Positions 1 to 64,000 of a stretch of DNA of 64,000 bases are shown piece by piece. The DNA lies in the IMG/VR virus record IMGVR_UViG_3300021256_000095, positions 10,791 to 74,790 of that record. The stretch is one strand, 5' to 3'. The translations under genes and the position numbers were made by a program. Below the pieces are notes generated by a model. It worked only from the letters and a program-made list of their open reading frames with translations, was not told the origin of the DNA and ran no database searches. Position 1 is the first letter of the stretch, and every line of letters begins with the position of its first letter. The stretch comes from a virus (lineage: Duplodnaviria; Caudoviricetes).

Positions 1-117
1 GGGTTTTAAAAATTTATAACAGCTTTCATAATTAAGTGCTTCTTCATCAAAAATAGTATCATCAATGTGGTTTTTTATTATATCAAATAATTCTTGAGGC
101 GTAATCATCTTATTCTC

Positions 118-600
118 CTATATTAGATCATTTCTTCTATAAAAATCTATTAATGCAATTTGAAGTTCATTCCAAAATTTTGCAATTCTTTTTGGATATT
201 TGCGCATATAGTCTCCCGCCCATTTAGTAGCAAAAAATTCATCTGGACAAGCGTGATACCAATCATTTCTATTGTCATCATCTGCGCAAGATGTCATATG
301 CTCTTTCTGCTCTTCAAAATAGTCTAATTCTTCTTCAGTCCACATATCATCCGTCATGATATGGCCTACTTCGTGGAGGAGACACCAAAGCATAATATCT
401 GCGTGAACGTCAGGGTATCTTTTCTCTGCATCTTCTTTAAAGTATCTAATATCCTCTTCATCTATGACAAGAGTATAGTTAATAAGACGATCAGGACAAT
501 AAGCAAGAAATTCATTCCCTAAATCAGCTTTAATATTAAAATTTTTAGTAAAGTTATTAATGATTCTATCTATTCTTCTAATTCCTTTTAATTTAGCCAT
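118..600 (-). CDS. HExxH zincin-like metallopeptidase-domain protein
   Basis: 160 aa with LLHEVGH motif; own minus-strand promoter upstream (~630-670). Confidence 0.55.
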   Translation of the reverse strand: MAKLKGIRRIDRIINNFTKNFNIKADLGNEFLAYCPDRLINYTLVIDEEDIRYFKEDAEKRYPDVHADIMLWCLLHEVGHIMTDDMWTEEELDYFEEQKEHMTSCADDDNRNDWYHACPDEFFATKWAGDYMRKYPKRIAKFWNELQIALIDFYRRNDLI

Positions 601-696
601 ACTCTTTCACCACTTTCTTTTTTCATTTTCTATATATATTATAATAAAAAATTTTTAAAAAATCAAATAAAGCCCCGTGAATCACGGGGCTAATTC

Positions 697-903
697 TTAA
701 GAGTTCTTTATCTCCTGAATAAAATCATCTATTGCTTCAAGAATCTTTGTATCTTCAAGATAAAACACGTCTGTTCTATGTTTCGCGCCATACCAGCTCA
801 AAAAATTCATCCAAAACTGACCAACCCGCCAGTCAGGAAACTCTGCCTTATGGATACCATTAATAAAATGATAAATTGTATCTAATCTCTTTGGGTCTCT
901 CAT
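697..903 (-). CDS. Small phage protein (MRDPKR...PDWRVGQ type)
   Basis: 68 aa, canonical AGGAGG RBS, followed by hairpin 670-692. Confidence 0.6.
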   Translation of the reverse strand: MRDPKRLDTIYHFINGIHKAEFPDWRVGQFWMNFLSWYGAKHRTDVFYLEDTKILEAIDDFIQEIKNS

Positions 904-1325
904 TTTGCTACCTCCTCAAAATCAATATATTCTAATTCATCTACAATTTTTTGATTTATAAACCAATTTGTCCACGGACTTTTTGCCAAATATTTTTTAT
1001 TATAGACTTTTTTATTCCATTCATTTATATCTTTAATAAGGTCTGATCTTGATGCATCTTCATATTCACTATTAACTACTTCAATTCTTCGTTGAAGAGA
1101 TTCGTATGTCATTCTATTTTGTTCTATAGTACGATTTTCTCCAATTCCTTTAAAAAGAATTTTTCCTATACATATTGTAGAAAATACAAGTCCAAAAACA
1201 ATAAATAAACCACCTAATAATTCAATTTCATCGTAAAAACGACCAAAAATATTAATTTTTTCATTTAAAATAACAAGAGTAATTCCTATTATTAATATCC
1301 CTAAAGCAATAAGTGTAAGAATCAT
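900..1325 (-). CDS. Membrane protein, two N-terminal TM helices
   Basis: Two hydrophobic segments; 4-bp overlaps with both neighbours. Confidence 0.65.
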   Translation of the reverse strand: MILTLIALGILIIGITLVILNEKINIFGRFYDEIELLGGLFIVFGLVFSTICIGKILFKGIGENRTIEQNRMTYESLQRRIEVVNSEYEDASRSDLIKDINEWNKKVYNKKYLAKSPWTNWFINQKIVDELEYIDFEEVAK

Positions 1326-1573
1326 ATTTCTATACCTCCAAAATAATCATTTTTAATTATCTCTGCAATTTTATAATTTACTGACTTGTAACCGCCAAAA
1401 TGAAGCGCGAGCGCGGCAAGCATATATGGATCTGTAATGTCAGTATGATCATACCAATCTTTTATAAATAATTCTGCTCTATTCCATGAATTACTTGTAT
1501 GATAGGCTGCTTCTTGCCAATTTATATATAACTGAGTTGCTTCTCTAATTGACTTATAATCTATATGTGGCAT
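1322..1573 (-). CDS. Hypothetical protein
   Basis: 83 aa, GAAAGGAG RBS, coupled to the next gene. Confidence 0.6.
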   Translation of the reverse strand: MPHIDYKSIREATQLYINWQEAAYHTSNSWNRAELFIKDWYDHTDITDPYMLAALALHFGGYKSVNYKIAEIIKNDYFGGIEI

Positions 1574-1577
1574 ATAA

Positions 1578-2489
1578 TCACTCTCCTTTCTTAACTATAC
1601 ACCTACTAAGCTGAGTCTGTAAAATACCTCGAAATTCAGTATGTGCTTTGATAGTTCCACTTAATATAATCTTATCTCCTATTTCTATTGTATTATCAAT
1701 AGAAGACTGCGTGAACCAAGTGAATATGTTATCACCTATTTTAAAAGTGTAAAGGATAGAACCACCCCATTCACCTTCAATATATTTAATTGATTCAAGG
1801 ATAGCTTCAACTTTTCTTATTCTATCACCGATTGTACCATAATGCTGAGATTTTGATGTTGATGCGTTAGTCTTTGATATTGTTTCAGCTATATCATTTT
1901 TTATTTTTATAAGTGCATTATCTTTAAAGTAAGGCTTCTTATTTCTATAATCCCAGTTGTATATTCCATCAAAAGTACAGTGATAGAAAAATGCGGTTGG
2001 TGGTAATGGAAGATCTTCAGGCTTGGTATTTGTATTAAAGAACCAGCCAAGTGACGCATCATAGCGGGCTCCCGCATTTTTAAGTATATCTTTATACTCA
2101 TAAGTGTTAAATCCCGCAGGAATAAAGATATTACCATCTCCGTATCCGTACTTTTCCATATATTCTTTCTTATTCTTCTCAGAGTTAGCTTTAAGCTCTT
2201 CCTCTTTCTTTATTCTCTTGCGCTCTGCCGCAGCATCAAGTTTAGCTCTTTCATCTTCAGTATAAGCGCGAACAGTTTCATAGAACTTTCCAGCGCCCCT
2301 GCAATAGAAACAAACTCCATTATCAACATGACCATAATAAGGAATTTCTCCCTTTCCGCCACAACGAGGACAGTCTATTTTGCAGTCCGCCATCATTTTT
2401 CCATTCTGATTATAAACTTTTATTACTTTATATCCTTTTTCCTCATAAGTTTTAGCTAATCTATATTCCATAATCAACACCTCTTTCAT
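1578..2489 (-). CDS. DnaJ-type Zn-finger plus C-terminal OB-fold-like protein
   Basis: CPRCGGKG...CFYCRGAG repeats; beta-rich C-terminus (GDKIILSGTIKAH..QTQLSRC); own promoter. Confidence 0.6.
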   Translation of the reverse strand: MKEVLIMEYRLAKTYEEKGYKVIKVYNQNGKMMADCKIDCPRCGGKGEIPYYGHVDNGVCFYCRGAGKFYETVRAYTEDERAKLDAAAERKRIKKEEELKANSEKNKKEYMEKYGYGDGNIFIPAGFNTYEYKDILKNAGARYDASLGWFFNTNTKPEDLPLPPTAFFYHCTFDGIYNWDYRNKKPYFKDNALIKIKNDIAETISKTNASTSKSQHYGTIGDRIRKVEAILESIKYIEGEWGGSILYTFKIGDNIFTWFTQSSIDNTIEIGDKIILSGTIKAHTEFRGILQTQLSRCIVKKGE

Positions 2490-2584
2490 TTCCTTTTTTA
2501 ACTTTTCTATAATTATTATAACAAAAAATTTTAAAAAAATAAAATGGAGAATATATTATTAATATACTCTCCATTAAAACATGA

Positions 2585-3193
2585 TTATTTCCATATATAC
2601 ATATGGTTTTTTTCTTCTTCAACCATAGCATCCATATTCCAAAAATCAACAAACTCTGACTGAAGGCATGGCCCTATTAAATTACCATTAAGTATTTCAA
2701 TAGCCTTATTAGCTAATTCTTCTGTAAGTCCGCTATACTCACTTTTATCTTGAAAGTTATATAGTGTTTTTATCCAATGCTTTTTTATTTTATCTTGATC
2801 ATAACCATGAAACCACTCGTCATCAAGAATTACCCAATTTTTAACTTGCGGGTTGTGGTCAAGCCAAGATAGAATTTCATCTGCTCGATCAATCCATCTT
2901 TTTTCAATAGTCTTGCTATATACTTTTAAGCCCTGAGCGCGCAGCTTATTACTTAAATATTTTGCCATTTGATGATTCTGTTTGTACGCTCCTACTTCAA
3001 AATATTTTCTCCAAGTAGAAATTAATACTATTTTTGCATTTGTTTCTTTTACTATCTTAGCAAGTAGTTTAACTTTTGAATTATCAACTCCTAAGTAAGA
3101 AATTTCATCATATATACAACAAGATTTTGAATGTTCCCAATTAAGAACGCCATCTATATCGAGAAAAATAATACTATTAACCTCAATATTCAT
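2585..3193 (-). CDS. HAD-family phosphatase, Swiss-army-knife RNA-repair type (HAD_SAK-like)
   Basis: IIFLDIDGVLN motif I, IVLISTWR, WVILDD motif IV. Confidence 0.75.
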   Translation of the reverse strand: MNIEVNSIIFLDIDGVLNWEHSKSCCIYDEISYLGVDNSKVKLLAKIVKETNAKIVLISTWRKYFEVGAYKQNHQMAKYLSNKLRAQGLKVYSKTIEKRWIDRADEILSWLDHNPQVKNWVILDDEWFHGYDQDKIKKHWIKTLYNFQDKSEYSGLTEELANKAIEILNGNLIGPCLQSEFVDFWNMDAMVEEEKNHMYIWK

Positions 3194-3280
3194 TAAATCG
3201 TCTCCTTAATAATGATACAAAATTAAATATACGCGGTATCAAATAGACATCATGGGCGGCCGCCCCGCACAAACCTATTA

Positions 3281-3547
3281 TTATATCTGTGAAGTATCCC
3301 ATTTATTTATTTCCTCCGTTTCTCTACAAGAAGCTAAGAATCCTTTTGTTTCTACTACATTTATAGACTCCTCACACCACTCAATCATTAATGAAAGTAA
3401 TTCTTTTTCACCATAAACACTTACAATTTTTGTAGTAGCTTCTGTAAAAGTTTCTGCATTGACGAAACCTTCAACATATTCAACTTTATTTTCAACTTCA
3501 TCAGATATTTTAGCTTTATAAGCAAACAGATCCATCATGATAACCAT
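3281..3547 (-). CDS. Hypothetical protein
   Basis: 88-aa ORF overlapping the upstream gene. Confidence 0.55.
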   Translation of the reverse strand: MVIMMDLFAYKAKISDEVENKVEYVEGFVNAETFTEATTKIVSVYGEKELLSLMIEWCEESINVVETKGFLASCRETEEINKWDTSQI

Positions 3548-3756
3548 TTCCTTTCTATCTTTTGTATTTCTTTATCTGTAATATCATATATTTTATATTT
3601 TTCACATAAGGTCGTAAAAACTCCAAGCGGGACTACATTATGCGCATAGCCTGCTTCCCGCAGCTCTCTACCTATTGCATTAATCTTACCTTCACGAGTA
3701 TTTACAAGTCCTGTGCCTTCCGCTTCATTCATATATAACCAATATCCAAGATCCAT
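3535..3756 (-). CDS. Hypothetical protein
   Basis: 73 aa, GGAGAGG RBS. Confidence 0.6.
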   Translation of the reverse strand: MDLGYWLYMNEAEGTGLVNTREGKINAIGRELREAGYAHNVVPLGVFTTLCEKYKIYDITDKEIQKIERKWLS

Positions 3757-3773
3757 AAACCTCTCCTTCCCGC

Positions 3774-4235
3774 TTAATAGTTTGCAAGCATTACAATTTT
3801 AACATTATCAGGGTGAATGTAATCCTCATCCGCAAGATTAAGCATTACATTAACGCTATTGACAATCTCAGTATAAAATCTGTTCATATCAATTTCATCT
3901 TCGTCATCTTCCTCGTCTGAAGGAGAAGGAGTCTTAGCAGACTTGTTCTTTGCTTTTTCAACAAGATACATAAAATAAGTAAGACTCATTTCATAAGCTT
4001 CAATACCTATGTAATCATTATCTTCATCTTCTTCATTCTCATCTCTGTAATAATGATTAACATATTCTTTCATTTCTTCAAATGAAGTTTTACGAAAAAC
4101 CATTCTAAATTCATCAAAGAGCGCCCAACCGCAATAAGTAATGCTAACAGGTTCACCTTCTCTATTGTAAAGTGGAAGGTCTATATATTTATTATCTTTC
4201 TTAATTTTTACGAAAAAGTTCATATCAACACCCAT
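3774..4235 (-). CDS. Acidic hypothetical protein
   Basis: 153 aa, GAAAGAGG RBS, D/E-rich tracts. Confidence 0.65.
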   Translation of the reverse strand: MGVDMNFFVKIKKDNKYIDLPLYNREGEPVSITYCGWALFDEFRMVFRKTSFEEMKEYVNHYYRDENEEDEDNDYIGIEAYEMSLTYFMYLVEKAKNKSAKTPSPSDEEDDEDEIDMNRFYTEIVNSVNVMLNLADEDYIHPDNVKIVMLANY

Positions 4236-4253
4236 AAATCACACCTCTTTCTA

Positions 4254-4778
4254 TTACCAATTCTGTACTACTCTCAAATTATTTCCATGACATCTTCCGC
4301 AACTGCAATACTTTATGTTATCTATTGTCTTACATCTGCGGGAGTATGTTCCAATCATTTTATTACAATCATTACACCATACTTCATATTTACTCTGCGC
4401 GTTCTGGTCACGAAAACCATTAACGTGCTGCGCTGCTTTATCATGTGTGCAGCCTATTTCCGCACATTTACGCTTGAATACCGCATCATGACCGTGGTCA
4501 ACGCCAGTCATCAAGAGAATGTAGTAATGTGCATATTCATGTTTAATTACCTGTATAATATCTTCATCACTTGCGTTCTCTATGAGGTTGCGCGCAAACT
4601 CTATTTTTGTAGGGGCATATGTATATCCATCTTCTGCATAGCCATCAGCGCCGAACTTTACTCTACCCATTGCGCGAGTCAGACGACCATTTATTTCAAT
4701 AGGAACGATAATCTTACCAAGACCGTCCGCCATGCTTAACTTATTAAGTTCTGCTCTTACTCTTTCTATTGTAAACAT
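4254..4778 (-). CDS. SprT-like zinc metalloprotease
   Basis: IKHEYAHY...GHDAVFK motif plus C-terminal CNDC/CGRC Zn ribbon. Confidence 0.8.
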   Translation of the reverse strand: MFTIERVRAELNKLSMADGLGKIIVPIEINGRLTRAMGRVKFGADGYAEDGYTYAPTKIEFARNLIENASDEDIIQVIKHEYAHYYILLMTGVDHGHDAVFKRKCAEIGCTHDKAAQHVNGFRDQNAQSKYEVWCNDCNKMIGTYSRRCKTIDNIKYCSCGRCHGNNLRVVQNW

Positions 4779-4870
4779 CTCGCGCCACCTCTCATTTCAT
4801 CTCATTTTTTATTTTCTATAATTATTATAATAAAATTTTTATTAAAAATCAAATAAGGTTGCGCGCAACG

Positions 4871-4900
4871 TTGACAAAGAAGAAAAAATTTAGTATAATA
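4871..4900 (+). promoter_or_regulatory. Sigma-A-type promoter for the two rightward paralogues
   Basis: TTGACA followed by TATAAT at promoter spacing. Confidence 0.7.
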
Positions 4901-4937
4901 AAATTAAAGAAAAATGATTAAAAGGATGGTAAGTATT

Positions 4938-5204
4938 ATGAATAAAGAAACGAATGATGAATGGATTTATCCAATAGAAATGGCAAAAGAGTTGACTAAG
5001 TGGTCTAGCCAATATTGTAAACAAAAACTTAAATTTTATAACAGAATGATACAACAGATGGCAAAGAAAGGTAAAGATTTTATTGAAGTAAAGTATGATC
5101 CTGATGATGATTTTATTTACGACAAAATGAAAACTGTAGGTTATAAAGTATTAAAAACCGAGGATAATCTTATTCGAATCTCATGGCAAGATAGTGATTC
5201 TTAA
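4938..5204 (+). CDS. Hypothetical protein, paralogue A of a tandem pair
   Basis: Aligns by eye with 5251..5526 (E.A.ELTK...GK..I.V.Y...G..VL...ISW). Confidence 0.65.
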   Translation: MNKETNDEWIYPIEMAKELTKWSSQYCKQKLKFYNRMIQQMAKKGKDFIEVKYDPDDDFIYDKMKTVGYKVLKTEDNLIRISWQDSDS

Positions 5205-5250
5205 ATTAAAGAAAAATGATTAAGAAAGACGGGGAGGTATTATAAATAAT

Positions 5251-5526
5251 ATGTCAATAGAAGATTTAAATACGGTAATTTCAATAGAGAAGGCAAGAGA
5301 GTTGACTAAAAAGGCTAATGACTTTACTCCTAATCAAAGAATTAAATATTATAATACTTTAATAGAGAGAGCAGCAAAATTAGGCAAAAATTATATACAG
5401 GTAAGGTATTGGGATGAAGATGAATTTGTTTATGAGAAGTTGCGGGAGGCGGGCTTTGAGGTACTTCAAGGTGAAAATACTTTAATGACGATTGTAAAAA
5501 TTTCATGGCGGGAAATAGAGCTTTGA
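5251..5526 (+). CDS. Hypothetical protein, paralogue B of a tandem pair
   Basis: GGAGG RBS; upstream TTAAAGAAAAATGATTAA duplicated from paralogue A. Confidence 0.7.
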   Translation: MSIEDLNTVISIEKARELTKKANDFTPNQRIKYYNTLIERAAKLGKNYIQVRYWDEDEFVYEKLREAGFEVLQGENTLMTIVKISWREIEL

Positions 5527-5631
5527 GGCGTCATGAGGAGACAAATCCCGCGATAGTTGCAAAAACAGTTAAAAAAGAAAGAGAGATAGAATCCGAAAGA
5601 ACACGAAAAATCGGTAGTATAGGAGTGAAAT

Positions 5632-5814
5632 ATGTTAGTTTTAATATTAATTTTATTAGGGGTAATTGTTATTGGGGTTGGTATAATTATATGGGGGATT
5701 GTGCAAATTAGAGAGGATATAGAGTATTTAGCGCTGAGTGTAGTTATAAATAAGAGGGTAGATGAATATTTGAGGGGTAATGTTGAAAAAATTAAAAGAC
5801 CCCCTGATTTTTAA
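5632..5814 (+). CDS. Small membrane protein
   Basis: AGGAG RBS, one long hydrophobic helix; ends in terminator 5797-5824. Confidence 0.6.
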   Translation: MLVLILILLGVIVIGVGIIIWGIVQIREDIEYLALSVVINKRVDEYLRGNVEKIKRPPDF

Positions 5815-5833
5815 TAGGGGGTCTTGTTTTTAG

Positions 5834-6514
5834 TTATTTTTTTTCGGGGGTACTTTCCCAATTATAAGGTTGATACTTTTTTGTCTTTTGAGGGCGGAAA
5901 CCATATTTGTCTTTAAATATATTCATTATTGTATTATAATCATTTAATACATTATCTCCTAATAATTCGAGGAATTCTTGTTTAGAGAGGTTTCCCGCTT
6001 GGTATTCCGCGCAATATTTAAAGTTTAATTCATTGTTGCCTTTTGTTTTAAAAAGCATTTTAAGATAATCAAGTTCTTCTGCGGTTAGAGGGATATAATG
6101 CAGATGATCTTCTGAAGGTCTACTCCATCTATCATCTACTGATGTATAGAATGTACGAAGAACTTGTCTGACATAGCGCGCAACTGTTTCTTCTTGAACT
6201 TTATACTTATTATTAACTTGTATGTTTCGCGCAACATTTGAACCTGAATTATAAGGTTCTTCCGCAATGATAGTATCAGTTTTTTGTTTGTAGTATTCCA
6301 TACGTTTCTCCTTTGAATTTTTCTCTTTTGGGGTTTCAAATGGTTTTAACTCTTTTGTGAGAACATAGTTACCTTTTGTTGTTAAGTACCAATTAAAATA
6401 TTGAGATAAATGTTCGAGATATTTTTCTCTATTATTAGAGAAAGTTTTTGGAGTTACTTTAAAAAATGTTTCTGCTATAAATCGTGCAGGATAGGGTTTG
6501 TTTAATTCATACAT
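5834..6514 (-). CDS. Hypothetical DNA-binding protein, possible replication initiator
   Basis: Basic helical protein, GAAAGGAG RBS, adjacent to iteron-like repeats; function inferred from context only. Confidence 0.45.
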   Translation of the reverse strand: MYELNKPYPARFIAETFFKVTPKTFSNNREKYLEHLSQYFNWYLTTKGNYVLTKELKPFETPKEKNSKEKRMEYYKQKTDTIIAEEPYNSGSNVARNIQVNNKYKVQEETVARYVRQVLRTFYTSVDDRWSRPSEDHLHYIPLTAEELDYLKMLFKTKGNNELNFKYCAEYQAGNLSKQEFLELLGDNVLNDYNTIMNIFKDKYGFRPQKTKKYQPYNWESTPEKK

Positions 6515-6582
6515 AAATATTTTCTCCTTTCTGTTATACAATATATAAAAAATATATTATATAAATTTAATATAGTTGTCCT

Positions 6583-7038
6583 AAAAAATGGAATAAAAGT
6601 GCTTACATTTTCCTTTTCAAGTATTTTGTTCCATTTTTGAATCCAGTTTTATTATATATAGAAGCGTATTTTTAGTTAGTAAAATACAAGGTTTTACTTG
6701 TATACAAGTTTTTATTTATTTTTGTTCCATTTTTGAATCCGTCTCTATATATATAATAAATCCGGATTTAGAAATGGAACAAAAATAATAGTTTTTATTA
6801 GAGTAGAAGTAAAAGTATTAGAGCAGATAGATTTTAAAAGATTTTTTAAGATTCTCGGAGTTTAAGAAAATCCTTTAAAATCCTCGGAGTTTTAAAAAAT
6901 CCTCGGAGTGTGGTGCCCAAACTTCCTCCCCCTATACCACCTTACTCTTCTTCATGACGTCCGTTAACAAAAGTCAGTCTCCGTAAGATTAGTTTTAAAT
7001 CGAGGACCGAAGGTCCGAAGATTTAAAACTAATCTTAC
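6583..7038. repeat. Iteron-like repeats and long hairpin (possible origin or terminus)
   Basis: TTTTGTTCCATTTTTGAATCC at 6624 and 6720, inverted 2-mismatch copy at 6764, partial at 6583; three CTCGGAGT-core repeats 6851-6909; perfect 19-bp stem 6983-7001/7020-7038. Confidence 0.7.
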
Positions 7039-7686
7039 TTTTCTTTCCTTTACTTTTTTAAAAATATATATTATAATTAAAGTGAATAAATATAATAAAT
7101 ATAATATTAAATATTTTATAAAAAATCAAATCATCTATTTTTGGGAAGCATATGATGCGGGCGCGCGTGCGAGAAGCAAAAAACAACTATCAAACTCCCC
7201 TGGACTCCCTTAAGGCGGCCGCTGCCGCCCTGAGCATTCAAACATTCAAATAACCAGTGCATAAAGCCATATGCGGGCGCTCGTCTAATGCAGCGGTGGA
7301 CGAGGGTAAAGCAGGTTTATACAAGGTTAAGGAGGCGGAAACCGCAGGTTTACATAAGATTATTATGGTAAACTTAATAAAAATTAAAATTTTCTGTCAA
7401 ATTATTAAAAAAATTAAGCGAAAAGTAGCATTTTTGGGAAAAAATAAGTAAAAAATTGAAAAAAATTTTCAAAATTAATTGACATTTGATGAATTTTATG
7501 GTAGAATTGGCGCTGGACCGGTGGTCCGCGCCCCGATTATACACTTTTTGGGTGTATTTGTCAAGTATTTTATTAAAAAAAGTGCATTTTTTTGCACTTT
7601 TTCTTTATCCGGGCGCAAAAACCGCGCCTTGTCAAGCAAAAAATGCGTCTTTCAGCGCATTTTTTGCTTTTTAGGGGGCAACCGCC

Positions 7687-8061
7687 CTACTTTTTAGGCG
7701 GGCGGTGTTTGGTCAGCTTAAAGGTGTACTCTGCACCCTCATAGCTAAAAGCTATTTCAGTTTCAGTTTTTACCGCCTTTATGTCTGCCCCGATTTCCTC
7801 TAAAAGGGTCTTTACATCAGCGAGCAACCGCCCCTTTACCTCGTCAACCTTGCGCACCTTTTCAGCCTTTTTTCTTGGCTTTGCGCTCTGTTCATAACGT
7901 CTTTCCCCTTTGACGTTCTGCGCCTTTTTGGTTTCCTCAGTTGGTTCAATCTTGCCCTCTTCTTCAAGGATAAGGTCGCAAGCTTCTGTGATACTGATTT
8001 CAAGGCTCTCAACGTACTTATCAATAAGTTCATCAGATACTTCAAAACCTTTGTATTTCAT
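7687..8061 (-). CDS. Hypothetical protein
   Basis: AGAGAGG RBS, own promoter ~8088-8117, terminator 7682-7706. Confidence 0.7.
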   Translation of the reverse strand: MKYKGFEVSDELIDKYVESLEISITEACDLILEEEGKIEPTEETKKAQNVKGERRYEQSAKPRKKAEKVRKVDEVKGRLLADVKTLLEEIGADIKAVKTETEIAFSYEGAEYTFKLTKHRPPKK

Positions 8062-8135
8062 TTTTATCACCTCTCTTGTTTTTCTTTATTATATCATAGG
8101 GGCTGGCGGTTTGTCAACCCCTATTTTATATTTTT

Positions 8136-8828
8136 TTAAGAAAAACATTCTTTCCTCATTGTTTTGTGTTTTGCAAAACAATATTTTAGAATTTCCTTCT
8201 CAATTAGTACATCTTCAAGTCCAGTGTGACTTTCAATAAAGTCAAGATTATTTGTGATATATTTATAAATAACCTCGGCTTTTACTTGCGGTCTTGGCGT
8301 CTTATGCTTTGTTAAAAATCCATTTTCAAAACAAAAATTAATATAACTTGGTGTTTTAGCAATTACGTCTTGCGCCATTTTCATAGTATCCCAAATCTCA
8401 CAACCGCTTGGTAAAAAGTATCTAAATTTTGACTTTGTAAGCCACCTTTGCGTGTTATTTGTTGCACCATAGTCAAAACGCATATTGTGTGCGCAAACTG
8501 TTTTTGTATTATACCTTTTCAGCGTTTCCGCAAGGTCTTTTTTAATTGAATACCATGTTGCAACTTTACGCTTACCGCTCTTTATATCCGCATAATATTG
8601 CGGTAATTTCTCCGCATAATAACTTGATTTCATTAATTCTTTTTCATCAAAGAATATATCTCTGTTTATATATGACTTTGTTTCATATACATTACCTTTT
8701 TTATCAACAACCGCCCAACCTATGTCATATACAAACATATTATAAGGTGTAACTCCATTAAAATCTTTGTCAAGTGGGCAAGTTTCAGTGTCCATAACTA
8801 CTATATAATGTTTTCTCTTGTCTATCAA
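8136..8828 (-). CDS. DEDDh 3'-5' exonuclease
   Basis: VMDTET (ExoI), AHNMRFD (ExoII), HTGLED (ExoIII); TTG start with RBS. Confidence 0.85.
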   Translation of the reverse strand: MIDKRKHYIVVMDTETCPLDKDFNGVTPYNMFVYDIGWAVVDKKGNVYETKSYINRDIFFDEKELMKSSYYAEKLPQYYADIKSGKRKVATWYSIKKDLAETLKRYNTKTVCAHNMRFDYGATNNTQRWLTKSKFRYFLPSGCEIWDTMKMAQDVIAKTPSYINFCFENGFLTKHKTPRPQVKAEVIYKYITNNLDFIESHTGLEDVLIEKEILKYCFAKHKTMRKECFS

Positions 8829-8874
8829 TTTTGTTTACCTCTTTTCTCTTGATGATGTAATCATTATAACATAT

Positions 8875-9336
8875 TTATGCTACGTTGTCAAGTATTTTTT
8901 CAAGCTCTGTTAAAATGTTTTCATTTGCGTTTACGGTTGCGCCCAAATTCCAACCTTTACGCACTTTTTCATTATCATCAAACAATATCTGAAAACCGCC
9001 CCTTTTTCTTGTGCAATTTGCTTTTGTAGTTCCATACTTCACGAGATGTATCTCGTCATATGGAAAACCATATTTTGCAAGCCATTTAAGTTTAGCCTGA
9101 CGAACCATGTCATCATATGCTTTTGTACCACCTTTTGCGAGCCACGTTGTAACAACTACACGATAGCCATATGCCTTTAAACTATTGAGTATTTCAGCCA
9201 TATAATTCATATCATAAAACGGCTTTGCTTCATCATATGGTCTTGTGTTTTCATTCCTTAAATCATTCAGCCAACCCTCTACACCATAAAGATCAGCGAT
9301 TGTTCCGTCCATATCAAATACAAGTGTTCTGTTCAT
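8875..9336 (-). CDS. HAD-family 5'(3')-nucleotidase-like protein
   Basis: LVFDMDGTIADL motif I, ILFDD motif IV. Confidence 0.75.
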   Translation of the reverse strand: MNRTLVFDMDGTIADLYGVEGWLNDLRNENTRPYDEAKPFYDMNYMAEILNSLKAYGYRVVVTTWLAKGGTKAYDDMVRQAKLKWLAKYGFPYDEIHLVKYGTTKANCTRKRGGFQILFDDNEKVRKGWNLGATVNANENILTELEKILDNVA

Positions 9337-9541
9337 ATCTCTTACCTCTTTTCCTTTGTTTTCTTTATTATATCACTTGCGGTTGCTATTGTCAAGCACT
9401 TTTTTAATTATTTTTTTATGCTTGCTTAGTGCGCTTACCGCTCCTTACATTATCTATTATAACAGATTGATTATAAAATGCAATATACAAAATGCACAAA
9501 GTTTCAGGAGAAAATTTGTGCAAAATTTTTTAAAATTTTAC

Positions 9542-9647
9542 TTGACAAAAAAGCTCGACGGGTGTATAATGGAAATTTGGCGCGAACTCGACTTCCTCCG
9601 GGCGAGTTCGCGCCAAGGAAAATAGCCATAGTTTTCACTATGACTAT
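9542..9647 (+). ncRNA. Rightward promoter, short hairpin RNA and bidirectional terminator (unit B)
   Basis: TTGACA 9542, TATAAT 9565; 14-bp stem TTGGCGCGAACTCG/CGAGTTCGCGCCAA; terminator 9622-9647; no ORF. Confidence 0.6.
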
Positions 9648-9681
9648 AAGGAAAGGAGGTTTCAATTTTCATCTCGTTGAG

Positions 9682-9760
9682 TGGAGCGAACGGGACTCGA
9701 ACCCGTAGCATAGGTAATAATTTGTCACCCACATGGTCTGTTCCAGTTAGTCATCGCCCC
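9682..9760 (-). tRNA. tRNA-like RNA with alanine-type acceptor stem and non-canonical anticodon arm
   Basis: GGGGCGA/TCGCTCC-A acceptor (G3.U70, A73); T arm ACGGG-TTCGAGT-CCCGT; D-like AACTGG; anticodon loop CAAATTA lacks U33; no encoded CCA. Confidence 0.7.
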
Positions 9761-9811
9761 TTATTTATTTATGACCCCCTACCCCATTGGATAGGGGGAG
9801 TAACCTTTGTA

Positions 9812-10138
9812 CTACTCGGCAATCACGAACCTTGTAGGGTTCTTGCCCTTAGCTTCTATCTTTGTAACTGTCTTATCAGCTACAAGTGGACGCATAAGCG
9901 CAGAAGCTTTCTGGCAAGAGATACCAATCTCTGTACCAATTTCAGTAGCCGTTCTTGCGTGACCATCTGCAAGTATTGCAAGAATATCAGCCTTGATACC
10001 CTCATTAGCTACCTGAACCTTAGTTGGCTTTGAGGACTTTCTATCAAGAGAAGCAATCATCTTCTCAGCGACCTCTCTCATTTCATCTGTGCAACCCTCA
10101 AGTTCCATTGTCTTTGTAAGAAATTCTCTCTTTGTCAT
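9812..10138 (-). CDS. Winged helix-turn-helix protein, paralogue 1
   Basis: RTATEIGTEIGISCQKASALMRPLV HTH plus wing; clearly similar to 12995..13309. Confidence 0.75.
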   Translation of the reverse strand: MTKREFLTKTMELEGCTDEMREVAEKMIASLDRKSSKPTKVQVANEGIKADILAILADGHARTATEIGTEIGISCQKASALMRPLVADKTVTKIEAKGKNPTRFVIAE

Positions 10139-10564
10139 AATACATCTACCTCTTTCTTTTTTAATATTTTTTATTTGTTATCTTATGTACTTATTATAAC
10201 TCTTTTTTATTTAGTTGTCAAGTATTTTTTTTATTTTTTTGAGATTGTTTGTAATGGGTTTTCTCTATTAACCGCCTTGCAAGGTTTAAATTTCAGTCAG
10301 AGGAGTTTTCCGCACTCACTATTTAAACGCTCTCTTTATCTTTTGTAAGTTCATTATATCATAATGGAAAAGGATTGTCAAGACCTTTTTTCAAATTTTT
10401 TTCAACCTTGTGTGTACCTTGACTTCCTTACGCACTTGACAGGGTTTTGTTGCAAGTTTTACCAGCCTTTTCCTATTTGATAATTAAATTATAACAAAAT
10501 TTTTTAGTATTTGCAAGTACAAGATTTTTAGGAAATTTTGTGCATTTTGCACAATAAAAAAAGC

Positions 10565-10660
10565 TTGACAAAAATGGCGCGGCGGGTGTATAATATTAAT
10601 TTGGCGCTCACTCGGGGTTCGCGCCCGGTCGCCAAAAAAGAGGACTTTAATAGTCCTCTT
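10565..10660 (+). ncRNA. Rightward promoter, hairpin RNA, terminator (unit C)
   Basis: TTGACA 10565, TATAAT 10589; TTGGCG...CGCCAA; terminator AAGAGGAC/GTCCTCTT. Confidence 0.55.
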
Positions 10661-10817
10661 CTACAAAATCTTTTACTTCTATTTTATCTATAATCCCTTC
10701 AACAGCAAGCCACCTTGCAAATTCTAACACTTCGGGTTCATCTGTAATCCAGTTTATTTCTTTATCAGCATACTGTTTTAAACGTAAATCTTTAATAGTT
10801 ACAATTTTAGTATCCAT
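10647..10817 (-). CDS. 56-aa hypothetical protein (not in ORF track)
   Basis: MDTKIVTIKDLRLK...; GAAAGAGAGG RBS and own promoter. Confidence 0.65.
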   Translation of the reverse strand: MDTKIVTIKDLRLKQYADKEINWITDEPEVLEFARWLAVEGIIDKIEVKDFVEEDY

Positions 10818-10870
10818 TTGTTATACCTCTCTTTCGTTTTCCTTTATTGTATCATAGGGTTGATTATTTG

Positions 10871-11029
10871 TCAACTATTTTTATGAATAAAATTCATTAA
10901 TTTTTCTTTTGATTTAACCATTTCATTTATTATACATTGAGGGGTTTGTTCTTGTATGCATTGTGCAATATAGTCATTTAGCATAGTAATAATTATTAGT
11001 TCATCTATTGTATTAAAATCATCTTCCAT
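10871..11029 (-). CDS. 52-aa hypothetical protein
   Basis: MEDDFNTIDEL...; its TGA stop lies inside the next TTGACA box. Confidence 0.6.
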   Translation of the reverse strand: MEDDFNTIDELIIITMLNDYIAQCIQEQTPQCIINEMVKSKEKLMNFIHKNS

Positions 11030-11080
11030 TTTATTATATTTTTCTCCTTTTCTTTATTATACTACATTTGCGGTTGTTTG

Positions 11081-11338
11081 TCAACCGCAATATAGTAAAA
11101 TTATAAAATAAATATTCAGTGCTACACTTGATAAGTGCATTACAAGCCCATTTATGTGGCGGTCAACCGCAAGGTCTTTTATAACACCGATAAACGCAAT
11201 CGCAAGTCCGAACCATGCAATAGACAATCCATAAATCATAATGAGAATTACATTGATTACAGTTATTAAGCACCGCAAGTCATTGTATTCAAATCTGTAT
11301 CTTCCTTCGATTTTAAAAAACTCTTTTACTTTTGTCAT
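11081..11338 (-). CDS. Small multi-TM membrane protein
   Basis: Three hydrophobic segments; RBS present. Confidence 0.7.
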   Translation of the reverse strand: MTKVKEFFKIEGRYRFEYNDLRCLITVINVILIMIYGLSIAWFGLAIAFIGVIKDLAVDRHINGLVMHLSSVALNIYFIILLYCG

Positions 11339-11355
11339 AGGCTTTTCCTCTCTTT

Positions 11356-11523
11356 CTATTTGATACTTATTAAACGTAAATAGTTGTCTTTTGCTCTTTG
11401 TTTGCTTAACTGTCTTGTGTTTTTAGGTAAATGCTTTCTTTTTCTTTCGTTATTATTAAAACTGTTATAATACTTTATTAAAAACATTTTCCTTAATTTA
11501 TGTATTTTCATTTTTGAACTCAT
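11356..11523 (-). CDS. Basic 55-aa protein
   Basis: MSSKMKIHKLRK...; RBS and own promoter. Confidence 0.55.
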   Translation of the reverse strand: MSSKMKIHKLRKMFLIKYYNSFNNNERKRKHLPKNTRQLSKQRAKDNYLRLISIK

Positions 11524-11582
11524 TTTTATTTCCTCTCTTTCGTTTTTCTTTATTATATCACAGGGTTGACTAATTGTCAACC

Positions 11583-11783
11583 CTAAACATTTTTTACTAC
11601 AAGGACAGTTTCCTGAAGTCCGTCATTACTTGCAATATACATTTCAAATTGAGTATCCCATACTCTACCGAGTTTGATGAATGTAACCTGTGGGCTATTA
11701 TCCATCATATCAAAGAAGAGTTTTGCGCTCATGAATGTGTTGTTATTTGCTTTAAGCCAATTCTTAATTTCCCATGTGTACAT
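11583..11783 (-). CDS. Hypothetical protein
   Basis: MYTWEIKNWL...; GAAAGAGAGG RBS. Confidence 0.65.
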   Translation of the reverse strand: MYTWEIKNWLKANNNTFMSAKLFFDMMDNSPQVTFIKLGRVWDTQFEMYIASNDGLQETVLVVKNV

Positions 11784-11905
11784 ACGCTTTACCTCTCTTT
11801 CTTCTTTTCTTGAATTAAGTATATCAAAAAAAGAAGTAAAAATCAAGCCGGAATTTTGCACAAATTTTTAGGATAAAATTTGTGCAAAATTTTTTAAAAT
11901 TTTGC

Positions 11906-12001
11906 TTGACAAAAATCTTGAGCCGTGGTATAATTGAATTTTGGCACAACAGCGCGCGCTGTTGTGCCATGAAAAAAGTCGGTTAAGGAAACTTAACCGA
12001 C
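11906..12001 (+). ncRNA. Rightward promoter, perfect 28-bp palindrome, terminator (unit D)
   Basis: TTGACA 11906, TATAAT 11929; TGGCACAACAGCGCGCGCTGTTGTGCCA 11942-11969; terminator 11978-12001. Confidence 0.6.
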
Positions 12002-12021
12002 CAACCGCATCAACTATTATT

Positions 12022-12198
12022 TTATTCTTCCCAATGTTTTATAAGTTCTAAAGAGCCGTCCTTTTGTATTTCATAATGTTCATATCCAAATTTTTTATAC
12101 TTGACTGGAATTTTATTACACACAAGAATAGGTTCTCTATCTACTTCACATTCCCACGGGTCACTAAGTGGTGTACATTTTACAATTAAATATTTCAT
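12022..12198 (-). CDS. 58-aa hypothetical protein
   Basis: MKYLIVKCTPLSDPWECEVDREP...; RBS and own promoter. Confidence 0.65.
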   Translation of the reverse strand: MKYLIVKCTPLSDPWECEVDREPILVCNKIPVKYKKFGYEHYEIQKDGSLELIKHWEE

Positions 12199-12235
12199 TT
12201 TATTTACCTCTCTTCCTTTTGATAAATCTATTATA

Positions 12236-12421
12236 CTATAATTTCACTTTTGTGTCAAGTGCTTTTCTATAAAAATTATCTAATTCTACAAAAGTCATAG
12301 CGCCATTCAAATAACCTTTTACCATAATTCTAAAATACATAGATATTTTATGATCTTTACCAAATCTATTTTCTATCTCTTGCGTCATCCATTTAGTTAA
12401 ACGTACTCTTGAATTTTCCAT
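12236..12421 (-). CDS. Hypothetical protein
   Basis: GAAAGGGG RBS, 61 aa. Confidence 0.55.
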   Translation of the reverse strand: MENSRVRLTKWMTQEIENRFGKDHKISMYFRIMVKGYLNGAMTFVELDNFYRKALDTKVKL

Positions 12422-12581
12422 TTTTACTACCCCTTTCTTTTGATAAACAATCTCTCATAGTTTGTTTCATTTCTTTATATTTTTTTAAGTAGTAATGTTT
12501 ATTCATACGTTCTTTACTTAATTTATAATATACTTTTGCACTCTTATAATAAACGTAAAACATTAGATATTTATTTGTCAT
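12393..12581 (-). CDS. Basic hypothetical protein
   Basis: RBS and own promoter ~12608-12634. Confidence 0.5.
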   Translation of the reverse strand: MTNKYLMFYVYYKSAKVYYKLSKERMNKHYYLKKYKEMKQTMRDCLSKERGSKNGKFKSTFN

Positions 12582-12726
12582 TTTTATTACCCCTTTCCTT
12601 TTTCTTTATTATAACAAATTTTTATTTTCTTGTCAACTATTTTTGCAATAACTACAGTCAATATTTTATTAACTTTTAAAGCAAAGTTAGAGGAAACGAA
12701 CAAATTTCCGCCGGCTTAAAAAATTG

Positions 12727-12838
12727 TTGACAAAAACTTGTAAGTGTAGTATAATTAAGAAAGCGGCTCTGTTGCGGAAGGGACGCCCGCAACAGAGCCG
12801 ACAAAAAGTTGAGCCAAAGGCGGTAAACCTTTGGCTCA
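12727..12838 (+). ncRNA. Rightward promoter, hairpin RNA, terminator (unit E)
   Basis: TTGACA 12727, TATAAT 12750; 14-bp stem CGGCTCTGTTGCGG/CCGCAACAGAGCCG; terminator 12810-12838. Confidence 0.6.
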
Positions 12839-12879
12839 TTTAGGAAAGGAGGATTTTATATCAAACCTTATCTGTATTA

Positions 12880-12952
12880 GTAGGGTAAAGCGGAATCGAA
12901 CCGCTTATCAGCTCGCAACTTCTTGGAGATTTTACCTTTAAACTATACCCTA
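12880..12952 (-). tRNA. tRNA-like RNA without a canonical anticodon loop
   Basis: Perfect acceptor TAGGGTA/TACCCTA; D arm GTTT-AAAGGT-AAAA; T arm AGCGG-TTCGATT-CCGCT; anticodon arm folds only with a bulge and 4-nt loop. Confidence 0.7.
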
Positions 12953-12994
12953 ACCCCCACCCCAACCTTGCGGAGTGGGGGAGTAACTCACAGA

Positions 12995-13309
12995 TTACTC
13001 TGCGATGTGGTAGGTTGCAGGGTTCTTGCCCTTACCCTCTACCTTTACGACACTCTCAATCTGCTTGAGGAGTGCGGCTACCTTTGCGGTTGAGTAACCA
13101 ACCTCGTCAGCGATTTCCCTTGCGGTCATCGGCTCTGCGCCCATAACCTCAACAATTTTCGCCTTGATACCCTCGTTCTCAATCTGCGCCTTTGTCGGCT
13201 TTGAGGACTTTCTATCAAGACTTGCAATAGCCTTTGCCATTACCTCTCTCTCTTCTGAATCCTCTGCAAACATTTCCATAGCCTTTGTGAAAACTTCTCT
13301 CTTTGTCAT
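12995..13309 (-). CDS. Winged helix-turn-helix protein, paralogue 2
   Basis: MTAREIADEVGYSTAKVAALLKQI HTH; shares MTKRE, IASLDRKSSKPTK, NEGIKA, KGKNP and IAE with paralogue 1. Confidence 0.75.
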   Translation of the reverse strand: MTKREVFTKAMEMFAEDSEEREVMAKAIASLDRKSSKPTKAQIENEGIKAKIVEVMGAEPMTAREIADEVGYSTAKVAALLKQIESVVKVEGKGKNPATYHIAE

Positions 13310-13630
13310 AGTACATCTACCTCTTTCTTTTTATTTTTTATTTTGTAAGTTAATTATAACAAATCTTTTTTATTTTGTCAATAGTTTTTTTATTTTTTTT
13401 CGGTTGCGCAACCTTTCGTTTCGGTTTTGTTTTCGTATAACCTGTGGAAGAATATCCTACCCTGAAGTGCGCCAGTCTGCCATTTTTTTAGTTTCGTATT
13501 GAACTCAGAGTGAACACTGGACTGCTCTAAAGTCAACCAATCTCACGAGTTTGGTAGCCGATGTATGACACAAAACCATACATTGAAGAGTTTTTATGAC
13601 TTTGCTTTGTCATTTTCTATATTTATTATA

Positions 13631-13789
13631 TCATAGATTTTCTAATCTGTCAAGCATTTTTTTAAAATCTTTTTTGATTTTATTTCTTGAGGGGTGTTTA
13701 GCATCTTTATGCACCCTCGTACCTGTATTCATATTGTACCATACTCTTTGACTTTTGTCAAGTAGTTTTTTCTTATTTTTTTCAACCAT
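13631..13789 (-). CDS. 52-aa basic protein overlapping two promoters
   Basis: MVEKNKKKLLDKSQRVWYNMNTGTRVHKDAK...; GAAAGAGG RBS. Confidence 0.55.
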   Translation of the reverse strand: MVEKNKKKLLDKSQRVWYNMNTGTRVHKDAKHPSRNKIKKDFKKMLDRLENL

Positions 13790-14003
13790 TTTTTTATCCT
13801 CTTTCCATTTGGTATTTATATTATAACAAATTTTTATTTATTTGTCAACTATTTTTTTATTTATTCTGTGCTTTTTCGGTTTAGCACAGAGAACCGTGGG
13901 AGGTTCTTGCCTCACTTTCTGATATAATTATAGCAAAATTTTATTTGTATGTCAAGCACAAATTTTGGGAAAAATTTTGGTTATTTTGCACAAAAATTTT
14001 TAC

Positions 14004-14107
14004 TTGACAAAAACTTGGCGGTATGGTATAATGGTAAATTTGGCGCTCGCACGGGGAAGGGCACCCGCGCTCGCGCCATCAAAAAATGAGGGCGGATATC
14101 CGCCCTC
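14004..14107 (+). ncRNA. Rightward promoter, hairpin RNA, terminator (unit F)
   Basis: TTGACA 14004, TATAAT 14027; TGGCGC...GCGCCA; terminator GAGGGCGG/CCGCCCTC. Confidence 0.55.
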
Positions 14108-14307
14108 TACTCTCCAAAAATCTTATCCTGACAAGTAGGACACATACCTGAGACAATGCACTCTCTGTCTGTTGCGGACAGATAAGGGAAAGCATTCTGC
14201 ACAAGTGCGCCACTCTCATATTTTTCAAGGTCAGTCAGATTAACTTCAACTGCCCAACTTTCATTACAAAATACACAATTTCCGATAAGATTAACTCTCA
14301 CTCTCAT
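14107..14307 (-). CDS. Small Zn-finger protein
   Basis: CVFC...CPTC; GTG start with RBS. Confidence 0.65.
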   Translation of the reverse strand: MRVRVNLIGNCVFCNESWAVEVNLTDLEKYESGALVQNAFPYLSATDRECIVSGMCPTCQDKIFGE

Positions 14308-14377
14308 TCACCTTTTCCTTTCTTTCTTTTGATACTCTTATTATATCAGAGGGGTTGAGGTTTGTCAACCCCTTTTT

Positions 14378-14650
14378 TCAAATTTTTTCAAGTATCTCGT
14401 CTGCGGTCAACCAACCTACTACTTCACAAGAGGTTTCCCATTTTGATACTATAGTTCCTGCAATTTCAAGGAGACCACTTTTACAACCATAGCTTCCACC
14501 GTGGATTATAGCATCCCACCTATTATTTTTTTCATCACGGACTAATACCTGACGACCGTCATAAAGGTCACGTATAGTAATATTAAATCCACCCTTATTT
14601 ATAAGACCAACCACAAGCTTATTAAGTTCTTCATAATTATACATAATCAT
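14378..14650 (-). CDS. Hypothetical protein
   Basis: GAAAGAGAGG RBS, own promoter. Confidence 0.65.
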   Translation of the reverse strand: MIMYNYEELNKLVVGLINKGGFNITIRDLYDGRQVLVRDEKNNRWDAIIHGGSYGCKSGLLEIAGTIVSKWETSCEVVGWLTADEILEKI

Positions 14651-14773
14651 TACCTCTCTTTCATTTGTTGTATTAAGTATATCACATAAGAATAATATTG
14701 TCAAGCACTTTTTTGCGGGCGCCCGGTTAAGGTGGCGGAGGGGTCGAGTAAAGACCCCTTAACCGCCCAACCG

Positions 14774-14935
14774 CTACTTAACCTTAGCGAGTTCCCTTAT
14801 TTTTGCCACCCTCTTTGGATTATACTTGTAATCATCTTTTACAATAGGGATAAGCTCTATCTTGTAAATTTTACCCTCAATATCTTTAAGAACATCAGTT
14901 CTCATATTTCCTGCTACATACGTTACTTTTCTCAT
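14774..14935 (-). CDS. 53-aa hypothetical protein
   Basis: MRKVTYVAGNMRTDV...; RBS, promoter and downstream hairpin 14725-14764. Confidence 0.6.
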   Translation of the reverse strand: MRKVTYVAGNMRTDVLKDIEGKIYKIELIPIVKDDYKYNPKRVAKIRELAKVK

Positions 14936-15003
14936 ACTCGTTTCCTCTCTTTCTTTATCTTTTGTAAGTTTATTATAACATATTTTATTCGGGGTGTCAA
15001 GTA

Positions 15004-15252
15004 TTAAATATCATATTTTTTCCCAAATTCCATAGCAAATTTTGCAATTTCGTAACTATGAAAAGGAAGATTTATTCTACTTGCACATTCAAGAAGCCAC
15101 GGAAAAACTTGGTCTATTTCATCACACCAGTTAGATTTTTTAAAGTCTGAAAAGAAGAATCTGCAATCAGGATGTTTGGTACTGCCGCCCCATACCTCAA
15201 AAATAGTTTCTCTCGTTTTAAGATTTGAATATAAAACACAATGTCCTATCAT
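15004..15252 (-). CDS. Hypothetical protein
   Basis: 82 aa, RBS and own promoter. Confidence 0.6.
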   Translation of the reverse strand: MIGHCVLYSNLKTRETIFEVWGGSTKHPDCRFFFSDFKKSNWCDEIDQVFPWLLECASRINLPFHSYEIAKFAMEFGKKYDI

Positions 15253-15346
15253 ATTGTTTACCTCTCTTTCACTTTCTATTGTTATTATATCAGATTATAA
15301 TAGGGGTGTCAAGTATTTTTTTTGAAAAAATGCCCGGTCAAAAAAT

Positions 15347-15378
15347 GCGGACTTGCTTTTTAAACTATGCAAGTCCGC
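15347..15378 (-). terminator. Intrinsic terminator after tRNA-Lys
   Basis: GCGGACTTGC/GCAAGTCCGC stem followed by a U-run on the minus strand. Confidence 0.7.
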
Positions 15379-15418
15379 CAAAGGAAAGAAAGGCATATCA
15401 AATTATATCTACTACGAA

Positions 15419-15491
<73 letters not shown>

Positions 15492-15498
15492 CTATTTA

Positions 15499-15633
15499 TC
15501 ACCATTTTGTGCGGTTTGGTGATTTTCTCTTGCGTTCCTCTCTGAGTTCGTCATACCAATCAATGAACCCAGCAATTCCGCAACCTATAACTACTATACA
15601 ATTAACCATTCCAAGAATTATTATACTATTCAT
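15499..15633 (-). CDS. 44-aa single-TM peptide, upstream of tRNA-Lys on the same strand
   Basis: MNSIIILGMVNCIVVIGCGIAGFIDWYDELREERKRK...; RBS and promoter. Confidence 0.6.
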   Translation of the reverse strand: MNSIIILGMVNCIVVIGCGIAGFIDWYDELREERKRKSPNRTKW

Positions 15634-15689
15634 ACCTTTTACCTCTCTTTCATTTTCTATATATATTATAGCAAAAAATTTTTATTTTG

Positions 15690-15875
15690 TCAACAATTAT
15701 TTTTTGCACCACAATTTTCACAATAATTTGGATATATACCTTGTGTTGACATCATTGACCTGCGGTAATTACAAAATGGACATTCAATTTGCCATGTATA
15801 TGATTGACAATCAATATCAATCCATTTCCCCTCTAATCTTGAGTTTTCAGTTTTATTAATTGTTATTCTTTCCAT
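15690..15875 (-). CDS. Zn-ribbon protein
   Basis: CPFC...CENCG motifs. Confidence 0.7.
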   Translation of the reverse strand: MERITINKTENSRLEGKWIDIDCQSYTWQIECPFCNYRRSMMSTQGIYPNYCENCGAKNNC

Positions 15876-16028
15876 TCTTTTGTCCTCTCTTTCACTTTCT
15901 ATATATATTATAACATATAGGATTTAATTTGTCAACTATTTTTTTCAAATTTTTCAAACAAACAATCAAATAACCGATTGATTTCACACACGCGGATGTA
16001 TCCGTCCCGCCCTCTATCAACTAACTTG

Positions 16029-16490
16029 CTAAGCCATAAGCTTAGCAAGTGTCTTTTCATTTGTAAAGGTTGCACCCTCAAACTTTATTTGATATGCAAT
16101 TCCATTATCCTCTACGTCACCGCCCTTGGTGAATGGTACATTATCCTTTTCCCAAACCTGACCGAACATCTGTTCAGTTACAAGTTTTTCAAAAATCTCA
16201 CCTTTATTATATTTTGAATTTGCAACCATGCTATCAAACAGCTCTTTTGAACATATAGCGGTTGCTTCATATGTCATCAGCATAGTTTTCTGTGACTTGT
16301 TAGGTTTAAATCTGAGACTGAATCCTTGACCTCTTGAAGCTCTATCGAGTGAGCATACATAAGGCATAACTGAAGAATCAGTTATAACAGCCATAATGAC
16401 ACCATTAAAAGCAAATCCGAAGATATACTCATGGGTATAGCTGATTTCATTGTAGCGGTTGATTAAGTTGTTGAAAATTGTTGTATTCAT
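16029..16490 (-). CDS. Hypothetical protein
   Basis: 153 aa, AAGAGAGG RBS. Confidence 0.7.
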   Translation of the reverse strand: MNTTIFNNLINRYNEISYTHEYIFGFAFNGVIMAVITDSSVMPYVCSLDRASRGQGFSLRFKPNKSQKTMLMTYEATAICSKELFDSMVANSKYNKGEIFEKLVTEQMFGQVWEKDNVPFTKGGDVEDNGIAYQIKFEGATFTNEKTLAKLMA

Positions 16491-16689
16491 ATTGGTTTAC
16501 CTCTCTTCCCTTACCTCTTGTATATATGATACTACTTTTGAAGCTGGATTGCAATAGTTTTTTAAAAAAATTTTGTACAAAGATTTAAGACTGTTTTTGT
16601 GCATTTTGCTACAAATTGCACACAATTTATTTTGTGCAAAACAGAGAAATTTTGGGATCATTTTTGTGCATTTTTTTCAAAAAAAATGC

Positions 16690-16993
16690 TTGACAAAACA
16701 TCTGGCGGCGTGGTATAATTAAATTTGGCGTTTTTACAAACGTGAACGTATGTTCATATGTACATATGAATATATACACATATGTGTATATACACATATG
16801 AATGACCGCTCATATGACAACGGTTCCGGGTGTGTCCTCGAACATCTGTTTGGCGCGCAACCGGTTGCGCAAAGTCGAACACCTGTTCAAACAAGTATAG
16901 CGGCTGGCTGGCGATTCGCACAGCCGCCAGCCAGCCGCCCAACGCAAAAAAGCCAGTTGTTCGGCTTTCGCTTACTGACTCTGGCTTTTTTGC
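16690..16993 (+). ncRNA. Rightward promoter and a ~270-nt non-coding, palindrome-rich transcript (unit J)
   Basis: TTGACA 16690, TATAAT 16714; nested palindromes; hairpin 16900-16938; terminator 16944-16993. Confidence 0.55.
16744..16888. promoter_or_regulatory. Three Firmicutes LexA (DinR/Cheo) box-like sites
   Basis: GAACGTATGTTC 16744, GAACATCTGTTT 16840, GAACACCTGTTC 16877 vs consensus CGAACRNRYGTTYC. Confidence 0.6.
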
Positions 16994-17490
16994 TGTCGGT
17001 GGGAGGGAACTTGCCGCCCGACCTGCTCGCACTCTCTGGCGCCCCTTGGTTCCCGAGCTTTGGCGCCCCTTTCGGTACTCTATTCAGCTATTTAATTCGG
17101 TGGTGCTCTCATACTCCTTACCTCACTTTCTGAATTAAGTATAACATACTCGGTTCAGTTTGTCAACTATTTTTTTAAAATTTTTTTGAGTGACCGCCAA
17201 GTCCGAACCTCTTTCAGCTTCATCAGCTTACTCATCACTCTGAGGGCTTTGTCCCTACTTATTTCACTGCTGTTAGCAAGTGCCCCATGTGGGTTACACG
17301 GCTGAAGGCTCTGTCGTTAATTAAAGGTCTTACACCTCGACTTGTGAGGATTTCTCGCCTACCTTACTGCTTGGAGCGGGTTGTACGCCGTGGGTTTAGG
17401 TTTTTCCTTACCTTATGTATTAAGTATAGCACTTAATTTTTAATTTGTCAACTACTTTTTTAATTTTTTTTGATTAGGTAAATGCTTCCT

Positions 17491-17775
17491 TTAGATTTCA
17501 AAGGAAGCATAGCCGAGCTGAACATCAAAGCCTTCGAAGTGGTAGATCACATAGAAGTCACCTTCGTAAGAAAGACATTCTGCTTCGAGCATTTCACGGA
17601 AAGCACCAACCGCTTCTTCATCGTCATACTCACGCTCTACTTCAGACCAATCATCATCGAAACCTTCAAAGTCCTGTAAATCTACGTGAAGCACTTCATC
17701 AGAGAGCCACATTTCAGCATCAGCACCGAGACCTTCAACAACCGCTATCATCATTTCTAAAGACATCATTTTCAT
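17491..17775 (-). CDS. Highly acidic protein
   Basis: D/E-rich ~94 aa, RBS and own promoter. Confidence 0.7.
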   Translation of the reverse strand: MKMMSLEMMIAVVEGLGADAEMWLSDEVLHVDLQDFEGFDDDWSEVEREYDDEEAVGAFREMLEAECLSYEGDFYVIYHFEGFDVQLGYASFEI

Positions 17776-17868
17776 TTCCTCTCTTTCGTTTGTTTCTATA
17801 ACTATTATAGCGTATCCGGCTTGACTTGTCAAGCACTTTTTTAAATTTTTTTGATTTTTTCAGAGGGT

Positions 17869-17976
17869 CTACTCTGAGTAGACCCAGCCCCCGATTTCAG
17901 AGGCGATGGCTTCCGCCTCAACCTCGTCGGTCGTTCTGTAGAAGAACTGATTGTTCATGTCGATTACGTAGTACAT
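17869..17976 (-). CDS. 35-aa acidic peptide, paralogue of 22440..22568
   Basis: MYYVIDMNNQFFYRTTDEVEAEAIASEIGGWVYSE; AAGGAGG RBS. Confidence 0.65.
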   Translation of the reverse strand: MYYVIDMNNQFFYRTTDEVEAEAIASEIGGWVYSE

Positions 17977-18081
17977 ACTGTGTACCTCCTTCCTTTATCT
18001 TGACTTAATTATAGCACTTTAAACCGGTGTTGTCAACCCTTTTGTGAAAAATTTTTCAAAAAAATTTTTTTAATTTTCCTC

Positions 18082-18188
18082 TTGACAAAACTCATGGCGG
18101 TGTGGTATAATATTTTCGCCCGCCAGGCGGTCGCTGAGGTCAGAGGTCGGTTGCTGAAAAACTGCGGTCTCTGATTTCAGAGACCGCA
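18082..18188 (+). ncRNA. Rightward promoter, short RNA, terminator (unit K)
   Basis: TTGACA 18082, TATAAT 18106; terminator TGCGGTCTCTG/CAGAGACCGCA. Confidence 0.5.
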
Positions 18189-18193
18189 TACTT

Positions 18194-18445
18194 TTATCTG
18201 TAATAGCTACTTAATTCAATTATCTTATGACATTTATCACATCTATAAATGTAGCTCTTTGTACTGGCAGTGCCATTACGAACTAACTGACTATATTCAT
18301 AATGACCGCCACACTCTGTACAGACACCGTTATTATAAATTTTTTCATCGTGCTTCTTTTCAAGATAGCAAACACCTACTAAAATAATTATTAATACCGC
18401 CATTCCGATAATAACCTTTACCATATTAAAAAACATTTCCTTCAT
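18194..18445 (-). CDS. Membrane-anchored Zn-ribbon protein
   Basis: N-terminal TM helix, then CTEC...CDKC. Confidence 0.7.
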   Translation of the reverse strand: MKEMFFNMVKVIIGMAVLIIILVGVCYLEKKHDEKIYNNGVCTECGGHYEYSQLVRNGTASTKSYIYRCDKCHKIIELSSYYR

Positions 18446-18603
18446 AAGAATATACCTCTCTTTCCTTTACTATGATTTAAGTATAGCACACTGGTGGGCG
18501 CTTGTCAAGCAAAATATTGCACAAAATTACAGGAAAATTTTTGTGCAGTTTGCACATAAAAAAGTGCTTGACAAACAGCCTGAGATCTGCTCTAACAAGT
18601 ACA

Positions 18604-18642
18604 GCGGTCTGCTGGCGATTCGCACAGCCGCCAGCAGACCGC
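18604..18642. repeat. Second copy of the hairpin at 16900-16938
   Basis: Identical loop ATTCGCACAGC and inner stem; three compensatory base-pair changes. Confidence 0.85.
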
Positions 18643-18657
18643 CCAAAGACGAGGAAG

Positions 18658-18825
18658 TTATTCTTCCTCATCCATCACTGGCTTAGCTATCATCACCGCA
18701 AAAGCTAACCGCAGAATGTCTATATTGGTTATTGTCTTTGCCATCCTTGAGAACTCTACCGTATATTCATCTTCAAAACCTCTTCTTCTTATCATCTCGT
18801 CAAGCATTTCTTCTCTATTCAGCAT
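18658..18825 (-). CDS. 55-aa hypothetical protein
   Basis: MLNREEMLDEMIRRRGFED...; RBS and promoter. Confidence 0.65.
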   Translation of the reverse strand: MLNREEMLDEMIRRRGFEDEYTVEFSRMAKTITNIDILRLAFAVMIAKPVMDEEE

Positions 18826-18883
18826 TTTTGTTTTCCTCTCTTTCCTTTTTGTAAGTTTATTATATCATAAAGAAGTTTACTTG

Positions 18884-19024
18884 TCAACCCTTTATTTTTA
18901 TTTTTCTAAATCTTTTATTTGCCTGTTTCTTGGTTGCAACTTTTTCTACCCACCAAAGACCGCCAAAAGTACACTGTCCTACAAATTTTGTTCTTGCCAT
19001 TTTTTTATAATCCGCTCTTCCCAT
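18884..19024 (-). CDS. Basic peptide
   Basis: MGRADYKKMARTKF...; RBS and promoter. Confidence 0.55.
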   Translation of the reverse strand: MGRADYKKMARTKFVGQCTFGGLWWVEKVATKKQANKRFRKIKIKG

Positions 19025-19081
19025 ATCTTTACCTCTCTTGTTTTTCTTTATTATATCATAAGGGGTTGAGGTTGTCAACCC

Positions 19082-19267
19082 CTATTTTCTTTTAATTTCA
19101 AATTTTTCAGTAGGAAAATCAAAACTTAATGTTATACAATTTGCATTTGTTTCAGAAATTATAGGCTCTGAATTTACCCAGATATTATAGTTAAGCTCTT
19201 TATTTATAATTATATCTGCATCCATTGGATAATCTAAAAGTTTTGTAATTAAATCTTTTACTGTCAT
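19082..19267 (-). CDS. Hypothetical protein (MTVKDLITKL..P.DA type)
   Basis: RBS and own promoter. Confidence 0.65.
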   Translation of the reverse strand: MTVKDLITKLLDYPMDADIIINKELNYNIWVNSEPIISETNANCITLSFDFPTEKFEIKRK

Positions 19268-19357
19268 TTTTTTATCCTCTCTTTAATCTTTTGTAAGTTT
19301 ATTGTATCATATATTTTTTTATTTGTCAACAACTATTTTTATTTTTCATATATGACC

Positions 19358-19666
19358 TTAGCAATATGCTAAGGTCATATTTGCCCACTTCAGAATTGAA
19401 ATCTGATTGCAAGCCCGCCCGATTGTAAGGGCTTCACGCTTGGTATTTACTCGCTTACTCTTATCTATATACCAAACACCATTTGAGAACCATATGCCAC
19501 AGTTGCCGTCATATGCTTTGATTGCCTTCATAGCAACAACCATATCTTCGGTCTCTATGCCTTCGGTGGCAACCTGCCACCCTGACTTGTAGGTTATAAC
19601 CTTACCATTCTTAAGGGTAAGCCCGCCGTTGTCCTTTATCTTTTTGAGTGTTCTTATGTTTATCAT
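19358..19666 (-). CDS. Hypothetical protein
   Basis: 102 aa, RBS and own promoter. Confidence 0.7.
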   Translation of the reverse strand: MINIRTLKKIKDNGGLTLKNGKVITYKSGWQVATEGIETEDMVVAMKAIKAYDGNCGIWFSNGVWYIDKSKRVNTKREALTIGRACNQISILKWANMTLAYC

Positions 19667-19881
19667 TTTGTTTTCCTCTCTTTCCTTTACTGTAATTAAA
19701 GTATATCATACTCAACCGGATTTGTCAACAAAAAAATTGCACAAAAATAGGATTTTTTATTGTATAAAATTTTTGAAAAAAGTGCTTGACAAAATGCGTA
19801 TAGCTGTGATATAATATTTTTGGCGTGGCGGCAGCCGCTGCCGAGTATTAAAAAAAGAAAAGGCGTTTCCGCCTTTTCTTT

Positions 19882-20010
19882 TTATGGTGTAGGAATGAAC
19901 TTTACAACCTTTCCGTGCTGACGCTCTTCCCATTTTTTCTCTGAAGCGCTCAGACCACGATACCAACACTGATAACCATCTTCAAAAATATACCAACCTG
20001 TAGACTTCAT
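19882..20010 (-). CDS. 42-aa peptide
   Basis: MKSTGWYIFEDGYQCWYRGLSASEKKWEERQHGKVVKFIPTP; RBS. Confidence 0.6.
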   Translation of the reverse strand: MKSTGWYIFEDGYQCWYRGLSASEKKWEERQHGKVVKFIPTP

Positions 20011-20122
20011 AATTTTTTACCCTTTACCTTTCGGTTTCCTTTCCTTTTGTTATATTTATAATATCATACTTTTTTTAGTTTGTCAACAACTATTTTTTAT
20101 TTTTTTATGGGAGTGAGAAGCT

Positions 20123-20284
20123 CTAATCAAAGAGTTTCTCACTTGTCTGATAAAGCTTATCAGTGAAAATGTGGTCATATACATAACGTGGATACCAAAC
20201 ACTGATAACGTCCTTCTTGCGTCCTCTTGCAAGTTCCTTTCCGTCCTTATCTCTTAAAACCCAAACTCTCCAATTCTTATTCAT
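20123..20284 (-). CDS. 53-aa peptide
   Basis: MNKNWRVWVLRDKDGKELARG...; RBS and promoter. Confidence 0.6.
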   Translation of the reverse strand: MNKNWRVWVLRDKDGKELARGRKKDVISVWYPRYVYDHIFTDKLYQTSEKLFD

Positions 20285-20661
20285 ACCTTTGTACCTTTCA
20301 ACCTTTCCGGTCGTCCTTTCCTTTATTGTGATTTTATTATATCATGGGCTTGACCATCTGTCAAGCCCTTTTTATTAAATTTTTAAGATTTTTTGTAAGC
20401 TCTCTGTCTTTCAAATGAGCAACCGGCGCTTGGCTCGTCCGCCCACCCTATTCGATTGTGTTGCTTATCTCTTATCTTGATTAAATTATATCAAACAAGA
20501 CCGGTTTTGTCAATACTTTTTTATAAAAAATTTTGCACAAATTAAGGATAAAAATTTATATAAAATTTGTGCAAATTTCCACTTGACAAAACCCGTTGCC
20601 ATGTGATATAATTTTTGGCGCTGAAACGTATGTAACGAAAAAAGAGCCTTTCGGCTCTTTT

Positions 20662-20871
20662 TTACACTGCTGTGAGTAAACCTGAATAAACTCTTAACCA
20701 CATATCCTGCATATCTGTATCATGTCCTATTGCTTCCCAAACTTTTGTGTCAAGTTCTTCAATTTCAAATTCCATTTCATCTTCGTCTACCTCTGAAAGA
20801 GACTCTGCAAAAAATGCTAATGCTTCGATATAATCCTTTTTTAAGTTCTTCTTGATTTCTTTCTTTGTCAT
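20662..20871 (-). CDS. Acidic hypothetical protein
   Basis: MTKKEIKKNLKKDYIEAL...; RBS. Confidence 0.6.
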   Translation of the reverse strand: MTKKEIKKNLKKDYIEALAFFAESLSEVDEDEMEFEIEELDTKVWEAIGHDTDMQDMWLRVYSGLLTAV

Positions 20872-21112
20872 ATTTTTGTACCTTTTCCGTTTCCGGTTTT
20901 CCTTTCCTTTACTGTAATTAAAGTATATCATCTTTAATACATTTTGTCAATAGTTTTTTTAAAATTTTTTTATTTATTTTTCTTGTCATTTTGCACAAAT
21001 TTTGTGATCAAAATTTGTGCAATTTTTTATTATTTTTTACTTGACAAATTACACTGCCATGTGATATAATTTTTTGGCGGTCAGGCGGTCGGTAACAAAA
21101 GAAAAGGCTGAT

Positions 21113-21256
21113 TTACTCAGCCTTTACTTTGTAGGTAAAAAGTGTTATTTCTTTGTAGTTACCTTTTATTTTGTTGTACTCAGTGACTGCCTCGGCTCTA
21201 TCTGTAAAAGTTGCGATTTCTTCACCCTCTGCCCAAATTTCGTAAATATTCATCAT
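21113..21256 (-). CDS. 47-aa peptide
   Basis: MMNIYEIWAEGEEIATF...; AAAGGAGG RBS. Confidence 0.6.
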   Translation of the reverse strand: MMNIYEIWAEGEEIATFTDRAEAVTEYNKIKGNYKEITLFTYKVKAE

Positions 21257-21324
21257 GTTTTTGTCCTCCTTTTGTTTTTCTGATTTAATTATATCATTGT
21301 TTTTCTTACTTGTCAACTACTTTT

Positions 21325-21432
21325 TTATTTTTTTATTATTATTTTGAAGCCCGCATTTTCAAGTCTTTTTATATCAATCTCGCTTGCTTTTGTTTTATCA
21401 ATTACATAACCATCTATCATTATTATTGCCAT
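21325..21432 (-). CDS. 35-aa peptide
   Basis: MAIIMIDGYVIDKTKASEIDIKRLENAGFKIIIKK; RBS and promoter. Confidence 0.55.
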   Translation of the reverse strand: MAIIMIDGYVIDKTKASEIDIKRLENAGFKIIIKK

Positions 21433-21518
21433 TTTTTTTGTCCTCTTTTCCTTTTTCCTTTATTATACTATTTTCATTTTGTTTTGTCAACTATTTTTTA
21501 ACTTTTTATCTTGAAGCT

Positions 21519-21677
21519 TTAAGCTTCAAGATAAAAGTTTTCTTCTTTATTCATTATTATTACAAAGTCAAGATTGAAAAGCTTCTTTTCTTTTGCGTAA
21601 AAATTAAATGTGTTCATTGCTTCTTTGTAGTTTCTTGTTTCAATGACTTCCTTATCTGCTAATAAAACTTCGTACAT
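21519..21677 (-). CDS. 52-aa peptide
   Basis: MYEVLLADKEVIETRNYKEA...; RBS and promoter. Confidence 0.55.
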   Translation of the reverse strand: MYEVLLADKEVIETRNYKEAMNTFNFYAKEKKLFNLDFVIIMNKEENFYLEA

Positions 21678-21941
21678 AATTTTCACCTTTTCAGCTTTCG
21701 CTGTCCTTTCCTTTATCTTGATTTAAGTATATCACCAACAACCGGTTTTGTCAATACTTTTTTTAAAAATTTTTTATTTATTTTTGCACAAATTAAGTGA
21801 TAAAAATTTGTACAAATTTTTTGCAAATTCTACTTGACAAAATGTGCTTTCATGTGTTATAATATTTTTGGCTTTTTTACGTTGTTTTCGATTAAATTAA
21901 AAAACTTGAAGCCTTTTGCTTCAAGTTTTTTATTTATTTTA

Positions 21942-22145
21942 TTATCTTTTATTTATCCATTCTGTGATAATCACTTTATTTCTTTTGTTTCTATCATCAG
22001 CTTCTTTTGTTTCCCATGTCCATGTATCTATCATTTTAAGCATGAAATCAACTTTTTCAATTTCTTCAAGTGCTTTATTAAGTTTTTCAATTGTATCATT
22101 GTTTGTATACTCTTTTCCTCTAATCGTGATTGTACTTTCGTTCAT
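21942..22145 (-). CDS. Hypothetical protein
   Basis: 67 aa, RBS, own promoter. Confidence 0.6.
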   Translation of the reverse strand: MNESTITIRGKEYTNNDTIEKLNKALEEIEKVDFMLKMIDTWTWETKEADDRNKRNKVIITEWINKR

Positions 22146-22439
22146 AGTTTTTACCTTTCCTTTCCTTTTGTTTGTTTTCCTTTTTCTTGAGTTAAGTATA
22201 ACAAATTAAACCAGTTTTGTCAATACTTTTTTAAAATATTTTTTATTGTTATTTTTCACAAAAATAGGAAAAAAATTTGTTTATTTTTTTGCAAAAAAAC
22301 ACTTGACAAACTATGCTGTGCTGTGGTATAATTAAATTTGGAGTTTTTTCGAGTGGTGCGGCTGGTCGCTCTTCGTGGCGTTTCAAGGCGCGGTTCGCGC
22401 ACATCAAAAAAAGAAGAGCTTTTCAGCTCTTCTTTTTGT

Positions 22440-22568
22440 CTACCAAACGAAGTCCTCGTCTGTCATGTAGAACCCGCCGATTTCCTCAGCTATGAGTCTT
22501 GCGCCTTCCTCGTCATTCTTTACTGTTGTGAATATTCTGTTGTTTGTGTCGATGATGTAGTATGTCAT
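22440..22568 (-). CDS. 42-aa acidic peptide, paralogue of 17869..17976
   Basis: MTYYIIDTNNRIFTTVKNDEEGARLIAEEIGGFYMTDEDFVW. Confidence 0.65.
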   Translation of the reverse strand: MTYYIIDTNNRIFTTVKNDEEGARLIAEEIGGFYMTDEDFVW

Positions 22569-22802
22569 ATTTTTTTACCTTAGCCTCTTGGCTTCCTTTC
22601 CTTTACTGTGATTAAAGTATATCACAAATCAATTTATTTGTCAATAAAAATTTTGCACAAAAATAGAAAAATTTTTTGTGTAAAATTTTTTAAAATTTTT
22701 ACTTGACAAAATATCTTCTTTATGATACAATTAATCTAAATTTGAATAGAGATCATTTTTGATTAATTATAATTAAATGGTAGCGGCTACAAGTTCAGCT
22801 TA

Positions 22803-23012
22803 CCTAACAAAAGTTAGGCACAGTAAACTCAAGTTAGTTAAAACTAATTTGGGTTAGACCCGGCTAACCATATGGGCTGTGAAAAATCGAACAGGTGTTC
22901 AAAAAAATGCGCACCCCAATTCTCACAGAAAATAATTTTTTAAATCGAATAACGAGTAAATAATATCCAACGTCTATTCTCAGAGAAAATATTTTTTTTA
23001 ATCGAATAACGA
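22803..23012. repeat. Array right boundary: three CTAA/TTAG hairpins, a LexA-like box and two 36-bp direct repeats
   Basis: Hairpins 22803-22818, 22831-22850, 22852-22869; GAACAGGTGTTC 22889-22900; repeats 22920-22955 and 22977-23012. Confidence 0.7.
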
Positions 23013-23056
23013 ATCCTCTAAAAAATTACACACCTACCCTCTATTCCAATTACGAA

Positions 23057-23542
23057 TTAAACGTATTTCTTACTTAGTTCTTTGTCCTTCTTTTTTTCAT
23101 AATTAATCTTCTCCATATCTGGATCTTCAATACTCCCTTCCAATCCCTCATCTTCAATAACTAAAATATCAAATTGAGTTTCTCCAAAAACATAAAATAA
23201 TAATTCATAAATTTCATTCCATTCAAACTCTTCAAAATCTTTCTCTGCAAAAAGTAATTTACAAGGTCGAAATGTATTTCTTATATTTATTAATCCTTCA
23301 AGTAATCTATTTTTAGTAACAGTTTTCTGATAACCACACACAATCAAAAGAATTAAATTTCTCAAAAGAAAATGCGCAAACCCATGTCCGTTCCATCCAT
23401 CGAGCGCTTGCGGATTCACCTTATATTTTTCTTTTATGCGCGGACCGACCCCTCTTTCCATGCTACACTTATTATCACTTAAATAAACTAAAATCCTATC
23501 ATCATAATCAAATATATTTCCTTCTCTTTTATTATAAACCAT
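23057..23542 (-). CDS. Divergent macrodomain-like protein (TARG1/DarG type)
   Basis: MVYNKREGNIFD start, SMERGVG loop, EWNEIYELLFYVFGETQFDILV end follow the macrodomain pattern; usual catalytic-region residues not evident. Confidence 0.5.
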   Translation of the reverse strand: MVYNKREGNIFDYDDRILVYLSDNKCSMERGVGPRIKEKYKVNPQALDGWNGHGFAHFLLRNLILLIVCGYQKTVTKNRLLEGLINIRNTFRPCKLLFAEKDFEEFEWNEIYELLFYVFGETQFDILVIEDEGLEGSIEDPDMEKINYEKKKDKELSKKYV

Positions 23543-23717
23543 GCGCGAACGCGGCCTCATGACGCCTCAAAGCTCGCCTGCCGCATCTCCTTTCTAAATA
23601 TTTTCTAATATAATTATATATTATTTTTTCTTTTTTGTCAAATTTGCCCAAAAAGACCTTGACAAAAGAAAAATTTTTTAGTATAATGAATATATAAAAT
23701 AAGAAAGGAGATTTCCA

Positions 23718-24845
23718 ATGCAAAGTACAAAAGAAAAGCAAGAAGATTCTGAAAGAATTAAACTTGATTATACAATTACAGACCCTTCAGAAAGAATTGC
23801 ATTAGTTAATCAAATTATTGAGAATACTCCTTCAGAAAAAATGACTAATAAATATTTAGATGTTTTAGCTGATTATATCATTTTTACTATGAATAAAAAA
23901 GAAAATGATAAAAAGATTATTACTAAAAATAGAAAAAATGCTACCATAGACAAACGGGAAACAAGCTTAGAAGGTTTAGCTATGATTTTTAGTAATGATG
24001 AAGGAAATAGTAATTCTTTAAGAGAAGATAGTCTTTATAATTTAATTATAGATAATGATAAAAATATTATTCTCACACCAAAAATTTCTATTACAGAAGA
24101 AGATATTGAAGAAGTTCCAGGGTTGCGCGAACTGGTAGATGAAATTCATAGATTAGAAAGCTGTCTTCAAACAGCAACAGGGCGCGCCCGCTATTCAATT
24201 AAAAAGAATATAATAGAATTAAGAAAAGATCAATATGTTCTTAAAATGTCTTATAAAAAACCTATCGCGTGTATTAACGCAACTAAATCCGCATCAAAAC
24301 TAAATCTTTATGAAAATATATCTATAAATGAAGATGATCTTACTATTGATGCAAATGTTTCGTTACTCATTCCCGCGCACGTTTCCGCAATTTTATGTAA
24401 TTATTCAAAAATAAAACAAGAATGTTATGGAAAGTTTGAATCAGATATGTATTATCTTATTCTTTCTCTTGAAGAATTAATATTGCGCGCGCTTGAAGAT
24501 TATCCTCTTTATTATGACTTATTAGTTTATAAAATTGATGGATTACAAAATACTGATATTCAAAGAGAATTAGAGATGACTTTTGGAATTAGATATTCTG
24601 TTGAATATATATCATCTTTATGGAGAAATAAAATACCTAAATTAATAGCTGAACAAGCTCAAAAAGAATGGCTTGAATGGCATTATACAGAAAAAGAAAA
24701 AGGACATTGGAAAAAATGTAGTAGATGTGGACAAATTAAATTAGGACATACAAAGTTTTTTTCAAAAAATAAGACTTCAAAAGACGGATGGTATAGTATC
24801 TGTAAAGATTGTCGAAATAAAAAAGTAGGGGCGGTGAAAGATTAA
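23718..24845 (+). CDS. HTH-like plus C-terminal Zn-finger protein
   Basis: GLQNTDIQRELE...YSVEYISSLW HTH-like segment; CSRC...CKDC; preceded by TTGACA 23659/TATAAT. Confidence 0.55.
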   Translation: MQSTKEKQEDSERIKLDYTITDPSERIALVNQIIENTPSEKMTNKYLDVLADYIIFTMNKKENDKKIITKNRKNATIDKRETSLEGLAMIFSNDEGNSNSLREDSLYNLIIDNDKNIILTPKISITEEDIEEVPGLRELVDEIHRLESCLQTATGRARYSIKKNIIELRKDQYVLKMSYKKPIACINATKSASKLNLYENISINEDDLTIDANVSLLIPAHVSAILCNYSKIKQECYGKFESDMYYLILSLEELILRALEDYPLYYDLLVYKIDGLQNTDIQRELEMTFGIRYSVEYISSLWRNKIPKLIAEQAQKEWLEWHYTEKEKGHWKKCSRCGQIKLGHTKFFSKNKTSKDGWYSICKDCRNKKVGAVKD

Positions 24846-26134
24846 TGGCAACATTAAAAGATGGCGCGACTCCAAAACAAAAATACACTTGTTCAAGATG
24901 TAAAAAAACTATGTCTGAAATTAAATTTTATAAGCATAGAGATGGAACGCATGATGAAATGTGTAAAGATTGCCTTTGCGCGCACATAAATAATTTTGAA
25001 CCAGATACTTTTACTTGGATTCTTCAAAGAATGGATGTTCCTTATATTCCTCCTGAATGGAATATATTAAGAGATAAAAAATTTCAAGAAGATCCTAAAG
25101 GCGGGACTGGGGGATCCGCGGTTATGGGCAAGTATTTGGCGAAAATGAAGCTCAAACAGTGGTATGATAAAGAAACGGGAAAACCTTATACTTGGGCGGA
25201 TTCTGAAAGAATTATGAAAGAAAAGTATTCAGATGTTGAAGCAGAAATGACAGAAGAAGATAAAGCTGAAGAAGAAGCCCGTAACGAAGAACTAAAAAAA
25301 GCTTTTGCAGAAGGCGTTATTTCAGAAGCAGAATATAAAACTTTAGCTTCAACAGAAAGTCAAAAAGAAAATCTTCAAAGTCCATCTAATCCTAGTGGAG
25401 TAGATGTTTTTAATCTACCTGGCGGCGGGCAGGTGGTTGGAGATACATTTGACGCAGGATATATGTCTGAAGACGAGCTTCCAGACCCAGCAGCTGAATT
25501 AACTGACGAAGATAAAATTTATTTAGCTATGAAATGGGGCAGATTATATAAACCTAATGAGTGGATTGAACTTGAAAAGAAGTACACTGAAATGATGGAT
25601 TCATTTGATATTCAAGATGCGGACTCCCGCAATACATTAATTCTAATGTGTAAAACTGACTTAAAAATGAATCAGGCTATTGATTGTGGAGACGTAGATG
25701 GCTATCAAAAGCTTGCGCGAGTTAGTGATGGATTAAGAAAATCTGGTAAGTTTACTGCCGCACAGAATAAAGATAAAGATAATGATCAAATTTCATGTGT
25801 AGGACAAATTGTTGCTTTCTGTGAAAGAGAAGAAGGTTTTATCCCAAGATTTGTAACAGACGTTCCTCAAGATATAATTGATGTAATAATTCAAGATAAT
25901 CAAAAATATCTATATAATTTAGTAACAAAAGATTTAGGTTTTGGTCAACAGATAGAAAATTATTTAAAGAAAATACAATTAGAACATGAAGCTCTTGAAG
26001 GAGAAGTTGGAGTAGAAGATGATGAAATCCAAGATGAAGATATTGCAAAATATTATGAAAGAATTGAAGAAGAACGAAAAGAAGATAGTTTAGTAACTCA
26101 AGAGTCAAATGCATATGAAAAGGAAGGTGATTAA
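24845..26134 (+). CDS. Putative terminase small subunit
   Basis: N-terminal CSRC...CKDC finger; directly upstream of and coupled to terL. Confidence 0.5.
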   Translation: MATLKDGATPKQKYTCSRCKKTMSEIKFYKHRDGTHDEMCKDCLCAHINNFEPDTFTWILQRMDVPYIPPEWNILRDKKFQEDPKGGTGGSAVMGKYLAKMKLKQWYDKETGKPYTWADSERIMKEKYSDVEAEMTEEDKAEEEARNEELKKAFAEGVISEAEYKTLASTESQKENLQSPSNPSGVDVFNLPGGGQVVGDTFDAGYMSEDELPDPAAELTDEDKIYLAMKWGRLYKPNEWIELEKKYTEMMDSFDIQDADSRNTLILMCKTDLKMNQAIDCGDVDGYQKLARVSDGLRKSGKFTAAQNKDKDNDQISCVGQIVAFCEREEGFIPRFVTDVPQDIIDVIIQDNQKYLYNLVTKDLGFGQQIENYLKKIQLEHEALEGEVGVEDDEIQDEDIAKYYERIEEERKEDSLVTQESNAYEKEGD

Positions 26135-26817
26135 ATGGGGTTAGCAGATTTAATCGCTTTATCAACAAATAAAGCTAATCAAAAGATAGGTGTTTCTGAA
26201 GAGCGGTTGCGGGCTTGTTTGCCTGAATTAAGAAAAGCAATAAGTTTTTATAGAGAATATCCTGACATGTATATAGATTTTTGTGTCGAATGCAGTGGCG
26301 GAAAAGGTAAAGTTTTACATTTATATACTTATCAAAGAGTTTTTTTAAGACAAGCTATGCGTTATCGACACGTATATGCAGTTTACCCGCGTGCTTATTC
26401 TAAATCATTTTTATCAGTATTAGTTTTAATGCTTAGATGTATCTTTTATCCAGGATGTCATTTGTTTGTTACTACTGGCGGTAAGGAACAAGCTACAGGA
26501 ATTGTTCGAGAGAAAGCTGAGGAATTATGTAAACTTGTTCCAGGATTAGCAAATGAAGTAAATTTTGACAGAGGTAAATCTAAATCTTCAAAAGAAGAAT
26601 TTAGTTATTTATTTAAAAATGGAAGTATTCTTGATGTTATGGCCGCAAGACAAAGTTCGAGAGGTCGAAGAGCTACTGGAGGACTTATAGAAGAATGCGT
26701 ACTTGTGGATGGTACACTTCTTAATGAAGTAATAATCCCAACTATGAACGTAGATAGACTTCTTTCAGATGGCACTAGACGAGAGGAAGAAATCATTAAT
26801 AAGAGTCAAATTTATGT
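26135..26817 (+). CDS. terL: Terminase large subunit, exon 1 (ATPase)
   Basis: YPRAYSKS Walker A-like, LIEEC Walker B-like; splices to give KSQIYV-TTAGWKNTFAYEKL. Confidence 0.9.
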
Positions 26818-27185
26818 TAATTTTTTTGGTCAAAACGTTACAAAGTTGATTGTATTAAAAATGAATTAACTTATCAAGATTATGCGCTTGAATATAAAAA
26901 ATTAACGGAGGAACAAAAAAAATAAATTAGCATCGCTATTAAGAGATTAATAGTTGTAAGCCATTGAATTGCTGGAAAGCCCTAACGTAAAGACGAGGGT
27001 AATCAGCAGCCAAACTCGAAAGAGAAGGTTCAACGACTATCCCGAAAGGGAGTACACTCAAGTGAGTGGAAGTGGTGGCCCCCTACTTGAAAGAGAGGGT
27101 GAAGATATAGTCTACTCTGTATAGAAATATACAGCAGTTCATTAGAGAACGCATACGGATTAACGACCCGTATGGAATAAAAAGG
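26818..27185 (+). mobile_element. Group I self-splicing intron (IA2-like), 368 nt
   Basis: Exon ends in U, intron ends in G; P1 26814-26823/26924-26933 with U.G at the splice site; P GAATTGCTGGAA, Q AATCAGCAG, R TCAACGACTA, S AAGATATAGTCT; removal restores a 581-aa frame. Confidence 0.93.
26834..26950 (+). pseudogene. Probable C-terminal remnant of an intron-encoded homing endonuclease in the P1 loop
   Basis: Reads KRYKVDCIKNELTYQDYALEYKKLTEEQK, then with one A fewer NKLASLLRD-stop; no start codon or RBS. Confidence 0.45.
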
Positions 27186-28248
27186 AACTACAGCAGGCTG
27201 GAAAAATACATTCGCTTATGAAAAATTAATGATGATTTTACTTGAACAAGTAACAAATAGTGAAAGTTCAGTGGTAATGGGGGGAACATGGCGGATTCCA
27301 GTTGCAGAAGGCTTGTTAGCTAAAAATTTTATTCAACAGTTGAAGCTTGATGGAACATATAATGATAGTTCATTTGGAAGAGAATATGAATCTGAATGGA
27401 GCGGAGACGCGGAAAATGCTTATTTCTCGTCAGAGATTTTTGATAAATATCGTATTCTTTTACAGCCAGAATATGAATTTAGCGGAAGAAGTAGTAAAAC
27501 CGCATATTATGTGCTTGGTATAGACGTTGGTAGAAAAGGTTGTACTACAGAATGTGTAGTAATTAAAGTAACGCCGCAACCGCAAGGAACCTCACTGAAG
27601 TCTGTTGTAAATATATATTCCTGGGAAGAAGAACATTTTGAACAGCAAGCTATAAATATTAAAAAATTATTTTATAAATATAAAGCAAGAGTTTGTGCTA
27701 TTGATGCAAATGGTCTTGGTATTGGACTCATAGACTATATGATTAAAACTCAAATAGATCCCGAAACTGGAGATGTGTTACCGCCTTTTGGGATTGATAA
27801 TATTGCAGATTATCCAGAGTATAAAAAATATAAAACTCCTGAAACTGAGAAAGATGCTATGTATCTTATTAAGGCGAATGCTCCTATTAACACAGAAGCA
27901 CATAGTTATGTACAAACTCAATTATCAAGTGGAAAAGTTAAGTTTTTAATAGATGAAACTACTGCAAAATTAAAATTAATGGATACTAAATTAGGACAAG
28001 GAATGACTCCTGAAAAGAGAGCAGAATATTTAATGCCTTTTACTCTTACTACTTCATTAAGAGAACAAATGCTAAATTTAGTAGAAGATAATGAAGGTGT
28101 TAATATTATATTAAAACAATCTTCAAGAGGTACTCCTAAAGATAAGTTTTCTGCTTTTGAATATGGGATGTTGTTTATAAAGAAAGAAGAAGAAAAGAAA
28201 CATAGAAGAAAAGGTCTTGGTATAGCTGATTTAATGTTATTTAATTAA
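27186..28248 (+). CDS. terL: Terminase large subunit, exon 2 (nuclease)
   Basis: YVLGIDVGR RNase H-like motif; KDKFSAFEYG. Confidence 0.9.
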
Positions 28249-28323
28249 AAAATTTTTGGTCAAAGTTTGTTAAAGTTAATTTATTAATTTTTATATATAT
28301 TATAGAGAAAGGAGAGCTTTGAT

Positions 28324-28680
28324 ATGAGAGCAAGTAGAGGTGAAATAACAATAGAAGAAATATTAACTGAAGCTGGATTAGAATTTCAAGAAGAATATAG
28401 TTTTAAAGATCTCCTGTCTAATACCGGGCGCCCGCTTCGATTTGACTTTGCAGTTTTTGATGATGATGGAGCTTTAGATTTTCTTATTGAATATCAAGGT
28501 ATTCAGCATTATCAACCAAAAGAAAAATTTGGTGGTTGGAGCGGTTTACGGAAACAGCAATTTAATGATTTGAAAAAAAGAGAATATTGTAAAAAACATA
28601 ATCTTAAATTAGTTATAATTCCTTATACTGATGAACCTATTTTAAGTTATGATTATATAATGAATTTAGCAGGATATTAA
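28324..28680 (+). CDS. PD-(D/E)xK (Vsr/DUF559-like) endonuclease
   Basis: LRFDFAV...LIEYQGIQHY...KREYCKKHNLKLVIIPY. Confidence 0.7.
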   Translation: MRASRGEITIEEILTEAGLEFQEEYSFKDLLSNTGRPLRFDFAVFDDDGALDFLIEYQGIQHYQPKEKFGGWSGLRKQQFNDLKKREYCKKHNLKLVIIPYTDEPILSYDYIMNLAGY

Positions 28681-28697
28681 AAAGGAGGATTAAGATT

Positions 28698-30356
28698 ATG
28701 CGAGCAAAAAGATTTGATCGAGAATCATCTCGTAATCTTAATATGCGAATTTCCTCTAATAATCAAGATGATTTTCCTATTAGTCCATCATCTGGACAGA
28801 TCGACTTTTCAAAGATAAAAGTTGGTGCTAAAATTCTTGAAGATGCAACAATTACTACTCCATTAAAAAAGATAAATGGTAATTATTGCGATAAAGAGTA
28901 TGTATTAAGAGCTATTTATAATAATAATGTAAATCAACTAAGAGAAATATCAGATTTTTATTATAAAGCAAGTGGTATATATGGTCGCCTTTGTAGATAT
29001 TTAGCTTATTTATATAGATATGATTGGTATATAGTTCCTTATATTTATGGTGGTGATACTTACCCCGTAGATGATAAAGACAAAAAAGGCGATTTAGGAG
29101 CTAAGAATGTAAATAAAATATTAGATAGTTTCTTTAAGGCTATGACCTATCTTGATAATTTTAATGCCAAACAAATTTTAGGCGATATTGCATTAAGAGT
29201 AGTAAGATATGGATGTTATTATGGATATATTATACATTCTGCTACTGGACCGAGTATTCAAGAGTTACCACCATTATATTGTCGTTCAAGATATAAAAAA
29301 TTTGGCAAGCCTGTTGTCGAATTAAACATGAAATATTTTGATGATTTTTATCCTGATAAAGAGTATCGTAAAAGAGTTTTAAAATCTTTTCCTGAAGATA
29401 TTCAAAAGGGATATAAATTATTTTCAAATGGAAAATTAAAAGGTGATTATCAGGGTGATTCTGCAGGTTGGTATATGTTAGATCCAGACTATGGATTTAA
29501 AATTAATATTAATGATAGTGATATTCCTATCATGGCATCAGTTATACCAGCAATTATAGATTTAAATGAAGCTCAAGAGTTAGATAGGAAAAAGATGGCT
29601 CAGAAGCTTCTTAAAATATTGATTCAAAAATTACCTTTAGATAAAAATGGTGATTTAATTTTTGATATGGATGAAGCGCAACAGCTTCATAATAATGCAG
29701 TTAAAATGCTATCAAGAGCTATTGGTATTGATGTATTGACAACTTTTGCAGATGTAGAAGTTGCGGACATGGCAGATAGAAATACTACTACTACAGTTGA
29801 TGATTTGGAAAAAGTAGAAAGAACAGTATTCAACGAAGCTGGTGTTTCTCAAATGCAGTTTAATACAGATGGTAATATTGCTTTAGAAAAATCTATTGCT
29901 AATGATAGTGCAATGATGAGTAATTTAGTTCAACAACTTGAATGGTTAATGAATAAATTATTATTAAACTTTAATAAAACTCCTAAAAAAGTTTTTTATA
30001 AAGTTCAAATTTTACCAACTACAATTTATGATTATAAAGAATTATCAAAGATGTATAAAGAGCAGACTCAAATGGGTTATAGCAAAATGCTTCCGCAAAT
30101 TGCGATGGGTCTTGCGCAAAGCACAATATTAGCAAATGCGTTCTTTGAAAATGATCTATTAAATCTTGTTACTGTATTTGTTCCTCCACTTACTTCTAAT
30201 ACTATGAATGCAGACGCGCTTGCGCAACAGCAAACTGGACGAAGAAGAACTGGAATTACAATGGTAACAGGAGAAGAGAATCAGGGCGGCCGCCCTGAAA
30301 AGCCAGATGAAGAAAAATCTGCCAAAACTCTTCAAAATATAGAAAGTAAAAATTAA
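28698..30356 (+). CDS. Portal protein
   Basis: 552 aa, position between terminase and protease/scaffold. Confidence 0.75.
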   Translation: MRAKRFDRESSRNLNMRISSNNQDDFPISPSSGQIDFSKIKVGAKILEDATITTPLKKINGNYCDKEYVLRAIYNNNVNQLREISDFYYKASGIYGRLCRYLAYLYRYDWYIVPYIYGGDTYPVDDKDKKGDLGAKNVNKILDSFFKAMTYLDNFNAKQILGDIALRVVRYGCYYGYIIHSATGPSIQELPPLYCRSRYKKFGKPVVELNMKYFDDFYPDKEYRKRVLKSFPEDIQKGYKLFSNGKLKGDYQGDSAGWYMLDPDYGFKININDSDIPIMASVIPAIIDLNEAQELDRKKMAQKLLKILIQKLPLDKNGDLIFDMDEAQQLHNNAVKMLSRAIGIDVLTTFADVEVADMADRNTTTTVDDLEKVERTVFNEAGVSQMQFNTDGNIALEKSIANDSAMMSNLVQQLEWLMNKLLLNFNKTPKKVFYKVQILPTTIYDYKELSKMYKEQTQMGYSKMLPQIAMGLAQSTILANAFFENDLLNLVTVFVPPLTSNTMNADALAQQQTGRRRTGITMVTGEENQGGRPEKPDEEKSAKTLQNIESKN

Positions 30357-30379
30357 ATATATAAAGGGAGGATTTATAA

Positions 30380-31807
30380 ATGAATAATTATCAGTCTATT
30401 GCAACAATAAATGGACCGGAATTTATTAATTTACAGCCTCTTGACTTAAATCCTATGATGTCTAAATGTGAAATAAAAGTTTTATATTTAGGTAAAAATA
30501 GAAATGGAACGAGTATTAGCAAAGAAGCTGCTACGGAGATGTCAAAAACTCTTCGTGGCGCTCCTATTGTTGGGTATTATAGAAAAGATAAAGAAGATTT
30601 CTTTGATCATGGTGACCAAGTTATTGTAGATGGAGAGGGTATTCATTTTAATGTTTTAACTAGGCCTTATGGTTTTGTATCTCCAGATGCTGAAGTATGG
30701 TTTCAAGAGTTTGAAGAGTTCGATGAAAATGGCGAAAGTACAACAAGAACTTATCTTATGACTACTGGATATTTATGGACTGGTCAATATGAAGAAGCTC
30801 AACAATTATTCATGGAAGGCGGGAAACCGCAATCTATGGAACTTGATGAAAATTCTATGAGTGGATTTTGGTCAAAAGAAGCAAATTCAGATTGTGAATT
30901 TTTTATAATAAATGACGCAATATTTTCAAAATTATGTATTTTAGGTGATGATGTTGAACCTTGTTTTGAAGGGGCTTCAATAACTGCACCTAATGTAAGT
31001 AAAAATTTTACTTTAGATGAAAGTTTTAAGAAAACTTTATTTAGTATGATGAAAGAATTGCAATATACTTTACAAGGAGGTAATCATACAGTGGAAAACG
31101 AAATTAAGAAGCCAGTTGGTGATGATGCTGTTGTAGAAGAGACTGTAACAGTTGAAGAACCAGCAGAGAATACCTCTTCTGAAAACAATAATTCTTCAAA
31201 TACTGAAGATAACAACAACTCTACTGAAAATACTTCAGGTGAGTCTACTGATTCAACGAATGAATCTGAGAGTGGTTCTGATTCAACTGATGGAGCTGAT
31301 AATGGAGAAAGCGGTTCTGCAGATTATGTAAAAGATGATGAAGAAGAGAAAAAAGATGAAGAAGATTCTAAAGATGATTCAGACGGAGATGAAGATAAAA
31401 AGACTGAGGAAGATGATGAAAAAGAAAAGAAATATGCCTTAGTTGTTCAGCAACTTGAAGAGATTCAGACATCTTATAAAGCTTTACAGGAAGAAAATGA
31501 GAAGCTTGTAAATGAATTAACTCAGTTTAAGAAGAAGGCAGAAGAAGCAGAAATGAAAGAAAAAGATGCTTTAATTGCTGAATTTTCAATGCTTTCAGAA
31601 GAAGATAAGAAAAATGTTATTGAGCATAAAGCTGAATATAGTTTACAGCAAATTAAAGCTGAATTAGCAGTTTTATGTTATGATAAGAAAGTAAGTTATA
31701 CCGTACAAGAAGATTCTGAAAAGGGTATAACAGTGGATATTGAACCAGGTGCTAATAGCAAGCCTGAATGGTTACAAGCTGTTGATAATAGAATAAAAGA
31801 ACAATAA
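30380..31807 (+). CDS. Prohead protease fused to an acidic scaffold
   Basis: Protease-like N-domain (PQSMEL, CILG..VEPCFEGASI), long S/E/D-rich linker, coiled C-terminus. Confidence 0.7.
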   Translation: MNNYQSIATINGPEFINLQPLDLNPMMSKCEIKVLYLGKNRNGTSISKEAATEMSKTLRGAPIVGYYRKDKEDFFDHGDQVIVDGEGIHFNVLTRPYGFVSPDAEVWFQEFEEFDENGESTTRTYLMTTGYLWTGQYEEAQQLFMEGGKPQSMELDENSMSGFWSKEANSDCEFFIINDAIFSKLCILGDDVEPCFEGASITAPNVSKNFTLDESFKKTLFSMMKELQYTLQGGNHTVENEIKKPVGDDAVVEETVTVEEPAENTSSENNNSSNTEDNNNSTENTSGESTDSTNESESGSDSTDGADNGESGSADYVKDDEEEKKDEEDSKDDSDGDEDKKTEEDDEKEKKYALVVQQLEEIQTSYKALQEENEKLVNELTQFKKKAEEAEMKEKDALIAEFSMLSEEDKKNVIEHKAEYSLQQIKAELAVLCYDKKVSYTVQEDSEKGITVDIEPGANSKPEWLQAVDNRIKEQ

Positions 31808-31827
31808 TATAAAGGAGGAAATCCAAA

Positions 31828-32370
31828 ATGGCTACAATAAAGAGAAAAGGTTTTGGACAGGTAGAGCCTAATCACCTTTCTGCTCAAAGAACAGGTCAGA
31901 TTTATGCTCAGCTTATTGCTGATTCAAGCCTTAATATAATTGAGAATGGAATGTTCTTAAAATATGATTATGAGAATAGAAAAGCAGTTGCTAGCTCAAG
32001 TGTTGCTGGTGAATGGCTTTTAGTTTACAATGAAGAAAAGCTTTATGATGTAAGAAAACAGAATCATAAAGATTTTGCAATGATTAAGACAGATTATGTT
32101 GATGGTGAAATGGTTCCAAGGCTTTTTAAGACTAATGTTGGTGATATTTTCACAACAAACACACTTGGACCTAATACATCTGAAACTGCTGAAACTACAG
32201 CTGTAACTGTCAACGAAGGAGATACACTTGTTGTTGGAAGTACAGGTTATCTTGAAGTACTTGGAGCTAGTGCAACTGCAACTGCACCTGCATTTAAGGT
32301 AGTTGCTATAACAACAATGCCTGATGCTGATGCTAATTATCCGGCTGTTAAGTTACAACGTGTATTATAA
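31828..32370 (+). CDS. Capsid decoration/minor head protein
   Basis: 180 aa, immediately upstream of the major capsid gene. Confidence 0.55.
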   Translation: MATIKRKGFGQVEPNHLSAQRTGQIYAQLIADSSLNIIENGMFLKYDYENRKAVASSSVAGEWLLVYNEEKLYDVRKQNHKDFAMIKTDYVDGEMVPRLFKTNVGDIFTTNTLGPNTSETAETTAVTVNEGDTLVVGSTGYLEVLGASATATAPAFKVVAITTMPDADANYPAVKLQRVL

Positions 32371-32390
32371 TATAAAGGAGGATTAAGGTC

Positions 32391-33476
32391 ATGGCATTAC
32401 AAAAGAAAGAACTTTTTACACTTGCTAAGACAGTAGCAAAGGCTAATCCTTCTGCGGCTGTTGCTTATAGCTTTGGTGATAGTAAATATTCTTATAAAGA
32501 GCTTGATGATACTCTTCGTGCAGAACTTAGAGAAATTGCTGGAACATATGCTCTTTATAGAGAGAATAAAAATATTCTTTTTGAATTAATTGAACAAGTT
32601 ATAGATGAGGTTCTTCCTCAGAGAGTTATTGAGCAGTATGGTCAGTTCGCTGATATTCGTACTTTTGCTCAGGGCGACAAGCCTGTCTTCTCAGTAAAAG
32701 CTTCTCAAGCTTCTAAGGCTAGAGCAAAGAAGTTTGTTACTAAAGTAGGTCTCGCTGGTGTTTATGAAGTATTCAAGCTTGATGGATATACATTAGAGGT
32801 TCCTACAGAGGCATGGGGCGGAGCTGCTCAGATTGGCTTTGAGGAATATCTTGATGGCAGAATAGATATGGCTGACGTTGTTGAGATTATCAATGATGGT
32901 CTTAATGAGTGCGTATTTAGAGAGATTGCTAAGGCTCTTAAGAGCGCAGTTGGTCAGATTGCAAATACAAATAAGAAGAGTGATAATACATTCGTTCAGA
33001 CAAAGATGGATCAGCTTCTTCAGATAGCAGATGCTTATGGAAAGGCTACTATTTATTGTACTTTTGAATTTGCAGCAACAATGGTTCCTGATAATAACTG
33101 GATTTCTAATGAACAGAAGAATACAATGTGGAATGTTGGCTATCTTGCTAACTATAAAGGACATAATGTAGTAATTCTTCCTAACTCATTTGAAGATACT
33201 GGAAATACTGTAAAAGTTATGGATCCTTCATATGCTTACATTATACCAACAGGTGCAGATAAGCCTATTAAGGTTGCATTTGAAGGTGATGCCGCAGTTA
33301 GAGAGTGGGAAAACAAAGACTGGTCAAGAGAAATCCAAACATATAAGAAGTTTGGTATCGGTATGGTAGGTCTTAATGCTGGTATCTGTGTATATCAGAA
33401 TACATCTCTTACTCAAGGTACACCTTCAGGAACAATAACTAAGAAGGCAGCTCCTGGACTTTCAGTTGAGTATTAA
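32391..33476 (+). CDS. Major capsid protein
   Basis: 361 aa, GC-richer codon usage, synteny, followed by terminator 33491-33518. Confidence 0.8.
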   Translation: MALQKKELFTLAKTVAKANPSAAVAYSFGDSKYSYKELDDTLRAELREIAGTYALYRENKNILFELIEQVIDEVLPQRVIEQYGQFADIRTFAQGDKPVFSVKASQASKARAKKFVTKVGLAGVYEVFKLDGYTLEVPTEAWGGAAQIGFEEYLDGRIDMADVVEIINDGLNECVFREIAKALKSAVGQIANTNKKSDNTFVQTKMDQLLQIADAYGKATIYCTFEFAATMVPDNNWISNEQKNTMWNVGYLANYKGHNVVILPNSFEDTGNTVKVMDPSYAYIIPTGADKPIKVAFEGDAAVREWENKDWSREIQTYKKFGIGMVGLNAGICVYQNTSLTQGTPSGTITKKAAPGLSVEY

Positions 33477-33551
33477 TAAACAATTAAATAAAGGGAGATT
33501 TTTTTAAATCTCCCTTTATATTTTTATATGGAGATAAAAGGAGATAATAAT

Positions 33552-34127
33552 ATGATAGATAATAACACTTTAATAAAGGTTCAAAATAGAGATTTTGGTT
33601 CTGTTGGATATACAATTCCTGATTTAAACAATTTACATAGGGAGTTTCAGCCAGGTGAAGTAAAAGAGATTCCTTTTGATGAACTCTTTAAACTTTATCA
33701 AGTTCCTGGTGGAGAGTATATAATTAATAATTATTTAATAATTTATAATGAAGATGCGGTTAATGAGCTTATGGGTGGAGTTGAGCCAGAGTATTTTTAT
33801 TCAGAAACTCAAATTGTTGATTTAATGAAAAATGGTACTTTAGATCAGTTTGAAGACTGCTTAAATTTTGCTCCTAAAGGAGTTTTAGATTTAATTAAGG
33901 AAATAAGTGTTAAGCTTCCTCTCAATGATGTTGCTAAAAGAGATTTAATTTTAAGAAAACTTAATTTTAATGTAGCAAGCGCTATTGAATTAGCTAAGAA
34001 TGATGAAGTTGTTGAAGACACAAAGCCAGTTAGAAAAGCAGGCACTCCAACGATAAAGAAGACAACTACAACTGTAACAAGGAAAGCATCAATCCCGCAG
34101 AAGAAAACTGAACCTGATGCTGAATAA
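33552..34127 (+). CDS. Virion-assembly-associated hypothetical protein
   Basis: Synteny after the capsid gene; RBS. Confidence 0.5.
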   Translation: MIDNNTLIKVQNRDFGSVGYTIPDLNNLHREFQPGEVKEIPFDELFKLYQVPGGEYIINNYLIIYNEDAVNELMGGVEPEYFYSETQIVDLMKNGTLDQFEDCLNFAPKGVLDLIKEISVKLPLNDVAKRDLILRKLNFNVASAIELAKNDEVVEDTKPVRKAGTPTIKKTTTTVTRKASIPQKKTEPDAE

Positions 34128-34144
34128 GAAAAGGAGGGTTAAAA

Positions 34145-34699
34145 GTGACACCTCTTTCAACAGTTTATAATTACTTTTTAAGAAAAATTACTGATGATAT
34201 GTACATGGAATTTACAAAAGAAGATACTATGTCTATGTTAAATGAATTATTGATGTCAGCTATTCATTCTTTTGAATTTCCACGAAAATCACTTGAAATA
34301 ACGCCTCCTGATTCAGATGAAGATAGCGAGGACGGTTATTTCATAAATGATTTAACTGATGAAGAATGTAATATTTTAGCTACTTATATGGTTGAAGAGT
34401 GGATTGGACAACAGCTTGCAAGTGTTGAAAATACACGAATGAAGTATAGCGGTTCTGATTTTAAATTTACTTCTCAGGCGAATCATATGTCTAAACTTCA
34501 ATCTATGAAGAAAGAATATGAAAGAAAAGGCTTCCATCTTCAAAGATTATATAAACGTAGAAAAGTAGATTCTAATGGAATATATCGTTCTACAATGCAT
34601 ATATTATCAGAAACTCCAGTATATCCTTTTTCTTTAGGAAATGAGGATCCTGCTGAAGATAGCGGAGAGGAGGGTTTCTGGTATGATGACAAAGTATAA
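34145..34699 (+). CDS. Putative head-tail adaptor
   Basis: Synteny; helical 184 aa; GTG start with AAGGAGG. Confidence 0.5.
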   Translation: MTPLSTVYNYFLRKITDDMYMEFTKEDTMSMLNELLMSAIHSFEFPRKSLEITPPDSDEDSEDGYFINDLTDEECNILATYMVEEWIGQQLASVENTRMKYSGSDFKFTSQANHMSKLQSMKKEYERKGFHLQRLYKRRKVDSNGIYRSTMHILSETPVYPFSLGNEDPAEDSGEEGFWYDDKV

Positions 34700-35009
34700 T
34701 TTAGATATAAATTCAGAAACTATTAATAATAATTTTAAAAGAATTATTAATTTAACATATGCTTTATTACCTACCCGAGAAGAGGGTAATGATTGGCAAA
34801 AGCCGCTTGAAACTATTTTAGAAGAATTATGTGGATTGTATAGATTGGTTATCGACTTACCTTTCAATCATACTACATTATTTTGTTTGATATGTAAATT
34901 AGAAGGACTATTTACTTTAGTTGAAGAAAAAGATTTTGGTCTTTATAGAAGAACTATATTTGAATGTTTAGCCCTTCTAAATAATATAAAAGATGAATGC
35001 ATTGGATAA
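34683..35009 (+). CDS. Hypothetical protein (neck region)
   Basis: Overlaps both neighbours. Confidence 0.5.
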   Translation: MMTKYNLDINSETINNNFKRIINLTYALLPTREEGNDWQKPLETILEELCGLYRLVIDLPFNHTTLFCLICKLEGLFTLVEEKDFGLYRRTIFECLALLNNIKDECIG

Positions 35010-35979
35010 TATGTCTAAAAGACTTAACTATGGGGGCGGCGCCCGCCAGCAAAGTCGAATGATAGAAGATAAATTGAGAAGTTTAAAAAAAGCTTTATTA
35101 TATTCTTATCAGGCTGGTACTATGATTATTGAGCAAGATGATTCTACTCTTGAATTTAGATGTTTAATTAATCCAGATAAATTAACTTATGATTCTGATA
35201 AAAAAATGTTGTCAGTACCTTTTCGAGACATTTGTCTAAGCATGCCTCGAATTGGAAAAACGACAGAAGGGGTCGTAGATGTCCCAATCAAGTGTGGAGA
35301 TACTTTTATTTGGAAAGAAACTAATACTCGCTGGTTAGTCACTCTACAATATTTAGAAGAATTAGCTTATTTTAGAGCGGATATTAGAAAATGTTTTTCA
35401 TATCCTCTTGAAATAGATGGAGTAAAATATTGGTTTTCTAACATTGGAGAAAATCAACAAACCATTGAATGGAGAATGAAGAATTTAGAAGAGTGGAATA
35501 AAATTAATTATACAAGAACTTTATATATAAAACGTAATCAAGATACTATAAATTATTTTAAAAGATTTAAAATAGTTAAACTTCCAAATATCAATGGTGA
35601 ATTAGAGCCTTGGGAAGTTCAAGCAGTTACTCCTAATTCAGTAGAAGATATATTAATAGTTCATCTTAAAGAATATTTTAATAATGAATTTGAAGATTTA
35701 AGTAATAAAATTCAAGAAGAGATTCAAGAAGATCATGAACTAAATGAAGAGCAGGTAGTCTATCCTTATGATAAAATTATTTTAACTTGTCCATATGTTG
35801 AGAATGCATTATGGGAAATTAAAAATAAAGATTTTGGATTAGATATGGCTATGGATGCTATTGTTATAGAAAAAGAAGATACTACTGTTACTATTCAACT
35901 TTTAAATGGTAAGACTGGTAAATTTGATGTGTTTTATAATAATAAATTAGTAAAACATATTGTGATAAAAGCAATATAA
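34993..35979 (+). CDS. Putative head-closure/neck protein
   Basis: Synteny; beta-rich. Confidence 0.45.
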   Translation: MNALDNMSKRLNYGGGARQQSRMIEDKLRSLKKALLYSYQAGTMIIEQDDSTLEFRCLINPDKLTYDSDKKMLSVPFRDICLSMPRIGKTTEGVVDVPIKCGDTFIWKETNTRWLVTLQYLEELAYFRADIRKCFSYPLEIDGVKYWFSNIGENQQTIEWRMKNLEEWNKINYTRTLYIKRNQDTINYFKRFKIVKLPNINGELEPWEVQAVTPNSVEDILIVHLKEYFNNEFEDLSNKIQEEIQEDHELNEEQVVYPYDKIILTCPYVENALWEIKNKDFGLDMAMDAIVIEKEDTTVTIQLLNGKTGKFDVFYNNKLVKHIVIKAI

Positions 35980-36001
35980 AGAGATAAAAGGAGAGATAAA
36001 A

Positions 36002-36592
36002 ATGCAACGAAATGCATTACCACCAACTTTGCAATCATCATTTTTATCTTGTGAAAAAGATACAGAAATTATTTTAAATAAATTATTTATGGAAAGTAAT
36101 CCATATAGTAATCGTCTAAAAAAATTATTAGTAATAAATACTCCTGATTGTTTAGATAATAATATTACTAAATATAATGATATTGTTTCACATTATAGTG
36201 TTAAAGATTTAATAGATAAAAAATATATTAGATTAACCCCTCGATTAGAATTTGAGGAACATGAAGATGTAAAATCTTATATACATATTTCTTTTGATGA
36301 TTTTAAAACTAATAGAATTAATGAAAGATTTAGAGATTGCATTGTTCATTTTGATATAATGTGTCATACTAAACAATGGGATTTACAAGGGTTTGAATTA
36401 AGACCTTTAATGATTGCGGGTTATATAGATGGAATTTTAAATTTTAATAAATTATCTGGAGTTGGCGAGTTTGTGTTTTTAGGTTGTCAAGAAGTTGTAT
36501 TTGATGCTAATTTAGCTGGATATGTTTTAACATATGAAGCTGTTCATTTTACAGAAGATGATGCTAAATTAGAGGCGCTATCAAGTAAATGA
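36002..36592 (+). CDS. Putative tail completion/terminator protein
   Basis: Synteny; VHFDIMCH...RPLMIAGYID pattern. Confidence 0.45.
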   Translation: MQRNALPPTLQSSFLSCEKDTEIILNKLFMESNPYSNRLKKLLVINTPDCLDNNITKYNDIVSHYSVKDLIDKKYIRLTPRLEFEEHEDVKSYIHISFDDFKTNRINERFRDCIVHFDIMCHTKQWDLQGFELRPLMIAGYIDGILNFNKLSGVGEFVFLGCQEVVFDANLAGYVLTYEAVHFTEDDAKLEALSSK

Positions 36593-37368
36593 AAAGAGAA
36601 CAGTCTGTAAATGCACTTCTATTAGACACTAAAGTTAATATACCTTTTCCGCCAGCACAGGTTACTATATATCAACCTTCGATAAAAGAAATAGCTATGA
36701 TTGGAGAAGATACTCAAATGATTGCGGTTAGAGCAATTACTAAAAATTATGAGACTCTTCAGGACAAAAATAATTCAATTCAATTATCGAATTTTGAAAT
36801 ATTTATGAAAGTAATTCACGATAAGAGTGAGCAGAGTAAAAAAATTATTCAAGCAATAGAAGATTTTTTTGTTTTAATATTTCCAAATTATAAAGTTACT
36901 TTTACTCCTCATTCTATTATTCTTCAAGATGAATTTAGTCAAATTCATATGATTGATGAAAGTAGTTTTAATGATTTTACAAATATTATTTACGATGCTT
37001 TTTGTTTGGATTTATTAGATTCTGAACAAGGTACAGAATATAATCCACAAGGGGCTCGCGCGCAAGCGCTCGTAGATAAGTTTATGGCTAAAAGAAAACT
37101 TTTAGCTGAATTAAAGCGGGAACGAGGTCATGATCCATCAAAAGATAGCTTATATGGTCGATATATTGATATATTGGCTGTTGGAGAACAAAAAGATAAG
37201 AATAGTTTAAAAGAATATTCTGTTTATCAACTTATTGAAGAATTTAAAAGATTTCAATTAAAAACTACCTTTGATTATACGCTTCGCGCAAAACTTGCAG
37301 GAGCAACAAAAATAAAGGACGCAAAAGATTGGATGGGCGACATCCAATTTAATTCTGAAAACGAATAA
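36589..37368 (+). CDS. Hypothetical tail-region protein
   Basis: 259 aa, coupled to the previous gene. Confidence 0.45.
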   Translation: MKREQSVNALLLDTKVNIPFPPAQVTIYQPSIKEIAMIGEDTQMIAVRAITKNYETLQDKNNSIQLSNFEIFMKVIHDKSEQSKKIIQAIEDFFVLIFPNYKVTFTPHSIILQDEFSQIHMIDESSFNDFTNIIYDAFCLDLLDSEQGTEYNPQGARAQALVDKFMAKRKLLAELKRERGHDPSKDSLYGRYIDILAVGEQKDKNSLKEYSVYQLIEEFKRFQLKTTFDYTLRAKLAGATKIKDAKDWMGDIQFNSENE

Positions 37369-37389
37369 TTTTTTAAGGAGGAAAACACA

Positions 37390-38505
37390 ATGAAATTTGG
37401 TATTCGTGAATGTGCGAACATGGTGTTCAGAGCTAAGACTCCTACTAATATAGGTAAATATAAGTTTAAAGCTGGACAGCCTGTTCTTTATATTGATACT
37501 GCTACAACTTCTACTCTTGAGCAAGCTACAACCGCTGTATATGCACAAGGTGGTAGAGGTAACGTTCGTCTTATTTCTTGGGAAGGTGAAAAAACTCTTA
37601 CTTTCACTGTAGAAGACGCACTCCTTTCACCAATCTCTCTTGCAATGCTCTCTGGTGCAGATCTTTTCCAGGGATCTAAGTCTGTATCTGAAGTACATTT
37701 CCATACTACAAGTACAGCTAGTATTGATTTAGTAGCTGGTACAGGAGAAGGAGCCGTTGATGGTTATATTAATTTAGAGAGCGTTCTTGGTGCAGGAGAA
37801 AAAATTTGTGCATCAAATGATGCTCCTATTTATGTTATCATAACAGAAGGTGATGGTAGCTTAACTGGAGAAATGCTTGTTGGTACTAAAGTTGAAGTTG
37901 GTGATGCTACAAAGTCTGGAAATACATGGACTTGGACAGCGGCTAGTACTACAACAAAAAATCAAAGTATTAAGATTACAGGAGTTTCAAGTTCAGGTAT
38001 TGCAGATTTTGCAGAAGATGATAGAACCACTATTGAAGCAGGTAAGAGTTATACTGTATTCGTAGATTACTATCTTGATAAGCCGGCTGCAAAGGTTGAT
38101 GAACTTCAGATTGCTGCTGACAACTTTGCTGGTAACTATTATGTAGAAGCTGATACATTATTTAGACGTAAGAGTGATGGTGTAGATATGCCTGCTAACT
38201 TAACATTCCCTAATGTTAAGATTCAGTCTAACTTTACATTCTCTCTTTCAGGAACTGGAGATCCTTCAACATTTACTTTCACAATGGATGCTCTTCCAGG
38301 ATATACTTATTTTGATAAGTCAAGAGAAGTTCTTTGTGTAATTCAGGTAATTGAGGATCAGACAAATGCTGATAAGATTATTAATCCAGTAATGCCTCAT
38401 AACACAACTCTTGAGCATAATAAAGTAGAGATTGATGACTCTAAGTATATTGGTTATGGTACAACAGAAGGAACTACACAGGGTAATGCAACTGAAGAAG
38501 GTTAA
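37390..38505 (+). CDS. Major tail tube protein
   Basis: 371 aa, T/G/A-rich, QSNFTFSLSGTGDPSTFTFTMDAL; terminator 38529-38557. Confidence 0.7.
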   Translation: MKFGIRECANMVFRAKTPTNIGKYKFKAGQPVLYIDTATTSTLEQATTAVYAQGGRGNVRLISWEGEKTLTFTVEDALLSPISLAMLSGADLFQGSKSVSEVHFHTTSTASIDLVAGTGEGAVDGYINLESVLGAGEKICASNDAPIYVIITEGDGSLTGEMLVGTKVEVGDATKSGNTWTWTAASTTTKNQSIKITGVSSSGIADFAEDDRTTIEAGKSYTVFVDYYLDKPAAKVDELQIAADNFAGNYYVEADTLFRRKSDGVDMPANLTFPNVKIQSNFTFSLSGTGDPSTFTFTMDALPGYTYFDKSREVLCVIQVIEDQTNADKIINPVMPHNTTLEHNKVEIDDSKYIGYGTTEGTTQGNATEEG

Positions 38506-38584
38506 TTAAATTAATATAAAAATAGATTTGGGAAGCACTAAAGAAAGTGCTTCCCGCTATTTTTTTATCTTCTATTGAAAGAAG

Positions 38585-40015
38585 GTGAAATACAATATGT
38601 ATTTAAATCAAGCAACTCCTCGTTATGATGTAGTTGAATTTTTAGGAGATATACATAATAAGTTAAATAAAAAATATAATTTTAATATTTCTAATAAAGA
38701 ACAAAATAAAGAATGGGAAAGAGCGCAAAAAATACAAGAGTTTTTAAGAGTTCTTCCAACAATATTAAAAAAGAATGATAGTTTAATAGCGAAAGTTTTG
38801 TATTCAAATTTAAAATCCATTATGGGTAAAGACCAAGAAAGTTTTTCTTTATTTGAAAGAATGAAAGAAAGATCTACGGATCCTAAAGATGATGTAGGTG
38901 ACGTTTTTGAAAAAGAGCTTCAAGCTATTATTCAAACTTTTTTTGAAGTAGAAGGACGTCCTATTCGATTAGGAGAGGAAACAGTTGAATTAAAAAATGT
39001 TCAACAATTCTTAGAAGCAAATCAACAAGGTTTTGATGAAAATTTAATGGCTACTTTTAGAAATATTCAAGCTGAAAGGATTCAACCAATTATAGACGAT
39101 TTAATAGAACAAGGATTGAAAAAAGGAACAAAAGATTTTAGAGATGCTCTAAAAAAAGATAGTCGTTATGTCACAGTGCCAGAATTAGGTATTGAATATT
39201 ATAAAAATCAAACAAGAAATAATAAAAGTAGCAATCGATCTTTTAATATTTATAACCTTTTTCCAAAAACTTTAGAGTATTATAAAGAAGAAAATTCGGA
39301 TGGATCAAAAATAAAATTAAAAACTCAACATTTTGTAGTTAAAGATAAATCAGGAAAAACGGATGTTGCAGCCTCAGATATTACTATTGATTATGAATTA
39401 GAAGGAGAGTTTTCAAATACTGTTGAAGCTGGTATAAAAGCCTTAAAGGGAGCTAGATTAAGTGCAAAATCTTATTCAGATTTTAAAATTGGATTAGGAA
39501 ATACTAATTTTTTAAAAGTATTTTATGCTGTTGCAGATGCTACTGGTCAAAGTAGCGAAACAAGAGTTCGACATTCAGCTTTATATCATCTTCTTAATTT
39601 ACAAAAATGTGCAAAAAATAAAAAAGAGAAAAAATATAAATACAAAAGAATTAAAGAAGAGGATAGGAAGCCTTCTATTTATGACCCAAGACGTTATGGT
39701 AAACTTAAAAGTAGATGGACTCAAGCAAGAGAGTACATTTATTATTTACGTTTTATTTATGAACTAACGGGGGCTGGAACTAAATATACAAAAAAAGAAC
39801 TACGAGGATTAGAAGAAGTAGATTTTCTTGTTACTAATATAGGAAAAGGAAAAGAAAGTTTAATTCAAGTTTTTCCAGTGTCATATTTAATTCAAAAGGC
39901 TATCATATCAATGCAGAAACCTGGAGCGTTGAAAAAGTATACTAGTAAAAGACCAGATCCATTTGATTCAGATTTACATATAGATTTTAGTGTATTAGAT
40001 ATACCAATGTTATAG
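38585..40015 (+). CDS. Lys-rich hypothetical protein with a possible PD-(D/E)xK-like core
   Basis: 476 aa; GKTDVA...LSAKSY motif; AT-richer than neighbours. Confidence 0.4.
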   Translation: MKYNMYLNQATPRYDVVEFLGDIHNKLNKKYNFNISNKEQNKEWERAQKIQEFLRVLPTILKKNDSLIAKVLYSNLKSIMGKDQESFSLFERMKERSTDPKDDVGDVFEKELQAIIQTFFEVEGRPIRLGEETVELKNVQQFLEANQQGFDENLMATFRNIQAERIQPIIDDLIEQGLKKGTKDFRDALKKDSRYVTVPELGIEYYKNQTRNNKSSNRSFNIYNLFPKTLEYYKEENSDGSKIKLKTQHFVVKDKSGKTDVAASDITIDYELEGEFSNTVEAGIKALKGARLSAKSYSDFKIGLGNTNFLKVFYAVADATGQSSETRVRHSALYHLLNLQKCAKNKKEKKYKYKRIKEEDRKPSIYDPRRYGKLKSRWTQAREYIYYLRFIYELTGAGTKYTKKELRGLEEVDFLVTNIGKGKESLIQVFPVSYLIQKAIISMQKPGALKKYTSKRPDPFDSDLHIDFSVLDIPML

Positions 40016-40075
40016 CTTGACAAAATTAAAAAATTTTGTTATAATATAAAAAAGAGAAAAAAGGAGAATAAAACA

Positions 40076-40657
40076 ATGAAATTTGAAGATTTACAATTAA
40101 AAGATTTTCAAAAGGAAGAACCAATGTTTAAAACAATTTCTTTTAAGGTTGGAGAAGAAGAAAAAGAAGTTGAAGTTAAACAGTATCTTTCAGTTAATGA
40201 CAAGATTGATTTAGTTCAAATTGCTCTTCAGCAGTCTCAAGAAGATGGAATATATAACGAGATTCTTTTAGATATGTATTTCAATCTTTATCTTGCAGTT
40301 TTTTATACCGATATAGAATTTGATAAAGAAAAACTTCAAGAAAATACAATGGAGATTTATGATGATTTAAAATCATGTGGTTTGTTAGATATGATTATAT
40401 CTGCTATACCTGAAGAAGAGTACCATGATTTATTTGATTTTTTAACTACTCAGCGCGAAGCAAATTTAAATTATAAAAAGACTGCTGCATATTTAATAAC
40501 AGAACTTTTTAATAATTTACCTGAACAAATGGAACAGACTGCACAAATTTTAAACACATTTGATCCAGAGAAGTTCCAGGCGGTTAAGAGTTTTGCAGAG
40601 GCCGCAAATGGAAACAGGGATATTCAAACTAATCAGCCTATTGAAGCAGTAAAATAG
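40076..40657 (+). CDS. Putative tail assembly chaperone
   Basis: Immediately upstream of the tape measure; own promoter TTGACA 40017/TATAAT. Confidence 0.5.
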   Translation: MKFEDLQLKDFQKEEPMFKTISFKVGEEEKEVEVKQYLSVNDKIDLVQIALQQSQEDGIYNEILLDMYFNLYLAVFYTDIEFDKEKLQENTMEIYDDLKSCGLLDMIISAIPEEEYHDLFDFLTTQREANLNYKKTAAYLITELFNNLPEQMEQTAQILNTFDPEKFQAVKSFAEAANGNRDIQTNQPIEAVK

Positions 40658-40768
40658 GTCAAATTTAATTAATATTAATGCTCTTATTATTATAGATAAT
40701 AAGAGCATTTTTTTATTTTGCGCAAAATAAAAAATCGAAAAAAATTGGAACTAAGGAGGAACAAGGAT

Positions 40769-43700
40769 ATGGCAAGAACAATAGATGCCGGCAAAATCCA
40801 ATATAGTGTTGGATTTCAGGTTGATAAGACTGGGTTAAATGAATTAAAAAATCAATTAAACAATTTAATTAATTCTATTCCATCTTCGTCAAAATTATTA
40901 AAGATGGATCCTAGCTTAAAGAATCTTTCTGAAGCTGGCAAGAAAGTACATGATATTCAAAAGAGTATTGTTGAAGTAGAACAAGCTTTTAACAATGCTT
41001 TTAATGTTGATACAGGTTTAATGAATTTAAAGAAATTAAACACTTCTTTAAAAGATATTGGAATAAATAGATTAGCTCAAAATTTTTCTTATTTTGGTCA
41101 ACAAGGACAACAAGCTTTTTATCAAATAACAAAATCTGCATTAACAACAGAAATGCAATTTAAAAAGACGCATGGTATTCTTGATAAGATGGGACAAACT
41201 TTAATGAATACATTAAAGTGGCAAATTTCATCAAGTGCAATTAATCGTTTTACAGGCGCTGTTCAACAAGCATATGGATATGTTCAACATTTAGATACAT
41301 CTTTAAATGATATTCGTATAGTTACAGGTAAATCTGCTGATGAGATGGAGCGTTTTGCTCGTACCGCAAATAAAGCTGCAAAAAGTTTAGGAGCTTCTAC
41401 GACCGAGTACACAGAAGCTGCTTTAATTTACTATCAGCAAGGTTTAAGCGATGAAGAAGCTAATGCTCGTGCTGCAACAACTCTTAAAGCCGCAAACGTT
41501 ACAGGGCAATCTGGTGCAGCTGTATCAGAAGAGTTAACAGCCGTTTGGAATGGTTATAAAGTAAGTGCTGAAGAGACAGAGCTTGCAGTTGATAAATTAG
41601 CTGCGGTTGCCGCAACAACAGCTGCAGACCTTGAAGAATTATCAGTTGGTATGAGTAAAGTTGCATCTGCCGCAAATAACATGGGAGTTGACATGGATCA
41701 ACTTAATGCTATGATTGCGACTATTGTATCTATTACTCGTCAAGCGCCTGAGTCAGTTGGTACTGCATTAAAAACTATTTTTGCACGTATGTCCGACCTT
41801 AAGCTTGGAGATACTGATGAAGATGGTTTAAAACTTGGTGATGTATCTGGTTCTCTTGAAAAGGTTGGTGTTTCAATACTTGACACTAATGGCGATTTAC
41901 GTAAGATGGGTGATGTTATTGAAGAGGTTGCTGGTAAATGGGATACTTGGACCAAGGCTCAACAAGCAGCAGTCGCGCAATCTCTTGCTGGTAAACGTCA
42001 ATATAATAACTTAGTTGCTTTATTTGATAACTGGGATATGTATTCAAATGCATTAAATACTTCTAAAAATGCAATGGGTACATTACAGCATCAACAAGAT
42101 ATATATATGGAATCTACCGAAGCTCATCTTCAAGTTTTAAAGACTCAATGGGAAGATTTATATGATTCTTTATTAGATACTGATACTATTAATAATCTTA
42201 TTGATAGTTTAACAAAAGTTATAAAATTATTTACAGAGTTAATAGACTCTATTGGTGGCGGAAATAATTTATTTTTAATGCTTGGTGCTACTGCGACAAG
42301 AGTTTTTAGTAAACAATTAGGTCAAGGAATTGCTAACTTTGTTACAAATTTAAAGAAAAGTAAAGATAATACAGAACAATTAAAGGCTCAACTTGATACT
42401 ATTGAGATGTTTAAAAATAGTTCTGCATATAAAAATAATCCTGCTGTAAAAGCTTTAGTAGATGCTCAAGAAACTGCTTCTCAATATTATAAATTTATGG
42501 ATAATGAGCAAATCAATCAAGCGAATATGATGGCTCAACAAATTGGAGATGCTCAGGCTCTTGAAGAACAATGGAAGGAAAGCACAAAAGCTCTTAAAGA
42601 ATATGGCGATGCAGTTCAAAGTGTAAAGGGATCTGCTCAAACTGGTAAGGGGCCTGTTCGTACCAATGATTATGATATAGTTGGAAACTCTCCTTCTGAG
42701 AGAAGTAAAGAGGCAATGGGTCAAAGATTAAGAGACTCAATGTCAGATATAGATAATTTTGAAAAAAGAATAAAAGGTTTACGTTCTAGTTATCAAAATC
42801 TTTATAATGATGCTGAAAAACTTGATGATGCAATAAATAATAAAGCAAAAATAAAAGAAATAGAGCAAAAAGAACAAAAATGGCTTAAAAGCTTAGATAG
42901 TTTAAGAAGAGGTGGAAAAGGGCTACAAAGTCAATTTGAATTATTAAATAAAACAAAACTTTTTCCAGATTTATCTTCTAGTCAAATAACAAGTATAGAA
43001 ACTGCTTTTAGAAAATTTAATAGCGTATTAATGGATGATAATTCTACTTTAGAAGATTTAGATAATGCTATTATTGAATTACAGTCTCAAATTGAAACAC
43101 TTCCAAAATCTGCACAAAAAGCAGCAGAATCTTTAATTAAAATATATGAAGCTGGAGATCAGACAGGTAATTTTGGTGTTGAAGAAAGAAAGAAAGAACA
43201 AAAAGCATTTTTAGACAGCGCTGAGATGCAAGCGATGGCGACTTCTATTGTTTCTGTAGTAGGTGGATTAGGTCAATTAGCATCTGGTATAAGCGCAGTA
43301 AAAAATCTTGGCGGTATTTGGAATAATGATGATTTATCTACTGGAGAAAAAATTCTTCAAACTCTTACTAATGTAGGTATGAGTTTACCAATGTTGGTAA
43401 GTGGATTCACCGCGATTCAAAGTAGTTTTAAAACTTTACAACCATTAGCTACGAAATTATTTGCATCTATTGCAGCTGGTTTGACAGCTGATATTTCTTT
43501 AACAACAGTTTTTAAAGGATTATTAGACACTTTAAAAAATCATCCTATTATTCTTGGAATGGCAGCAATAGCTGGAACTTTTGGAGCAATAACTTATTTT
43601 TCTAATAAATATCAAAAAGAACAAGAGCAAGAAGCTAAAGCTGACGAAGAAGCTGCTCAAAAAGCAAGAGAACATACTCAAGCAATAGAAGAGCAAGGTA

Positions 43701-46700
43701 AACAAATTGATGAAATTATTTCTAAGTATGATGAATTAAATGAAAAAATTAAAAATCAAGAAATTACAACTGAAGGTGCAAGAAATGAAATTTATAATTT
43801 ATGTAAGCAATATGGTTTACAAGATTTAGCATTAAAAGCATTAATAGTTGATTACGAGGATTTGGCGGGAGTTCTTAAAGAAGCAAATGCAGAACAAGCA
43901 AAAAGAAAAGCAGAATCTGCTTCAAATGAGAGAGAATTATCTAGAGTTTCTGCAAAATCTAGTATTTGGAAAAATTTAGGATCAACAGCAAGAGATGATA
44001 TTTCTTGGGGTTCTGGAAGAGGAATCGATTTATCAGGAATGCAAACAGGAGGGTTTCTGGGACTTGAAGGAGCTTATAATGAAAATAGAGCACTTTTAAA
44101 ATCTAATCTTAAAGATTTAGGAATTAAAATTGATAAAAGTGGACATATTGATGAAGAAGCTCTTATAGATGCTTATGCAAAAAATAGAGAATCTTTATTA
44201 AAGCTTCTTGACGAATCCAATGCCACTGCAGCAGAAGAATTATTAGACATAATTACTGAAAACAAAAATGTTTTAGAGAATTATAGAGAAGCTTATCAAA
44301 ATGATTTACAAGCTCAAGCAGAAAATAGAATTATAAATGGACCTTTAAATGATATTGTTGAGAATATTACTTCAGGACAAGATTTTAACCAAGCTAGAGA
44401 AACTTTAATTACTGCATTAACTGGATCAGGAGGAATTTTTGATTCTGAAGAAGATGCTCAAGAATTTGTTAATAATTATTTAAATGGGATTGACGAGATT
44501 AAAGAGTATGCTCAGCAAGCAGATTTAATTACTGCATTAAGTGAAAATAGTAGTTTTTCTGAATCTCAAATCAATGATATATTAAAAAATTATTCTGATG
44601 CAGAAGTTAAATTCTTTTCTCAATATATTGGATTAGCTGAAAAATATAAAGATGATATATCTCAATTTTTCATAAATAATAAAGAAGCTATTGAAAAAAT
44701 TAGTAAAGAAGATAGTTTTGTTAAAATAAAAACATTATTTGTAAATTCAGAAGGAAAAGAGTTTAAACCTGAAGATATACAAGAACTATTTTCTGATAAA
44801 TATTTTTCAACTACTTTTAATATTAATCAAAATGATTTTCTTAATCAAACTTTTGAACAACAAGAAGGTCAATTATTAGCTTATTATCTTAAACAAGGTC
44901 AACTTGAAAATGAATTTCAACAACAGAAAAAACAAGCTAGAATAGATGAATATAATGATCAAGTTGCAGATTTAAATAGGATTGAAGAACAATATAAAGG
45001 TATAGTAAATAGCATAAAAGAAGATAAAGGTCTTTCAAATGAGTTTTTTACGGATTCATCATATTTTAATACTACTATTCAATCGAGGTCAATATCTGAA
45101 GATGATTTAGATTTATTATATGAATATATAACTGCAGGGGAAAATGCAAGTAAACAAAGTCAAGATTTTGTTGACTCTTTAACTCAGCAAGAAAAAGCTA
45201 TAATAAATAATAATAAAGATTTTAGAAATAGTATAGAGGCTAATAAAGAATATAGAGAAAGTATAAAAGCATTAGGTCTTGAGAATAAAAAATATCAAGA
45301 TGTTCTAGAAGATTTCTCAAAACAAAGAGTAAATTTAACTTCTCTTGGTGAAAGTCTTGAAAAACTTAATATGTCTTGGGCGGAATGGGGAGAAGCAGTT
45401 CAAAATGCTTTAAAAGCAACCAATTCAGGTATAGATAATTTACAATCAGCTTATAGTTCATTAACTTCTATAATGGAAGAGTATAATGAAACTGGTAAAT
45501 TATCAATAGATAATCTTCAAACTTTCTTAAATATGGATACTGCATATTTATCTGCTCTTCAGATTGAAAATGGTCAGATGTCTTTAAATGAAGAAGGTCT
45601 TAAACAGATTGCGCTCGCTCGTTTAGATGAAGCGGAGGCTGAAGCTTATGAACAAGCCATGGCTGAACTTAATGATGAAGCAAGACGAAGAGAAATCGAA
45701 GGAACTGGAATAGCTGCTCAAAGTCTTGAAATGCTTGGTCAAACCGCTGTAGATGCAGCGAATGCAGCACGAAGTGGAATTAGTGCTTGGCAAGCTTATT
45801 GGGCTGCCGCACTTAATAATGAAGGTATTGCTAATGATGCTTATGCTCAACAAGTTGGTCAAGCTTTATATACAAAACTTCAAGCTATAGATTCTGTTAG
45901 GCAACAAATTTTATCTGGCGATTTAAGTGGAGCTTTAGGAGGAAGTAGTTCTTCTTCAAGTTCATCATCTCAAGAACCTGAACAAGTTGAATATCTTGAA
46001 AGAGAAGTTGATTTATATAGAGAAGTTAATGAAGAGCTTGATAATATTGAAAGTAAACTTGGTAGAGTAGAAGAGGTTGAAAGTCATAGTTGGGGTGTAA
46101 GTTATCTTGATACTCTTCAAAAACAAAATGAACTTCTCGATGAACAACTTGAAAAACTTCAAAAGAAAAAATCTATTCAAGAAGGAGATCTTTCAGCTCG
46201 TAGAAAACAGCTTGAAGATGTAGGTGTTAATTTCTCTGCTGATGGTGCAGTTATGACTAATGCAGAAGCGGTTATAGATAACTACTATGCAAATTATAAT
46301 GCTATGGTAGATAGATATAATGCGATGTCTGTTGATGAACAAGAAGGTTATAAATCTACTCTTGAAGCTGAAGAAGATAAAGTTAAGAAAATTGAAGATG
46401 CTGTTAATGACTATGAAAGTCTTTATTCAGATTATCAATCTATTCTTGATGAAATTCAAGAAAATTATTTTAAGCAAATTGAAAAAGAAGTTGATGAATT
46501 TAATTTTGAAGTTGATTTACATCTTGAGTTAAGTGATGCTCGAAAAGAATGGAAAGATTTTTGGCATGATGTAATACAAGATATTGAAAGTGATGACTTT
46601 GGAGGGCAAATTGCAAAAAGTTTATCAAAACTGGGAACATTGATCGGAACCGCTGGTAATAATGCTACTAGCGATGTTTCAGTTTTGACGAATCATTTAA

Positions 46701-49222
46701 ATGACACTATCAATGAAGTTACCACTCAAATTGGTTCTCATGGTCTTGAAGGTTTATTTGGTACTGATACAGCTCTGTCAAAAGAAAATCTTGAAAATTA
46801 TAGAGATCAACTTATGGAAGCATTAAAGTCTGCAAAAGAAGAAATTGAAAATATTTCTGATAATTACCTCAAGATGCTTGATAGTGCAAAAGACCTTATA
46901 AAAGAACAAGTTGATGATTGGAATACTATTGGAGATCAAATCGCGCATAATATTGAGTTAATTAAGTTACTTGATGGCGATACTGCTTATAATCCACTTA
47001 ATACTCAATATGAACAACAATATCAAAATAATTTGAATTTACTTCAAGTTCAAAAAGTTGCTCAAGATAATTTTGCTAATGATATTAAACATTATAAAGA
47101 GTTAATGGATTCTGTTGAACAAGGTAGTCAACAATGGAAGACTTATGAAGAAGCTTATAATAAATCAGTTACTAATTATAAAGAAGCTGTTAAAGATTTA
47201 GATAACACAGTTGAAAAATCTATTAAAGATATTCAAACTTGGAGAAAAAATAATGTTGATTCTATTATTGATACTCTTGATAAGGCTATGAGCGGCGGAC
47301 TTGGTACAGATTTACTTGAGAAAGAATGGAAACTCATTAATGATTATGCAGATAAGTATTATGACAATGTTGAACGTGCTTACAATATGGAAGATTATAC
47401 TAATCTGTTAAATGATGCGGCAAACGCAACAGGCTTAACAGCTGCAAATCAAGCTAAATTAAATGCTTTTAGAGACAAAGAGCTTAAGCAACTTAATGAG
47501 AAAGAAAAACTTACTCAATATGATATAGATGAATCAAAAGCAAGATTAGAGATTCTTAAACAAGAAATTGCTCTTCAAGATGCTCAGCGTAATAAGAATA
47601 ATATGCGTTTAAGAAGAGATAATCAAGGTAATTATGTATATCAATATACGGGTGATGAAGAAGCTATTGATCAAGCTGAAAATGGAGTTTTAACAGCAAA
47701 GAAAGCATGGTATGATTTAGTTAAGAAAAGATATAAAGAAACTTCTGAATATATTATGCAACTTGAAAAAGAAAATGTTGATTTTCATAAGCAACTTGCG
47801 GACGCTATGGCTGCGGGAGATGAGGTCCGCGCAAATAAAATCCGTGAAATGCTTGCAAGAAATCAAGAACAAATTAATTTTGCATATGAGCAAGCTGAAA
47901 AGAATAAACGAGATTTATTTGATGGAACTGCTCAATATTTTGCAAATGTTGAAAATGCCAACATTCTTCCTCAATCAGAAGCTACTGTTAGAACTTTAGT
48001 AGATCAATGGGCGGGAAGCGGTAAAGATAGTTTTATTACTGCTATAAAGACAGCATTTAGTGATTTAGAATCTACTCAAGAAGAATATAATATTAAGACT
48101 CAACAAGTACTTCAAACCGCAGGAGTTTACTATGAAAGATTAAGAGATAATGGCATTGATCCTGTAAAAGACTCTTTAGAAGATTTAATGGATACTAATG
48201 AAGATTTTGGAAATCAATTAGATGATATTAATGATAAATTAAGAGAAGAGGAAGATGTTCTTAGAGATGTTGAAAATGCTTATAATAGCTTAAAAGATAG
48301 TGCGGTTTCCGCAATTCAAGAAGCTAATAATGCATTAGAGACGTTAGCTCGTACTCATATGCAGATGCAAAATTATGCTAATAATATCCCTGCCGTAGGT
48401 AATCGGCCAGCAATCACTGGTACTAGTACAAGTGAAAAGAGTAATAATGGTGGAGGAAATGATACTACAACAAAAAACCCACTTGATTTATTCCCTGCAT
48501 ATAATCCTAATAAACCTTCTGGTATAATAGGGCCTGGAGATAGTGTTCAAATTAATCTTTCTACCGGTCAAATAGTAGCATCTTCTAGTAATGCAAACCC
48601 TCAAGATGTTCAAAGAAGAGTAGATAATGCTTTAAAACAAGCTCTTGAGAATAATAAAGTTAGTAAGCAATTTGGCATAAAAACTGAAAATGGTCATTGG
48701 TATATTATGGGACCATTTGGTATTACTAATTTGAAGCAAATTCTTAAGCAAGACGGACGATTTACTTATGTAGGAGAAGGGGTAAAAGGTTTTTTTGGAA
48801 AAACTCCTGTAACTCTTAAATCCGGAGGATACACCGGCGATTGGTCAGGTCCAGGTGTAGATGGTGTTGGCGGCCGCGCTGCAATCCTTCACCAAAAAGA
48901 ACTTGTTTTAAATGAGCAAGATACTTCTAATATGTTAAAAGCTGTTTCTGCATTAAGAGGTTTAAGTTTAAGTAATATTGCTAATTCAATACTTGCCGCA
49001 ACTCAAATCTCAGCTGGACTTATTTCTCAGATTAGTGGTTTAGGATTATCTTCTATTGCGGGAAGTACTTCTACAACTGAAAATTATAGAAATATGACTG
49101 TTAATGCAGACTTTAGTGGAGTAAGAAGTGCAGATCAAATTTATCAAGCTATTATGGAACTTGAAAATTATGGTTTACAAAATTCTTATTCTTCTTCTCC
49201 TCTTGCAAATAGAAGTTATTAA
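40769..49222 (+). CDS. Tape measure protein (~2817 aa)
   Basis: TP901-type core (LDTSLNDIRIVTG..., VGTALKTIFARM), long helical/coiled body; AAGGAGG RBS. Confidence 0.9.
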   Translation: MARTIDAGKIQYSVGFQVDKTGLNELKNQLNNLINSIPSSSKLLKMDPSLKNLSEAGKKVHDIQKSIVEVEQAFNNAFNVDTGLMNLKKLNTSLKDIGINRLAQNFSYFGQQGQQAFYQITKSALTTEMQFKKTHGILDKMGQTLMNTLKWQISSSAINRFTGAVQQAYGYVQHLDTSLNDIRIVTGKSADEMERFARTANKAAKSLGASTTEYTEAALIYYQQGLSDEEANARAATTLKAANVTGQSGAAVSEELTAVWNGYKVSAEETELAVDKLAAVAATTAADLEELSVGMSKVASAANNMGVDMDQLNAMIATIVSITRQAPESVGTALKTIFARMSDLKLGDTDEDGLKLGDVSGSLEKVGVSILDTNGDLRKMGDVIEEVAGKWDTWTKAQQAAVAQSLAGKRQYNNLVALFDNWDMYSNALNTSKNAMGTLQHQQDIYMESTEAHLQVLKTQWEDLYDSLLDTDTINNLIDSLTKVIKLFTELIDSIGGGNNLFLMLGATATRVFSKQLGQGIANFVTNLKKSKDNTEQLKAQLDTIEMFKNSSAYKNNPAVKALVDAQETASQYYKFMDNEQINQANMMAQQIGDAQALEEQWKESTKALKEYGDAVQSVKGSAQTGKGPVRTNDYDIVGNSPSERSKEAMGQRLRDSMSDIDNFEKRIKGLRSSYQNLYNDAEKLDDAINNKAKIKEIEQKEQKWLKSLDSLRRGGKGLQSQFELLNKTKLFPDLSSSQITSIETAFRKFNSVLMDDNSTLEDLDNAIIELQSQIETLPKSAQKAAESLIKIYEAGDQTGNFGVEERKKEQKAFLDSAEMQAMATSIVSVVGGLGQLASGISAVKNLGGIWNNDDLSTGEKILQTLTNVGMSLPMLVSGFTAIQSSFKTLQPLATKLFASIAAGLTADISLTTVFKGLLDTLKNHPIILGMAAIAGTFGAITYFSNKYQKEQEQEAKADEEAAQKAREHTQAIEEQGKQIDEIISKYDELNEKIKNQEITTEGARNEIYNLCKQYGLQDLALKALIVDYEDLAGVLKEANAEQAKRKAESASNERELSRVSAKSSIWKNLGSTARDDISWGSGRGIDLSGMQTGGFLGLEGAYNENRALLKSNLKDLGIKIDKSGHIDEEALIDAYAKNRESLLKLLDESNATAAEELLDIITENKNVLENYREAYQNDLQAQAENRIINGPLNDIVENITSGQDFNQARETLITALTGSGGIFDSEEDAQEFVNNYLNGIDEIKEYAQQADLITALSENSSFSESQINDILKNYSDAEVKFFSQYIGLAEKYKDDISQFFINNKEAIEKISKEDSFVKIKTLFVNSEGKEFKPEDIQELFSDKYFSTTFNINQNDFLNQTFEQQEGQLLAYYLKQGQLENEFQQQKKQARIDEYNDQVADLNRIEEQYKGIVNSIKEDKGLSNEFFTDSSYFNTTIQSRSISEDDLDLLYEYITAGENASKQSQDFVDSLTQQEKAIINNNKDFRNSIEANKEYRESIKALGLENKKYQDVLEDFSKQRVNLTSLGESLEKLNMSWAEWGEAVQNALKATNSGIDNLQSAYSSLTSIMEEYNETGKLSIDNLQTFLNMDTAYLSALQIENGQMSLNEEGLKQIALARLDEAEAEAYEQAMAELNDEARRREIEGTGIAAQSLEMLGQTAVDAANAARSGISAWQAYWAAALNNEGIANDAYAQQVGQALYTKLQAIDSVRQQILSGDLSGALGGSSSSSSSSSQEPEQVEYLEREVDLYREVNEELDNIESKLGRVEEVESHSWGVSYLDTLQKQNELLDEQLEKLQKKKSIQEGDLSARRKQLEDVGVNFSADGAVMTNAEAVIDNYYANYNAMVDRYNAMSVDEQEGYKSTLEAEEDKVKKIEDAVNDYESLYSDYQSILDEIQENYFKQIEKEVDEFNFEVDLHLELSDARKEWKDFWHDVIQDIESDDFGGQIAKSLSKLGTLIGTAGNNATSDVSVLTNHLNDTINEVTTQIGSHGLEGLFGTDTALSKENLENYRDQLMEALKSAKEEIENISDNYLKMLDSAKDLIKEQVDDWNTIGDQIAHNIELIKLLDGDTAYNPLNTQYEQQYQNNLNLLQVQKVAQDNFANDIKHYKELMDSVEQGSQQWKTYEEAYNKSVTNYKEAVKDLDNTVEKSIKDIQTWRKNNVDSIIDTLDKAMSGGLGTDLLEKEWKLINDYADKYYDNVERAYNMEDYTNLLNDAANATGLTAANQAKLNAFRDKELKQLNEKEKLTQYDIDESKARLEILKQEIALQDAQRNKNNMRLRRDNQGNYVYQYTGDEEAIDQAENGVLTAKKAWYDLVKKRYKETSEYIMQLEKENVDFHKQLADAMAAGDEVRANKIREMLARNQEQINFAYEQAEKNKRDLFDGTAQYFANVENANILPQSEATVRTLVDQWAGSGKDSFITAIKTAFSDLESTQEEYNIKTQQVLQTAGVYYERLRDNGIDPVKDSLEDLMDTNEDFGNQLDDINDKLREEEDVLRDVENAYNSLKDSAVSAIQEANNALETLARTHMQMQNYANNIPAVGNRPAITGTSTSEKSNNGGGNDTTTKNPLDLFPAYNPNKPSGIIGPGDSVQINLSTGQIVASSSNANPQDVQRRVDNALKQALENNKVSKQFGIKTENGHWYIMGPFGITNLKQILKQDGRFTYVGEGVKGFFGKTPVTLKSGGYTGDWSGPGVDGVGGRAAILHQKELVLNEQDTSNMLKAVSALRGLSLSNIANSILAATQISAGLISQISGLGLSSIAGSTSTTENYRNMTVNADFSGVRSADQIYQAIMELENYGLQNSYSSSPLANRSY

Positions 49223-49335
49223 AAATATGGGAGCTACTTTTAGTAGCTCCCTATAATTTTTTTGGTCAATTTTAATTAAATATAAATGCAAGTTTTTTAT
49301 ATATTTTATAAAGAGAAACAAGGAGGTTTGCTAAA

Positions 49336-52300
49336 ATGGCAACACATATTGATAATTCGCAAACTATGTCTGCAACTGACATAAAAAATGCTTTAATCAA
49401 TACTTTTAAACGAAGTGCTGAAAAGTCTGTAAATGAAGCAGCTTATGATAAGACTATTTTAGCAACAATACAGACTTGTACTGATGCTACTATTGGTCAG
49501 TATAAAATCAAATATCAAAATGGTTATTTTACTGCTTATGCACAAGATACTTCAGTAATTTATAATAACCAAGCTTCTGTTTATGTACAAGTTCCAAAAA
49601 ATGACATGAATAATAAGATGTTTATTATTGGACTTGCGACGGATGATACTTCACAGAAAAGTTATATTAATAATCTTGAAGGCGATCAAATTTTTATGAA
49701 AGTTAGTCCTAACTTATTAACAGTTAATGATAATATAGATATGGCTAGCTATTGGAATGCGCCAAATACATATATAAGAGTTCTTTATGATTCAAAGAAA
49801 AATTCTGGCAATCTAATATCTGTTAATACAAACGTATTAGAATATATGAAAAATAAAGGCGCTACTGCGATTCGTTTTGGAGCAGAGTTTAAAACTAATT
49901 TAATAGAAGAAAGAAAGACTGGAAATTATGGTATTAGATTAAGATTAAAATTTGCAAAACGTAATAGCAATAATGAAATAACAGAAGAATATACAAAAGA
50001 TTATGAACTTGATACTTTTAGAATGTCAGGTTCTCCTTTTAATTTTAATGTATATATACCTCAATATCAATATTGGGACGTCCCTTTAGAAGATTTTGAA
50101 GGTGTTGAAACAATATATGAATTTATGACAGGGTTCCCACAAGGAACTATTCCAAGTGAAAGTTTTAGAGATATTTTTATTAAAAATTTAACTTTGCATT
50201 CAGCAATTAAACTTTATAACACTAATAATGATAAATATAAAGTTGAAATAATCGCAGAGAGAGGTACAATTTTTGAAACTGATGATAGTGCTAATACAAG
50301 TTTAAGTTTACTTGGTAATTTAAGAGTTGATGGTAACATTATACCAAATCCCGCATCTCAAGGACTTAAATGCTATTGGGGTAAAGAAGATGTATCTATT
50401 AATACTATAAAGAACCCTCGATATAATGAGCATTTAGGTAAAGGATGGTATTGTTTAAATACTGCTAATAAAAAGAAAAATGATGGTGAAACAGTAGAGC
50501 AATTAAAAAATCCTGATGTATATACATATCAGGCTGATGAAGTTATTCAGAATGCATCTGATATAAGTGGATGGAATAGTCAGTTCTTAATTAATTTATT
50601 AAAGAAAATGTGTCCAGGTAAAACTACTCGAATTAAATGTGTAATTGTCTATCAAAATGTCCCTTATGAACAGATTATTGAAATAACTAATAAAGGTGGA
50701 TACTATATAGTATTAAATACTACTGATAAAGCTACTAATTTTTATAATGGTGCTGGTTTTACTAATATTTTAGCTGGTCTATTTAGAGATAATAATGGTA
50801 GTTTGGATGTTTCAAAAACTCTTCAAGCACATTTTGTATGGAGTGAAATTGACGAAGTTGGATTAGAGAAAAGTCTACCTTTAACTTCTGCGGAAGATAT
50901 ATTATTATCTTATCCTGAATGGGATGTCTCAAAGGATAATGAAACAAAAACTGATACTGAAGTTGAAAATTACTTAAATACGCACCCTGAGGCAAGTTTA
51001 TGTAGAGAAAGATATAATTATTATTTAGATAAATATAGTACATATTTAGCTGATGGCGAAGATATTGATACTTCTATTGAAATGCAAAGAAGTTTAAATA
51101 GAGAAGAAAATATTATTAATACTAAAATTAATAATATTGAACAAATGTATGTATCTAATAATAAAAATGATGCTGGATATTATATATTTGGACCAAGCGC
51201 TGTTACAGGTAGTTATATTAGCAGTAATGTTGCGGCTGGCGCACAAATAGATTCTTCAACTCAATATTTTTATGGTACTACCCAATATAATACTTATAAA
51301 AATGTAAATAATACGTTGTATCATTTAAGAATTAAAAATATTGGTAATAGAGCAACTTATAAAGTAACTGCTTTTATTACTGAGAATGGAATTACTCAAG
51401 CAATAGAAACAAGAGAGATAACGTTAGTAAATACCGTAGCTTCCATGAAATATAATCTTGAAATTGTCAATGGAGACCAAGTATTCATGTATAATGTGGC
51501 GGGGCTCGCGCCAACTATATCTTCAGGCTCTACTACTCCTATTGCTTTAAGACCTTTATATTTTAAACTTTATGGATCTGATGGAGGTTTATTATATGAT
51601 AGTCAAGATCCAAATAATGAGTTATTTAAAACTAATATTACTGAATTATCTCCAAAATGGTCTTATAATACTAAATCTTTAATAAAAACAAGTTTTAGTG
51701 CAGATAACCCTATTTGTGAGATTGATTCTAATAATGGAAATATTTTAATTGTTAATGGACAAGCCTTATTCAAATATGACATACAAGAGCAGTTTGATAA
51801 TACAAAACGAGATAATAGTAATATACAACTTCAAGTTACATATAATAAAGAACAGATAATTGCTTCAACTCATTTTACTTTTGCTAAACAAGGTGAGTTG
51901 GGAACTAATGGTACTGATATGTATCTTGATATAGACGATAATACATACGAACAGTATAGAAGTGACGTATTATCAAGGTCAGATTATTCAGAATTTAATA
52001 ACACAAATGGAAATAATAATACAATAGATTATTTCTATCCTGATCAAAGACATTTGAAAAATACTTATTTATATGCAACAAAAGGATATTCTGCTTCTCA
52101 AACTGAGGTTAATGATATTAACGAGGCTAGATATGTAAATTTAAAATTTGCAAACTCTGGAACAGTAGATGCATCTACAGGAAAAATAAGTCTTCAAGGA
52201 AGTGATTCAGCTACTATTGTTGGATATTGGTATGAAGATGGAAATAGAGAAATTGTTAATGCCGATTCTGAATGGAGTACTGAATTAGACTCTGGATGGA

Positions 52301-54927
52301 TTAAAACGGATAATGATAATCAACAAGACGGTGTTGACACTAAGAAGAAAGTGTATATGACACCTTCTTTTACTTTAACTCAAAGCAAAGGACAACAAAC
52401 TACTTTAAAAATTACTTATTTAAACGATGATCCTCAATATGGATATAAACCAAGTTTAATATCTAATTATGTGGTTGATAATGTAGAATACGAACATATT
52501 GCTAATAATGTAGTTAGAGTTAAATCTGAGAGAGAAGTAGCTTCTCAAATAGATCCGATAACTGGAAATCCAATTAAAAGAGTGAATTATGGATATTATA
52601 CAATTCCTTTTTATTATTTTAATTATGGTTCAAATACTTCAGAGTTAATAGACCCAGCCCGTCATATTGTTATTACAGGAGGATATGATGAAGTTGTCTA
52701 TGATAGTTCAGGTCTTAATCCTGAATATAATAAGCAAACTCCTTTTAAATTTTACTTATTTGATGAAAATGGTAAAGATATAACTCAAGATGTTATTACA
52801 GCTGCAAAGAATGGTACTAGTGGAACAGTAATTGAATGGAAATGTTCTGGCGGTTTCCGCAAGCAGCAATATTCTCCATCAGTTACAGCTTATAGTTCTT
52901 TTGGAGCTAATGAACAATTATATGGAAAATATTGTTCATATAATGGTTCTTATTATAAATGTAATACAAAGCATACTAAAGCAAAAAGTATTACCCTTAA
53001 TGGAAAGACATATGCGGCTGGCGCATTTGTAACACCATATTGGGATAAAGTTGATTATCCAAGTATGATATATCAACAATGTAATTTTATTCCAAATTCA
53101 ACTTATAATTCATTAGTTACAAGTAATTTATTTAATTCATGGATTGAATTAGATATTCATTATAAAGATAAAACTAATAAAACATATATTGCTCAAGCTT
53201 TAATTCCAATAAATGTTATCTGTAATAAATATGGCTCTGAAGAAATTAATGGTTGGGACGGCAAAAAGACTAAAGTAGATGATGCTTATATTATCTCTAA
53301 CAAGGTCGCTGCAGGAGTTAAGAATAACGATAATACTTTTACAGGTGTTACTATTGGACAAAGCTTTTATGCAGAAAATAGTACAAAAAAATCAGAAATA
53401 GGTATTTTTGGTTATGGTCATACTGATTGTGATGTAAATAATCCTAATTCATGGGCAAGAACTTTATTCATAGATGCTAATACTGGTTTAGGTATATTTG
53501 GACCAAGCGGCGGCGCGCAAATAGTCTTAAACCCGCGTGTTTCAGATAATCAGGAACAATGGTCTCGATTAGCTGGATGGTATATGAGTCCAAATTATTT
53601 TTATAAGCCTATTGGAGAAGGAGATGACTTTAATCCTCCAAGTTTTAATGATTTGGCTCAAGGACGGAATTTCAGACCTTCTCAAACCAATAAAGGCTCT
53701 GCTGGTATGTATGTACCATATAAAGGACAAGCTAATGATGATGATACTTTTATATGGGCAAGTAATACTAATATTACTTATCAGAACCCTCAAAACGCAA
53801 AATTTAGAGTAACTTATGGTGGTAAATTATATGCACAAAATGCTGATATAACTGGTACAGTAAGAGCTAATTCAGGATTCTTTGGTAATAATTCAACTGG
53901 AATAAAAATTAATTATACAGATACAAATAATGATAATTATATTCTATGGAATAAGAATTTTTGGGTTAAGAACATTCAAGGTCAACATAATGAAGACATA
54001 GCTGTATATGTGGATGGTAGAATCATGGCACGTTCTGGTCAATTTGGTCAGGTAGGTGAAGATAAAGATGGTACTTCAAGCAATACAGTATTTATTGAAT
54101 ATGCTTGGTATCCTTGGCATCTACCAGCAGATGACGAACCTTGGGATAGTGATCATATGTATCTTGATACTTCTCAAGGTAAAACAAAAACTTATGCTTT
54201 ATATCATAAGAATTTCTATATAGATAATACAGGAGATGTGTTTTTTAATGGTAAAATATTTACTGAGACAGGACGTATCGGTAACTGGGTTATTACAAGA
54301 AGTAAACTTAAATCTGTTGACGGAGGAGTTGAGGTTGGCCCATCTCAAATTAAACTTGGTGCCTTTACCGCAACTGCCGCAGGTCGATTAGAGGGGCCAA
54401 ACTGGTACATTACTCCTGATGGAGTAGCAAGTTTTACAAGTCCTCAAAATGTCTTTACCGCAAAAGAACTTAATATTACTCAAGGAATATTAAGAATACC
54501 AACAGGTAGTAGATTATATATTGGTGATGGTAATGATAATTATTTATATGCGGATGGTGTTAATGGATCTTTCCATGGACCAAAGTTTAGTTTTAGTGAC
54601 ACAGTAGAAGTTACAAATACACTACAATTTGGTGCAGCTCAAGGTGGATATGGAGCTATGGCATTAAGTAAAGACAGAGGTCTCAGAATGGATTATCAAG
54701 GAGATCAATATTATTTCTCGTTAGGTGGAAATATATATTGCAGTACTTTAGAAGTAAAAACAGGTGGAAGAGTGACTGTAGAAGGAATGTCATTAGATAC
54801 CTATATTCAACAAATAATTTATAATAATTTAAGTTCTTTAGGAATTGTAACCAAAAGTGATTTACATAGTTATAATGTTTCTGAAACTGGATTAGTTCAA
54901 AATACAAGGGTTGTTTATGGACCTTAA
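49336..54927 (+). CDS. Large tail tip/fibre protein
   Basis: 1863 aa, beta-rich, GxxGTNG and IGNWVI-type repeats, downstream of tape measure. Confidence 0.65.
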   Translation: MATHIDNSQTMSATDIKNALINTFKRSAEKSVNEAAYDKTILATIQTCTDATIGQYKIKYQNGYFTAYAQDTSVIYNNQASVYVQVPKNDMNNKMFIIGLATDDTSQKSYINNLEGDQIFMKVSPNLLTVNDNIDMASYWNAPNTYIRVLYDSKKNSGNLISVNTNVLEYMKNKGATAIRFGAEFKTNLIEERKTGNYGIRLRLKFAKRNSNNEITEEYTKDYELDTFRMSGSPFNFNVYIPQYQYWDVPLEDFEGVETIYEFMTGFPQGTIPSESFRDIFIKNLTLHSAIKLYNTNNDKYKVEIIAERGTIFETDDSANTSLSLLGNLRVDGNIIPNPASQGLKCYWGKEDVSINTIKNPRYNEHLGKGWYCLNTANKKKNDGETVEQLKNPDVYTYQADEVIQNASDISGWNSQFLINLLKKMCPGKTTRIKCVIVYQNVPYEQIIEITNKGGYYIVLNTTDKATNFYNGAGFTNILAGLFRDNNGSLDVSKTLQAHFVWSEIDEVGLEKSLPLTSAEDILLSYPEWDVSKDNETKTDTEVENYLNTHPEASLCRERYNYYLDKYSTYLADGEDIDTSIEMQRSLNREENIINTKINNIEQMYVSNNKNDAGYYIFGPSAVTGSYISSNVAAGAQIDSSTQYFYGTTQYNTYKNVNNTLYHLRIKNIGNRATYKVTAFITENGITQAIETREITLVNTVASMKYNLEIVNGDQVFMYNVAGLAPTISSGSTTPIALRPLYFKLYGSDGGLLYDSQDPNNELFKTNITELSPKWSYNTKSLIKTSFSADNPICEIDSNNGNILIVNGQALFKYDIQEQFDNTKRDNSNIQLQVTYNKEQIIASTHFTFAKQGELGTNGTDMYLDIDDNTYEQYRSDVLSRSDYSEFNNTNGNNNTIDYFYPDQRHLKNTYLYATKGYSASQTEVNDINEARYVNLKFANSGTVDASTGKISLQGSDSATIVGYWYEDGNREIVNADSEWSTELDSGWIKTDNDNQQDGVDTKKKVYMTPSFTLTQSKGQQTTLKITYLNDDPQYGYKPSLISNYVVDNVEYEHIANNVVRVKSEREVASQIDPITGNPIKRVNYGYYTIPFYYFNYGSNTSELIDPARHIVITGGYDEVVYDSSGLNPEYNKQTPFKFYLFDENGKDITQDVITAAKNGTSGTVIEWKCSGGFRKQQYSPSVTAYSSFGANEQLYGKYCSYNGSYYKCNTKHTKAKSITLNGKTYAAGAFVTPYWDKVDYPSMIYQQCNFIPNSTYNSLVTSNLFNSWIELDIHYKDKTNKTYIAQALIPINVICNKYGSEEINGWDGKKTKVDDAYIISNKVAAGVKNNDNTFTGVTIGQSFYAENSTKKSEIGIFGYGHTDCDVNNPNSWARTLFIDANTGLGIFGPSGGAQIVLNPRVSDNQEQWSRLAGWYMSPNYFYKPIGEGDDFNPPSFNDLAQGRNFRPSQTNKGSAGMYVPYKGQANDDDTFIWASNTNITYQNPQNAKFRVTYGGKLYAQNADITGTVRANSGFFGNNSTGIKINYTDTNNDNYILWNKNFWVKNIQGQHNEDIAVYVDGRIMARSGQFGQVGEDKDGTSSNTVFIEYAWYPWHLPADDEPWDSDHMYLDTSQGKTKTYALYHKNFYIDNTGDVFFNGKIFTETGRIGNWVITRSKLKSVDGGVEVGPSQIKLGAFTATAAGRLEGPNWYITPDGVASFTSPQNVFTAKELNITQGILRIPTGSRLYIGDGNDNYLYADGVNGSFHGPKFSFSDTVEVTNTLQFGAAQGGYGAMALSKDRGLRMDYQGDQYYFSLGGNIYCSTLEVKTGGRVTVEGMSLDTYIQQIIYNNLSSLGIVTKSDLHSYNVSETGLVQNTRVVYGP

Positions 54928-54957
54928 AGACAAAAGAGATAAAAGGAGATAATAAAA

Positions 54958-55197
54958 ATGAATCAAGATATTAATTTAGTTATTGAAAATTTTAAAAATA
55001 GTATAATTTCACAAATAAACAATTCCGGTTTACCAGCCGGAGTTGTTTATTATGTTATAAAAGATGTATTTCAGAATACTGAAACTTCTTATTATAATTA
55101 TATTGGTCAATTAAGGCGGGAAGCTGAGCTTCATGACGCCTCAAAACAAGCAGTCCCGCAAGAAAATGTTATAGAGGACGAAACAGATAAATCTTAA
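54958..55197 (+). CDS. Small tail-associated protein
   Basis: 79 aa, RBS. Confidence 0.5.
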   Translation: MNQDINLVIENFKNSIISQINNSGLPAGVVYYVIKDVFQNTETSYYNYIGQLRREAELHDASKQAVPQENVIEDETDKS

Positions 55198-55250
55198 TAT
55201 AAACTTTTTTAAACTATAATATAGGATTTTAAAGTAGGAGGACTTAACCT

Positions 55251-55712
55251 ATGTTAGAGTTATTATCAAGTTTCTCTATTGCTCAAATACTTATTTTTAC
55301 AGTTTTGTTAGCAATAGCTTTTAAAAAAGTCTCTGATTTTATGGATTGGCTTCAATTAAAAATTTCTAAAAAAAATAAAACTAAACAATCAGAAGAAGAG
55401 TGGAAAACAGAAGTAAAAAATCAAATGAATGATTTCAAAGCTTCTTTAACAAAAATAGACGAATCAGTCACTAAAGTAACTGACAAAGTAAATGTTTTAA
55501 TGGATTCAGATAAAGATGACATAAAAGCTTTTATAACTCAGCAGCATCATTTTTTTGTTTATCAAAAGAAATGGATAGATGATTATAGTCTTGATTGTTT
55601 AGAACATAGATTTCTTCATTATAAAGAAGAAAATGGAAACAGCTTTATTGAACAATTAATGAATGAAATTAGAGCTTTACCAAAGCAACCAACAAATGGG
55701 GAGTCAGAGTAG
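55251..55712 (+). CDS. Holin-like membrane protein
   Basis: N-terminal TM, coiled coil, YKEENGNSFIEQLM C-terminal motif. Confidence 0.5.
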   Translation: MLELLSSFSIAQILIFTVLLAIAFKKVSDFMDWLQLKISKKNKTKQSEEEWKTEVKNQMNDFKASLTKIDESVTKVTDKVNVLMDSDKDDIKAFITQQHHFFVYQKKWIDDYSLDCLEHRFLHYKEENGNSFIEQLMNEIRALPKQPTNGESE

Positions 55713-55758
55713 TCTGTACTCCCCGTAAAATTATATAGAGATAAAAGGAGGTTTAAGT

Positions 55759-57459
55759 ATGAGTAGCGTTGCAGAAAGTGGATTATTTCCACCTATTATA
55801 AATGCTTATATACCTGCTTTAAACATAAAAGAGGTATGGGATCAAGGCTATTTACCTGTTACTTTTAATTTATCTGAGTATAATACTTTATCAGATATAA
55901 TAAGCTATCATATTTCTATTACTAGACAGAGTAATTATCATTCTCTGTTAAATAGTCAAAATTATCCATTAGGAATTTATGGTCATAATTTTAGTCCTGT
56001 TTTAACTGATAATAGTCCTTTAGAGCAGACTATTAATATTCCTATTTCAATTTTAAATCAAAATGAACTATCTTATAATGAATATTATAAATTCCAAATA
56101 AGATTATCAAAAATTTCAATAGATAGTTCATTAACTGGAGCTAACTTATCTAAATACTTAAATGATAACTTAGAATCTTTTTCAGAGTGGTCAACAGTTT
56201 GTTTAATTAGATTTATTTCTCCAGCAACTTTTAATTTGAGCGGCGGCGGAATTACAAGTTTTACAAGTTCTATTAATACTATTCATCAAACTTCATTAAT
56301 TATTAATGGAGAGTATATAAAGACAAAATCAATAGCAAACCCAATTCCTGCATTAATGAAGAATGGAACTCAAGATAATGAATACTTATCTTCATATAAA
56401 ATTCAAATTTTAAATGATTCAAAAGAAGAAGTCTTATTTGATAGCGGAGAGCAATCATTAAATATACATAACCCTAATTATTTTAGTTATAGGATACCTT
56501 ATTATTTTGAAAATGGGTTTGATGGTTATTTAAGATTATCCTACATTACTGCAAATTTATATGAAAATCAAATAGATTATAGATTACAAGCAACTTACTC
56601 AAGAGATTCTTGGGCTAGTCAAAGTGATATTATAGAAATAACTTCAATAGATTCTGTAATAGGTAAAGTAAATATATCGTTTGAGCCTGGAGAAGATATA
56701 GATGCGGTTCCCGCAAGTACAATCACAATACGAAGAGCTTCGGATGAAGATAATTTTACTGTTTGGGATACTATATGGGTAAAAACTTTAAAAGAGAATG
56801 AACTTACTACTTCACTAAGCTATGATGATTTCACTATTGAAAGTGGTGTTTTATATAAATATGAAATTACTTATACAAAAAATAATATTTCTTATTTTAT
56901 TGTAGAAGGTCCAATTATATCAGTTTTTGATTATTCTTTTTTAACAGGCGAAGGAACTCAACTGTGTATTAAATTTAATCCAAATGTTAGTTCTTTTAAA
57001 AGAAATGTTTCAGATAATATAGTTACAACAATAGGAAGTCAATTTCCTTTCATTACAAGAAATGGTAGCATGAATTATAGAACTTTCTCTTTAAGTGGTA
57101 CTATTGCATATGAAATGGATTCACGACATCAATTTGCAAGCCGTAGTACAATATATGGTGATTGGATTAATATTTATGGTTCTTATTTTGTAAATAGATA
57201 TATAAATCAATCTAACGACCGCATAACTCAACGGAAATTTAGAGAAATAGTAATGGATTATTTATACAACGATATTCCAAAATTGTTTAGATCTACTCCA
57301 GAGGGAAATATTTTAGTTAGAATTACTGATGTGAATTTAACTCCTAAACAAGAATTAAGTAGAATGATTTATGATTTCTCTTGTACTGCTACTGAAATTG
57401 GAGAACCTACAATAGAAAATATGAAAATGTATAAAGTACAAGATTTTGGAGAAGCTTAA
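55759..57459 (+). CDS. Distal tail/baseplate-type protein
   Basis: Ig-like N-part; C-terminal YRTFSLSGTI...KLFRSTPEGNILV...YDFSCTATEI. Confidence 0.55.
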   Translation: MSSVAESGLFPPIINAYIPALNIKEVWDQGYLPVTFNLSEYNTLSDIISYHISITRQSNYHSLLNSQNYPLGIYGHNFSPVLTDNSPLEQTINIPISILNQNELSYNEYYKFQIRLSKISIDSSLTGANLSKYLNDNLESFSEWSTVCLIRFISPATFNLSGGGITSFTSSINTIHQTSLIINGEYIKTKSIANPIPALMKNGTQDNEYLSSYKIQILNDSKEEVLFDSGEQSLNIHNPNYFSYRIPYYFENGFDGYLRLSYITANLYENQIDYRLQATYSRDSWASQSDIIEITSIDSVIGKVNISFEPGEDIDAVPASTITIRRASDEDNFTVWDTIWVKTLKENELTTSLSYDDFTIESGVLYKYEITYTKNNISYFIVEGPIISVFDYSFLTGEGTQLCIKFNPNVSSFKRNVSDNIVTTIGSQFPFITRNGSMNYRTFSLSGTIAYEMDSRHQFASRSTIYGDWINIYGSYFVNRYINQSNDRITQRKFREIVMDYLYNDIPKLFRSTPEGNILVRITDVNLTPKQELSRMIYDFSCTATEIGEPTIENMKMYKVQDFGEA

Positions 57460-59692
57460 GAGAGGAGGTAATTTTATGATTAAAAAATATCCTTATTTAA
57501 AAGATATTTCATTTCTTAATAAAATATATGGATTACATAATAAAACAGTTCATGTATTGATTACCTCTTTAGACTGGCAAGAGAGAAAACTTCAAGAAAT
57601 TCAAGGTCGAGTAATTTCATCTTCAATTTCTGTAAATGGAGATTCTGCGGTTAGGCGAACCGCAAACTTATCTATAAAAATATTAAATAATACTGAATTG
57701 TATAATAATATAGATAGTTTATTTTCTATTAATAAGAAGATTTATCTTGAGACTGGACTTCAAAATAGTTATGCTCATTTAGGAGAATATTCTGATTATC
57801 CTATTATATGGTTTCCTTTTGGAGTATATATTATTCAAAATTATTCAATTAATCATGATCCTTCAGGGATTACCATTAATTTAAGCCTTGGGGATAAAAT
57901 GTGCTTATTAAACGGAGATGCTGGTGGAACTATTCCCGCATCAGTTAATTTTGAGTCTATTGATGTATTGGGGCCTGATGGTGATTTACATACTGAATGG
58001 CAAAGAATTAATTCTATTATACCTGAAATGGTTCATCATTTTGGTGGTGAAAATATTGAAAAAATAATAGTTAATGATATAGATGATAAAATAAAACAAC
58101 CTTTAAAGTGGAGAGGAAGCAACCCTCTTTATTTATGGGATAATAATAATATTGCTAATAGAAATATTTTTTATACCACTATTGATACAACATCAATTCC
58201 AAATTATACTAAGAAAAAAATAATTTATAATTATGATGCAGGATATACTTATACTGATTTTGTATATCCTGGTGAATTAGTTGCGGGAGCTGGAGATACC
58301 GTGTGTACAGTTCTTGATAAAATTAAAAATACTTTAGGTAATTATGAATATTATTATGATGTTTTTGGTAATTTTATATTTCAAGAGATTAAAAACTATA
58401 TAAATGTTTCTGAGTGGAGAACCGCCTGGCAAGATTTTACAGAAGATCCATTAAGTTATTTACCTTATGTTTATAATACAAGATTAAATACTGCTGTATA
58501 TAGATTTGATAATTCTGATTTTATTATAAGTTATAGTAATGCCCCGCAATTCAATATGATTAAAAATGATTTTGTTGTATGGGGAAAGAGAAAAAATGAC
58601 ACTGGACTTGAATTACCTTGTCGTTATCATTTAGTAATTGATAAAAGACCTCAATTAGATGAAGATTTATTATTACATCAATTATGTTTTGATATAAGTG
58701 TTGATGACTATATTAAAAGAGCTAATTTTATATCAAATAAATTTACAGAATTAGCTCAGTTAATAGAATATAAACCACAGGGAGAAGTTGGAAAATACTA
58801 TTATATCAGTAGTGAAAATGCAATTTATACATGGATTAATGATATAGATAATTATTATATGTTATTAAATAACTATTTAGCTACAAATGAAAATATTGAA
58901 TCTTCAGGAACTAACTATCAAAGGAACCCAGATGAACCTAATAATGGATATATTAAAATGCCATTAGCAACATACTATGAAGATTTTACTGTTAGTAAGA
59001 ATACTGATTGGAGAAATATTTTATATTATAGAGGATTACAAGATTGGTTAAGAGGTTTAACTGATAATAATCGTACTAATGCGGAAGCTGGATATTATTG
59101 GGCTGAAATGTGCAATGAATGGCCTAAGTTATATGATGTAGAAAACAATCATTGGATTGAAGGTGTTTTAGAAGCTCCATCTTCTTTTGATTGGTGGATA
59201 GATTTTATAGATAATGAGCCTGAGCTTAATAAATTTTCAGTAGATGCTATTGGAAGAAGAAGCTATTCTACAACAGATGAAACTTGTAATTGTGTTTTTG
59301 AACCTGATATTCCTGATGTTATTATAGTGAATGTTGGAGACGAGGAAGGCGTTGTTGATTCACGAAGTGGGTTAACTCAAGCTAGGTTTAAAGAATTGGG
59401 GTTATATCCTACACAAGTATCTGAACCGATTTATGATTCATTAAGCGCAGGAGGTACTTTTAATTCATGTTATCAGCATGTAAGACAGCTATTAACAAAT
59501 TATACAAACTATAATGAAAATATTAATGTCACTTGTTTACCAATTTATCATTTAGAGCCTAATACAAGGGTATTCTTTAATGATCCTGAATCTGGTATCT
59601 ATGGTGATTATATTATAAACTCTATTTCTTTTAACTTAGGAAATACAGGAACTATGAGTATTTCTGCAAGAAAAGTTATAGAAAAAATTTAA
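57446..59692 (+). CDS. Baseplate hub/Tal-like protein
   Basis: SAVRRTANLSI, YYYDVFGNFIFQ, C-terminal HLEPNTRV...GDYIINSISFNLG hub pattern. Confidence 0.6.
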   Translation: MEKLKRGGNFMIKKYPYLKDISFLNKIYGLHNKTVHVLITSLDWQERKLQEIQGRVISSSISVNGDSAVRRTANLSIKILNNTELYNNIDSLFSINKKIYLETGLQNSYAHLGEYSDYPIIWFPFGVYIIQNYSINHDPSGITINLSLGDKMCLLNGDAGGTIPASVNFESIDVLGPDGDLHTEWQRINSIIPEMVHHFGGENIEKIIVNDIDDKIKQPLKWRGSNPLYLWDNNNIANRNIFYTTIDTTSIPNYTKKKIIYNYDAGYTYTDFVYPGELVAGAGDTVCTVLDKIKNTLGNYEYYYDVFGNFIFQEIKNYINVSEWRTAWQDFTEDPLSYLPYVYNTRLNTAVYRFDNSDFIISYSNAPQFNMIKNDFVVWGKRKNDTGLELPCRYHLVIDKRPQLDEDLLLHQLCFDISVDDYIKRANFISNKFTELAQLIEYKPQGEVGKYYYISSENAIYTWINDIDNYYMLLNNYLATNENIESSGTNYQRNPDEPNNGYIKMPLATYYEDFTVSKNTDWRNILYYRGLQDWLRGLTDNNRTNAEAGYYWAEMCNEWPKLYDVENNHWIEGVLEAPSSFDWWIDFIDNEPELNKFSVDAIGRRSYSTTDETCNCVFEPDIPDVIIVNVGDEEGVVDSRSGLTQARFKELGLYPTQVSEPIYDSLSAGGTFNSCYQHVRQLLTNYTNYNENINVTCLPIYHLEPNTRVFFNDPESGIYGDYIINSISFNLGNTGTMSISARKVIEKI

Positions 59693-59725
59693 GGGAGTGC
59701 TTTATTATAAGCACTCCCTATTTTT

Positions 59726-60253
59726 TTATTCCCAATTAAAAGCTTGAGGTTCAGGTTCTGTATGTGTTTTTGCCCATCCTATACATATGGCATCCGCAAT
59801 ATCATCATTTACTATAATATTAAATTTATCTTTTACAAATTCAACGTCACGAATTTTTAAGATTTTTCTATCGGCATTGCCTTGCTTTATTCCACATCTC
59901 TTTCTCCAAGAGCTAGCTCCAATTAATTCCGGTTCTATATTAAAATTATGAAACATTAATAGTAATGCAGCTTGCAAATACATTAAAGGTTTAAAAGTAT
60001 TTTTATTCCTAATCCATTGCTCATTATCTCCAAGATTGTCAGGTAAGACATCTTCTATAATAACTTCACATGGTAGCGGAATATTAATATATATTTTTTG
60101 TATCTCATCAACCATATACTTAATACGTTCTAATACATTTTTTGAATTATTTATAATACATTTATATTCTTTTAATTCTTTACCTTCATATATCGCTATT
60201 CCAGTGCTCTTTGTAGAAGCATCAATAGCTAAAGTTACATTCATTAAAAACAC
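59726..60253 (-). CDS. RuvC-like Holliday junction resolvase
   Basis: LAIDASTKSTG, VIIED, DDIADAICIG. Confidence 0.8.
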   Translation of the reverse strand: MFLMNVTLAIDASTKSTGIAIYEGKELKEYKCIINNSKNVLERIKYMVDEIQKIYINIPLPCEVIIEDVLPDNLGDNEQWIRNKNTFKPLMYLQAALLLMFHNFNIEPELIGASSWRKRCGIKQGNADRKILKIRDVEFVKDKFNIIVNDDIADAICIGWAKTHTEPEPQAFNWE

Positions 60254-60439
60254 CTCCTATATTATTTTCAGTATATCAAAATTTTTATTTTTTGTCAAGC
60301 GCGCTTGGTGCTAAAATTTAGTCAACGATTTTTTAAAAATAATGAATAAATTATCGTTTTTTCTATTTCTGCTTTAAAAGTTAATTAATAATTAACAGTA
60401 CAAAAAATAAAATGGCTGACAAAAGTCAGCCATTTTTTA

Positions 60440-60904
60440 TTAATTAGTTCCGGTTGATCCAAAACCGCCCTCACCACGAGATGTATTATCTAATTCTTCA
60501 ACTTCTTCAAACTCATAAGGAGTAAATTCATGTACTACTAACTGAGCTATTCTATCACCTTGATGAATCATTTGTGTGTATCCACTCTGATTATAAAGTG
60601 CCACGATAAGCGGTCCCCGGTAATCTGAATCAATTACCCCTACTTTATTAGCTGGCGCTAACCCCTGCTTAATACTAAGTCCAGATCTTGCATAAACGCC
60701 ACCCCACGTATTTTCAGGCAGGGCAACCGCAATCCCAGTATTTATTTTTACAGTTTCATTAGGTAAGATCATTAAAGTCCAATCTTTACTGCTTTTAAAA
60801 TCACCAAAATTATCTGCATACAAATCAAATCCCGCAGCATATTCACTACCTTTTGTAGGTATTTTTGCAGTTTCTGTTAATCTCTTAATCTTAATAGTTT
60901 CCAT
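60440..60904 (-). CDS. dut: dUTPase (trimeric)
   Basis: All five motifs: AGFDLYA, RSGL, GVIDSDYRG, RIAQL, RGEGGFGSTG. Confidence 0.95.
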   Translation of the reverse strand: METIKIKRLTETAKIPTKGSEYAAGFDLYADNFGDFKSSKDWTLMILPNETVKINTGIAVALPENTWGGVYARSGLSIKQGLAPANKVGVIDSDYRGPLIVALYNQSGYTQMIHQGDRIAQLVVHEFTPYEFEEVEELDNTSRGEGGFGSTGTN

Positions 60905-60906
60905 TT

Positions 60907-61146
60907 TTACTCTCCATAAGTGATAGTTGCTGTTGCATCAGGCTCTTTTTCATCACAAAATTGCTTAGTTAAACTTACTTTATACCAAGCATCAATAACT
61001 TCACCTTGCTTTTTTCTTTCTTTATATTGAGAAGTATGTTTTACTAAAGTAAAACGATTATCTTTTTTTGCTTCGTCAATCATTTCAAGAACTTGATCCT
61101 CACTATCGACTCTATAAGTTTCAGTTACTTGAGTAAGATATTTCAT
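60907..61146 (-). CDS. Hypothetical protein
   Basis: 79 aa in the same operon. Confidence 0.65.
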   Translation of the reverse strand: MKYLTQVTETYRVDSEDQVLEMIDEAKKDNRFTLVKHTSQYKERKKQGEVIDAWYKVSLTKQFCDEKEPDATATITYGE

Positions 61147-61148
61147 AA

Positions 61149-61418
61149 TTATTCTCCTTTTATCTCTATATTTAATTTATTTTTTTCATATTTTACATAT
61201 TCTTTTGCTTGAATATCTTTTTTAGCCTTTTCAGCAAAAATTGTATTTCCATGTAACTCTACATCATTAATTTTGTAGGCTTCAGCCATAAACAAAATTT
61301 CATCAGCAAAATTTTTAAGACTTGTAAGTGATAAATCTATTGCATCTTTATTTTTTTCATCTAATACATATATTTTTTGTTTTGCATCAAAAGGTCTGAT
61401 ATAACTAACCAAAATCAT
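61149..61418 (-). CDS. Hypothetical protein
   Basis: 89 aa in the same operon. Confidence 0.6.
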   Translation of the reverse strand: MILVSYIRPFDAKQKIYVLDEKNKDAIDLSLTSLKNFADEILFMAEAYKINDVELHGNTIFAEKAKKDIQAKEYVKYEKNKLNIEIKGE

Positions 61419-61432
61419 AATGATCTCTCCTT

Positions 61433-61810
61433 TTATACATCACATTTGATGACTGCTTTATCATATGGGAAAAGATAATAACAATAAGCTTCGCCATCTA
61501 TCATAATCCATATTTCATAAGCTAAATCATCTTCCGTTTTATCTATTCCTACAACCTCTCCTCTTTCTACGCAGCATAAAATAGTTTCTTTTGCGGCGGT
61601 CGCGCATGAAGTTGAATGTTTACCAATCTGAAAAATTGTATAATCTCGTTGTTCATGACAAAGCATCATAGCAAATTCTACTACATTATTTTCAAAGAAA
61701 TCTTCTATAAGTTCTTGTTTGCGAGCAAGTTCCATATGAGTAAGAGGTTTCTCATATTTTTTAACCAATTCTTTATTATAATCATATAAATTACCAGCGT
61801 TTATATCCAT
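61433..61810 (-). CDS. Hypothetical protein
   Basis: 125 aa, AAGGAG RBS, own promoter. Confidence 0.65.
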   Translation of the reverse strand: MDINAGNLYDYNKELVKKYEKPLTHMELARKQELIEDFFENNVVEFAMMLCHEQRDYTIFQIGKHSTSCATAAKETILCCVERGEVVGIDKTEDDLAYEIWIMIDGEAYCYYLFPYDKAVIKCDV

Positions 61811-61875
61811 TATTAACTCTCCTTAAAATTCTTATATAAATATTATAATAAAAATTTTAAAAAAAATCAAGGGAA

Positions 61876-64000
61876 TTAATTCCCTTGATTAAATTTAATA
61901 TGTTTAACTCTCATTTCAGTTTCTTGTATCTTACCTTTATTAAATGCTGTAAGATAATCACCTGTTAAATATCCTGTTACTCTACGAAGTCTCTGGATAT
62001 GATCGCTCCCACAATTAGGACAAACCTTGTCTAATTCTACTTCACCTTGGAAACCGCAATCTAAGCAAGTATCTGCGGGAACATTAATAGCGAAGTATGG
62101 AATATCATGATCCATAGCATAATTTACAATAGTCTCAAGAGCATCAAGATTTTGCTGCGCACCTGAATCAAGTTCTACATAAGTTATACAACCTGCAGAA
62201 CTATATCCTGTAAGCTGAGATTCAATATCAATTTTTTCAAATGGATTAACATTAACCCATACTGGTACATGAATTGAATTGGTGAAAAAGTCTTTATCTG
62301 ATATGTTTGGTATTATACCATATTTAGCTTTGAATTTTTTCATAGCTGTATAACACATATTCTCCGCAGGTGTATAATAAACTCCAAAATTTAATTTATA
62401 TTCTTGCTTAAATTCAGCACACCTTTGCTTAAATAATGATTCAATTTGTTTAGCAAGTTCCATTCCTTCTTTTGTTGTATGATCTTTACCAATAAGGATT
62501 TGAAGAGTTTCTGCTAAACCAATTTGTCCAATAGCAAGAGTTCCATGTTTAAGAGCTGACCTAATACCTTCTTCAGGTTTATATCCTATCATTGTTCCAT
62601 TTTCATACATAAATTTTGCGGAAGCTGGTGATTGGTTACATATCCAATTAAATCTTTCAATTAACATATCTTTTGCTTCATGAATCTTATCATCAAGCAA
62701 GTCTAAGAAAGCTTCTACGTAACTATATAAATTAACATTGTTACAATTTGATTCATCTATAATTGCTAAAGGCGTATATTTATTTTCTTTATCCACTTTT
62801 TCTTTTGCTTCCATGGCTAAAGTCGGCATAATAATTGTTACAGGACAAATATTACCTCTACCATCTTTAGTCTGCGGGTTAACGCCTGGTTCAGCGTTGA
62901 TGTCAGCCCCGTTCGCCGTTCTGCAACCCATCGTGGAAAAATAGGTCTTAGGGTCATTACGATCATAACCTTCGTTCCCGCTCCAGTCAACATTCGCATA
63001 ATTTGGATAAAGTCTCTTTGCTGTTGATTCAAGAGCTAATTTATATAAATCATAGTTAGGAGTTCCTGGTCTATCATTAACACCTTTCATATACTGAAAG
63101 ATTCCACAAGGAAAAATACTTGTTTTATGAAGTTTTCCAACACCTTTAATGCAACCTTCAAGGAGAGCTTTTGTTACCATACGACCTTCAGGTAAAGTAC
63201 AAGTTCCATAATTAATAGAAGTAAATGGCAACTGATTACCGGACCTTGATTGAAGAGTATTAAGATTGTGATACATACCTTCAACCGCTTGCTTGATTTC
63301 TTTAAGAGTCATATCCCAAGCATAATCATAAGCAGCTGACCATTCTCCATGATTACCATAGATAGGATCTTCAATAGATGGATGTTCAGTAAAATAATAT
63401 TTATCATCATTACTTATTAAATCTGCCATCTTTTGAAAATGTTCATCATCACCTCGTTCAGCTTCAATGTATTGCATCCCAATTTTCCAATGCTTAATAA
63501 AACTTTTTCTTACATAAGGAACCATTGTCCAATCTAAGTGTGTAGCAGAAACGCCACCAAACTGTTGTAAACTCTGTAATTGAAAAATAACAGCAACTAA
63601 TTGAAAAGCTGTATTAATACTATTTGCAGGACGAACATCAGTTTGTCTTGTATTAAATCCATTTGCAAGTAAATCATCAAAAGGTATTGATAGGCAATTA
63701 TGCATACCAACCGCATATGAATCAAGGTCATGAATATAAATTTCATTATTTAGATGATTCTCTTTAGACTTTTTACTCATACAATAGTCTAAAGCAAAAT
63801 TTTTCATAATAACAGAATCTGCTTCACCCTTACGCCCGCCAAAACTATGCTCATCAACATTTGCATTTTGGTTATCAATAATTTCTCCTAATAATTTGCG
63901 TTTCATCTGTTGTGTAATTTCACTATTTAAGTTACGTTCTCTATTACGTTGTTCTCTATATAAAACATAAGCTTTAGCTACATCTTTTCTTTTTGTAGCC
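61876..64000 (-). CDS. nrdD: Anaerobic ribonucleoside-triphosphate reductase (class III), 5' end outside the window
   Basis: HIHDL-like IYIHDLD, MGCRT, glycyl-radical loop RLRRVTGYL; frame stays open to the window edge (end of ATP cone, DVAKAYVLYR). Confidence 0.95.
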   Translation of the reverse strand, partial: ATKRKDVAKAYVLYREQRNRERNLNSEITQQMKRKLLGEIIDNQNANVDEHSFGGRKGEADSVIMKNFALDYCMSKKSKENHLNNEIYIHDLDSYAVGMHNCLSIPFDDLLANGFNTRQTDVRPANSINTAFQLVAVIFQLQSLQQFGGVSATHLDWTMVPYVRKSFIKHWKIGMQYIEAERGDDEHFQKMADLISNDDKYYFTEHPSIEDPIYGNHGEWSAAYDYAWDMTLKEIKQAVEGMYHNLNTLQSRSGNQLPFTSINYGTCTLPEGRMVTKALLEGCIKGVGKLHKTSIFPCGIFQYMKGVNDRPGTPNYDLYKLALESTAKRLYPNYANVDWSGNEGYDRNDPKTYFSTMGCRTANGADINAEPGVNPQTKDGRGNICPVTIIMPTLAMEAKEKVDKENKYTPLAIIDESNCNNVNLYSYVEAFLDLLDDKIHEAKDMLIERFNWICNQSPASAKFMYENGTMIGYKPEEGIRSALKHGTLAIGQIGLAETLQILIGKDHTTKEGMELAKQIESLFKQRCAEFKQEYKLNFGVYYTPAENMCYTAMKKFKAKYGIIPNISDKDFFTNSIHVPVWVNVNPFEKIDIESQLTGYSSAGCITYVELDSGAQQNLDALETIVNYAMDHDIPYFAINVPADTCLDCGFQGEVELDKVCPNCGSDHIQRLRRVTGYLTGDYLTAFNKGKIQETEMRVKHIKFNQGN

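Follow-up and report, generated by a model that had tools for sequence, protein, structure and literature searches.

Setting and gene content of the array

The DNA analysed here, referred to as the window, is a 64-kb stretch of a 74.8-kb linear contig fragment from an uncultured phage of gut or rumen which, judged by its proteins, is not T4-type. Between positions 7479 and 23687, i.e., from the leftmost face-to-face promoter pair to a divergent pair preceding a sigma-like gene, the window harbours an array of small cassettes. The right boundary is formed by the sigma-like gene (plus strand, 23718–24845; phrog_5767, E 1.3e-48) together with its consensus promoter (plus strand, 23659–23687; entire feature 23659–24845). 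Within 7.4–23.7 kb, promoters fitting TTGACA-N17/18-TATAAT with no more than one mismatch number 41 in the leftward and 14 in the rightward direction, which confirms the promoter-dense modular cassette array proposed in the sequence-only reading. This excess is not due to chance, since a relaxed promoter scan yielded 130 sites versus 59.5 ± 9.2 in shuffled sequences and the other 59 kb of the contig contain only about six near-perfect promoters.

Nearly all ORFs of the array are ORFans without family match; PHROG and Pfam gave just phrog_20187, of unknown function, plus weak matches to HAD and winged-helix families, the latter on two paralogous ORFs. None of the small early proteins matched a known takeover protein in PHROG or Pfam, and the host-takeover identity previously assigned to these genes was not borne out; likewise, protein homology gave no support for an SPO1-type host-takeover module. 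In a search with Rfam covariance models at the gathering score, only tRNA-Lys and a group I intron passed, and the RNAs of the rightward units gave no match. The region is best explained as an early region dependent on sigma-A, in a large phage of siphovirus-like type with hosts among anaerobic gut/rumen Firmicutes.

Leftward promoters and their genes

The leftward promoters (minus strand, 7536–23641; at most one mismatch) have their -35 boxes starting at 7564, 8117, 8891, 9395, 10221, 10381, 10874, 11084, 11580, 12258, 12636, 13381, 13653, 13761, 13848, 13955, 14368, 14704, 15000, 15312, 15693, 15935, 17166, 17451, 17832, 18036, 18508, 18887, 19078, 19329, 19728, 20086, 20364, 20513, 20950, 21316, 21490, 21754, 22223, 22644 and 23641. 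Their number agrees with the approximately 40 noted beforehand, while their density (about one per 390 bp) falls short of the one per 300 bp given at the same time. They combine an A-rich UP region with a (T/C)ATGA extended -10, and most are followed by a strong RBS at a distance of 19–48 nt and then by an ATG and an ORF of 35–230 aa. In case of seven to eight of them, including 8117, 11084, 11580, 14368, 17832, 19078 and 20364, a stem-loop embraces the -35 box.

Anatomy of the rightward counter-promoters

The rightward promoters (counter-promoters) represent a distinct, conserved and dedicated non-coding class and not chance sites. All 15 sites listed in the sequence-only reading were recovered at the positions given there, 11 of them matching the consensus at 12 of 12 positions and two, 7479 (-10 TAGAAT) and 22703 (-10 TACAAT), at 11 of 12. 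The site at 18568, originally listed with a weak -10, lacks a usable -10 (TCTAAC) although its -35 is perfect, and is read as a decayed copy in which upstream repeat and hairpin are retained. Besides consensus -35 and -10 boxes and an A/T-rich upstream region, the class is marked by a TGTGG extended -10, a GG discriminator and, further upstream, an inverted repeat. Eight to nine nt past the -10 of each counter-promoter in the window, a GC-rich palindrome (TTYGGCGCG...CGCGCCR) starts, and the A-run following it is the U-run of an opposing terminator. Opposite each rightward promoter, at a distance of 35–326 nt, a leftward ORF or tRNA-like gene has its 3' end. Since no ATG ORF with a Shine-Dalgarno sequence lies within 330 nt downstream of any of them, and the single long plus-strand frame (16750–17133) has no conserved counterpart in the homologous DNA of the related phage L001, the notion that no rightward promoter drives an RBS-bearing ORF was upheld.

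The succession of promoter, hairpin and opposing terminator on the plus strand is seen in the units 9542–9647 (promoter 9542–9570, hairpin 9577–9616, terminator 9622–9647; dG -27 kcal/mol, z -6.6), 10565–10662 (10565–10594, ~10600–10636, 10636–10662), 11906–12001 (11906–11934, 11939–11972, 11978–12001; z -6.8) and 14004–14107 (14004–14032, ~14041–14078, 14088–14107). Unit 12727–12841 (promoter 12727–12755, hairpin 12764–12800) ends in a second hairpin plus terminator (12807–12841), and unit 19786–19885 (promoter 19786–19815, hairpin ~19820–19844) in a bidirectional terminator (19850–19885). Bidirectional terminators also close the plus-strand units 18082–18188 (promoter 18082–18111, GC-rich start, terminator 18163–18188), 20583–20663 (20583–20612, terminator 20638–20663), 21834–21935 (21834–21863, terminator 21895–21935) and 22303–22439 (22303–22332, GC-rich RNA, terminator 22406–22439). 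In unit 21041–21130, the promoter (21041–21070) is followed by a terminator at 21098–21130, and in the decayed unit 18568–18672 hairpin (18604–18642) and terminator (18648–18672) persist. The counter-promoter at 16690–16719 is convergent with the leftward promoter 17166, about 420 nt of GC-rich non-coding DNA lying between them (16690–17166) in which no frame is conserved relative to L001. Behind the plus-strand promoter 22703–22731, 326 nt of non-coding DNA precede the stop codon of leftward ORF 23057–23560 (22703–23056).

Rightward RNAs had been proposed to run into a terminator shared with the leftward genes. This applies to 18082, 19786, 20583, 21834 and 22303, the terminators of which are clearly bidirectional, and less so to 11906 and 14004, where the rightward sense is weaker. 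At the left end of the array, rightward promoter 7479 and leftward promoter 7564 (7479–7564) flank a GC palindrome (7509–7532) face to face. Such pairs also occur in two relatives (L006, 6983/7090; L007, 2131/2227) and in phAss-1, and make up about 10 % of the units; having one palindrome and no terminator, they fit promoter competition better than terminator reinforcement.

The upstream inverted repeat

The operator postulated as part of the repeated unit has a real sequence counterpart, which is confined to the array: upstream of the counter-promoters lies an inverted repeat resembling an operator, TTGCACAAA-N14-TTTGTGCAA, and all 14 exact copies of TTTGTGCAA in the 64-kb window fall inside 9515–22661. 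Examples of the inverted repeat, spanning 9492–22683, are found at 9492–9523, 11856–11887, 18517–18548, 20533–20574, 20991–21022, 21784–21815 and 22653–22683. Its conservation suggests regulated activity, which pure insulation would not need.

The relaxed DnaA-box pattern is TTWTNCACA, and TTTTGCACA fits it. The units could thus be replication elements, i.e., transcription-activated origins or primer RNAs beside DnaA-box-like repeats and A/T-rich DNA, and the inverted pairs of TTTTGCACA near A/T-rich tracts and strong outward promoters agree with such a role. It is nevertheless highly improbable, since 14 dispersed copies per genome do not resemble an origin, the bases that must flank a DnaA box are missing from many copies, which read TTGCACAAA, and neither iterons nor nearby replication genes are present.

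Alternatively, the units may hold host sigma-A RNA polymerase, draining host promoters or tuning the neighbouring leftward promoter in face-to-face and back-to-back pairs, under control of a protein on the upstream inverted repeat. All known affinity elements match or nearly match the consensus, and promoter escape should be slowed by the GC-rich start of the transcribed region. The -10 boxes of face-to-face pairs are just 28–49 bp apart, making simultaneous occupancy impossible, and both the confinement of the repeat to the array and the two winged-helix paralogues are compatible with local control. However, the counter-promoters raise the promoter load of the array by only about one quarter, so that a dedicated sink class seems unnecessary; moreover, no binding protein was identified, and the tie to the terminator as well as the conserved hairpin are left unexplained. 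A sink or competition function therefore appears improbable.

Conservation across phages

Approximately 100 strict copies of the counter unit are present in 70 IMG/VR stretches; the unit also occurs in MAG contigs from gut and rumen, in phAss-1, whose genome has been published, and, with two copies, in Enterococcus phage VRE9_2. As anticipated, relatives retain the units as positional modules; in G001, a relative that is 93 % complete, all seven counter-type promoters lie inside the 16-kb early array.

Hairpin, A-run and terminator were evaluated in 90 counter units of the family. Hairpin and start site are coupled, since in 80 of 90 units TTYGG begins 6–7 nt past the -10. The first 50 transcribed nt have a median folding energy of -17 kcal/mol versus -1.6 for 120 main-strand promoters (p = 6e-19), and the closing base pair covaries (C-G 38, T-A 23, C-A 1, T-G 3). 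Since the palindromes fold equally well on either strand and the counter strand shows no enrichment of G.U pairs (23 vs 42), a DNA-level or both-strand role is possible.

If the products themselves matter, each unit would be a gene for a stable RNA of 45–110 nt bearing a GC hairpin at its 5' terminus plus the hairpin of a terminator, and acting in cis or in trans. In cis, it would be antisense to the 3' end of the convergent early mRNA and set RNase III-timed decay, in the manner of 3'-overlapping type I antitoxins; in trans, it could serve as decoy or sponge for a host factor. The predicted RNAs, 45–110 nt long, overlap the opposing terminator by 20–35 nt, and their stem-loop lies a few nt from the 5' end, a position known to stabilise RNA (Emory 1992, Hambraeus 2002, as cited in review PMC3997798). 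Stem base and leader are conserved (GGAAATTYGGCGCG...CGCGCCR), orthologous hairpins may be identical despite diverged flanks (that of unit 14004 recurs unchanged at L001:1494, next to a different terminator), and on the counter strand the loops are rich in purines, with SD-like 4-mers in 31 of 90 units versus 6 of 90 on the other strand. On the other hand, pairing of these SD-like loops is no better than that of shuffled ones, and stems and loops of paralogues differ so widely that no single target is evident. Complementary sites of at least 11 nt are absent elsewhere in the 74.8-kb contig, the shared leader and an internal repeat being the sole exceptions. Most facing ORFs encode soluble proteins rather than hydrophobic type I toxins, and the lack of an Rfam match and of a G.U strand bias likewise speaks against a selected RNA. 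Such a function, the strongest competitor of the boundary model given below, is rather unlikely, albeit with several features in its favour.

Recombination between units

Comparison with a 74 %-related phage revealed that one cassette was lost or gained via recombination between two counter-promoters. The unit at L001:7031 is chimeric, joining the upstream part of window unit 20583 (left partner of the cassette-removing recombination in L001) to the downstream part of unit 21041 (right partner). Breakpoints are enriched near promoters, with 13 of 22 within 30 nt (P = 0.018). The prediction that cassettes are swapped at unit boundaries thus agrees with gain or loss in relatives, a crossover within two counter-promoters and promoter-enriched breakpoints. 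Because a cassette was gained or lost by recombination between counter-promoters, the array behaves like the PeSL arrays of T4-type phages.

These crossovers would also be expected if the units were just recombination linkers or leftovers, i.e., inverted PeSL-like repeats whose transcripts have no selected function; PeSLs have been proposed to act as recombination linkers (PMC2839356). Yet the units keep a signature of their own (extended -10, discriminator, leader, hairpin register, upstream repeat) across phages with sigma-like proteins of 48–74 % identity and in a relative of 50 % GC. Moreover, decay does occur, 18568 having lost its -10, and the other copies are intact, which implies selection on their promoters. 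Mere linkers are accordingly a decidedly improbable explanation.

Counter-promoters as putative transcription boundaries

The counter-promoters may best be explained as transcription boundaries that send RNA polymerase head-on into the terminator of each early operon (probability about 0.36). The 14 intact counter units are all directed at the 3' end of a block of leftward genes, and a rightward promoter adjoins each minus-strand terminator that a scan detected in the array. The absence of coding capacity in the units, as well as their location at cassette boundaries where they serve as crossover points, also argues for a boundary. In the family, an A-run within about 20 nt past the hairpin belongs to the consensus (67 of 90 units), and an opposing terminator lies within 90 nt in 63 of 90; the roughly 30 % of members in which a simple scan finds none in that range count against it, as does the fact that a stronger terminator could insulate by simpler means.

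The proposed boundary would operate as follows. In an array built PeSL-like from self-promoted ORFan cassettes, each leftward transcription block ends in a hairpin-capped counter-promoter of maximal strength and host type, aimed back at the terminator of the block. Counter-polymerases would travel only 45–110 nt and collide with leftward polymerases at the shared terminator, which would block read-through to the next cassette and keep shuffled cassettes transcriptionally independent. The GC hairpin at the extreme 5' end of the nascent RNA may prevent backsliding of the counter-polymerase and also render the short by-product RNA nuclease-resistant. In single-molecule work, head-on collision was reportedly necessary against read-through at bidirectional terminators, and a stem-loop in the nascent RNA positioned the collision (bioRxiv 10.1101/2022.10.23.513370).

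The sequences show how the units are built, that their promoters form a class of their own, that the hairpin is linked with both start site and opposing terminator, and that many phages share units at which recombination occurs; we infer that counter-promoters fire, that collisions take place and that insulation is the selected function. Tentatively, one may propose that they form a new class of phage boundary element, namely a dedicated non-coding promoter with programmed collisions at early-operon ends as its sole job, maybe switched by a protein binding the TTGCACAAA repeat. If so, collision boundaries would render cassettes both insulated and freely shuffleable.

Comparison with known systems

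In anatomy only, the units resemble 3'-overlapping type I toxin-antitoxin systems, exemplified by par of pAD1 (Fst/RNA II) and bsrG/SR4, in that a small RNA and a small-protein mRNA converge across a shared bidirectional terminator. They differ by the lack of direct repeats linking the 5' ends and of a significant Rfam match, and by facing ORFs that are mostly soluble. A hydrophobic membrane toxin facing an antisense RNA was rejected as candidate, a hydrophobic segment being present in only one of 11 facing ORFs (18194–18445).

RNA polymerase collisions described for E. coli (Wang, Watters, Ju and Liu, bioRxiv 10.1101/2022.10.23.513370) likewise involve convergent transcription meeting at a shared stem-loop terminator; there, both partners are ordinary genes, whereas here one would be a dedicated non-coding promoter only 45–110 nt from the terminator. 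The early regions of SPO1-like phages and Kayvirus, e.g., vB_SauM-515A1 with 58 consensus early promoters (PMC7698491), share many consensus sigma-A extended -10 promoters before small early genes, in a phage of Firmicutes with a subsequent switch to a sigma factor of its own. The Kayvirus transcriptome paper (PMC7698491) mentions neither antisense nor convergent nor bidirectional elements, and no description of a dedicated counter-oriented non-coding promoter class was found for these early regions. The statement that no described system has the same unit held in literature searches, which retrieved no paper describing the counter unit; the recurring unit thus seems undescribed.

Closest are the PeSL (promoter-early stem-loop) cassettes in hyperplastic regions of T4-type phages (Arbiol et al. 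2010, PMC2839356; Comeau et al. 2014, PMC4122927). PeSLs are oriented like the genes and run into a Shine-Dalgarno sequence plus start codon, as do the leftward promoters of the array, whereas counter units point against the genes, lack an ORF, start their transcript with the hairpin and adjoin an opposing terminator; furthermore, the phage belongs to a siphovirus-like lineage with Firmicutes hosts and not to the T4-type myoviruses. Both systems repeat a strong sigma-70-type promoter with A/T-rich upstream region and GC-rich stem-loop, densely placed among small ORFans where homologous recombination adds or deletes cassettes, and in the counter units, too, a stem-loop is joined to the promoter, though downstream of the -10. 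The kinship to known cassette arrays is closer than first implied, since the seven to eight leftward promoters with a -35-embracing stem-loop correspond to one described PeSL subclass.

Genome context

The window, bases 10791-74790 of a linear virus contig of 74.8 kb, has a GC content of ~31 %, and a DNA-level search retrieved no close phage record for it; likewise, a megablast comparison of the array (window ~7479-23687) against 50,697 phage records gave a tRNA as sole match. At the protein level, the phage is related to large siphovirus-type phages of Firmicutes. The sigma-like protein encoded right of the array (23718-24845; phrog_5767, E 1.3e-48) is 38-39 % identical to its counterparts in the ~140-kb Enterococcus phages EF1, H1 and VRE9, and the portal protein shares 40 % identity with its counterpart in phAss-1, a phage of the human gut. 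A group I intron (26914-27134; Rfam, 94 bits) splits a terminase-like gene (26135-26869 and 27229-28248); ~50 nt of the intron are similar to the nrdE intron found in Staphylococcus phage Twort. To the right of the terminase-like gene lie genes for portal, a prohead protease-like protein, a 2834-aa ORF of tape-measure size and further structural proteins. The anaerobic ribonucleotide reductase encoded at 61876-63906 indicates an anaerobic host.

Layout of the early promoter array

A consensus scan of 7000-23500 yielded 130 promoter-like sites as compared to 59.5 +/- 9.2 in shuffled sequences, 39 of them matching in 12/12 positions. When the whole contig was scanned with at most one mismatch permitted in the -10 box, 41 leftward and 14 rightward sites were located at 7479-23687, with ~six in the remaining 59 kb. 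Most leftward promoters precede, by 19-48 nt, a strong RBS with its ATG and an ORF of 35-230 aa. The 15 rightward (counter) promoters listed in the sequence-only reading are all correctly placed, with the exception of 18568, which has no usable -10 box and looks like a decayed counter unit (units, consisting of a counter promoter, a GC hairpin at the RNA 5' end and an opposing terminator, are named by promoter start). That none of them drives an RBS-bearing ORF also holds, no ATG ORF preceded by a Shine-Dalgarno sequence being present within 330 nt downstream of any. A coding function of the units was rejected for the same reason, and the homologous stretch of locus L001, which represents a 74 %-related phage, does not maintain the 127-aa frame following 16690.

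Every counter promoter points at the stop codon of a leftward ORF or at a leftward tRNA-like gene, the distance being 35-110 nt in 11 cases and 180-326 nt in four, and all minus-strand terminators found in the array adjoin a counter promoter. In about half of the units, a rightward and a leftward promoter stand back to back with their -35 boxes 45-90 bp apart, the leftward partner typically carrying TATACT as -10 box. Leftward promoters beside counter units (17451, 18508, 19728, 20086-20950, 21754, 22223 and 22644, minus strand) mostly use this box, and their leaders comprise TTAATCAAGATAAAGGAAAGGA, a short hairpin with GNRA loop and AAAGGTAAAA-ATG; this hairpin between two purine-rich, Shine-Dalgarno-like tracts recalls 5' stabiliser Shine-Dalgarno elements.

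The 326 nt (22732-23056) that separate counter promoter 22703 from the stop codon of the leftward ORF 23057-23560 contain no credible ORF; conserved with L001 within a block of 78 % identity, they could belong to an extended 3' UTR or to a non-coding RNA of their own. The early region is flanked, at 5518-5538 and 23555-23575, by the two copies of a perfect 21-nt inverted repeat (GAGCTTTGAGGCGTCATGAGG). Since its right copy spans the RBS and start of ORF 23057-23560, the left one may mark the start of a paralogous plus-strand gene.

Gene content of the array

The ORFs of the array are nearly all orphans, with four exceptions. These are a 230-aa early protein of unknown function (8136-8828, minus strand; phrog_20187, E 3e-46), a protein that is HAD- or PNKP-phosphatase-like (8875-9336), a pair of paralogues at 9812-10138 and 12995-13309 that match winged-helix domains weakly, and a tRNA-Lys (15419-15491). 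phrog_20187 is annotated twice in the array of Enterococcus phage VRE9_2 and is among the few array genes common to both phages; by eye, the N-terminus of the 8136-8828 protein (VVMDTETCPLD) resembles a DEDD-type exonuclease motif. The term "host takeover", proposed for the array in the sequence-only reading, is thus used by analogy and not as a finding.

Two leftward tRNA-like RNAs (9682-9760 and 12881-12951, minus strand) score 27 bits against the Rfam tRNA model (gathering score 29) and are not called by ARAGORN. Each is followed by the anti-Shine-Dalgarno-like CCTCCTTTCC and a terminator, and sits between a counter promoter and one of the paralogous winged-helix ORFs. Downstream of the leftward promoter P17166 come a perfect RBS and a mini-ORF of six codons (M-R-A-P-P-N-stop; 17100-17166), and then a GC-rich non-coding RNA of ~400 nt (16720-17140, minus strand). 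The mini-ORF is kept in relatives as MRSPPR or MRDPPS (L001:4673, L002:159 and 362, L003:2779). RAPP is a known ribosome-arrest motif, and the mini-ORF may encode an arrest-peptide leader. A 22-nt direct repeat (GCTGGCGATTCGCACAGCCGCC) is common to the hairpin of the 18568 unit (18604-18642) and the GC-rich non-coding stretch 16907-16930.

Counter promoters as a distinct class

When promoters of the window and of five relatives (45 rightward, 127 leftward) are anchored on the -10 box and compared, the counter promoters stand out as a distinct class. They share a conserved block, GCACAAATTTTGGGA, ~55-67 nt upstream of the -10 box and a second half-site, TTTGTGCAA, which together with the first half forms TTGCACAAA-N14-TTTGTGCAA; furthermore, AAA immediately 3' of the -35 box, a TGTGG extended -10 element, GG immediately 3' of the -10 box and a downstream GC content of 55-75 %. 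In the leftward class, the upstream region is simply A-rich, the extended -10 element reads (T/C)ATGA and an A-rich leader contains the RBS. The first 50 transcribed nt fold with a median of -17.1 kcal/mol in the counter class versus -1.6 kcal/mol in the leftward class (Mann-Whitney p = 6e-19). Exact copies of TTTGTGCAA occur 14 times in the 64-kb window, all of them within the array. Interpretation of the upstream repeat as DnaA boxes was dismissed, as only some copies fit; a role of the units in replication, to which such boxes would have pointed, is considered very improbable.

Occurrence in other phages

Relatives of the sigma-like protein (48-74 % identity) are encoded in seven IMG/VR loci, and the five with enough upstream DNA display the same architecture, the rightward transcripts starting with TT(T/C)GGCG and a subsequent GC hairpin. 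In IMG/VR as a whole, the exact pattern TTGACAAA-N12/13-TGNTATAAT-N1-10-TTYGGSG gave 130 matches in 104 stretches; 98 of these fold below -15 kcal/mol, and 94 of the hits have at least three opposite-strand consensus promoters within 3 kb, outnumbering those on the same strand. Under strict criteria, 70 stretches contain 100 units, and the matches beyond these look like chance occurrences in unrelated contigs. G001, a relative of 146 kb that is 93 % complete, has seven counter-type promoters, all of them inside a 16-kb array. The genome of phAss-1 (OQ749652.1) harbours the same leftward array with at least three counter units in a region of 50 % GC, promoters being nowhere mentioned in the phAss-1 paper. 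The leftward array of VRE9_2 comprises ~18 near-consensus promoters, accompanied by two rightward ones with a GC hairpin at the start; the candidate units in Enterococcus phage record PP680568.1 begin at ~123,261 and ~125,790. When one genome per prokaryote species was scanned, matches were confined to gut and rumen MAG contigs, mostly binned as Oscillospiraceae, Acutalibacteraceae, Ruminococcaceae or unclassified Clostridia, which provides a hint to the host.

Alignment of 89 units yields the consensus TATAAT-GG-AA-TTCGGCGCG...CGCGCGCC-GCC-AAAAAAA. RNAalifold returned no structure from the MAFFT alignment, in which the variable stem lengths are misaligned; base pairs were therefore counted per sequence by folding 90 units. 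TTYGG starts 6-7 nt downstream of the -10 box in 80/90 units, so that the stem (10 pairs on average) begins no more than a few nt from the expected start site. The stem-closing pair covaries (C-G 38, T-A 23, C-A 1, T-G 3), and since related sequences are included these counts represent a few lineage-level double changes and not 60 independent events. An A-run follows the hairpin in 67/90 units, and an opposing-strand terminator is present within 90 nt in 63/90, 33 of these 63 being bidirectional.

Cassette exchange between window and L001

The sequence-only reading had suggested that related phages be compared for cassettes swapped at unit boundaries and for units conserved as positional modules; both were observed in L001. 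Twelve collinear blocks of 68-96 % identity can be traced between the two sequences, with indels and replacements of 18-1299 nt in between, and 13/22 block ends fall no more than 30 nt from a promoter core (7.7 expected; P = 0.018). Five orthologous units hold their position (window 14004, 16690, 18082, 21834 and 22303, corresponding to L001 1494, 4199, 5190, 8108 and 8586, respectively). Unit L001:7031 is a chimera: from its upstream repeat up to and including the -10 box it is identical to the window 20583 unit, and beyond that box to the 21041 unit, with the crossover inside a shared stretch of ~24 nt. Hence, the window has one cassette more than L001, comprising RNA start, terminator, a 69-aa ORF (20662-20871), the promoter of that ORF and the repeat. 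While such exchange would be expected of pure recombination linkers, this reading of the units is judged improbable.

Possible function of the counter units

The counter units may serve as transcription boundary elements acting via head-on collision at the shared terminator, to which we assign a probability of somewhat more than one in three. The elements of the counter promoters are as near to an ideal sigma-A promoter as sequence permits, so that frequent initiation is to be expected upon entry of the DNA into the cell; service as a polymerase sink or in promoter competition appears unlikely. According to single-molecule work, head-on RNA polymerase collision is necessary against read-through at bidirectional terminators, termination being completed by trailing polymerases and the collision being positioned by the nascent-RNA stem-loop (bioRxiv 10.1101/2022.10.23.513370). 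A counter transcript would run only 45-110 nt before the terminator common to the leftward block, and a dedicated counter promoter at each terminator would supply the converging polymerase where a convergent gene is absent. A hairpin into which the very first transcribed bases fold would keep the counter polymerase from backtracking; it may also protect the released short RNA, in line with the RNA-protecting effect of 5'-terminal stem-loops (references listed in PMC3997798). Insulation of this kind would let ~40 maximal promoters coexist in 16 kb and keep each cassette self-contained when moved by recombination.

The boundary function poorly explains the upstream inverted repeat and the face-to-face pairs. 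About one unit in ten consists of two promoters facing each other around one palindrome (window 7479(+)/7564(-), L006 6983/7090, L007 2131/2227 and two pairs in phAss-1), their -10 boxes being 28-49 bp apart, which makes simultaneous occupancy impossible; both transcripts would be capped by the same palindrome. In agreement with the latter, the palindromes fold equally well and with equal energies on either strand, and of ~900 pairs 23 are G.U on the counter strand versus 42 on the other. This strand test provides no support for an RNA of the counter strand only.

As main rival, stable short RNAs may themselves be the product, serving as antisense partners of mRNA 3' ends or as decoys; the 5' hairpins would suit such RNAs, but apart from the common leader and the 16907-16930 repeat no hairpin has a match of at least 11 nt elsewhere in the contig that could indicate trans targets within the phage, and we regard this alternative as rather doubtful. 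No known RNA family was matched by the counter units at gathering score or E <= 1, the only matches being tRNA-like and belonging to leftward genes. Type I toxin-antitoxin systems were rejected, most of the facing ORFs encoding soluble proteins, and so were the loops as Shine-Dalgarno mimics, their pairing energy with the 16S 3' end equalling that of shuffled loops.

Should the boundary function prove true, this would be the first natural genome with promoters dedicated purely to terminating and insulating neighbouring transcription; it would explain how ~40 maximal promoters are packed into 16 kb without runaway read-through, and such promoters would be directly useful for synthetic gene circuits in Gram-positive hosts. 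If it is the short RNAs that are functional, 7-15 undescribed small RNAs per genome would be present in a large clade of phages from gut and rumen. Either way, the unit is a compact signature of the early region and its gene-block boundaries across more than 60 uncultured phage genomes of ~130-146 kb, which are otherwise almost unannotated. Two copies are present in culturable Enterococcus phages, rendering the unit experimentally reachable and its function testable there.

Comparison with known systems

The counter unit is real and conserved. The sequence-only reading knew of no described system with this unit, and a literature search for counter-oriented, hairpin-capped promoters in phages indeed found no description; the unit is apparently undescribed. 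A promoter-dense early region is known from Kayvirus (58 early promoters, consensus with extended -10 element), antisense, convergent or bidirectional elements being unmentioned in the transcriptome paper (PMC7698491). The closest described system is the array of promoter-early stem-loop (PeSL) cassettes in T4-type phages, where strong sigma-70 promoters and GC stem-loops are densely interspersed among ORFans and mediate cassette indels (PMC2839356). Strong promoters, GC stem-loops, ORFan density and cassette indels are likewise found in the present array, where a stem-loop also embraces the -35 box in 7-8 leftward promoters, and the same insulation logic was already proposed for the terminator half of PeSLs (PMC2839356). 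In contrast to PeSLs, the counter units lack a terminal RBS and start codon, and their orientation is reversed. The counter unit is therefore best filed within the promoter/stem-loop cassette arrays of phage early regions.

Follow-up and report, generated by a model that had tools for sequence, protein, structure and literature searches.

It is known from previous work that RNase P and RNase Z act on tRNA-like elements to fix the ends of mRNAs (PMC1920247; bioRxiv 10.1101/2024.09.09.612099), that in MHV68 tRNase Z releases a tRNA-like element and a regulatory RNA downstream of it (PMC4838037), and that phage tRNAs counter tRNA-cleaving defences and offset host tRNA nucleases (PMC11555353, PMC10264068). 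An E. coli tRNA 3' trailer, 3'ETS-leuZ, also serves as a regulatory RNA in the account that PMC8166272 gives in citing Lalaouna 2015. In this study, an early gene unit of a rumen-type phage, present in two minus-strand copies (cassettes A and B), was compared with these systems; as a tRNA-punctuated, RNA-producing unit, it is undescribed. As in plant mitochondrial t-elements and MALAT1/mascRNA, which are tRNA-like signals for processing at the ends of mRNAs or lncRNAs, a longer transcript here has a tRNA-like fold next to its 3' end, which RNase P would generate and local structure would then protect, and the excised RNA would be non-decoding and carries no encoded CCA (PMC1920247; bioRxiv 10.1101/2024.09.09.612099). 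Unlike those elements, the cassette belongs to a bacteriophage, mimics and genuine tRNAs alternate in its slot, a conserved trailer that looks functional comes next, and one of its mimic classes retains the complete set of alanine identity elements, whereas neither t-elements nor mascRNA are charged. The MHV68 TMERs likewise place a viral tRNA look-alike directly 5' of a small regulatory RNA, which the host tRNA 3' endonuclease releases (PMC4838037), as it would in the cassette; however, they are eukaryotic Pol III units without mRNA and their downstream RNA is a miRNA precursor, whereas that of the cassette is an anti-Shine-Dalgarno (anti-SD) seed with a terminator. 3'ETS-leuZ, as PMC8166272 presents it, is a trans-acting base-pairing RNA whose trailer lies, as in the cassette, between the tRNA 3' end and the terminator, but it is a sponge that acts on the sRNAs RyhB and RybB by way of Hfq, whereas the cassette seed is the 16S anti-SD core, and the unit that carries it is viral, multi-copy and conserved across a phage clade. 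Like the defence-countering phage tRNAs, tRNA-Lys(UUU/CUU) is expressed early, under consensus promoters, in the slots of relatives and in a sister unit; unlike them, the two copies studied here have no anticodon loop and can neither stand in for a cleaved tRNA nor serve as bait for an anticodon nuclease.

Both copies of the duplicated cassette that a sequence-only reading had claimed for the window (the whole stretch of 64,000 nucleotides analysed) were recovered on the minus strand at exactly the positions claimed. They share one order of parts, namely a consensus promoter, a winged-helix (wHTH) gene, a 10-bp C5/G5 hairpin that lacks a U tract, a tRNA-like RNA, a spacer of 22-28 nt, CCUCCUUUCC and a terminator (Table 1). 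CCUCCUUUCC is the 16S rRNA 3'-end core (anti-SD), with which the ribosome docks onto mRNA. In the 74.8-kb contig, CCTCCTTTC occurs only twice, in cassettes A and B. About 25 related loci share the promoter, the A-rich leader and the GAAAGAGGT ribosome site. Separately, the plus-strand promoter at 9542-9570 reads antisense into cassette A, as a neighbour that the cassette does not require.

Table 1. Positions of the cassette parts, the third unit and neighbouring features in the window.
Feature	Position	Strand	Details
Promoter, cassette A	10221-10193	-	TTGACA-17-TATAAT, 12/12, A-tract upstream region
wHTH paralogue A	10138-9812	-	108 aa
Hairpin A	9798-9775	-	10 bp, C5..G5, 4-nt loop, no U tract
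tRNA-like RNA A	9760-9682	-	
Trailer A	9681-9650	-	A-rich 22-nt spacer, then CCUCCUUUCC / CCTCCTTTCC at 9659-9650
Intrinsic terminator, cassette A	9647-9622	-	
Plus-strand promoter and GC-rich hairpin beside cassette A	9542..9614	+	promoter 9542-9570, hairpin 9579-9614
Promoter, cassette B	13381-13353	-	12/12, TG-extended -10
wHTH paralogue B	13309-12995	-	104 aa
Hairpin B	12981-12954	-	C5..G5, after stop codon of wHTH B
tRNA-like RNA B	12951-12881	-	
Trailer B	12880-12843	-	28-nt spacer, then CCUCCUUUCC / CCTCCTTTCC at 12852-12843
Intrinsic terminator, cassette B	12838-12810	-	
Plus-strand promoter and GC-rich hairpin downstream of cassette B	12727..12800	+	promoter 12727-12755, hairpin 12763-12800
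Third, related unit	15633-15340	-	
Third unit, membrane ORF	15633-15499	-	44 aa
Third unit, tRNA-Lys(UUU)	15491-15419	-	genuine tRNA
Third unit, pyrimidine tract of the homologous trailer	15393-15383	-	decayed to CCUUUCUUUCC
Third unit, terminator	15379-15347	-	

Conservation was examined in about 110 related metagenomic loci, with the count anchored on wHTH identity and thus independent of the RNA motifs. Hairpin and trailer are kept in 18/18 loci where the wHTH protein is at least 60% identical, in 11/18 at 50-59%, in 4/14 at 45-49% and in 1/40 below 45%, and they are linked to the wHTH gene in 29 of the 36 homologues with at least 50% identity. Because the layout recurs in this way in the two upper classes, it is not due to chance, which bears out the earlier suggestion that it is under selection. 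The RNA part is absent from wHTH homologues below about 50% and from a sister clade at 49-61%, whose wHTH genes (L007 and others) are followed by a plain terminator and have no C5..G5 hairpin; this hairpin belongs to the tRNA-bearing form of the wHTH unit. In copy A it begins 14 nt 3' of the wHTH stop codon, and the C5..G5 hairpin (-19 kcal/mol) contains a single G.U pair, which falls in the sense strand, and shows compensatory changes between loci.

RNA A combines a GGGGCGA/UCGCUCC acceptor, in which G3:U70 is present and A73 follows, with an intact T arm; it has no D stem, and its central stem of 8 bp closes a 7-nt loop, CAAAUUA, lacking U33. RNA B displays A1-U72 and G3-C70 in its acceptor, A73, a 4-bp D stem, an intact T arm and a central hairpin capped by GAAG; neither encodes CCA. 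ARAGORN at default settings made no tRNA call for either, and the Rfam tRNA model scored them at 27.1 and 27.0 bits (gathering score 29), with an alignment that covers the acceptor stem and T arm only. The earlier claim that the two RNAs keep the fold stands for this half and fails for the remainder, where they belong to different classes, given G3:U70 with the 8-bp central stem in one and G3-C70 with the D stem and GAAG hairpin in the other. Across the slot classes, only the acceptor and T arm, the putative RNase P/Z recognition half, are constant. RNA A resembles the tmRNA tRNA-like domain and tRNA-Ala minihelices in its GGGG start, G3:U70, A73 and T arm, and in lacking D stem and anticodon, but differs from tmRNA in having no mRNA-like domain, pseudoknot or tag frame in its 79 nt and no encoded CCA; the Rfam tmRNA model matches its two ends at 16.3 bits against a threshold of 47. 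Copy B, unlike tmRNA and tRNA-Ala, is without G3:U70.

Among the related loci, 14 distinct Ala-type anticodon-less mimics (71-132 nt) carry G3:U70, A73 and covarying stems. Compensatory changes affect the acceptor (pairs 5-8), the D stem (3/5 pairs) and the T stem, which speaks for functional RNAs. G3.U70 was 'repaired' in 0/13 aligned sequences; since the set was selected by its GGGG...CUCCA ends, invariance at pairs 1-4 is partly circular, and we give weight only to the covariation at pairs 5-8 and to the lack of G3-C70 variants within the homologous group. The bases 3' of A73 are CUC, CUA, AUC or UUU in all lineages but one, so CCA is not encoded.

The reading that we prefer, and to which we give about an even chance on the sequence evidence, is that the cassette would be a strongly transcribed early unit of mRNA, tRNA slot and trailer, which host RNase P and RNase Z would resolve into three RNAs. 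Very strong transcription is expected from the 12/12 promoters, the A-tract upstream regions and the intrinsic terminators, and from the observed anatomy, its conservation, the swapping of slot contents and the covariation we infer the cuts, the addition of CCA, the charging and any function in trans as follows. Host RNase P would cut the 5' end of the tRNA-like RNA and host RNase Z would cut 3' of the discriminator A73; the processing geometry foreseen in the sequence-only reading fits this, with an intact acceptor-T minihelix, no encoded CCA and the hairpin immediately upstream. One product would be the wHTH mRNA, in which the C5..G5 hairpin would shield the 3' end created by the cut and take the place of the lost terminator; the hairpin is not present in the membrane-ORF/tRNA-Lys units described below, so this protective role is not general. 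Another would be a non-decoding tRNA mimic with a CCA tail; since the copy A mimic retains G3:U70 and A73, it is in our view a probable substrate of AlaRS. As an acceptor-end look-alike, the mimic could occupy or divert factors whose targets are tRNA acceptor ends or tmRNA-like domains. An RNA without an anticodon makes a poor decoy for anticodon nucleases; it may, however, act as a decoy for factors that read the acceptor end. Given the heterogeneity of the mimic classes and the absence of alanine identity from copy B, a single common function is unlikely. In relatives the same slot supplies tRNA-Lys, which is a classic target of anti-phage nucleases.

The remaining product would be a trailer of about 65-75 nt with an exposed anti-SD seed just before the terminator hairpin, which, we think, may pair with Shine-Dalgarno regions and modulate translation initiation. 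Base-pairing small RNAs are usually organised in this way, with a single-stranded seed directly before a terminator hairpin. In 43 distinct trailers the spacers measure 19-35 nt, most of them 22-28 nt, the flanks AAU and U, outside the motif searched for, are 86-100% conserved, and the motif is predicted to be unpaired with a mean probability of 0.79; the trailer is also found 3' of stand-alone tRNA-Lys and tRNA-Thr genes. An RNase Z cut gives a 5'-monophosphate, and because RNAs with this end are normally prone to decay by 5'-exonucleases in Firmicutes, the trailer may fail to accumulate. Moreover, a 16S look-alike cannot discriminate phage from host ribosome sites, which weakens the case for a benefit of the trailer to the phage.

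The slot between hairpin and trailer holds one to three elements, which are Ala-type mimics, mimics of other classes, genuine tRNAs or a mere remnant (only a T arm in L002). The genuine tRNAs include tRNA-Lys(CUU) in L003, L038 and L047, tRNA-Pro in L050 and tRNA-Asn in L034, and tRNA-Lys(UUU) fills the slot next to the closest relative of wHTH A (L184, 65% identical); in several relatives the RNA has its own promoter. Beyond the wHTH units, an unrelated membrane ORF (44-67 aa) with tRNA-Lys precedes the same trailer, as in the third unit of the window; the unit has the perfect trailer motif in L120, L161, L166 and L198. Since relatives swap the look-alike for real tRNAs with the frame kept, we regard the cassette as a tRNA-punctuated unit and not as a dedicated protein/RNA pair. 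The dedicated protein/tRNA-mimic module proposed earlier, in which the wHTH protein would bind the neighbouring RNA or depend on it, for instance as a ribonucleoprotein or decoy regulator, was not upheld and appears distinctly unlikely: although linkage is tight in both paralogous copies and in most homologues with at least 50% identity, some winged helices bind RNA, and SelB is among the fold matches (Z 8.4-8.6), it is opposed by the genuine tRNAs, the separate promoters, the remnant, the membrane-ORF units, the distant and sister-clade homologues without the RNA, and wHTH fold and family searches that returned generic wHTH matches only, with no family at its threshold.

It is also conceivable, though unlikely, that the tRNA-like RNAs, in the manner of plant mitochondrial t-elements or mascRNA, are merely RNase P/Z handles that determine the 3' end of the mRNA and the 5' end of the trailer and have no function once excised. 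The restriction of cross-class conservation to the acceptor and T half and a slot that accepts any tRNA or mimic agree with this, as do the t-elements, which are CCA-tailed and not charged (bioRxiv 10.1101/2024.09.09.612099), but 14 distinct sequences keep G3.U70 and A73 while neighbouring pairs covary freely, D stems covary, the inserts are elaborate and tetraloop-capped, and some mimics with their own promoters have no mRNA to punctuate. Neutral decay of phage tRNA genes into pseudogenes, with the conserved trailer as part of the terminator region, would accord with the T-arm remnant, the heterogeneous mimic classes and the scores of RNAs A and B just below the tRNA threshold. We consider it very improbable, given that compensatory changes keep the acceptor and T stems perfect, that RNA B is identical in a 98%-related phage locus (L032), that motif and flanks are invariant across the 43 diverged trailers, and that decay would not be expected to spare a wobble pair or to create stable stems anew; the conserved and covarying RNAs are thus not simply decaying tRNAs, in keeping with the sequence-only reading. 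If the motif worked from the opposite strand, AGGAAAGGAGG would serve as a ribosome-binding or 'STAB-SD'-like stabiliser site on antisense RNAs that arise from counter-oriented promoters and silence the cassette, which we find very unlikely. A 12/12 plus-strand promoter does lie behind both window cassettes, reading into them, and GAAAGGAGG is a perfect ribosome-binding site; however, a convergent promoter is absent within 230 nt of 14/28 related trailers, which points to selection on the sense strand, inspection of the plus strand found no conserved start codon or ORF after the motif, and the motif keeps a fixed distance from the tRNA 3' end and abuts a minus-strand-directional terminator.

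With regard to the proteins, wHTH A and wHTH B share 52% identity (E 1e-33), and more than 331 homologues were found with wHTH B as query. The AlphaFold2 model of wHTH B (pLDDT 90) consists of three N-terminal helices and a winged helix. Most likely, the wHTH protein is an ordinary early regulator that binds DNA as a dimer and is co-expressed with the RNAs rather than being their partner.

The sequence-only reading had described two cassettes with a common order of parts on the minus strand, and we recovered both at exactly the positions that it gave, each comprising a promoter, a winged-helix protein (wHTH) gene, a hairpin, a tRNA-like RNA (RNA A and RNA B, respectively), a trailer and a terminator. 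The window represents bases 10791-74790 of a single virus contig of 74.8 kb with 32% G+C, whose completeness is estimated at 57% by CheckV. Up to about position 23500 the minus strand is occupied by dozens of small ORFs, each under a consensus sigma-70-type promoter of its own, and the plus strand carries large genes, most of which could not be annotated. ARAGORN detected 12 tRNAs in the contig, 11 of them clustered just beyond the window and one, a tRNA-Lys(UUU), at 15419-15491. At gathering thresholds, Rfam recorded in the window this tRNA-Lys and a group I intron and nothing else, and permissive matches other than those to tRNA and tmRNA were discarded as noise. A blastn search of the phage region against 50,697 phage records returned two trivial matches alone and no cultured phage of similar DNA sequence. 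The rumen origin of the related contigs, together with the anaerobic ribonucleoside-triphosphate reductase NrdD (61876-63906, minus strand, E 1.5e-146), points to an anaerobic gut host, and NrdD fits a strictly anaerobic one. Just upstream of each cassette lie ORF-less, promoter-driven stretches of 150-220 nt (13400-13640 and 10240-10420, minus strand) with consensus promoters and without Rfam match, the former being about 80% conserved in related contigs (as the reverse complement downstream of the loci L007, L062 and L069).

Parts of the two cassettes and of the tRNA-Lys unit (window positions)
Feature	Position	Strand	Description
Promoter, each cassette		-	TTGACA-17-TATAAT, 12/12, behind A tracts
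wHTH ORF, each cassette		-	104-108 aa; A and B 52% identical
C5..G5 hairpin, each cassette		-	10 bp, without U run, beginning about 14 nt past the stop codon
tRNA-like RNA, each cassette		-	71-79 nt
Spacer, each cassette		-	A-rich, 22-28 nt, then CCUCCUUUCC
Intrinsic terminator, cassette A	9647-9622	-	GC-containing stem and U run on the transcribed strand
Intrinsic terminator, cassette B	12838-12810	-	GC-containing stem and U run on the transcribed strand
Membrane-ORF/tRNA-Lys unit	15340-15633	-	ORF 15499-15633; pyrimidine tract decayed to CCUUUCUUUCC

The wHTH family comprises more than 331 proteins, nearly all of 104-108 aa, and the sequence past the stop codon was read in protein-anchored loci, 30 from IMG/VR and 80 from metagenomes. 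The hairpin together with the anti-Shine-Dalgarno (anti-SD) trailer was present in all 18 loci with a wHTH identity of at least 60%, in 11 of 18 at 50-59%, in 4 of 14 at 45-49% and in one of 40 below 45%, and a sister clade of 49-61% identity (L007, L058, L060, L062, L064 and others) displays an ordinary terminator with neither hairpin nor tRNA-like RNA. The objection, anticipated in the earlier reading, that homologues lack tRNA-like folds downstream fails in the close clade, where the folds are present, and holds across the wider family, where they are absent; the module is an elaboration specific to one clade. In other phages, a DEDD-type exonuclease gene resembling that at 8136-8828 of the window comes after many of the distant homologues. 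A remote third paralogue occurs outside the window at 9429-9803 of the whole contig, L001 (minus strand; genome 9471-9785; E 1.4e-5), and no tRNA-like RNA was seen after it by eye.

The AlphaFold2 model of the protein (pLDDT 90) displays a three-helix core and a beta-hairpin wing, with three N-terminal helices before the winged helix; its elements include helices 63-70 and 74-81 and strands 87-90 and 99-102. Foldseek and VIA-align returned generic winged helices only (Z-alpha, IclR/MarR/ArsR regulators, the Pol III C39 winged helix and SelB; Z 8-10), the best VIA-align match reaching Z 10.3 with an rmsd of 1.4 over 58 residues. Z-alpha domains head this list (Z 10.3, 9.3 and 9.2), tied with IclR and MarR regulators. 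The signature of Z-alpha consists of an Asn/Tyr pair of the recognition helix and a Trp of the wing; the residues invariant in the wHTH family are K76, A79, L80, K93, K95 and Y100, and, compared without residue-level superposition, the Asn/Tyr pair is not obviously among them. None of the Pfam families compared (PF0610-like_N, DprA_WH, MarR, TrmB, ArsR) matched at its curated cut-off, with PF21476 at 23.4 against 33 and DprA_WH at 20.8 against 22.9, and no PHROGs family reached threshold (PHROG 142, E 2e-4). A PDB sequence search likewise pointed to nothing beyond a generic winged helix; its match to the 'CAP repeat' of 8vd6 was rejected, as it held no single significant stretch.

Between hairpin and trailer lies a slot whose content is exchanged among relatives. 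It harbors 14 distinct Ala-type RNAs of 71-132 nt, that is, anticodon-less mimics with G3:U70 and A73, as well as an 'ACCCUA' class (window copy B, L004, L036, L056), a 'GCCACCC' class (L006, L051, L068), genuine tRNA-Lys(CUU) in L003, L038 and L047 (58-71 bits), tRNA-Pro(UGG) in L050 and tRNA-Asn in L034. One to three elements occupy a slot, and that of L002 retains a T-arm remnant alone. The nearest relative of copy A, at 65% identity and with almost the same trailer, has tRNA-Lys(UUU) in place of the Ala-type mimic. A new consensus promoter lies over the 3' arm of the hairpin in L034, L049, L051, L056 and L063, and the RNA of these loci is therefore also a separate transcription unit. The proposal of a protein and mimic joined in an obligate partnership is consequently not supported, as the slot content swaps, the trailer goes with tRNA genes and the hairpin goes with the wHTH gene; judged from the loci compared, the two are adjoining without obligate pairing. 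The heterogeneity of the classes also argues against one function for all mimics.

That the mimics might be simply decaying tRNAs is opposed by their pattern of substitution. In two sub-alignments (13 sequences), compensatory double changes affect acceptor pairs 5-8, three of the five D-stem pairs and the T stem, and G3.U70 is present in every sequence; as the Ala-type class was selected by its GGGG...CUCCA ends, pairs 1-4 are constant in part through that choice itself. The retention of the wobble nevertheless carries weight because a single U-to-C transition would restore pairing, yet this repair was seen in none of 14 diverged homologues, though adjacent pairs turned over several times. Covariation and G3.U70 retention thus uphold the view that these are real RNAs and no debris. 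The anatomy of the unit, its conservation, the swapping of the slot and the covariation are observations on the loci themselves.

RNAs A and B share a 7-bp acceptor stem, a 5-bp T stem and a UUCGA-type loop, and it is in this half that the fold reported as common to both was confirmed; their D and central regions differ. In RNA A the acceptor is GGGGCGA/UCGCUCC with G3:U70 and A73, a D stem is absent, and a canonical anticodon arm is replaced by an 8-bp central stem with the 7-nt loop CAAAUUA, in which position 33 is A and not U. RNA B has A1-U72, G3-C70, a D stem of 4 bp and a central hairpin topped by GAAG, the bulged stem under this cap replacing a 5-bp anticodon stem with a 7-nt U33 loop. 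Neither reached the Rfam RF00005 threshold of 29 bits (27.1 for A and 27.0 for B), the alignment covering acceptor stem and T arm only and skipping the D and anticodon regions, and ARAGORN at default settings called neither a tRNA. AlaRS disregards the anticodon, and its established identity set consists of G3:U70 and A73; this alanine identity is present in RNA A and 13 further distinct relatives, and the pair is missing in RNA B. An identity as tmRNA was rejected, since the scores are far below the RF00023 threshold of 47 bits (16.3 for RNA A, with terminal positions alone aligned, and 13-22 for the mimics of several relatives), an mRNA-like domain is missing, and 79 nt is too short for a tag frame; the weak matches at the two ends of RNA A and of these relatives reflect the common Ala-type acceptor. 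A third anticodon-less tRNA-like RNA was noticed outside the window (L001:4519-4592, minus strand; z = -2.5), immediately upstream of tRNA-Asn within the tRNA cluster. Its acceptor stem has 8 bp, its D stem is long, its T arm is intact, and an ACUC-GCAA-GAGU hairpin replaces the anticodon arm.

The trailers, of which 43 are distinct, were searched by the motif itself, and flank conservation was therefore counted beyond it: the preceding AAU is conserved in 86-95% and the following U in 100%, while the spacer and terminator stems diverge. The distance from discriminator to motif is 19-35 nt, mostly 22-28, and the motif, invariant in all 29 close loci of the protein-anchored set having a trailer, has a mean predicted unpaired probability of 0.79. 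As in 3'ETS-type RNAs, a conserved, predicted single-stranded seed thus lies between a tRNA 3' end and a terminator. The trailer also occurs after stand-alone tRNA-Lys(UUU) and tRNA-Thr genes, and the tRNA-Lys units (L120, L161, L166, L198) have a promoter and a membrane ORF of 44-67 aa ahead; this ORF is single-pass with a basic C-terminal half, and tRNA-Lys(UUU) and the anti-SD trailer invariably come straight after it. From these occurrences we conclude that the trailer accompanies tRNA genes and the hairpin the wHTH gene; the membrane ORF with tRNA-Lys is a second conserved ORF-plus-tRNA unit of the phage clade.

The motif could alternatively act on the plus strand, where it reads AGGAGG. 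Such action is unlikely: half of the trailers (14 of 28) are without a convergent promoter within 230 nt, neither a start codon nor an ORF comes after AGGAGG there, and the register of the motif is fixed relative to the tRNA 3' end and the minus-strand terminator. Small ORFs in the trailer or past AGGAGG were likewise rejected, since neither a start codon nor a frame is conserved. On paper, the anti-SD could pair with the hairpin's G-rich arm (9/10 pairs) or with the ribosome site of the cassette itself (4+4, with a bulge); both pairings were dismissed as unspecific and without covariation, the former also because tRNA-Lys units miss the G-rich arm. Of 115 matches to a 15-mer of the trailer motif in IMG/VR, 96 were reverse-strand ribosome sites or coding sequence, and about 12, from six related contigs after removal of false positives in unrelated contigs, lay behind a tRNA or mimic. 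A 15-mer over the Ala-type 3' end and trailer start gave at least 120 chance matches in bacterial genomes, and none with the downstream motif among the matches listed.

RNase P and RNase Z require only the acceptor/T minihelix, and the RNase Z of Firmicutes makes an endonucleolytic cut directly after the discriminator of CCA-less precursors; here all lineages but one are without an encoded CCA. From such established tRNA biology we infer that cuts would leave a wHTH mRNA ending at the C5..G5 hairpin, a mimic that would be CCA-tailed, and a trailer RNA of about 70 nt with an exposed 16S-like seed beside the terminator hairpin. The hairpin as a post-processing mRNA end fits the sister clade, which has no tRNA slot, a normal terminator and no such hairpin. 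Base-pairing small RNAs typically have just such an exposed seed adjoining a terminator hairpin, though the trailer may be unstable after the RNase Z cut. Our best guesses are that RNA A would serve as an alanine-chargeable look-alike diverting factors that read tRNA acceptor ends or tmRNA-like domains, and that the trailer would pair with Shine-Dalgarno regions.

A role in conflict over tRNAs is the most economical frame, because the slot in relatives would give an early supply of tRNA-Lys and phages use their own tRNAs against tRNA-cleaving defences (PMC11555353, PMC10264068). Decoys for anticodon nucleases had been suggested, and for these an anticodon-less RNA is a bad bait. A bolder reading, which we consider rather improbable, is that the rumen phage clade makes two undescribed effector RNAs from one early transcript, with host tRNA-processing enzymes as makers: Ala-chargeable anticodon-less mimics would intercept tRNA-directed host factors, and a multi-copy trailer mimicking the 16S 3' end would compete for Shine-Dalgarno sequences, reprogramming translation initiation during takeover. 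Candidate targets of the mimics under this effector-RNA reading are defence toxins that modify or cleave acceptor ends, AlaRS/EF-Tu, and SmpB with trans-translation. Pfam searches of 30 larger ORFs of the 57% complete contig revealed no RNase P/Z, CCA-adding enzyme, AlaRS or SmpB. The sole related find among them was a HAD domain of 'Swiss Army Knife' RNA-repair proteins (2585-3193, minus strand, PF18143, E 7e-25), which suggests that the phage copes with RNA damage.

Among the closest analogues are the t-elements of plant mitochondria and mascRNA, tRNA-like handles that define transcript ends and are CCA-tailed and not charged (PMC1920247; bioRxiv 10.1101/2024.09.09.612099). In the cassettes too, a tRNA-like fold stands directly beside the end of a longer transcript and CCA is not encoded. 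The arrangement of mimic and trailer closely resembles the TMERs of MHV68, in which tRNase Z releases a tRNA-like element and a downstream regulatory RNA (PMC4838037), and the anti-SD trailer resembles E. coli 3'ETS-leuZ, a regulatory RNA from a tRNA trailer (PMC8166272). While tRNA-like processing signals and trailer-derived regulatory RNAs are already known from organelles, herpesviruses and E. coli, the present unit joins both with a swappable tRNA slot, and we found in the literature no described bacteriophage unit with such a slot, Ala-identity mimics and an anti-SD trailer. If the products exist, the unit would be a compact phage device giving mRNA, tRNA or tRNA mimic, and small RNA from one promoter; the 14 natural Ala-type RNAs would be a ready series on the roles of non-decoding charged tRNAs during infection, and a viral anti-Shine-Dalgarno RNA would be a new route for disturbing translation initiation. 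The alternation of tRNA-Lys and mimic ties the unit to the current question of how phages handle tRNA-targeting immunity.

Other elements were observed in the early region and the tRNA cluster. About 12 counter-oriented consensus promoters, many with a TGTG-extended -10, occur on the plus strand at 9542-22730, and in 10 of 13 TTTGGC or TTTGGA comes only a few bases later, mostly leading into a GC-rich hairpin. Roughly ten TGCACAAA-N14-TTTGTGCA inverted repeats were found in the early region, and in seven cases the repeat precedes the -35 element of a counter-oriented promoter by about 20 nt; the repeats are plausible candidate operators for a dimeric wHTH, and promoters and repeats together are possibly an operator/antisense system punctuating the early region. 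In the tRNA cluster, a tRNA at L001:3250-4100 (minus strand) is interrupted by an insert of about 800 nt, without group I or group II intron by Rfam, which encodes a PD-(D/E)XK endonuclease (PDDEXK_5, E 2e-23), and a GIY-YIG endonuclease ORF (L001:845-1639) lies just upstream of tRNA-Met. Spacers of 100-400 nt in this cluster (L001:2290-2610 and others), relatively GC-rich, ORF-less and without Rfam match, are candidate structured RNAs. The group I intron (26914-27134, plus strand, Rfam 94 bits) is flanked by two plus-strand ORFs without annotation and probably splits a late or replication gene.

Follow-up and report, generated by a model that had tools for sequence, protein, structure and literature searches.

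A conserved anti-Shine-Dalgarno-like box in the trailers of phage tRNA and tRNA-like elements, a candidate for pairing with ribosome-binding sites

The window analyzed here, a 64,000-nt stretch of a 74.8-kb phage record, contains three minus-strand cassettes that carry a short pyrimidine box. The first gene of cassette 1 is a winged-helix (MarR-like) ORF of 108 residues (9812..10138) with a consensus promoter at 10193-10221. Immediately past its stop codon lies a GC-rich hairpin without a U-tract (hairpin 1, 9775..9798), which is kept in relatives and would, upon the presumed RNase P cleavage, likely cap the 3′ end of the mRNA. It is followed by a degenerate tRNA-like element (9682..9760), with weak tmRNA/tRNA matches, which has an acceptor stem with G3:U70 and A73 and an intact T arm, and lacks a usable anticodon loop. 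An A-rich linker (9661..9681), the 5′ part of the trailer, leads to the canonical box 1 (ACCTCCTTTCCTT / ACCUCCUUUCCUU, 9648..9660) and then to an intrinsic terminator composed of hairpin 2 and a U-tract (9615..9647); hairpin 2 contains a U.G pair and therefore forms on the sense strand only. The adjacent hairpin 3 (9577..9616, minus strand) is also the first structure of a predicted plus-strand counter-transcript, and a counter-oriented promoter with a 12/12 consensus (9542..9570, plus strand) is aimed at the box.

Cassette 2 has a similar organization. Its winged-helix ORF of 104 residues (12995..13309) is paralogous to that of cassette 1, with 52% identity, and its degenerate tRNA-like element (12881..12952) scores 27 bits against the Rfam tRNA model, below the gathering score of 29. 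The canonical box 2 (CCTCCTTTCCT / CCUCCUUUCCU, 12842..12852) has AAAU in front, and two terminator hairpins (12810-12838 and 12764-12800), each with a U-rich tail, occupy 12764..12838; the counter-oriented promoter, again 12/12, is at 12727..12755 on the plus strand. In the third cassette, a small hydrophobic ORF of 44 residues with a private SD (15499..15633) is predicted to be transcribed together with a tRNA-Lys(UUU) whose CCA is not encoded (15419..15491), followed by the third box (CCTTTCTTTCCTT, 15393-15381) and a terminator hairpin with a U-tract (15338..15379), all on the minus strand. Across the three cassettes, the box lies 21-28 nt past the 3′ end of the tRNA or tRNA-like element, and the hairpin with its U-tract starts 0-4 nt past the box. 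The coordinates, strand and placement of the three boxes between tRNA or tRNA-like element and terminator, as first read in the initial annotation, are all confirmed.

The same annotation pointed out a likeness to the 3′ end of Firmicutes 16S rRNA, which is borne out by an identity of 9-10 nt, now seen as part of a non-coding, conserved element on the presumably transcribed strand. Over these nucleotides, the box is identical with the anti-SD segment of 16S tails of the Bacillota type, which the actual host may or may not share. The AAAU flank upstream of the box differs from the rRNA sequence, the identity stops at 9-10 nt and a search for SSU rRNA gave no match, so the box does not appear to be a genuine 16S rRNA fragment. 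A mimic of the 16S tail cannot discriminate phage RBSs from host RBSs by its sequence alone.

Within the 74.8-kb record, the exact 10-mer CCUCCUUUCC occurs twice, both times in the trailer context. Allowing one mismatch gives nine matches against 1.9 expected, the seven others being ordinary SDs viewed from the opposite strand. Further comparison revealed CCUCCUUUCC in exact form in ~20 distinct cassettes of related phages, uncultured members of one family from rumen and gut, usually with AAAU before and U after it. The box is exact in all related cassettes with a tRNA or tRNA-like element, including those fetched through the neighbouring protein without regard to the box, and in a viral-contig scan that left the 5-nt core unconstrained all matches in the family context still had CCUCC. 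This invariance contrasts with the divergence of the surroundings, which affects tRNA body and linker, the sequence of the hairpin, and also the neighbouring protein (46-82% identity). The distance from box to T arm stays constant at 32-38 nt despite the varying linker sequence, and real tRNA-Lys and degenerate tRNA-like elements swap in front of the same trailer across cassettes. Conservation in related cassettes, suggested early on as a check, thus holds, and is the strongest sign that the box exceeds chance. A coding explanation is ruled out on both strands: AUGs in the sense linker are present in only 7 of 20 members, spread over all three frames, and no conserved start was found on the other strand among the members examined. 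The box is predicted to be mostly unpaired, at a mean probability of 0.45-0.95 for most members and 0.31 for one. No near-identical phages were found among those in GenBank, the exact T-arm and tRNA-Lys patterns of the window have no matches in IMG/VR, and no cultured relative carries the box; the nearest portal homologues, from Phage Phass-1 and Enterococcus phage EF1, are without the module.

The third box had been described as a weaker copy. It proved instead to be a distinct flavour with one inserted U that recurs downstream of tRNA-Lys in four or more diverged phages (G006/L152, L163/L249, L206 and the window). This inserted-U flavour is the complement of GAAAGAGAGG, the private SD of the family's early genes, of which the early sense strand of this genome has 14 copies; in the window, the private-flavour sequence CCUUUCUUUCC (15383..15393) complements GAAAGAGAGG with one G.U pair. 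Late genes use the canonical GGAGG, with AAAGGAGGAUU as the phage late RBS, and this early/late split of SDs holds across the whole family. The complements actually seen for the boxes are the phage's own late RBS and early RBS. The predicted duplexes of the two canonical boxes reach -18.9 and -21.1 kcal/mol on the canonical RBS and -13.0 and -11.0 kcal/mol on the private RBS, whereas the Lys box gives -16.5 kcal/mol on the private versus -13.7 on the canonical RBS. In these predictions, each flavour pairs more strongly with its own SD class, so that the energies are reciprocal. Moreover, the private flavour varies between C and U where the target has G, a change tolerated in the sense RNA as a G.U pair. 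One complete genome of the family, G006, has the private flavour only. SD pairing is favoured because the second flavour matches the phage's other SD class, and judged from sequence we consider it an even prospect that the box is an SD-pairing element in a tRNA-trailer RNA of the transcribed (minus) strand. Such pairing may act on late and early messages of the phage itself no less than on messages of the host.

The initial annotation noted a perfect plus-strand SD with no usable start, which holds for cassettes 1 and 2: the first start codon in cassette 1 lies 17 nt past GGAGG, and cassette 2 has none. A start codon at 4-12 nt is missing in 13 of 20 family members, and the starts in the remaining members mostly open ORFs of 1-7 codons, with two continuing into tRNA antisense. 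Plus-strand transcription is plausible because consensus counter-promoters aim at the box, 77-90 nt away in the window (9542-9570 and 12727-12755) and also present in 12 of the 19 canonical cassettes. A functional plus strand, which we regard as unlikely, would yield counter-promoter RNAs with one or two 5′ hairpins followed by a perfect SD without an ORF, where both flavours are genuine SD forms of these phages. The SD might bind 30S and stabilize the antisense RNA like STAB-SD, with which the polypurine 5′ stabilizer of phage SP82 is grouped, or might divert ribosomes as a decoy or serve as an antidote against the sense trailer. Bacillota are known to possess STAB-SD elements (PMC4113751, PMC5737220), and the box, if read on the plus strand, resembles them as an ORF-less SD on a predicted transcript; unlike them, it is remote from the 5′ end, with ~80 nt between it and the predicted start, and persists where the promoter is missing. 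The cassettes that keep the box with no counter-promoter are 7 of the 19 with the canonical flavour and 4 of the 5 with the private one, three of the window's five counter-promoter units have no box, and the variants of CCUUUCUUUCC would be weakened SDs on the plus strand, where the same C/U change becomes an A-C mismatch. A sense-strand RNA element is favoured because the C/U variation faces the target G and the box outlives the missing counter-promoter. The data add nothing for the GGA protein site on the plus strand that had been offered as an alternative. A sense-strand promoter overlapping the box was rejected, as its spacing misfits in every copy.

Three further explanations concern the sense strand itself. 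The box could be a sequence-specific protein site or a signal for processing or termination, its anti-SD likeness being incidental or a protein decoy; candidate binders include a KH- or S1-domain protein, a cold-shock protein, Era-like recognition of the 16S tail, or a phage factor. A 15-nt invariant element at fixed spacing to tRNA and hairpin is typical of protein sites, and the RNA partner of the box is a predicted one, but this reading, which we hold to be rather unlikely, leaves unexplained why the sole variant flavour exactly complements the second SD class and why C/U is tolerated opposite G. Alternatively, the box might act in cis only, folding onto the SD of its own mRNA or of a downstream read-through gene until the repression is lifted by a cut at the tRNA-like element. 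Precedents exist in the icaR 3′-UTR anti-SD of S. aureus (PMC3868564) and the hbs 5′/3′-UTR interaction of B. subtilis (PMC5737220), both resembling the phage box as an anti-SD-like motif within the 3′ UTR of a Bacillota-type transcript; the box indeed forms part of the 3′ UTR in winged-helix or small-ORF mRNAs, and generic pairing with the RBS of its own mRNA is possible at -8 to -12 kcal/mol. Unlike in icaR and hbs, cognate-specific pairing was not found and a tRNA-like cleavage module lies between box and mRNA. Extended pairing of 5′ UTR with trailer was rejected, since cognate pairs (-10.0 kcal/mol) are no better than non-cognate ones (-9.9 kcal/mol). Moreover, the flavour is not tied to the SD of the cassette gene, as L091 combines a private SD with a canonical box, and in L040 the box comes after tRNAs that belong to tRNA arrays and have no gene upstream, which makes action confined to cis quite improbable. 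Short pyrimidine runs commonly precede terminators, and the box might thus be a functionless chance run or the passive remnant of a captured host tRNA operon; this is barely credible against a 10-15-mer that is exact across many diverged cassettes with drifting flanks. Among 185,579 bacterial and archaeal species genomes, the arrangement gave only eight matches, two of them on the same phage contig, and on this ground an origin from a host tRNA operon was rejected. Pairing of the box with a GGAGG in the loop of hairpin 3 was also discarded, being present in cassette 1 only and missing in cassette 2 and relatives, and nothing supported the further ideas of a toxin or Era decoy, an RNase P guide or an R-loop primer.

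In the SD-pairing reading, each cassette would produce one early transcript from its consensus promoter, comprising the gene, the GC hairpin, tRNA-Lys or the tRNA-like element, an A-rich linker of ~25 nt, the pyrimidine box and the terminator. The transcript is probably cut in three, because the tRNA-like part kept just those elements that RNase P and RNase Z need, namely the acceptor and T arm. Such processing would yield a hairpin-capped mRNA, a tRNA-like RNA and, as the third piece, a 65-110-nt trailer whose single-stranded 5′ arm, in front of the terminator stem, would carry the box. The unencoded CCA and the retention of just the acceptor and T arm suggest release by tRNA 3′ processing. 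We propose that the canonical flavour (AAAU-CCUCCUUUCC-U) would pair with the canonical RBS of phage late genes and presumably also of a Bacillota host, and the inserted-U flavour with GAAAGAGAGG, the private RBS of early genes; RBSs occluded by such pairing would come under class-specific translational control. The anti-SD role suggested initially for the trailers is supported in part, in that the box is conserved, non-coding, mostly unpaired by prediction and situated in a tRNA 3′ trailer, and is amended in that the third box is not a weak copy. Trailer stability and trans action, together with the direction and the time of any effect, are parts of the model that we infer. RNAs with a 5′ monophosphate are substrates of RNase J1 in Bacillota, and the trailer may be short-lived because such an end would expose it to this enzyme. 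The regulatory logic is also awkward because early-type promoters drive both flavours. A two-channel switch is conceivable, though doubtful: early trailers would mask canonical RBSs, namely those of host messages and of late messages made prematurely, and early genes would escape because the pairing of their private SD (GAGAGG) with the mimic is weaker by 6-10 kcal/mol. The private-flavour trailer would later damp early genes, and antisense RNA from the counter-promoters would clear the mimics once late proteins are needed. If true, the model would give phages an RNA-only means of sorting messages by type of ribosome-binding site, assign non-decoding phage tRNA-like elements a function as processing handles that release regulatory RNAs, and account for the odd SD of early genes across a whole phage family. 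It is directly testable in a Bacillota host by matched and compensatory reporters.

Literature searches found no described phage tRNA-trailer anti-SD RNA, although several known systems share parts of the design. In Escherichia coli, the 3′ETS of glyW-cysT-leuZ (3′ETS-leuZ) is reportedly a regulatory RNA freed from a tRNA trailer by tRNA processing, which sponges sRNAs with the assistance of Hfq. Likewise, the phage box lies within the 3′ trailer of a tRNA transcript, ahead of the terminator, and would be part of a regulatory RNA from that trailer if the processing takes place; however, 3′ETS-leuZ acts on sRNAs in a proteobacterium, whereas the predicted partners of the box are ribosome-binding sites. 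Phage control through ribosome-binding sites is exemplified by the T4 endoribonuclease RegB and the translational repressor RegA (PMC1702504, PMC3014915), which govern a whole temporal message class at its RBSs, as proposed for the box. RegB and RegA are proteins that cleave or bind RNA, whereas the box would act as an RNA complement and, if the model is true, would be their RNA counterpart. The C-rich SD-occluding sRNAs of Bacillota, RsaE/RoxS and the RNAIII type (PMC6158497, PMC8216469, PMC5419742), provide another parallel, in that RsaE/RoxS have a single-stranded pyrimidine-rich motif before the terminator stem that is complementary to G-rich SD regions, as predicted for the box. The box has no Rfam match at the gathering score that would indicate RsaE/RoxS homology, and matches with E-values up to 10 were at chance level. 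RsaE/RoxS display CCC/UCCC motifs, whereas the phage box copies the 16S tail over 9-10 nt, is phage-encoded, resides in a tRNA trailer instead of a gene of its own, and comes in two flavours for two SD classes.

The initial annotation had placed three pyrimidine-rich anti-Shine-Dalgarno (anti-SD) elements, here termed boxes, between tRNA or tRNA-like elements and terminator hairpins, and all three were found at these positions on the transcribed (minus) strand. Two of them (9648-9660 and 12842-12852) carry the canonical 10-mer and sit in paralogous cassettes, which share the order of winged-helix ORF (52% identical within the pair), GC hairpin, degenerate tRNA-like element, linker, box and two hairpins; the exact 10-mer has only these two sites in the 74.8-kb record. 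The third box (~15381-15393), of a second, private flavour, lies behind a genuine tRNA-Lys(UUU). The double terminator at 12754-12837 (minus strand) reaches 27 bits with the Rfam model of the Bacillus SR6 type I antitoxin, short of that model's gathering score of 55, probably a likeness of shape only. Eleven more same-strand tRNA genes, located outside the window (G000:C1:164-5942), have trailers mostly devoid of a box, and the tRNA-Asn trailer in this group has a CU-repeat loop.

The window corresponds to bases 10791-74790 of an uncultured virus record with an estimated completeness of 57%. Its minus-strand genes, up to ~23.6 kb, are organised in numerous short early cassettes, all of which have their own consensus promoter and terminator, and are followed by the plus-strand structural genes. 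Since the portal homologues are confined to phages of Bacillota (e.g. Enterococcus, Bacillus, Lactococcus, Clostridioides) and the related contigs derive from metagenomes of rumen and gut, we infer a Bacillota host. The late/packaging region contains a group I intron at 26914-27134 (plus strand; 94 bits with Rfam RF00028), flanked by ORFs 26135-26869 and 27229-28248. The intron probably splits one gene.

The early and late genes differ in their SD sequences. The early genes (1-23600, minus strand) use the private SD GAAAGAGAGG, with 14 occurrences on the early sense strand, versus the canonical GGAGG of the late genes (23700-60000, plus strand). GAGAGG or AAGAGG precedes 29 of the 64 early genes and GGAGG only five, whereas GGAG or GGAGG precedes 24 of the 30 late genes and GAGAGG none. 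The phage family as a whole shows this split, which is also present in five related records and further loci (including G001-G006 and L249).

Judged by complementarity, each box flavour mirrors one of these two classes of ribosome-binding site (RBS). Compared to the canonical box, the tRNA-Lys trailer box carries an inserted U and has U in place of one C, and is predicted to pair with the early RBS over 12 uninterrupted base pairs at -16.5 kcal/mol, against -13.0 kcal/mol with a bulge for the canonical box. A perfect complement of the early RBS, CCUCUCUUUCC, occupies the same place behind tRNA-Lys in the complete 146-kb relative G006 (= L152/L240) and in L163/L249, and the U variant recurs in L206; the tRNAs and linkers of these relatives have diverged. 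Together with its AAAU flank, the canonical box is the complement of AAAGGAGGAUU, the RBS used by the major late genes. The match of flavour to RBS class, drawn from few lineages and predicted energies only, is the principal new support for SD pairing. Two private-flavour cassettes (L249 ~6540 and L206 ~850, sense strand) also have a second anti-SD-like run, GACCUCCCC, in the 5' leader directly ahead of tRNA-Lys.

Relatives retrieved via the winged-helix protein, independently of the box, bore out the conservation that the initial annotation had proposed to check: the exact box is present in every one with a tRNA or tRNA-like element after the gene (L001, L016, L017, L019-21, L022, L029, L031, L032/33). 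Pattern scans added further cassettes, giving ~20 distinct ones after removal of near-duplicates. The element ahead of the box varies among tRNA-Lys(UUU), tRNA-Lys(CUU), other tRNAs and tRNA-like elements of 70 to ~170 nt, the latter retaining the acceptor stem and T arm, with G3:U70 and A73 in several. The linker is variable in sequence and constrained in length (32-38 nt from T arm to box), and the hairpin 3' of the box forms in every case from unrelated sequences. The conserved stretch reaches AAAU on the 5' side and U on the 3' side; a viral-contig scan with the 5-nt core unconstrained returned CCUCC in all family-context matches, and neither strand offers a coding explanation for the element. 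The arrangement is nearly missing from 185,579 bacterial and archaeal species (one genome per species), and is therefore a phage module rather than a captured host trailer. In L019 (2070-2240), L032 (1875-2000) and L017 (2120-2700), the tRNA-like element is enlarged to 130-170 nt yet keeps G3:U70 and A73, and could thus be mini-tmRNA-like; within a 217-nt spacer, L017 has a second tRNA-like fold in which anticodon-loop position 33 is a G.

The cassette layout, in which a hairpin lacking a U-tract directly follows the stop codon and precedes the tRNA-like handle and the trailer with its terminator, suggests three separate products. From the established requirements of RNase P and RNase Z, both enzymes are predicted to cut the transcript at the handle. 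The box could instead act in cis by pairing with the RBS of the mRNA that carries it; however, cognate pairs score no differently from non-cognate ones, and box flavour is independent of the SD of the cassette gene. A function of the plus strand is suggested by promoters matching the consensus at 12/12 positions that aim at the canonical boxes (9542-9570 and 12727-12755, plus strand), an arrangement shared by 12 of 19 canonical relatives; a plus-strand RNA would bear a perfect SD without an ORF. Against this, seven of the 19 canonical and four of five private-flavour cassettes have no such promoter, and of the window's five counter-promoter units, three lack a box. Moreover, the sole variable position is C or U facing a target G, a change that a sense-strand RNA duplex tolerates but that impairs a plus-strand SD, and thus fits the sense strand better.

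Altogether, the interpretation in the initial annotation is supported in part: the box likely acts as an anti-SD RNA, and we give SD pairing by the sense strand roughly an even chance. Damping of host translation is one possible role; the phage's own messages are as plausible targets as those of the host. Known pyrimidine-rich RNAs that occlude SDs are RsaE/RoxS, RNAIII and the icaR 3' UTR, and a known regulatory RNA from a tRNA trailer is 3'ETS-leuZ; the cassettes, as proposed from sequence, would resemble the former in occlusion and the latter in origin. Rfam has no matching family, and literature searches brought up no account of a phage module of this kind. Perfect consensus promoters oppose early transcription units at five plus-strand sites (9542-9570, 10565-10594, 11906-11934, 12727-12755 and 14004-14032), each followed by a GC hairpin beginning with UUUGGCG, and are candidate insulators or sources of antisense RNA.
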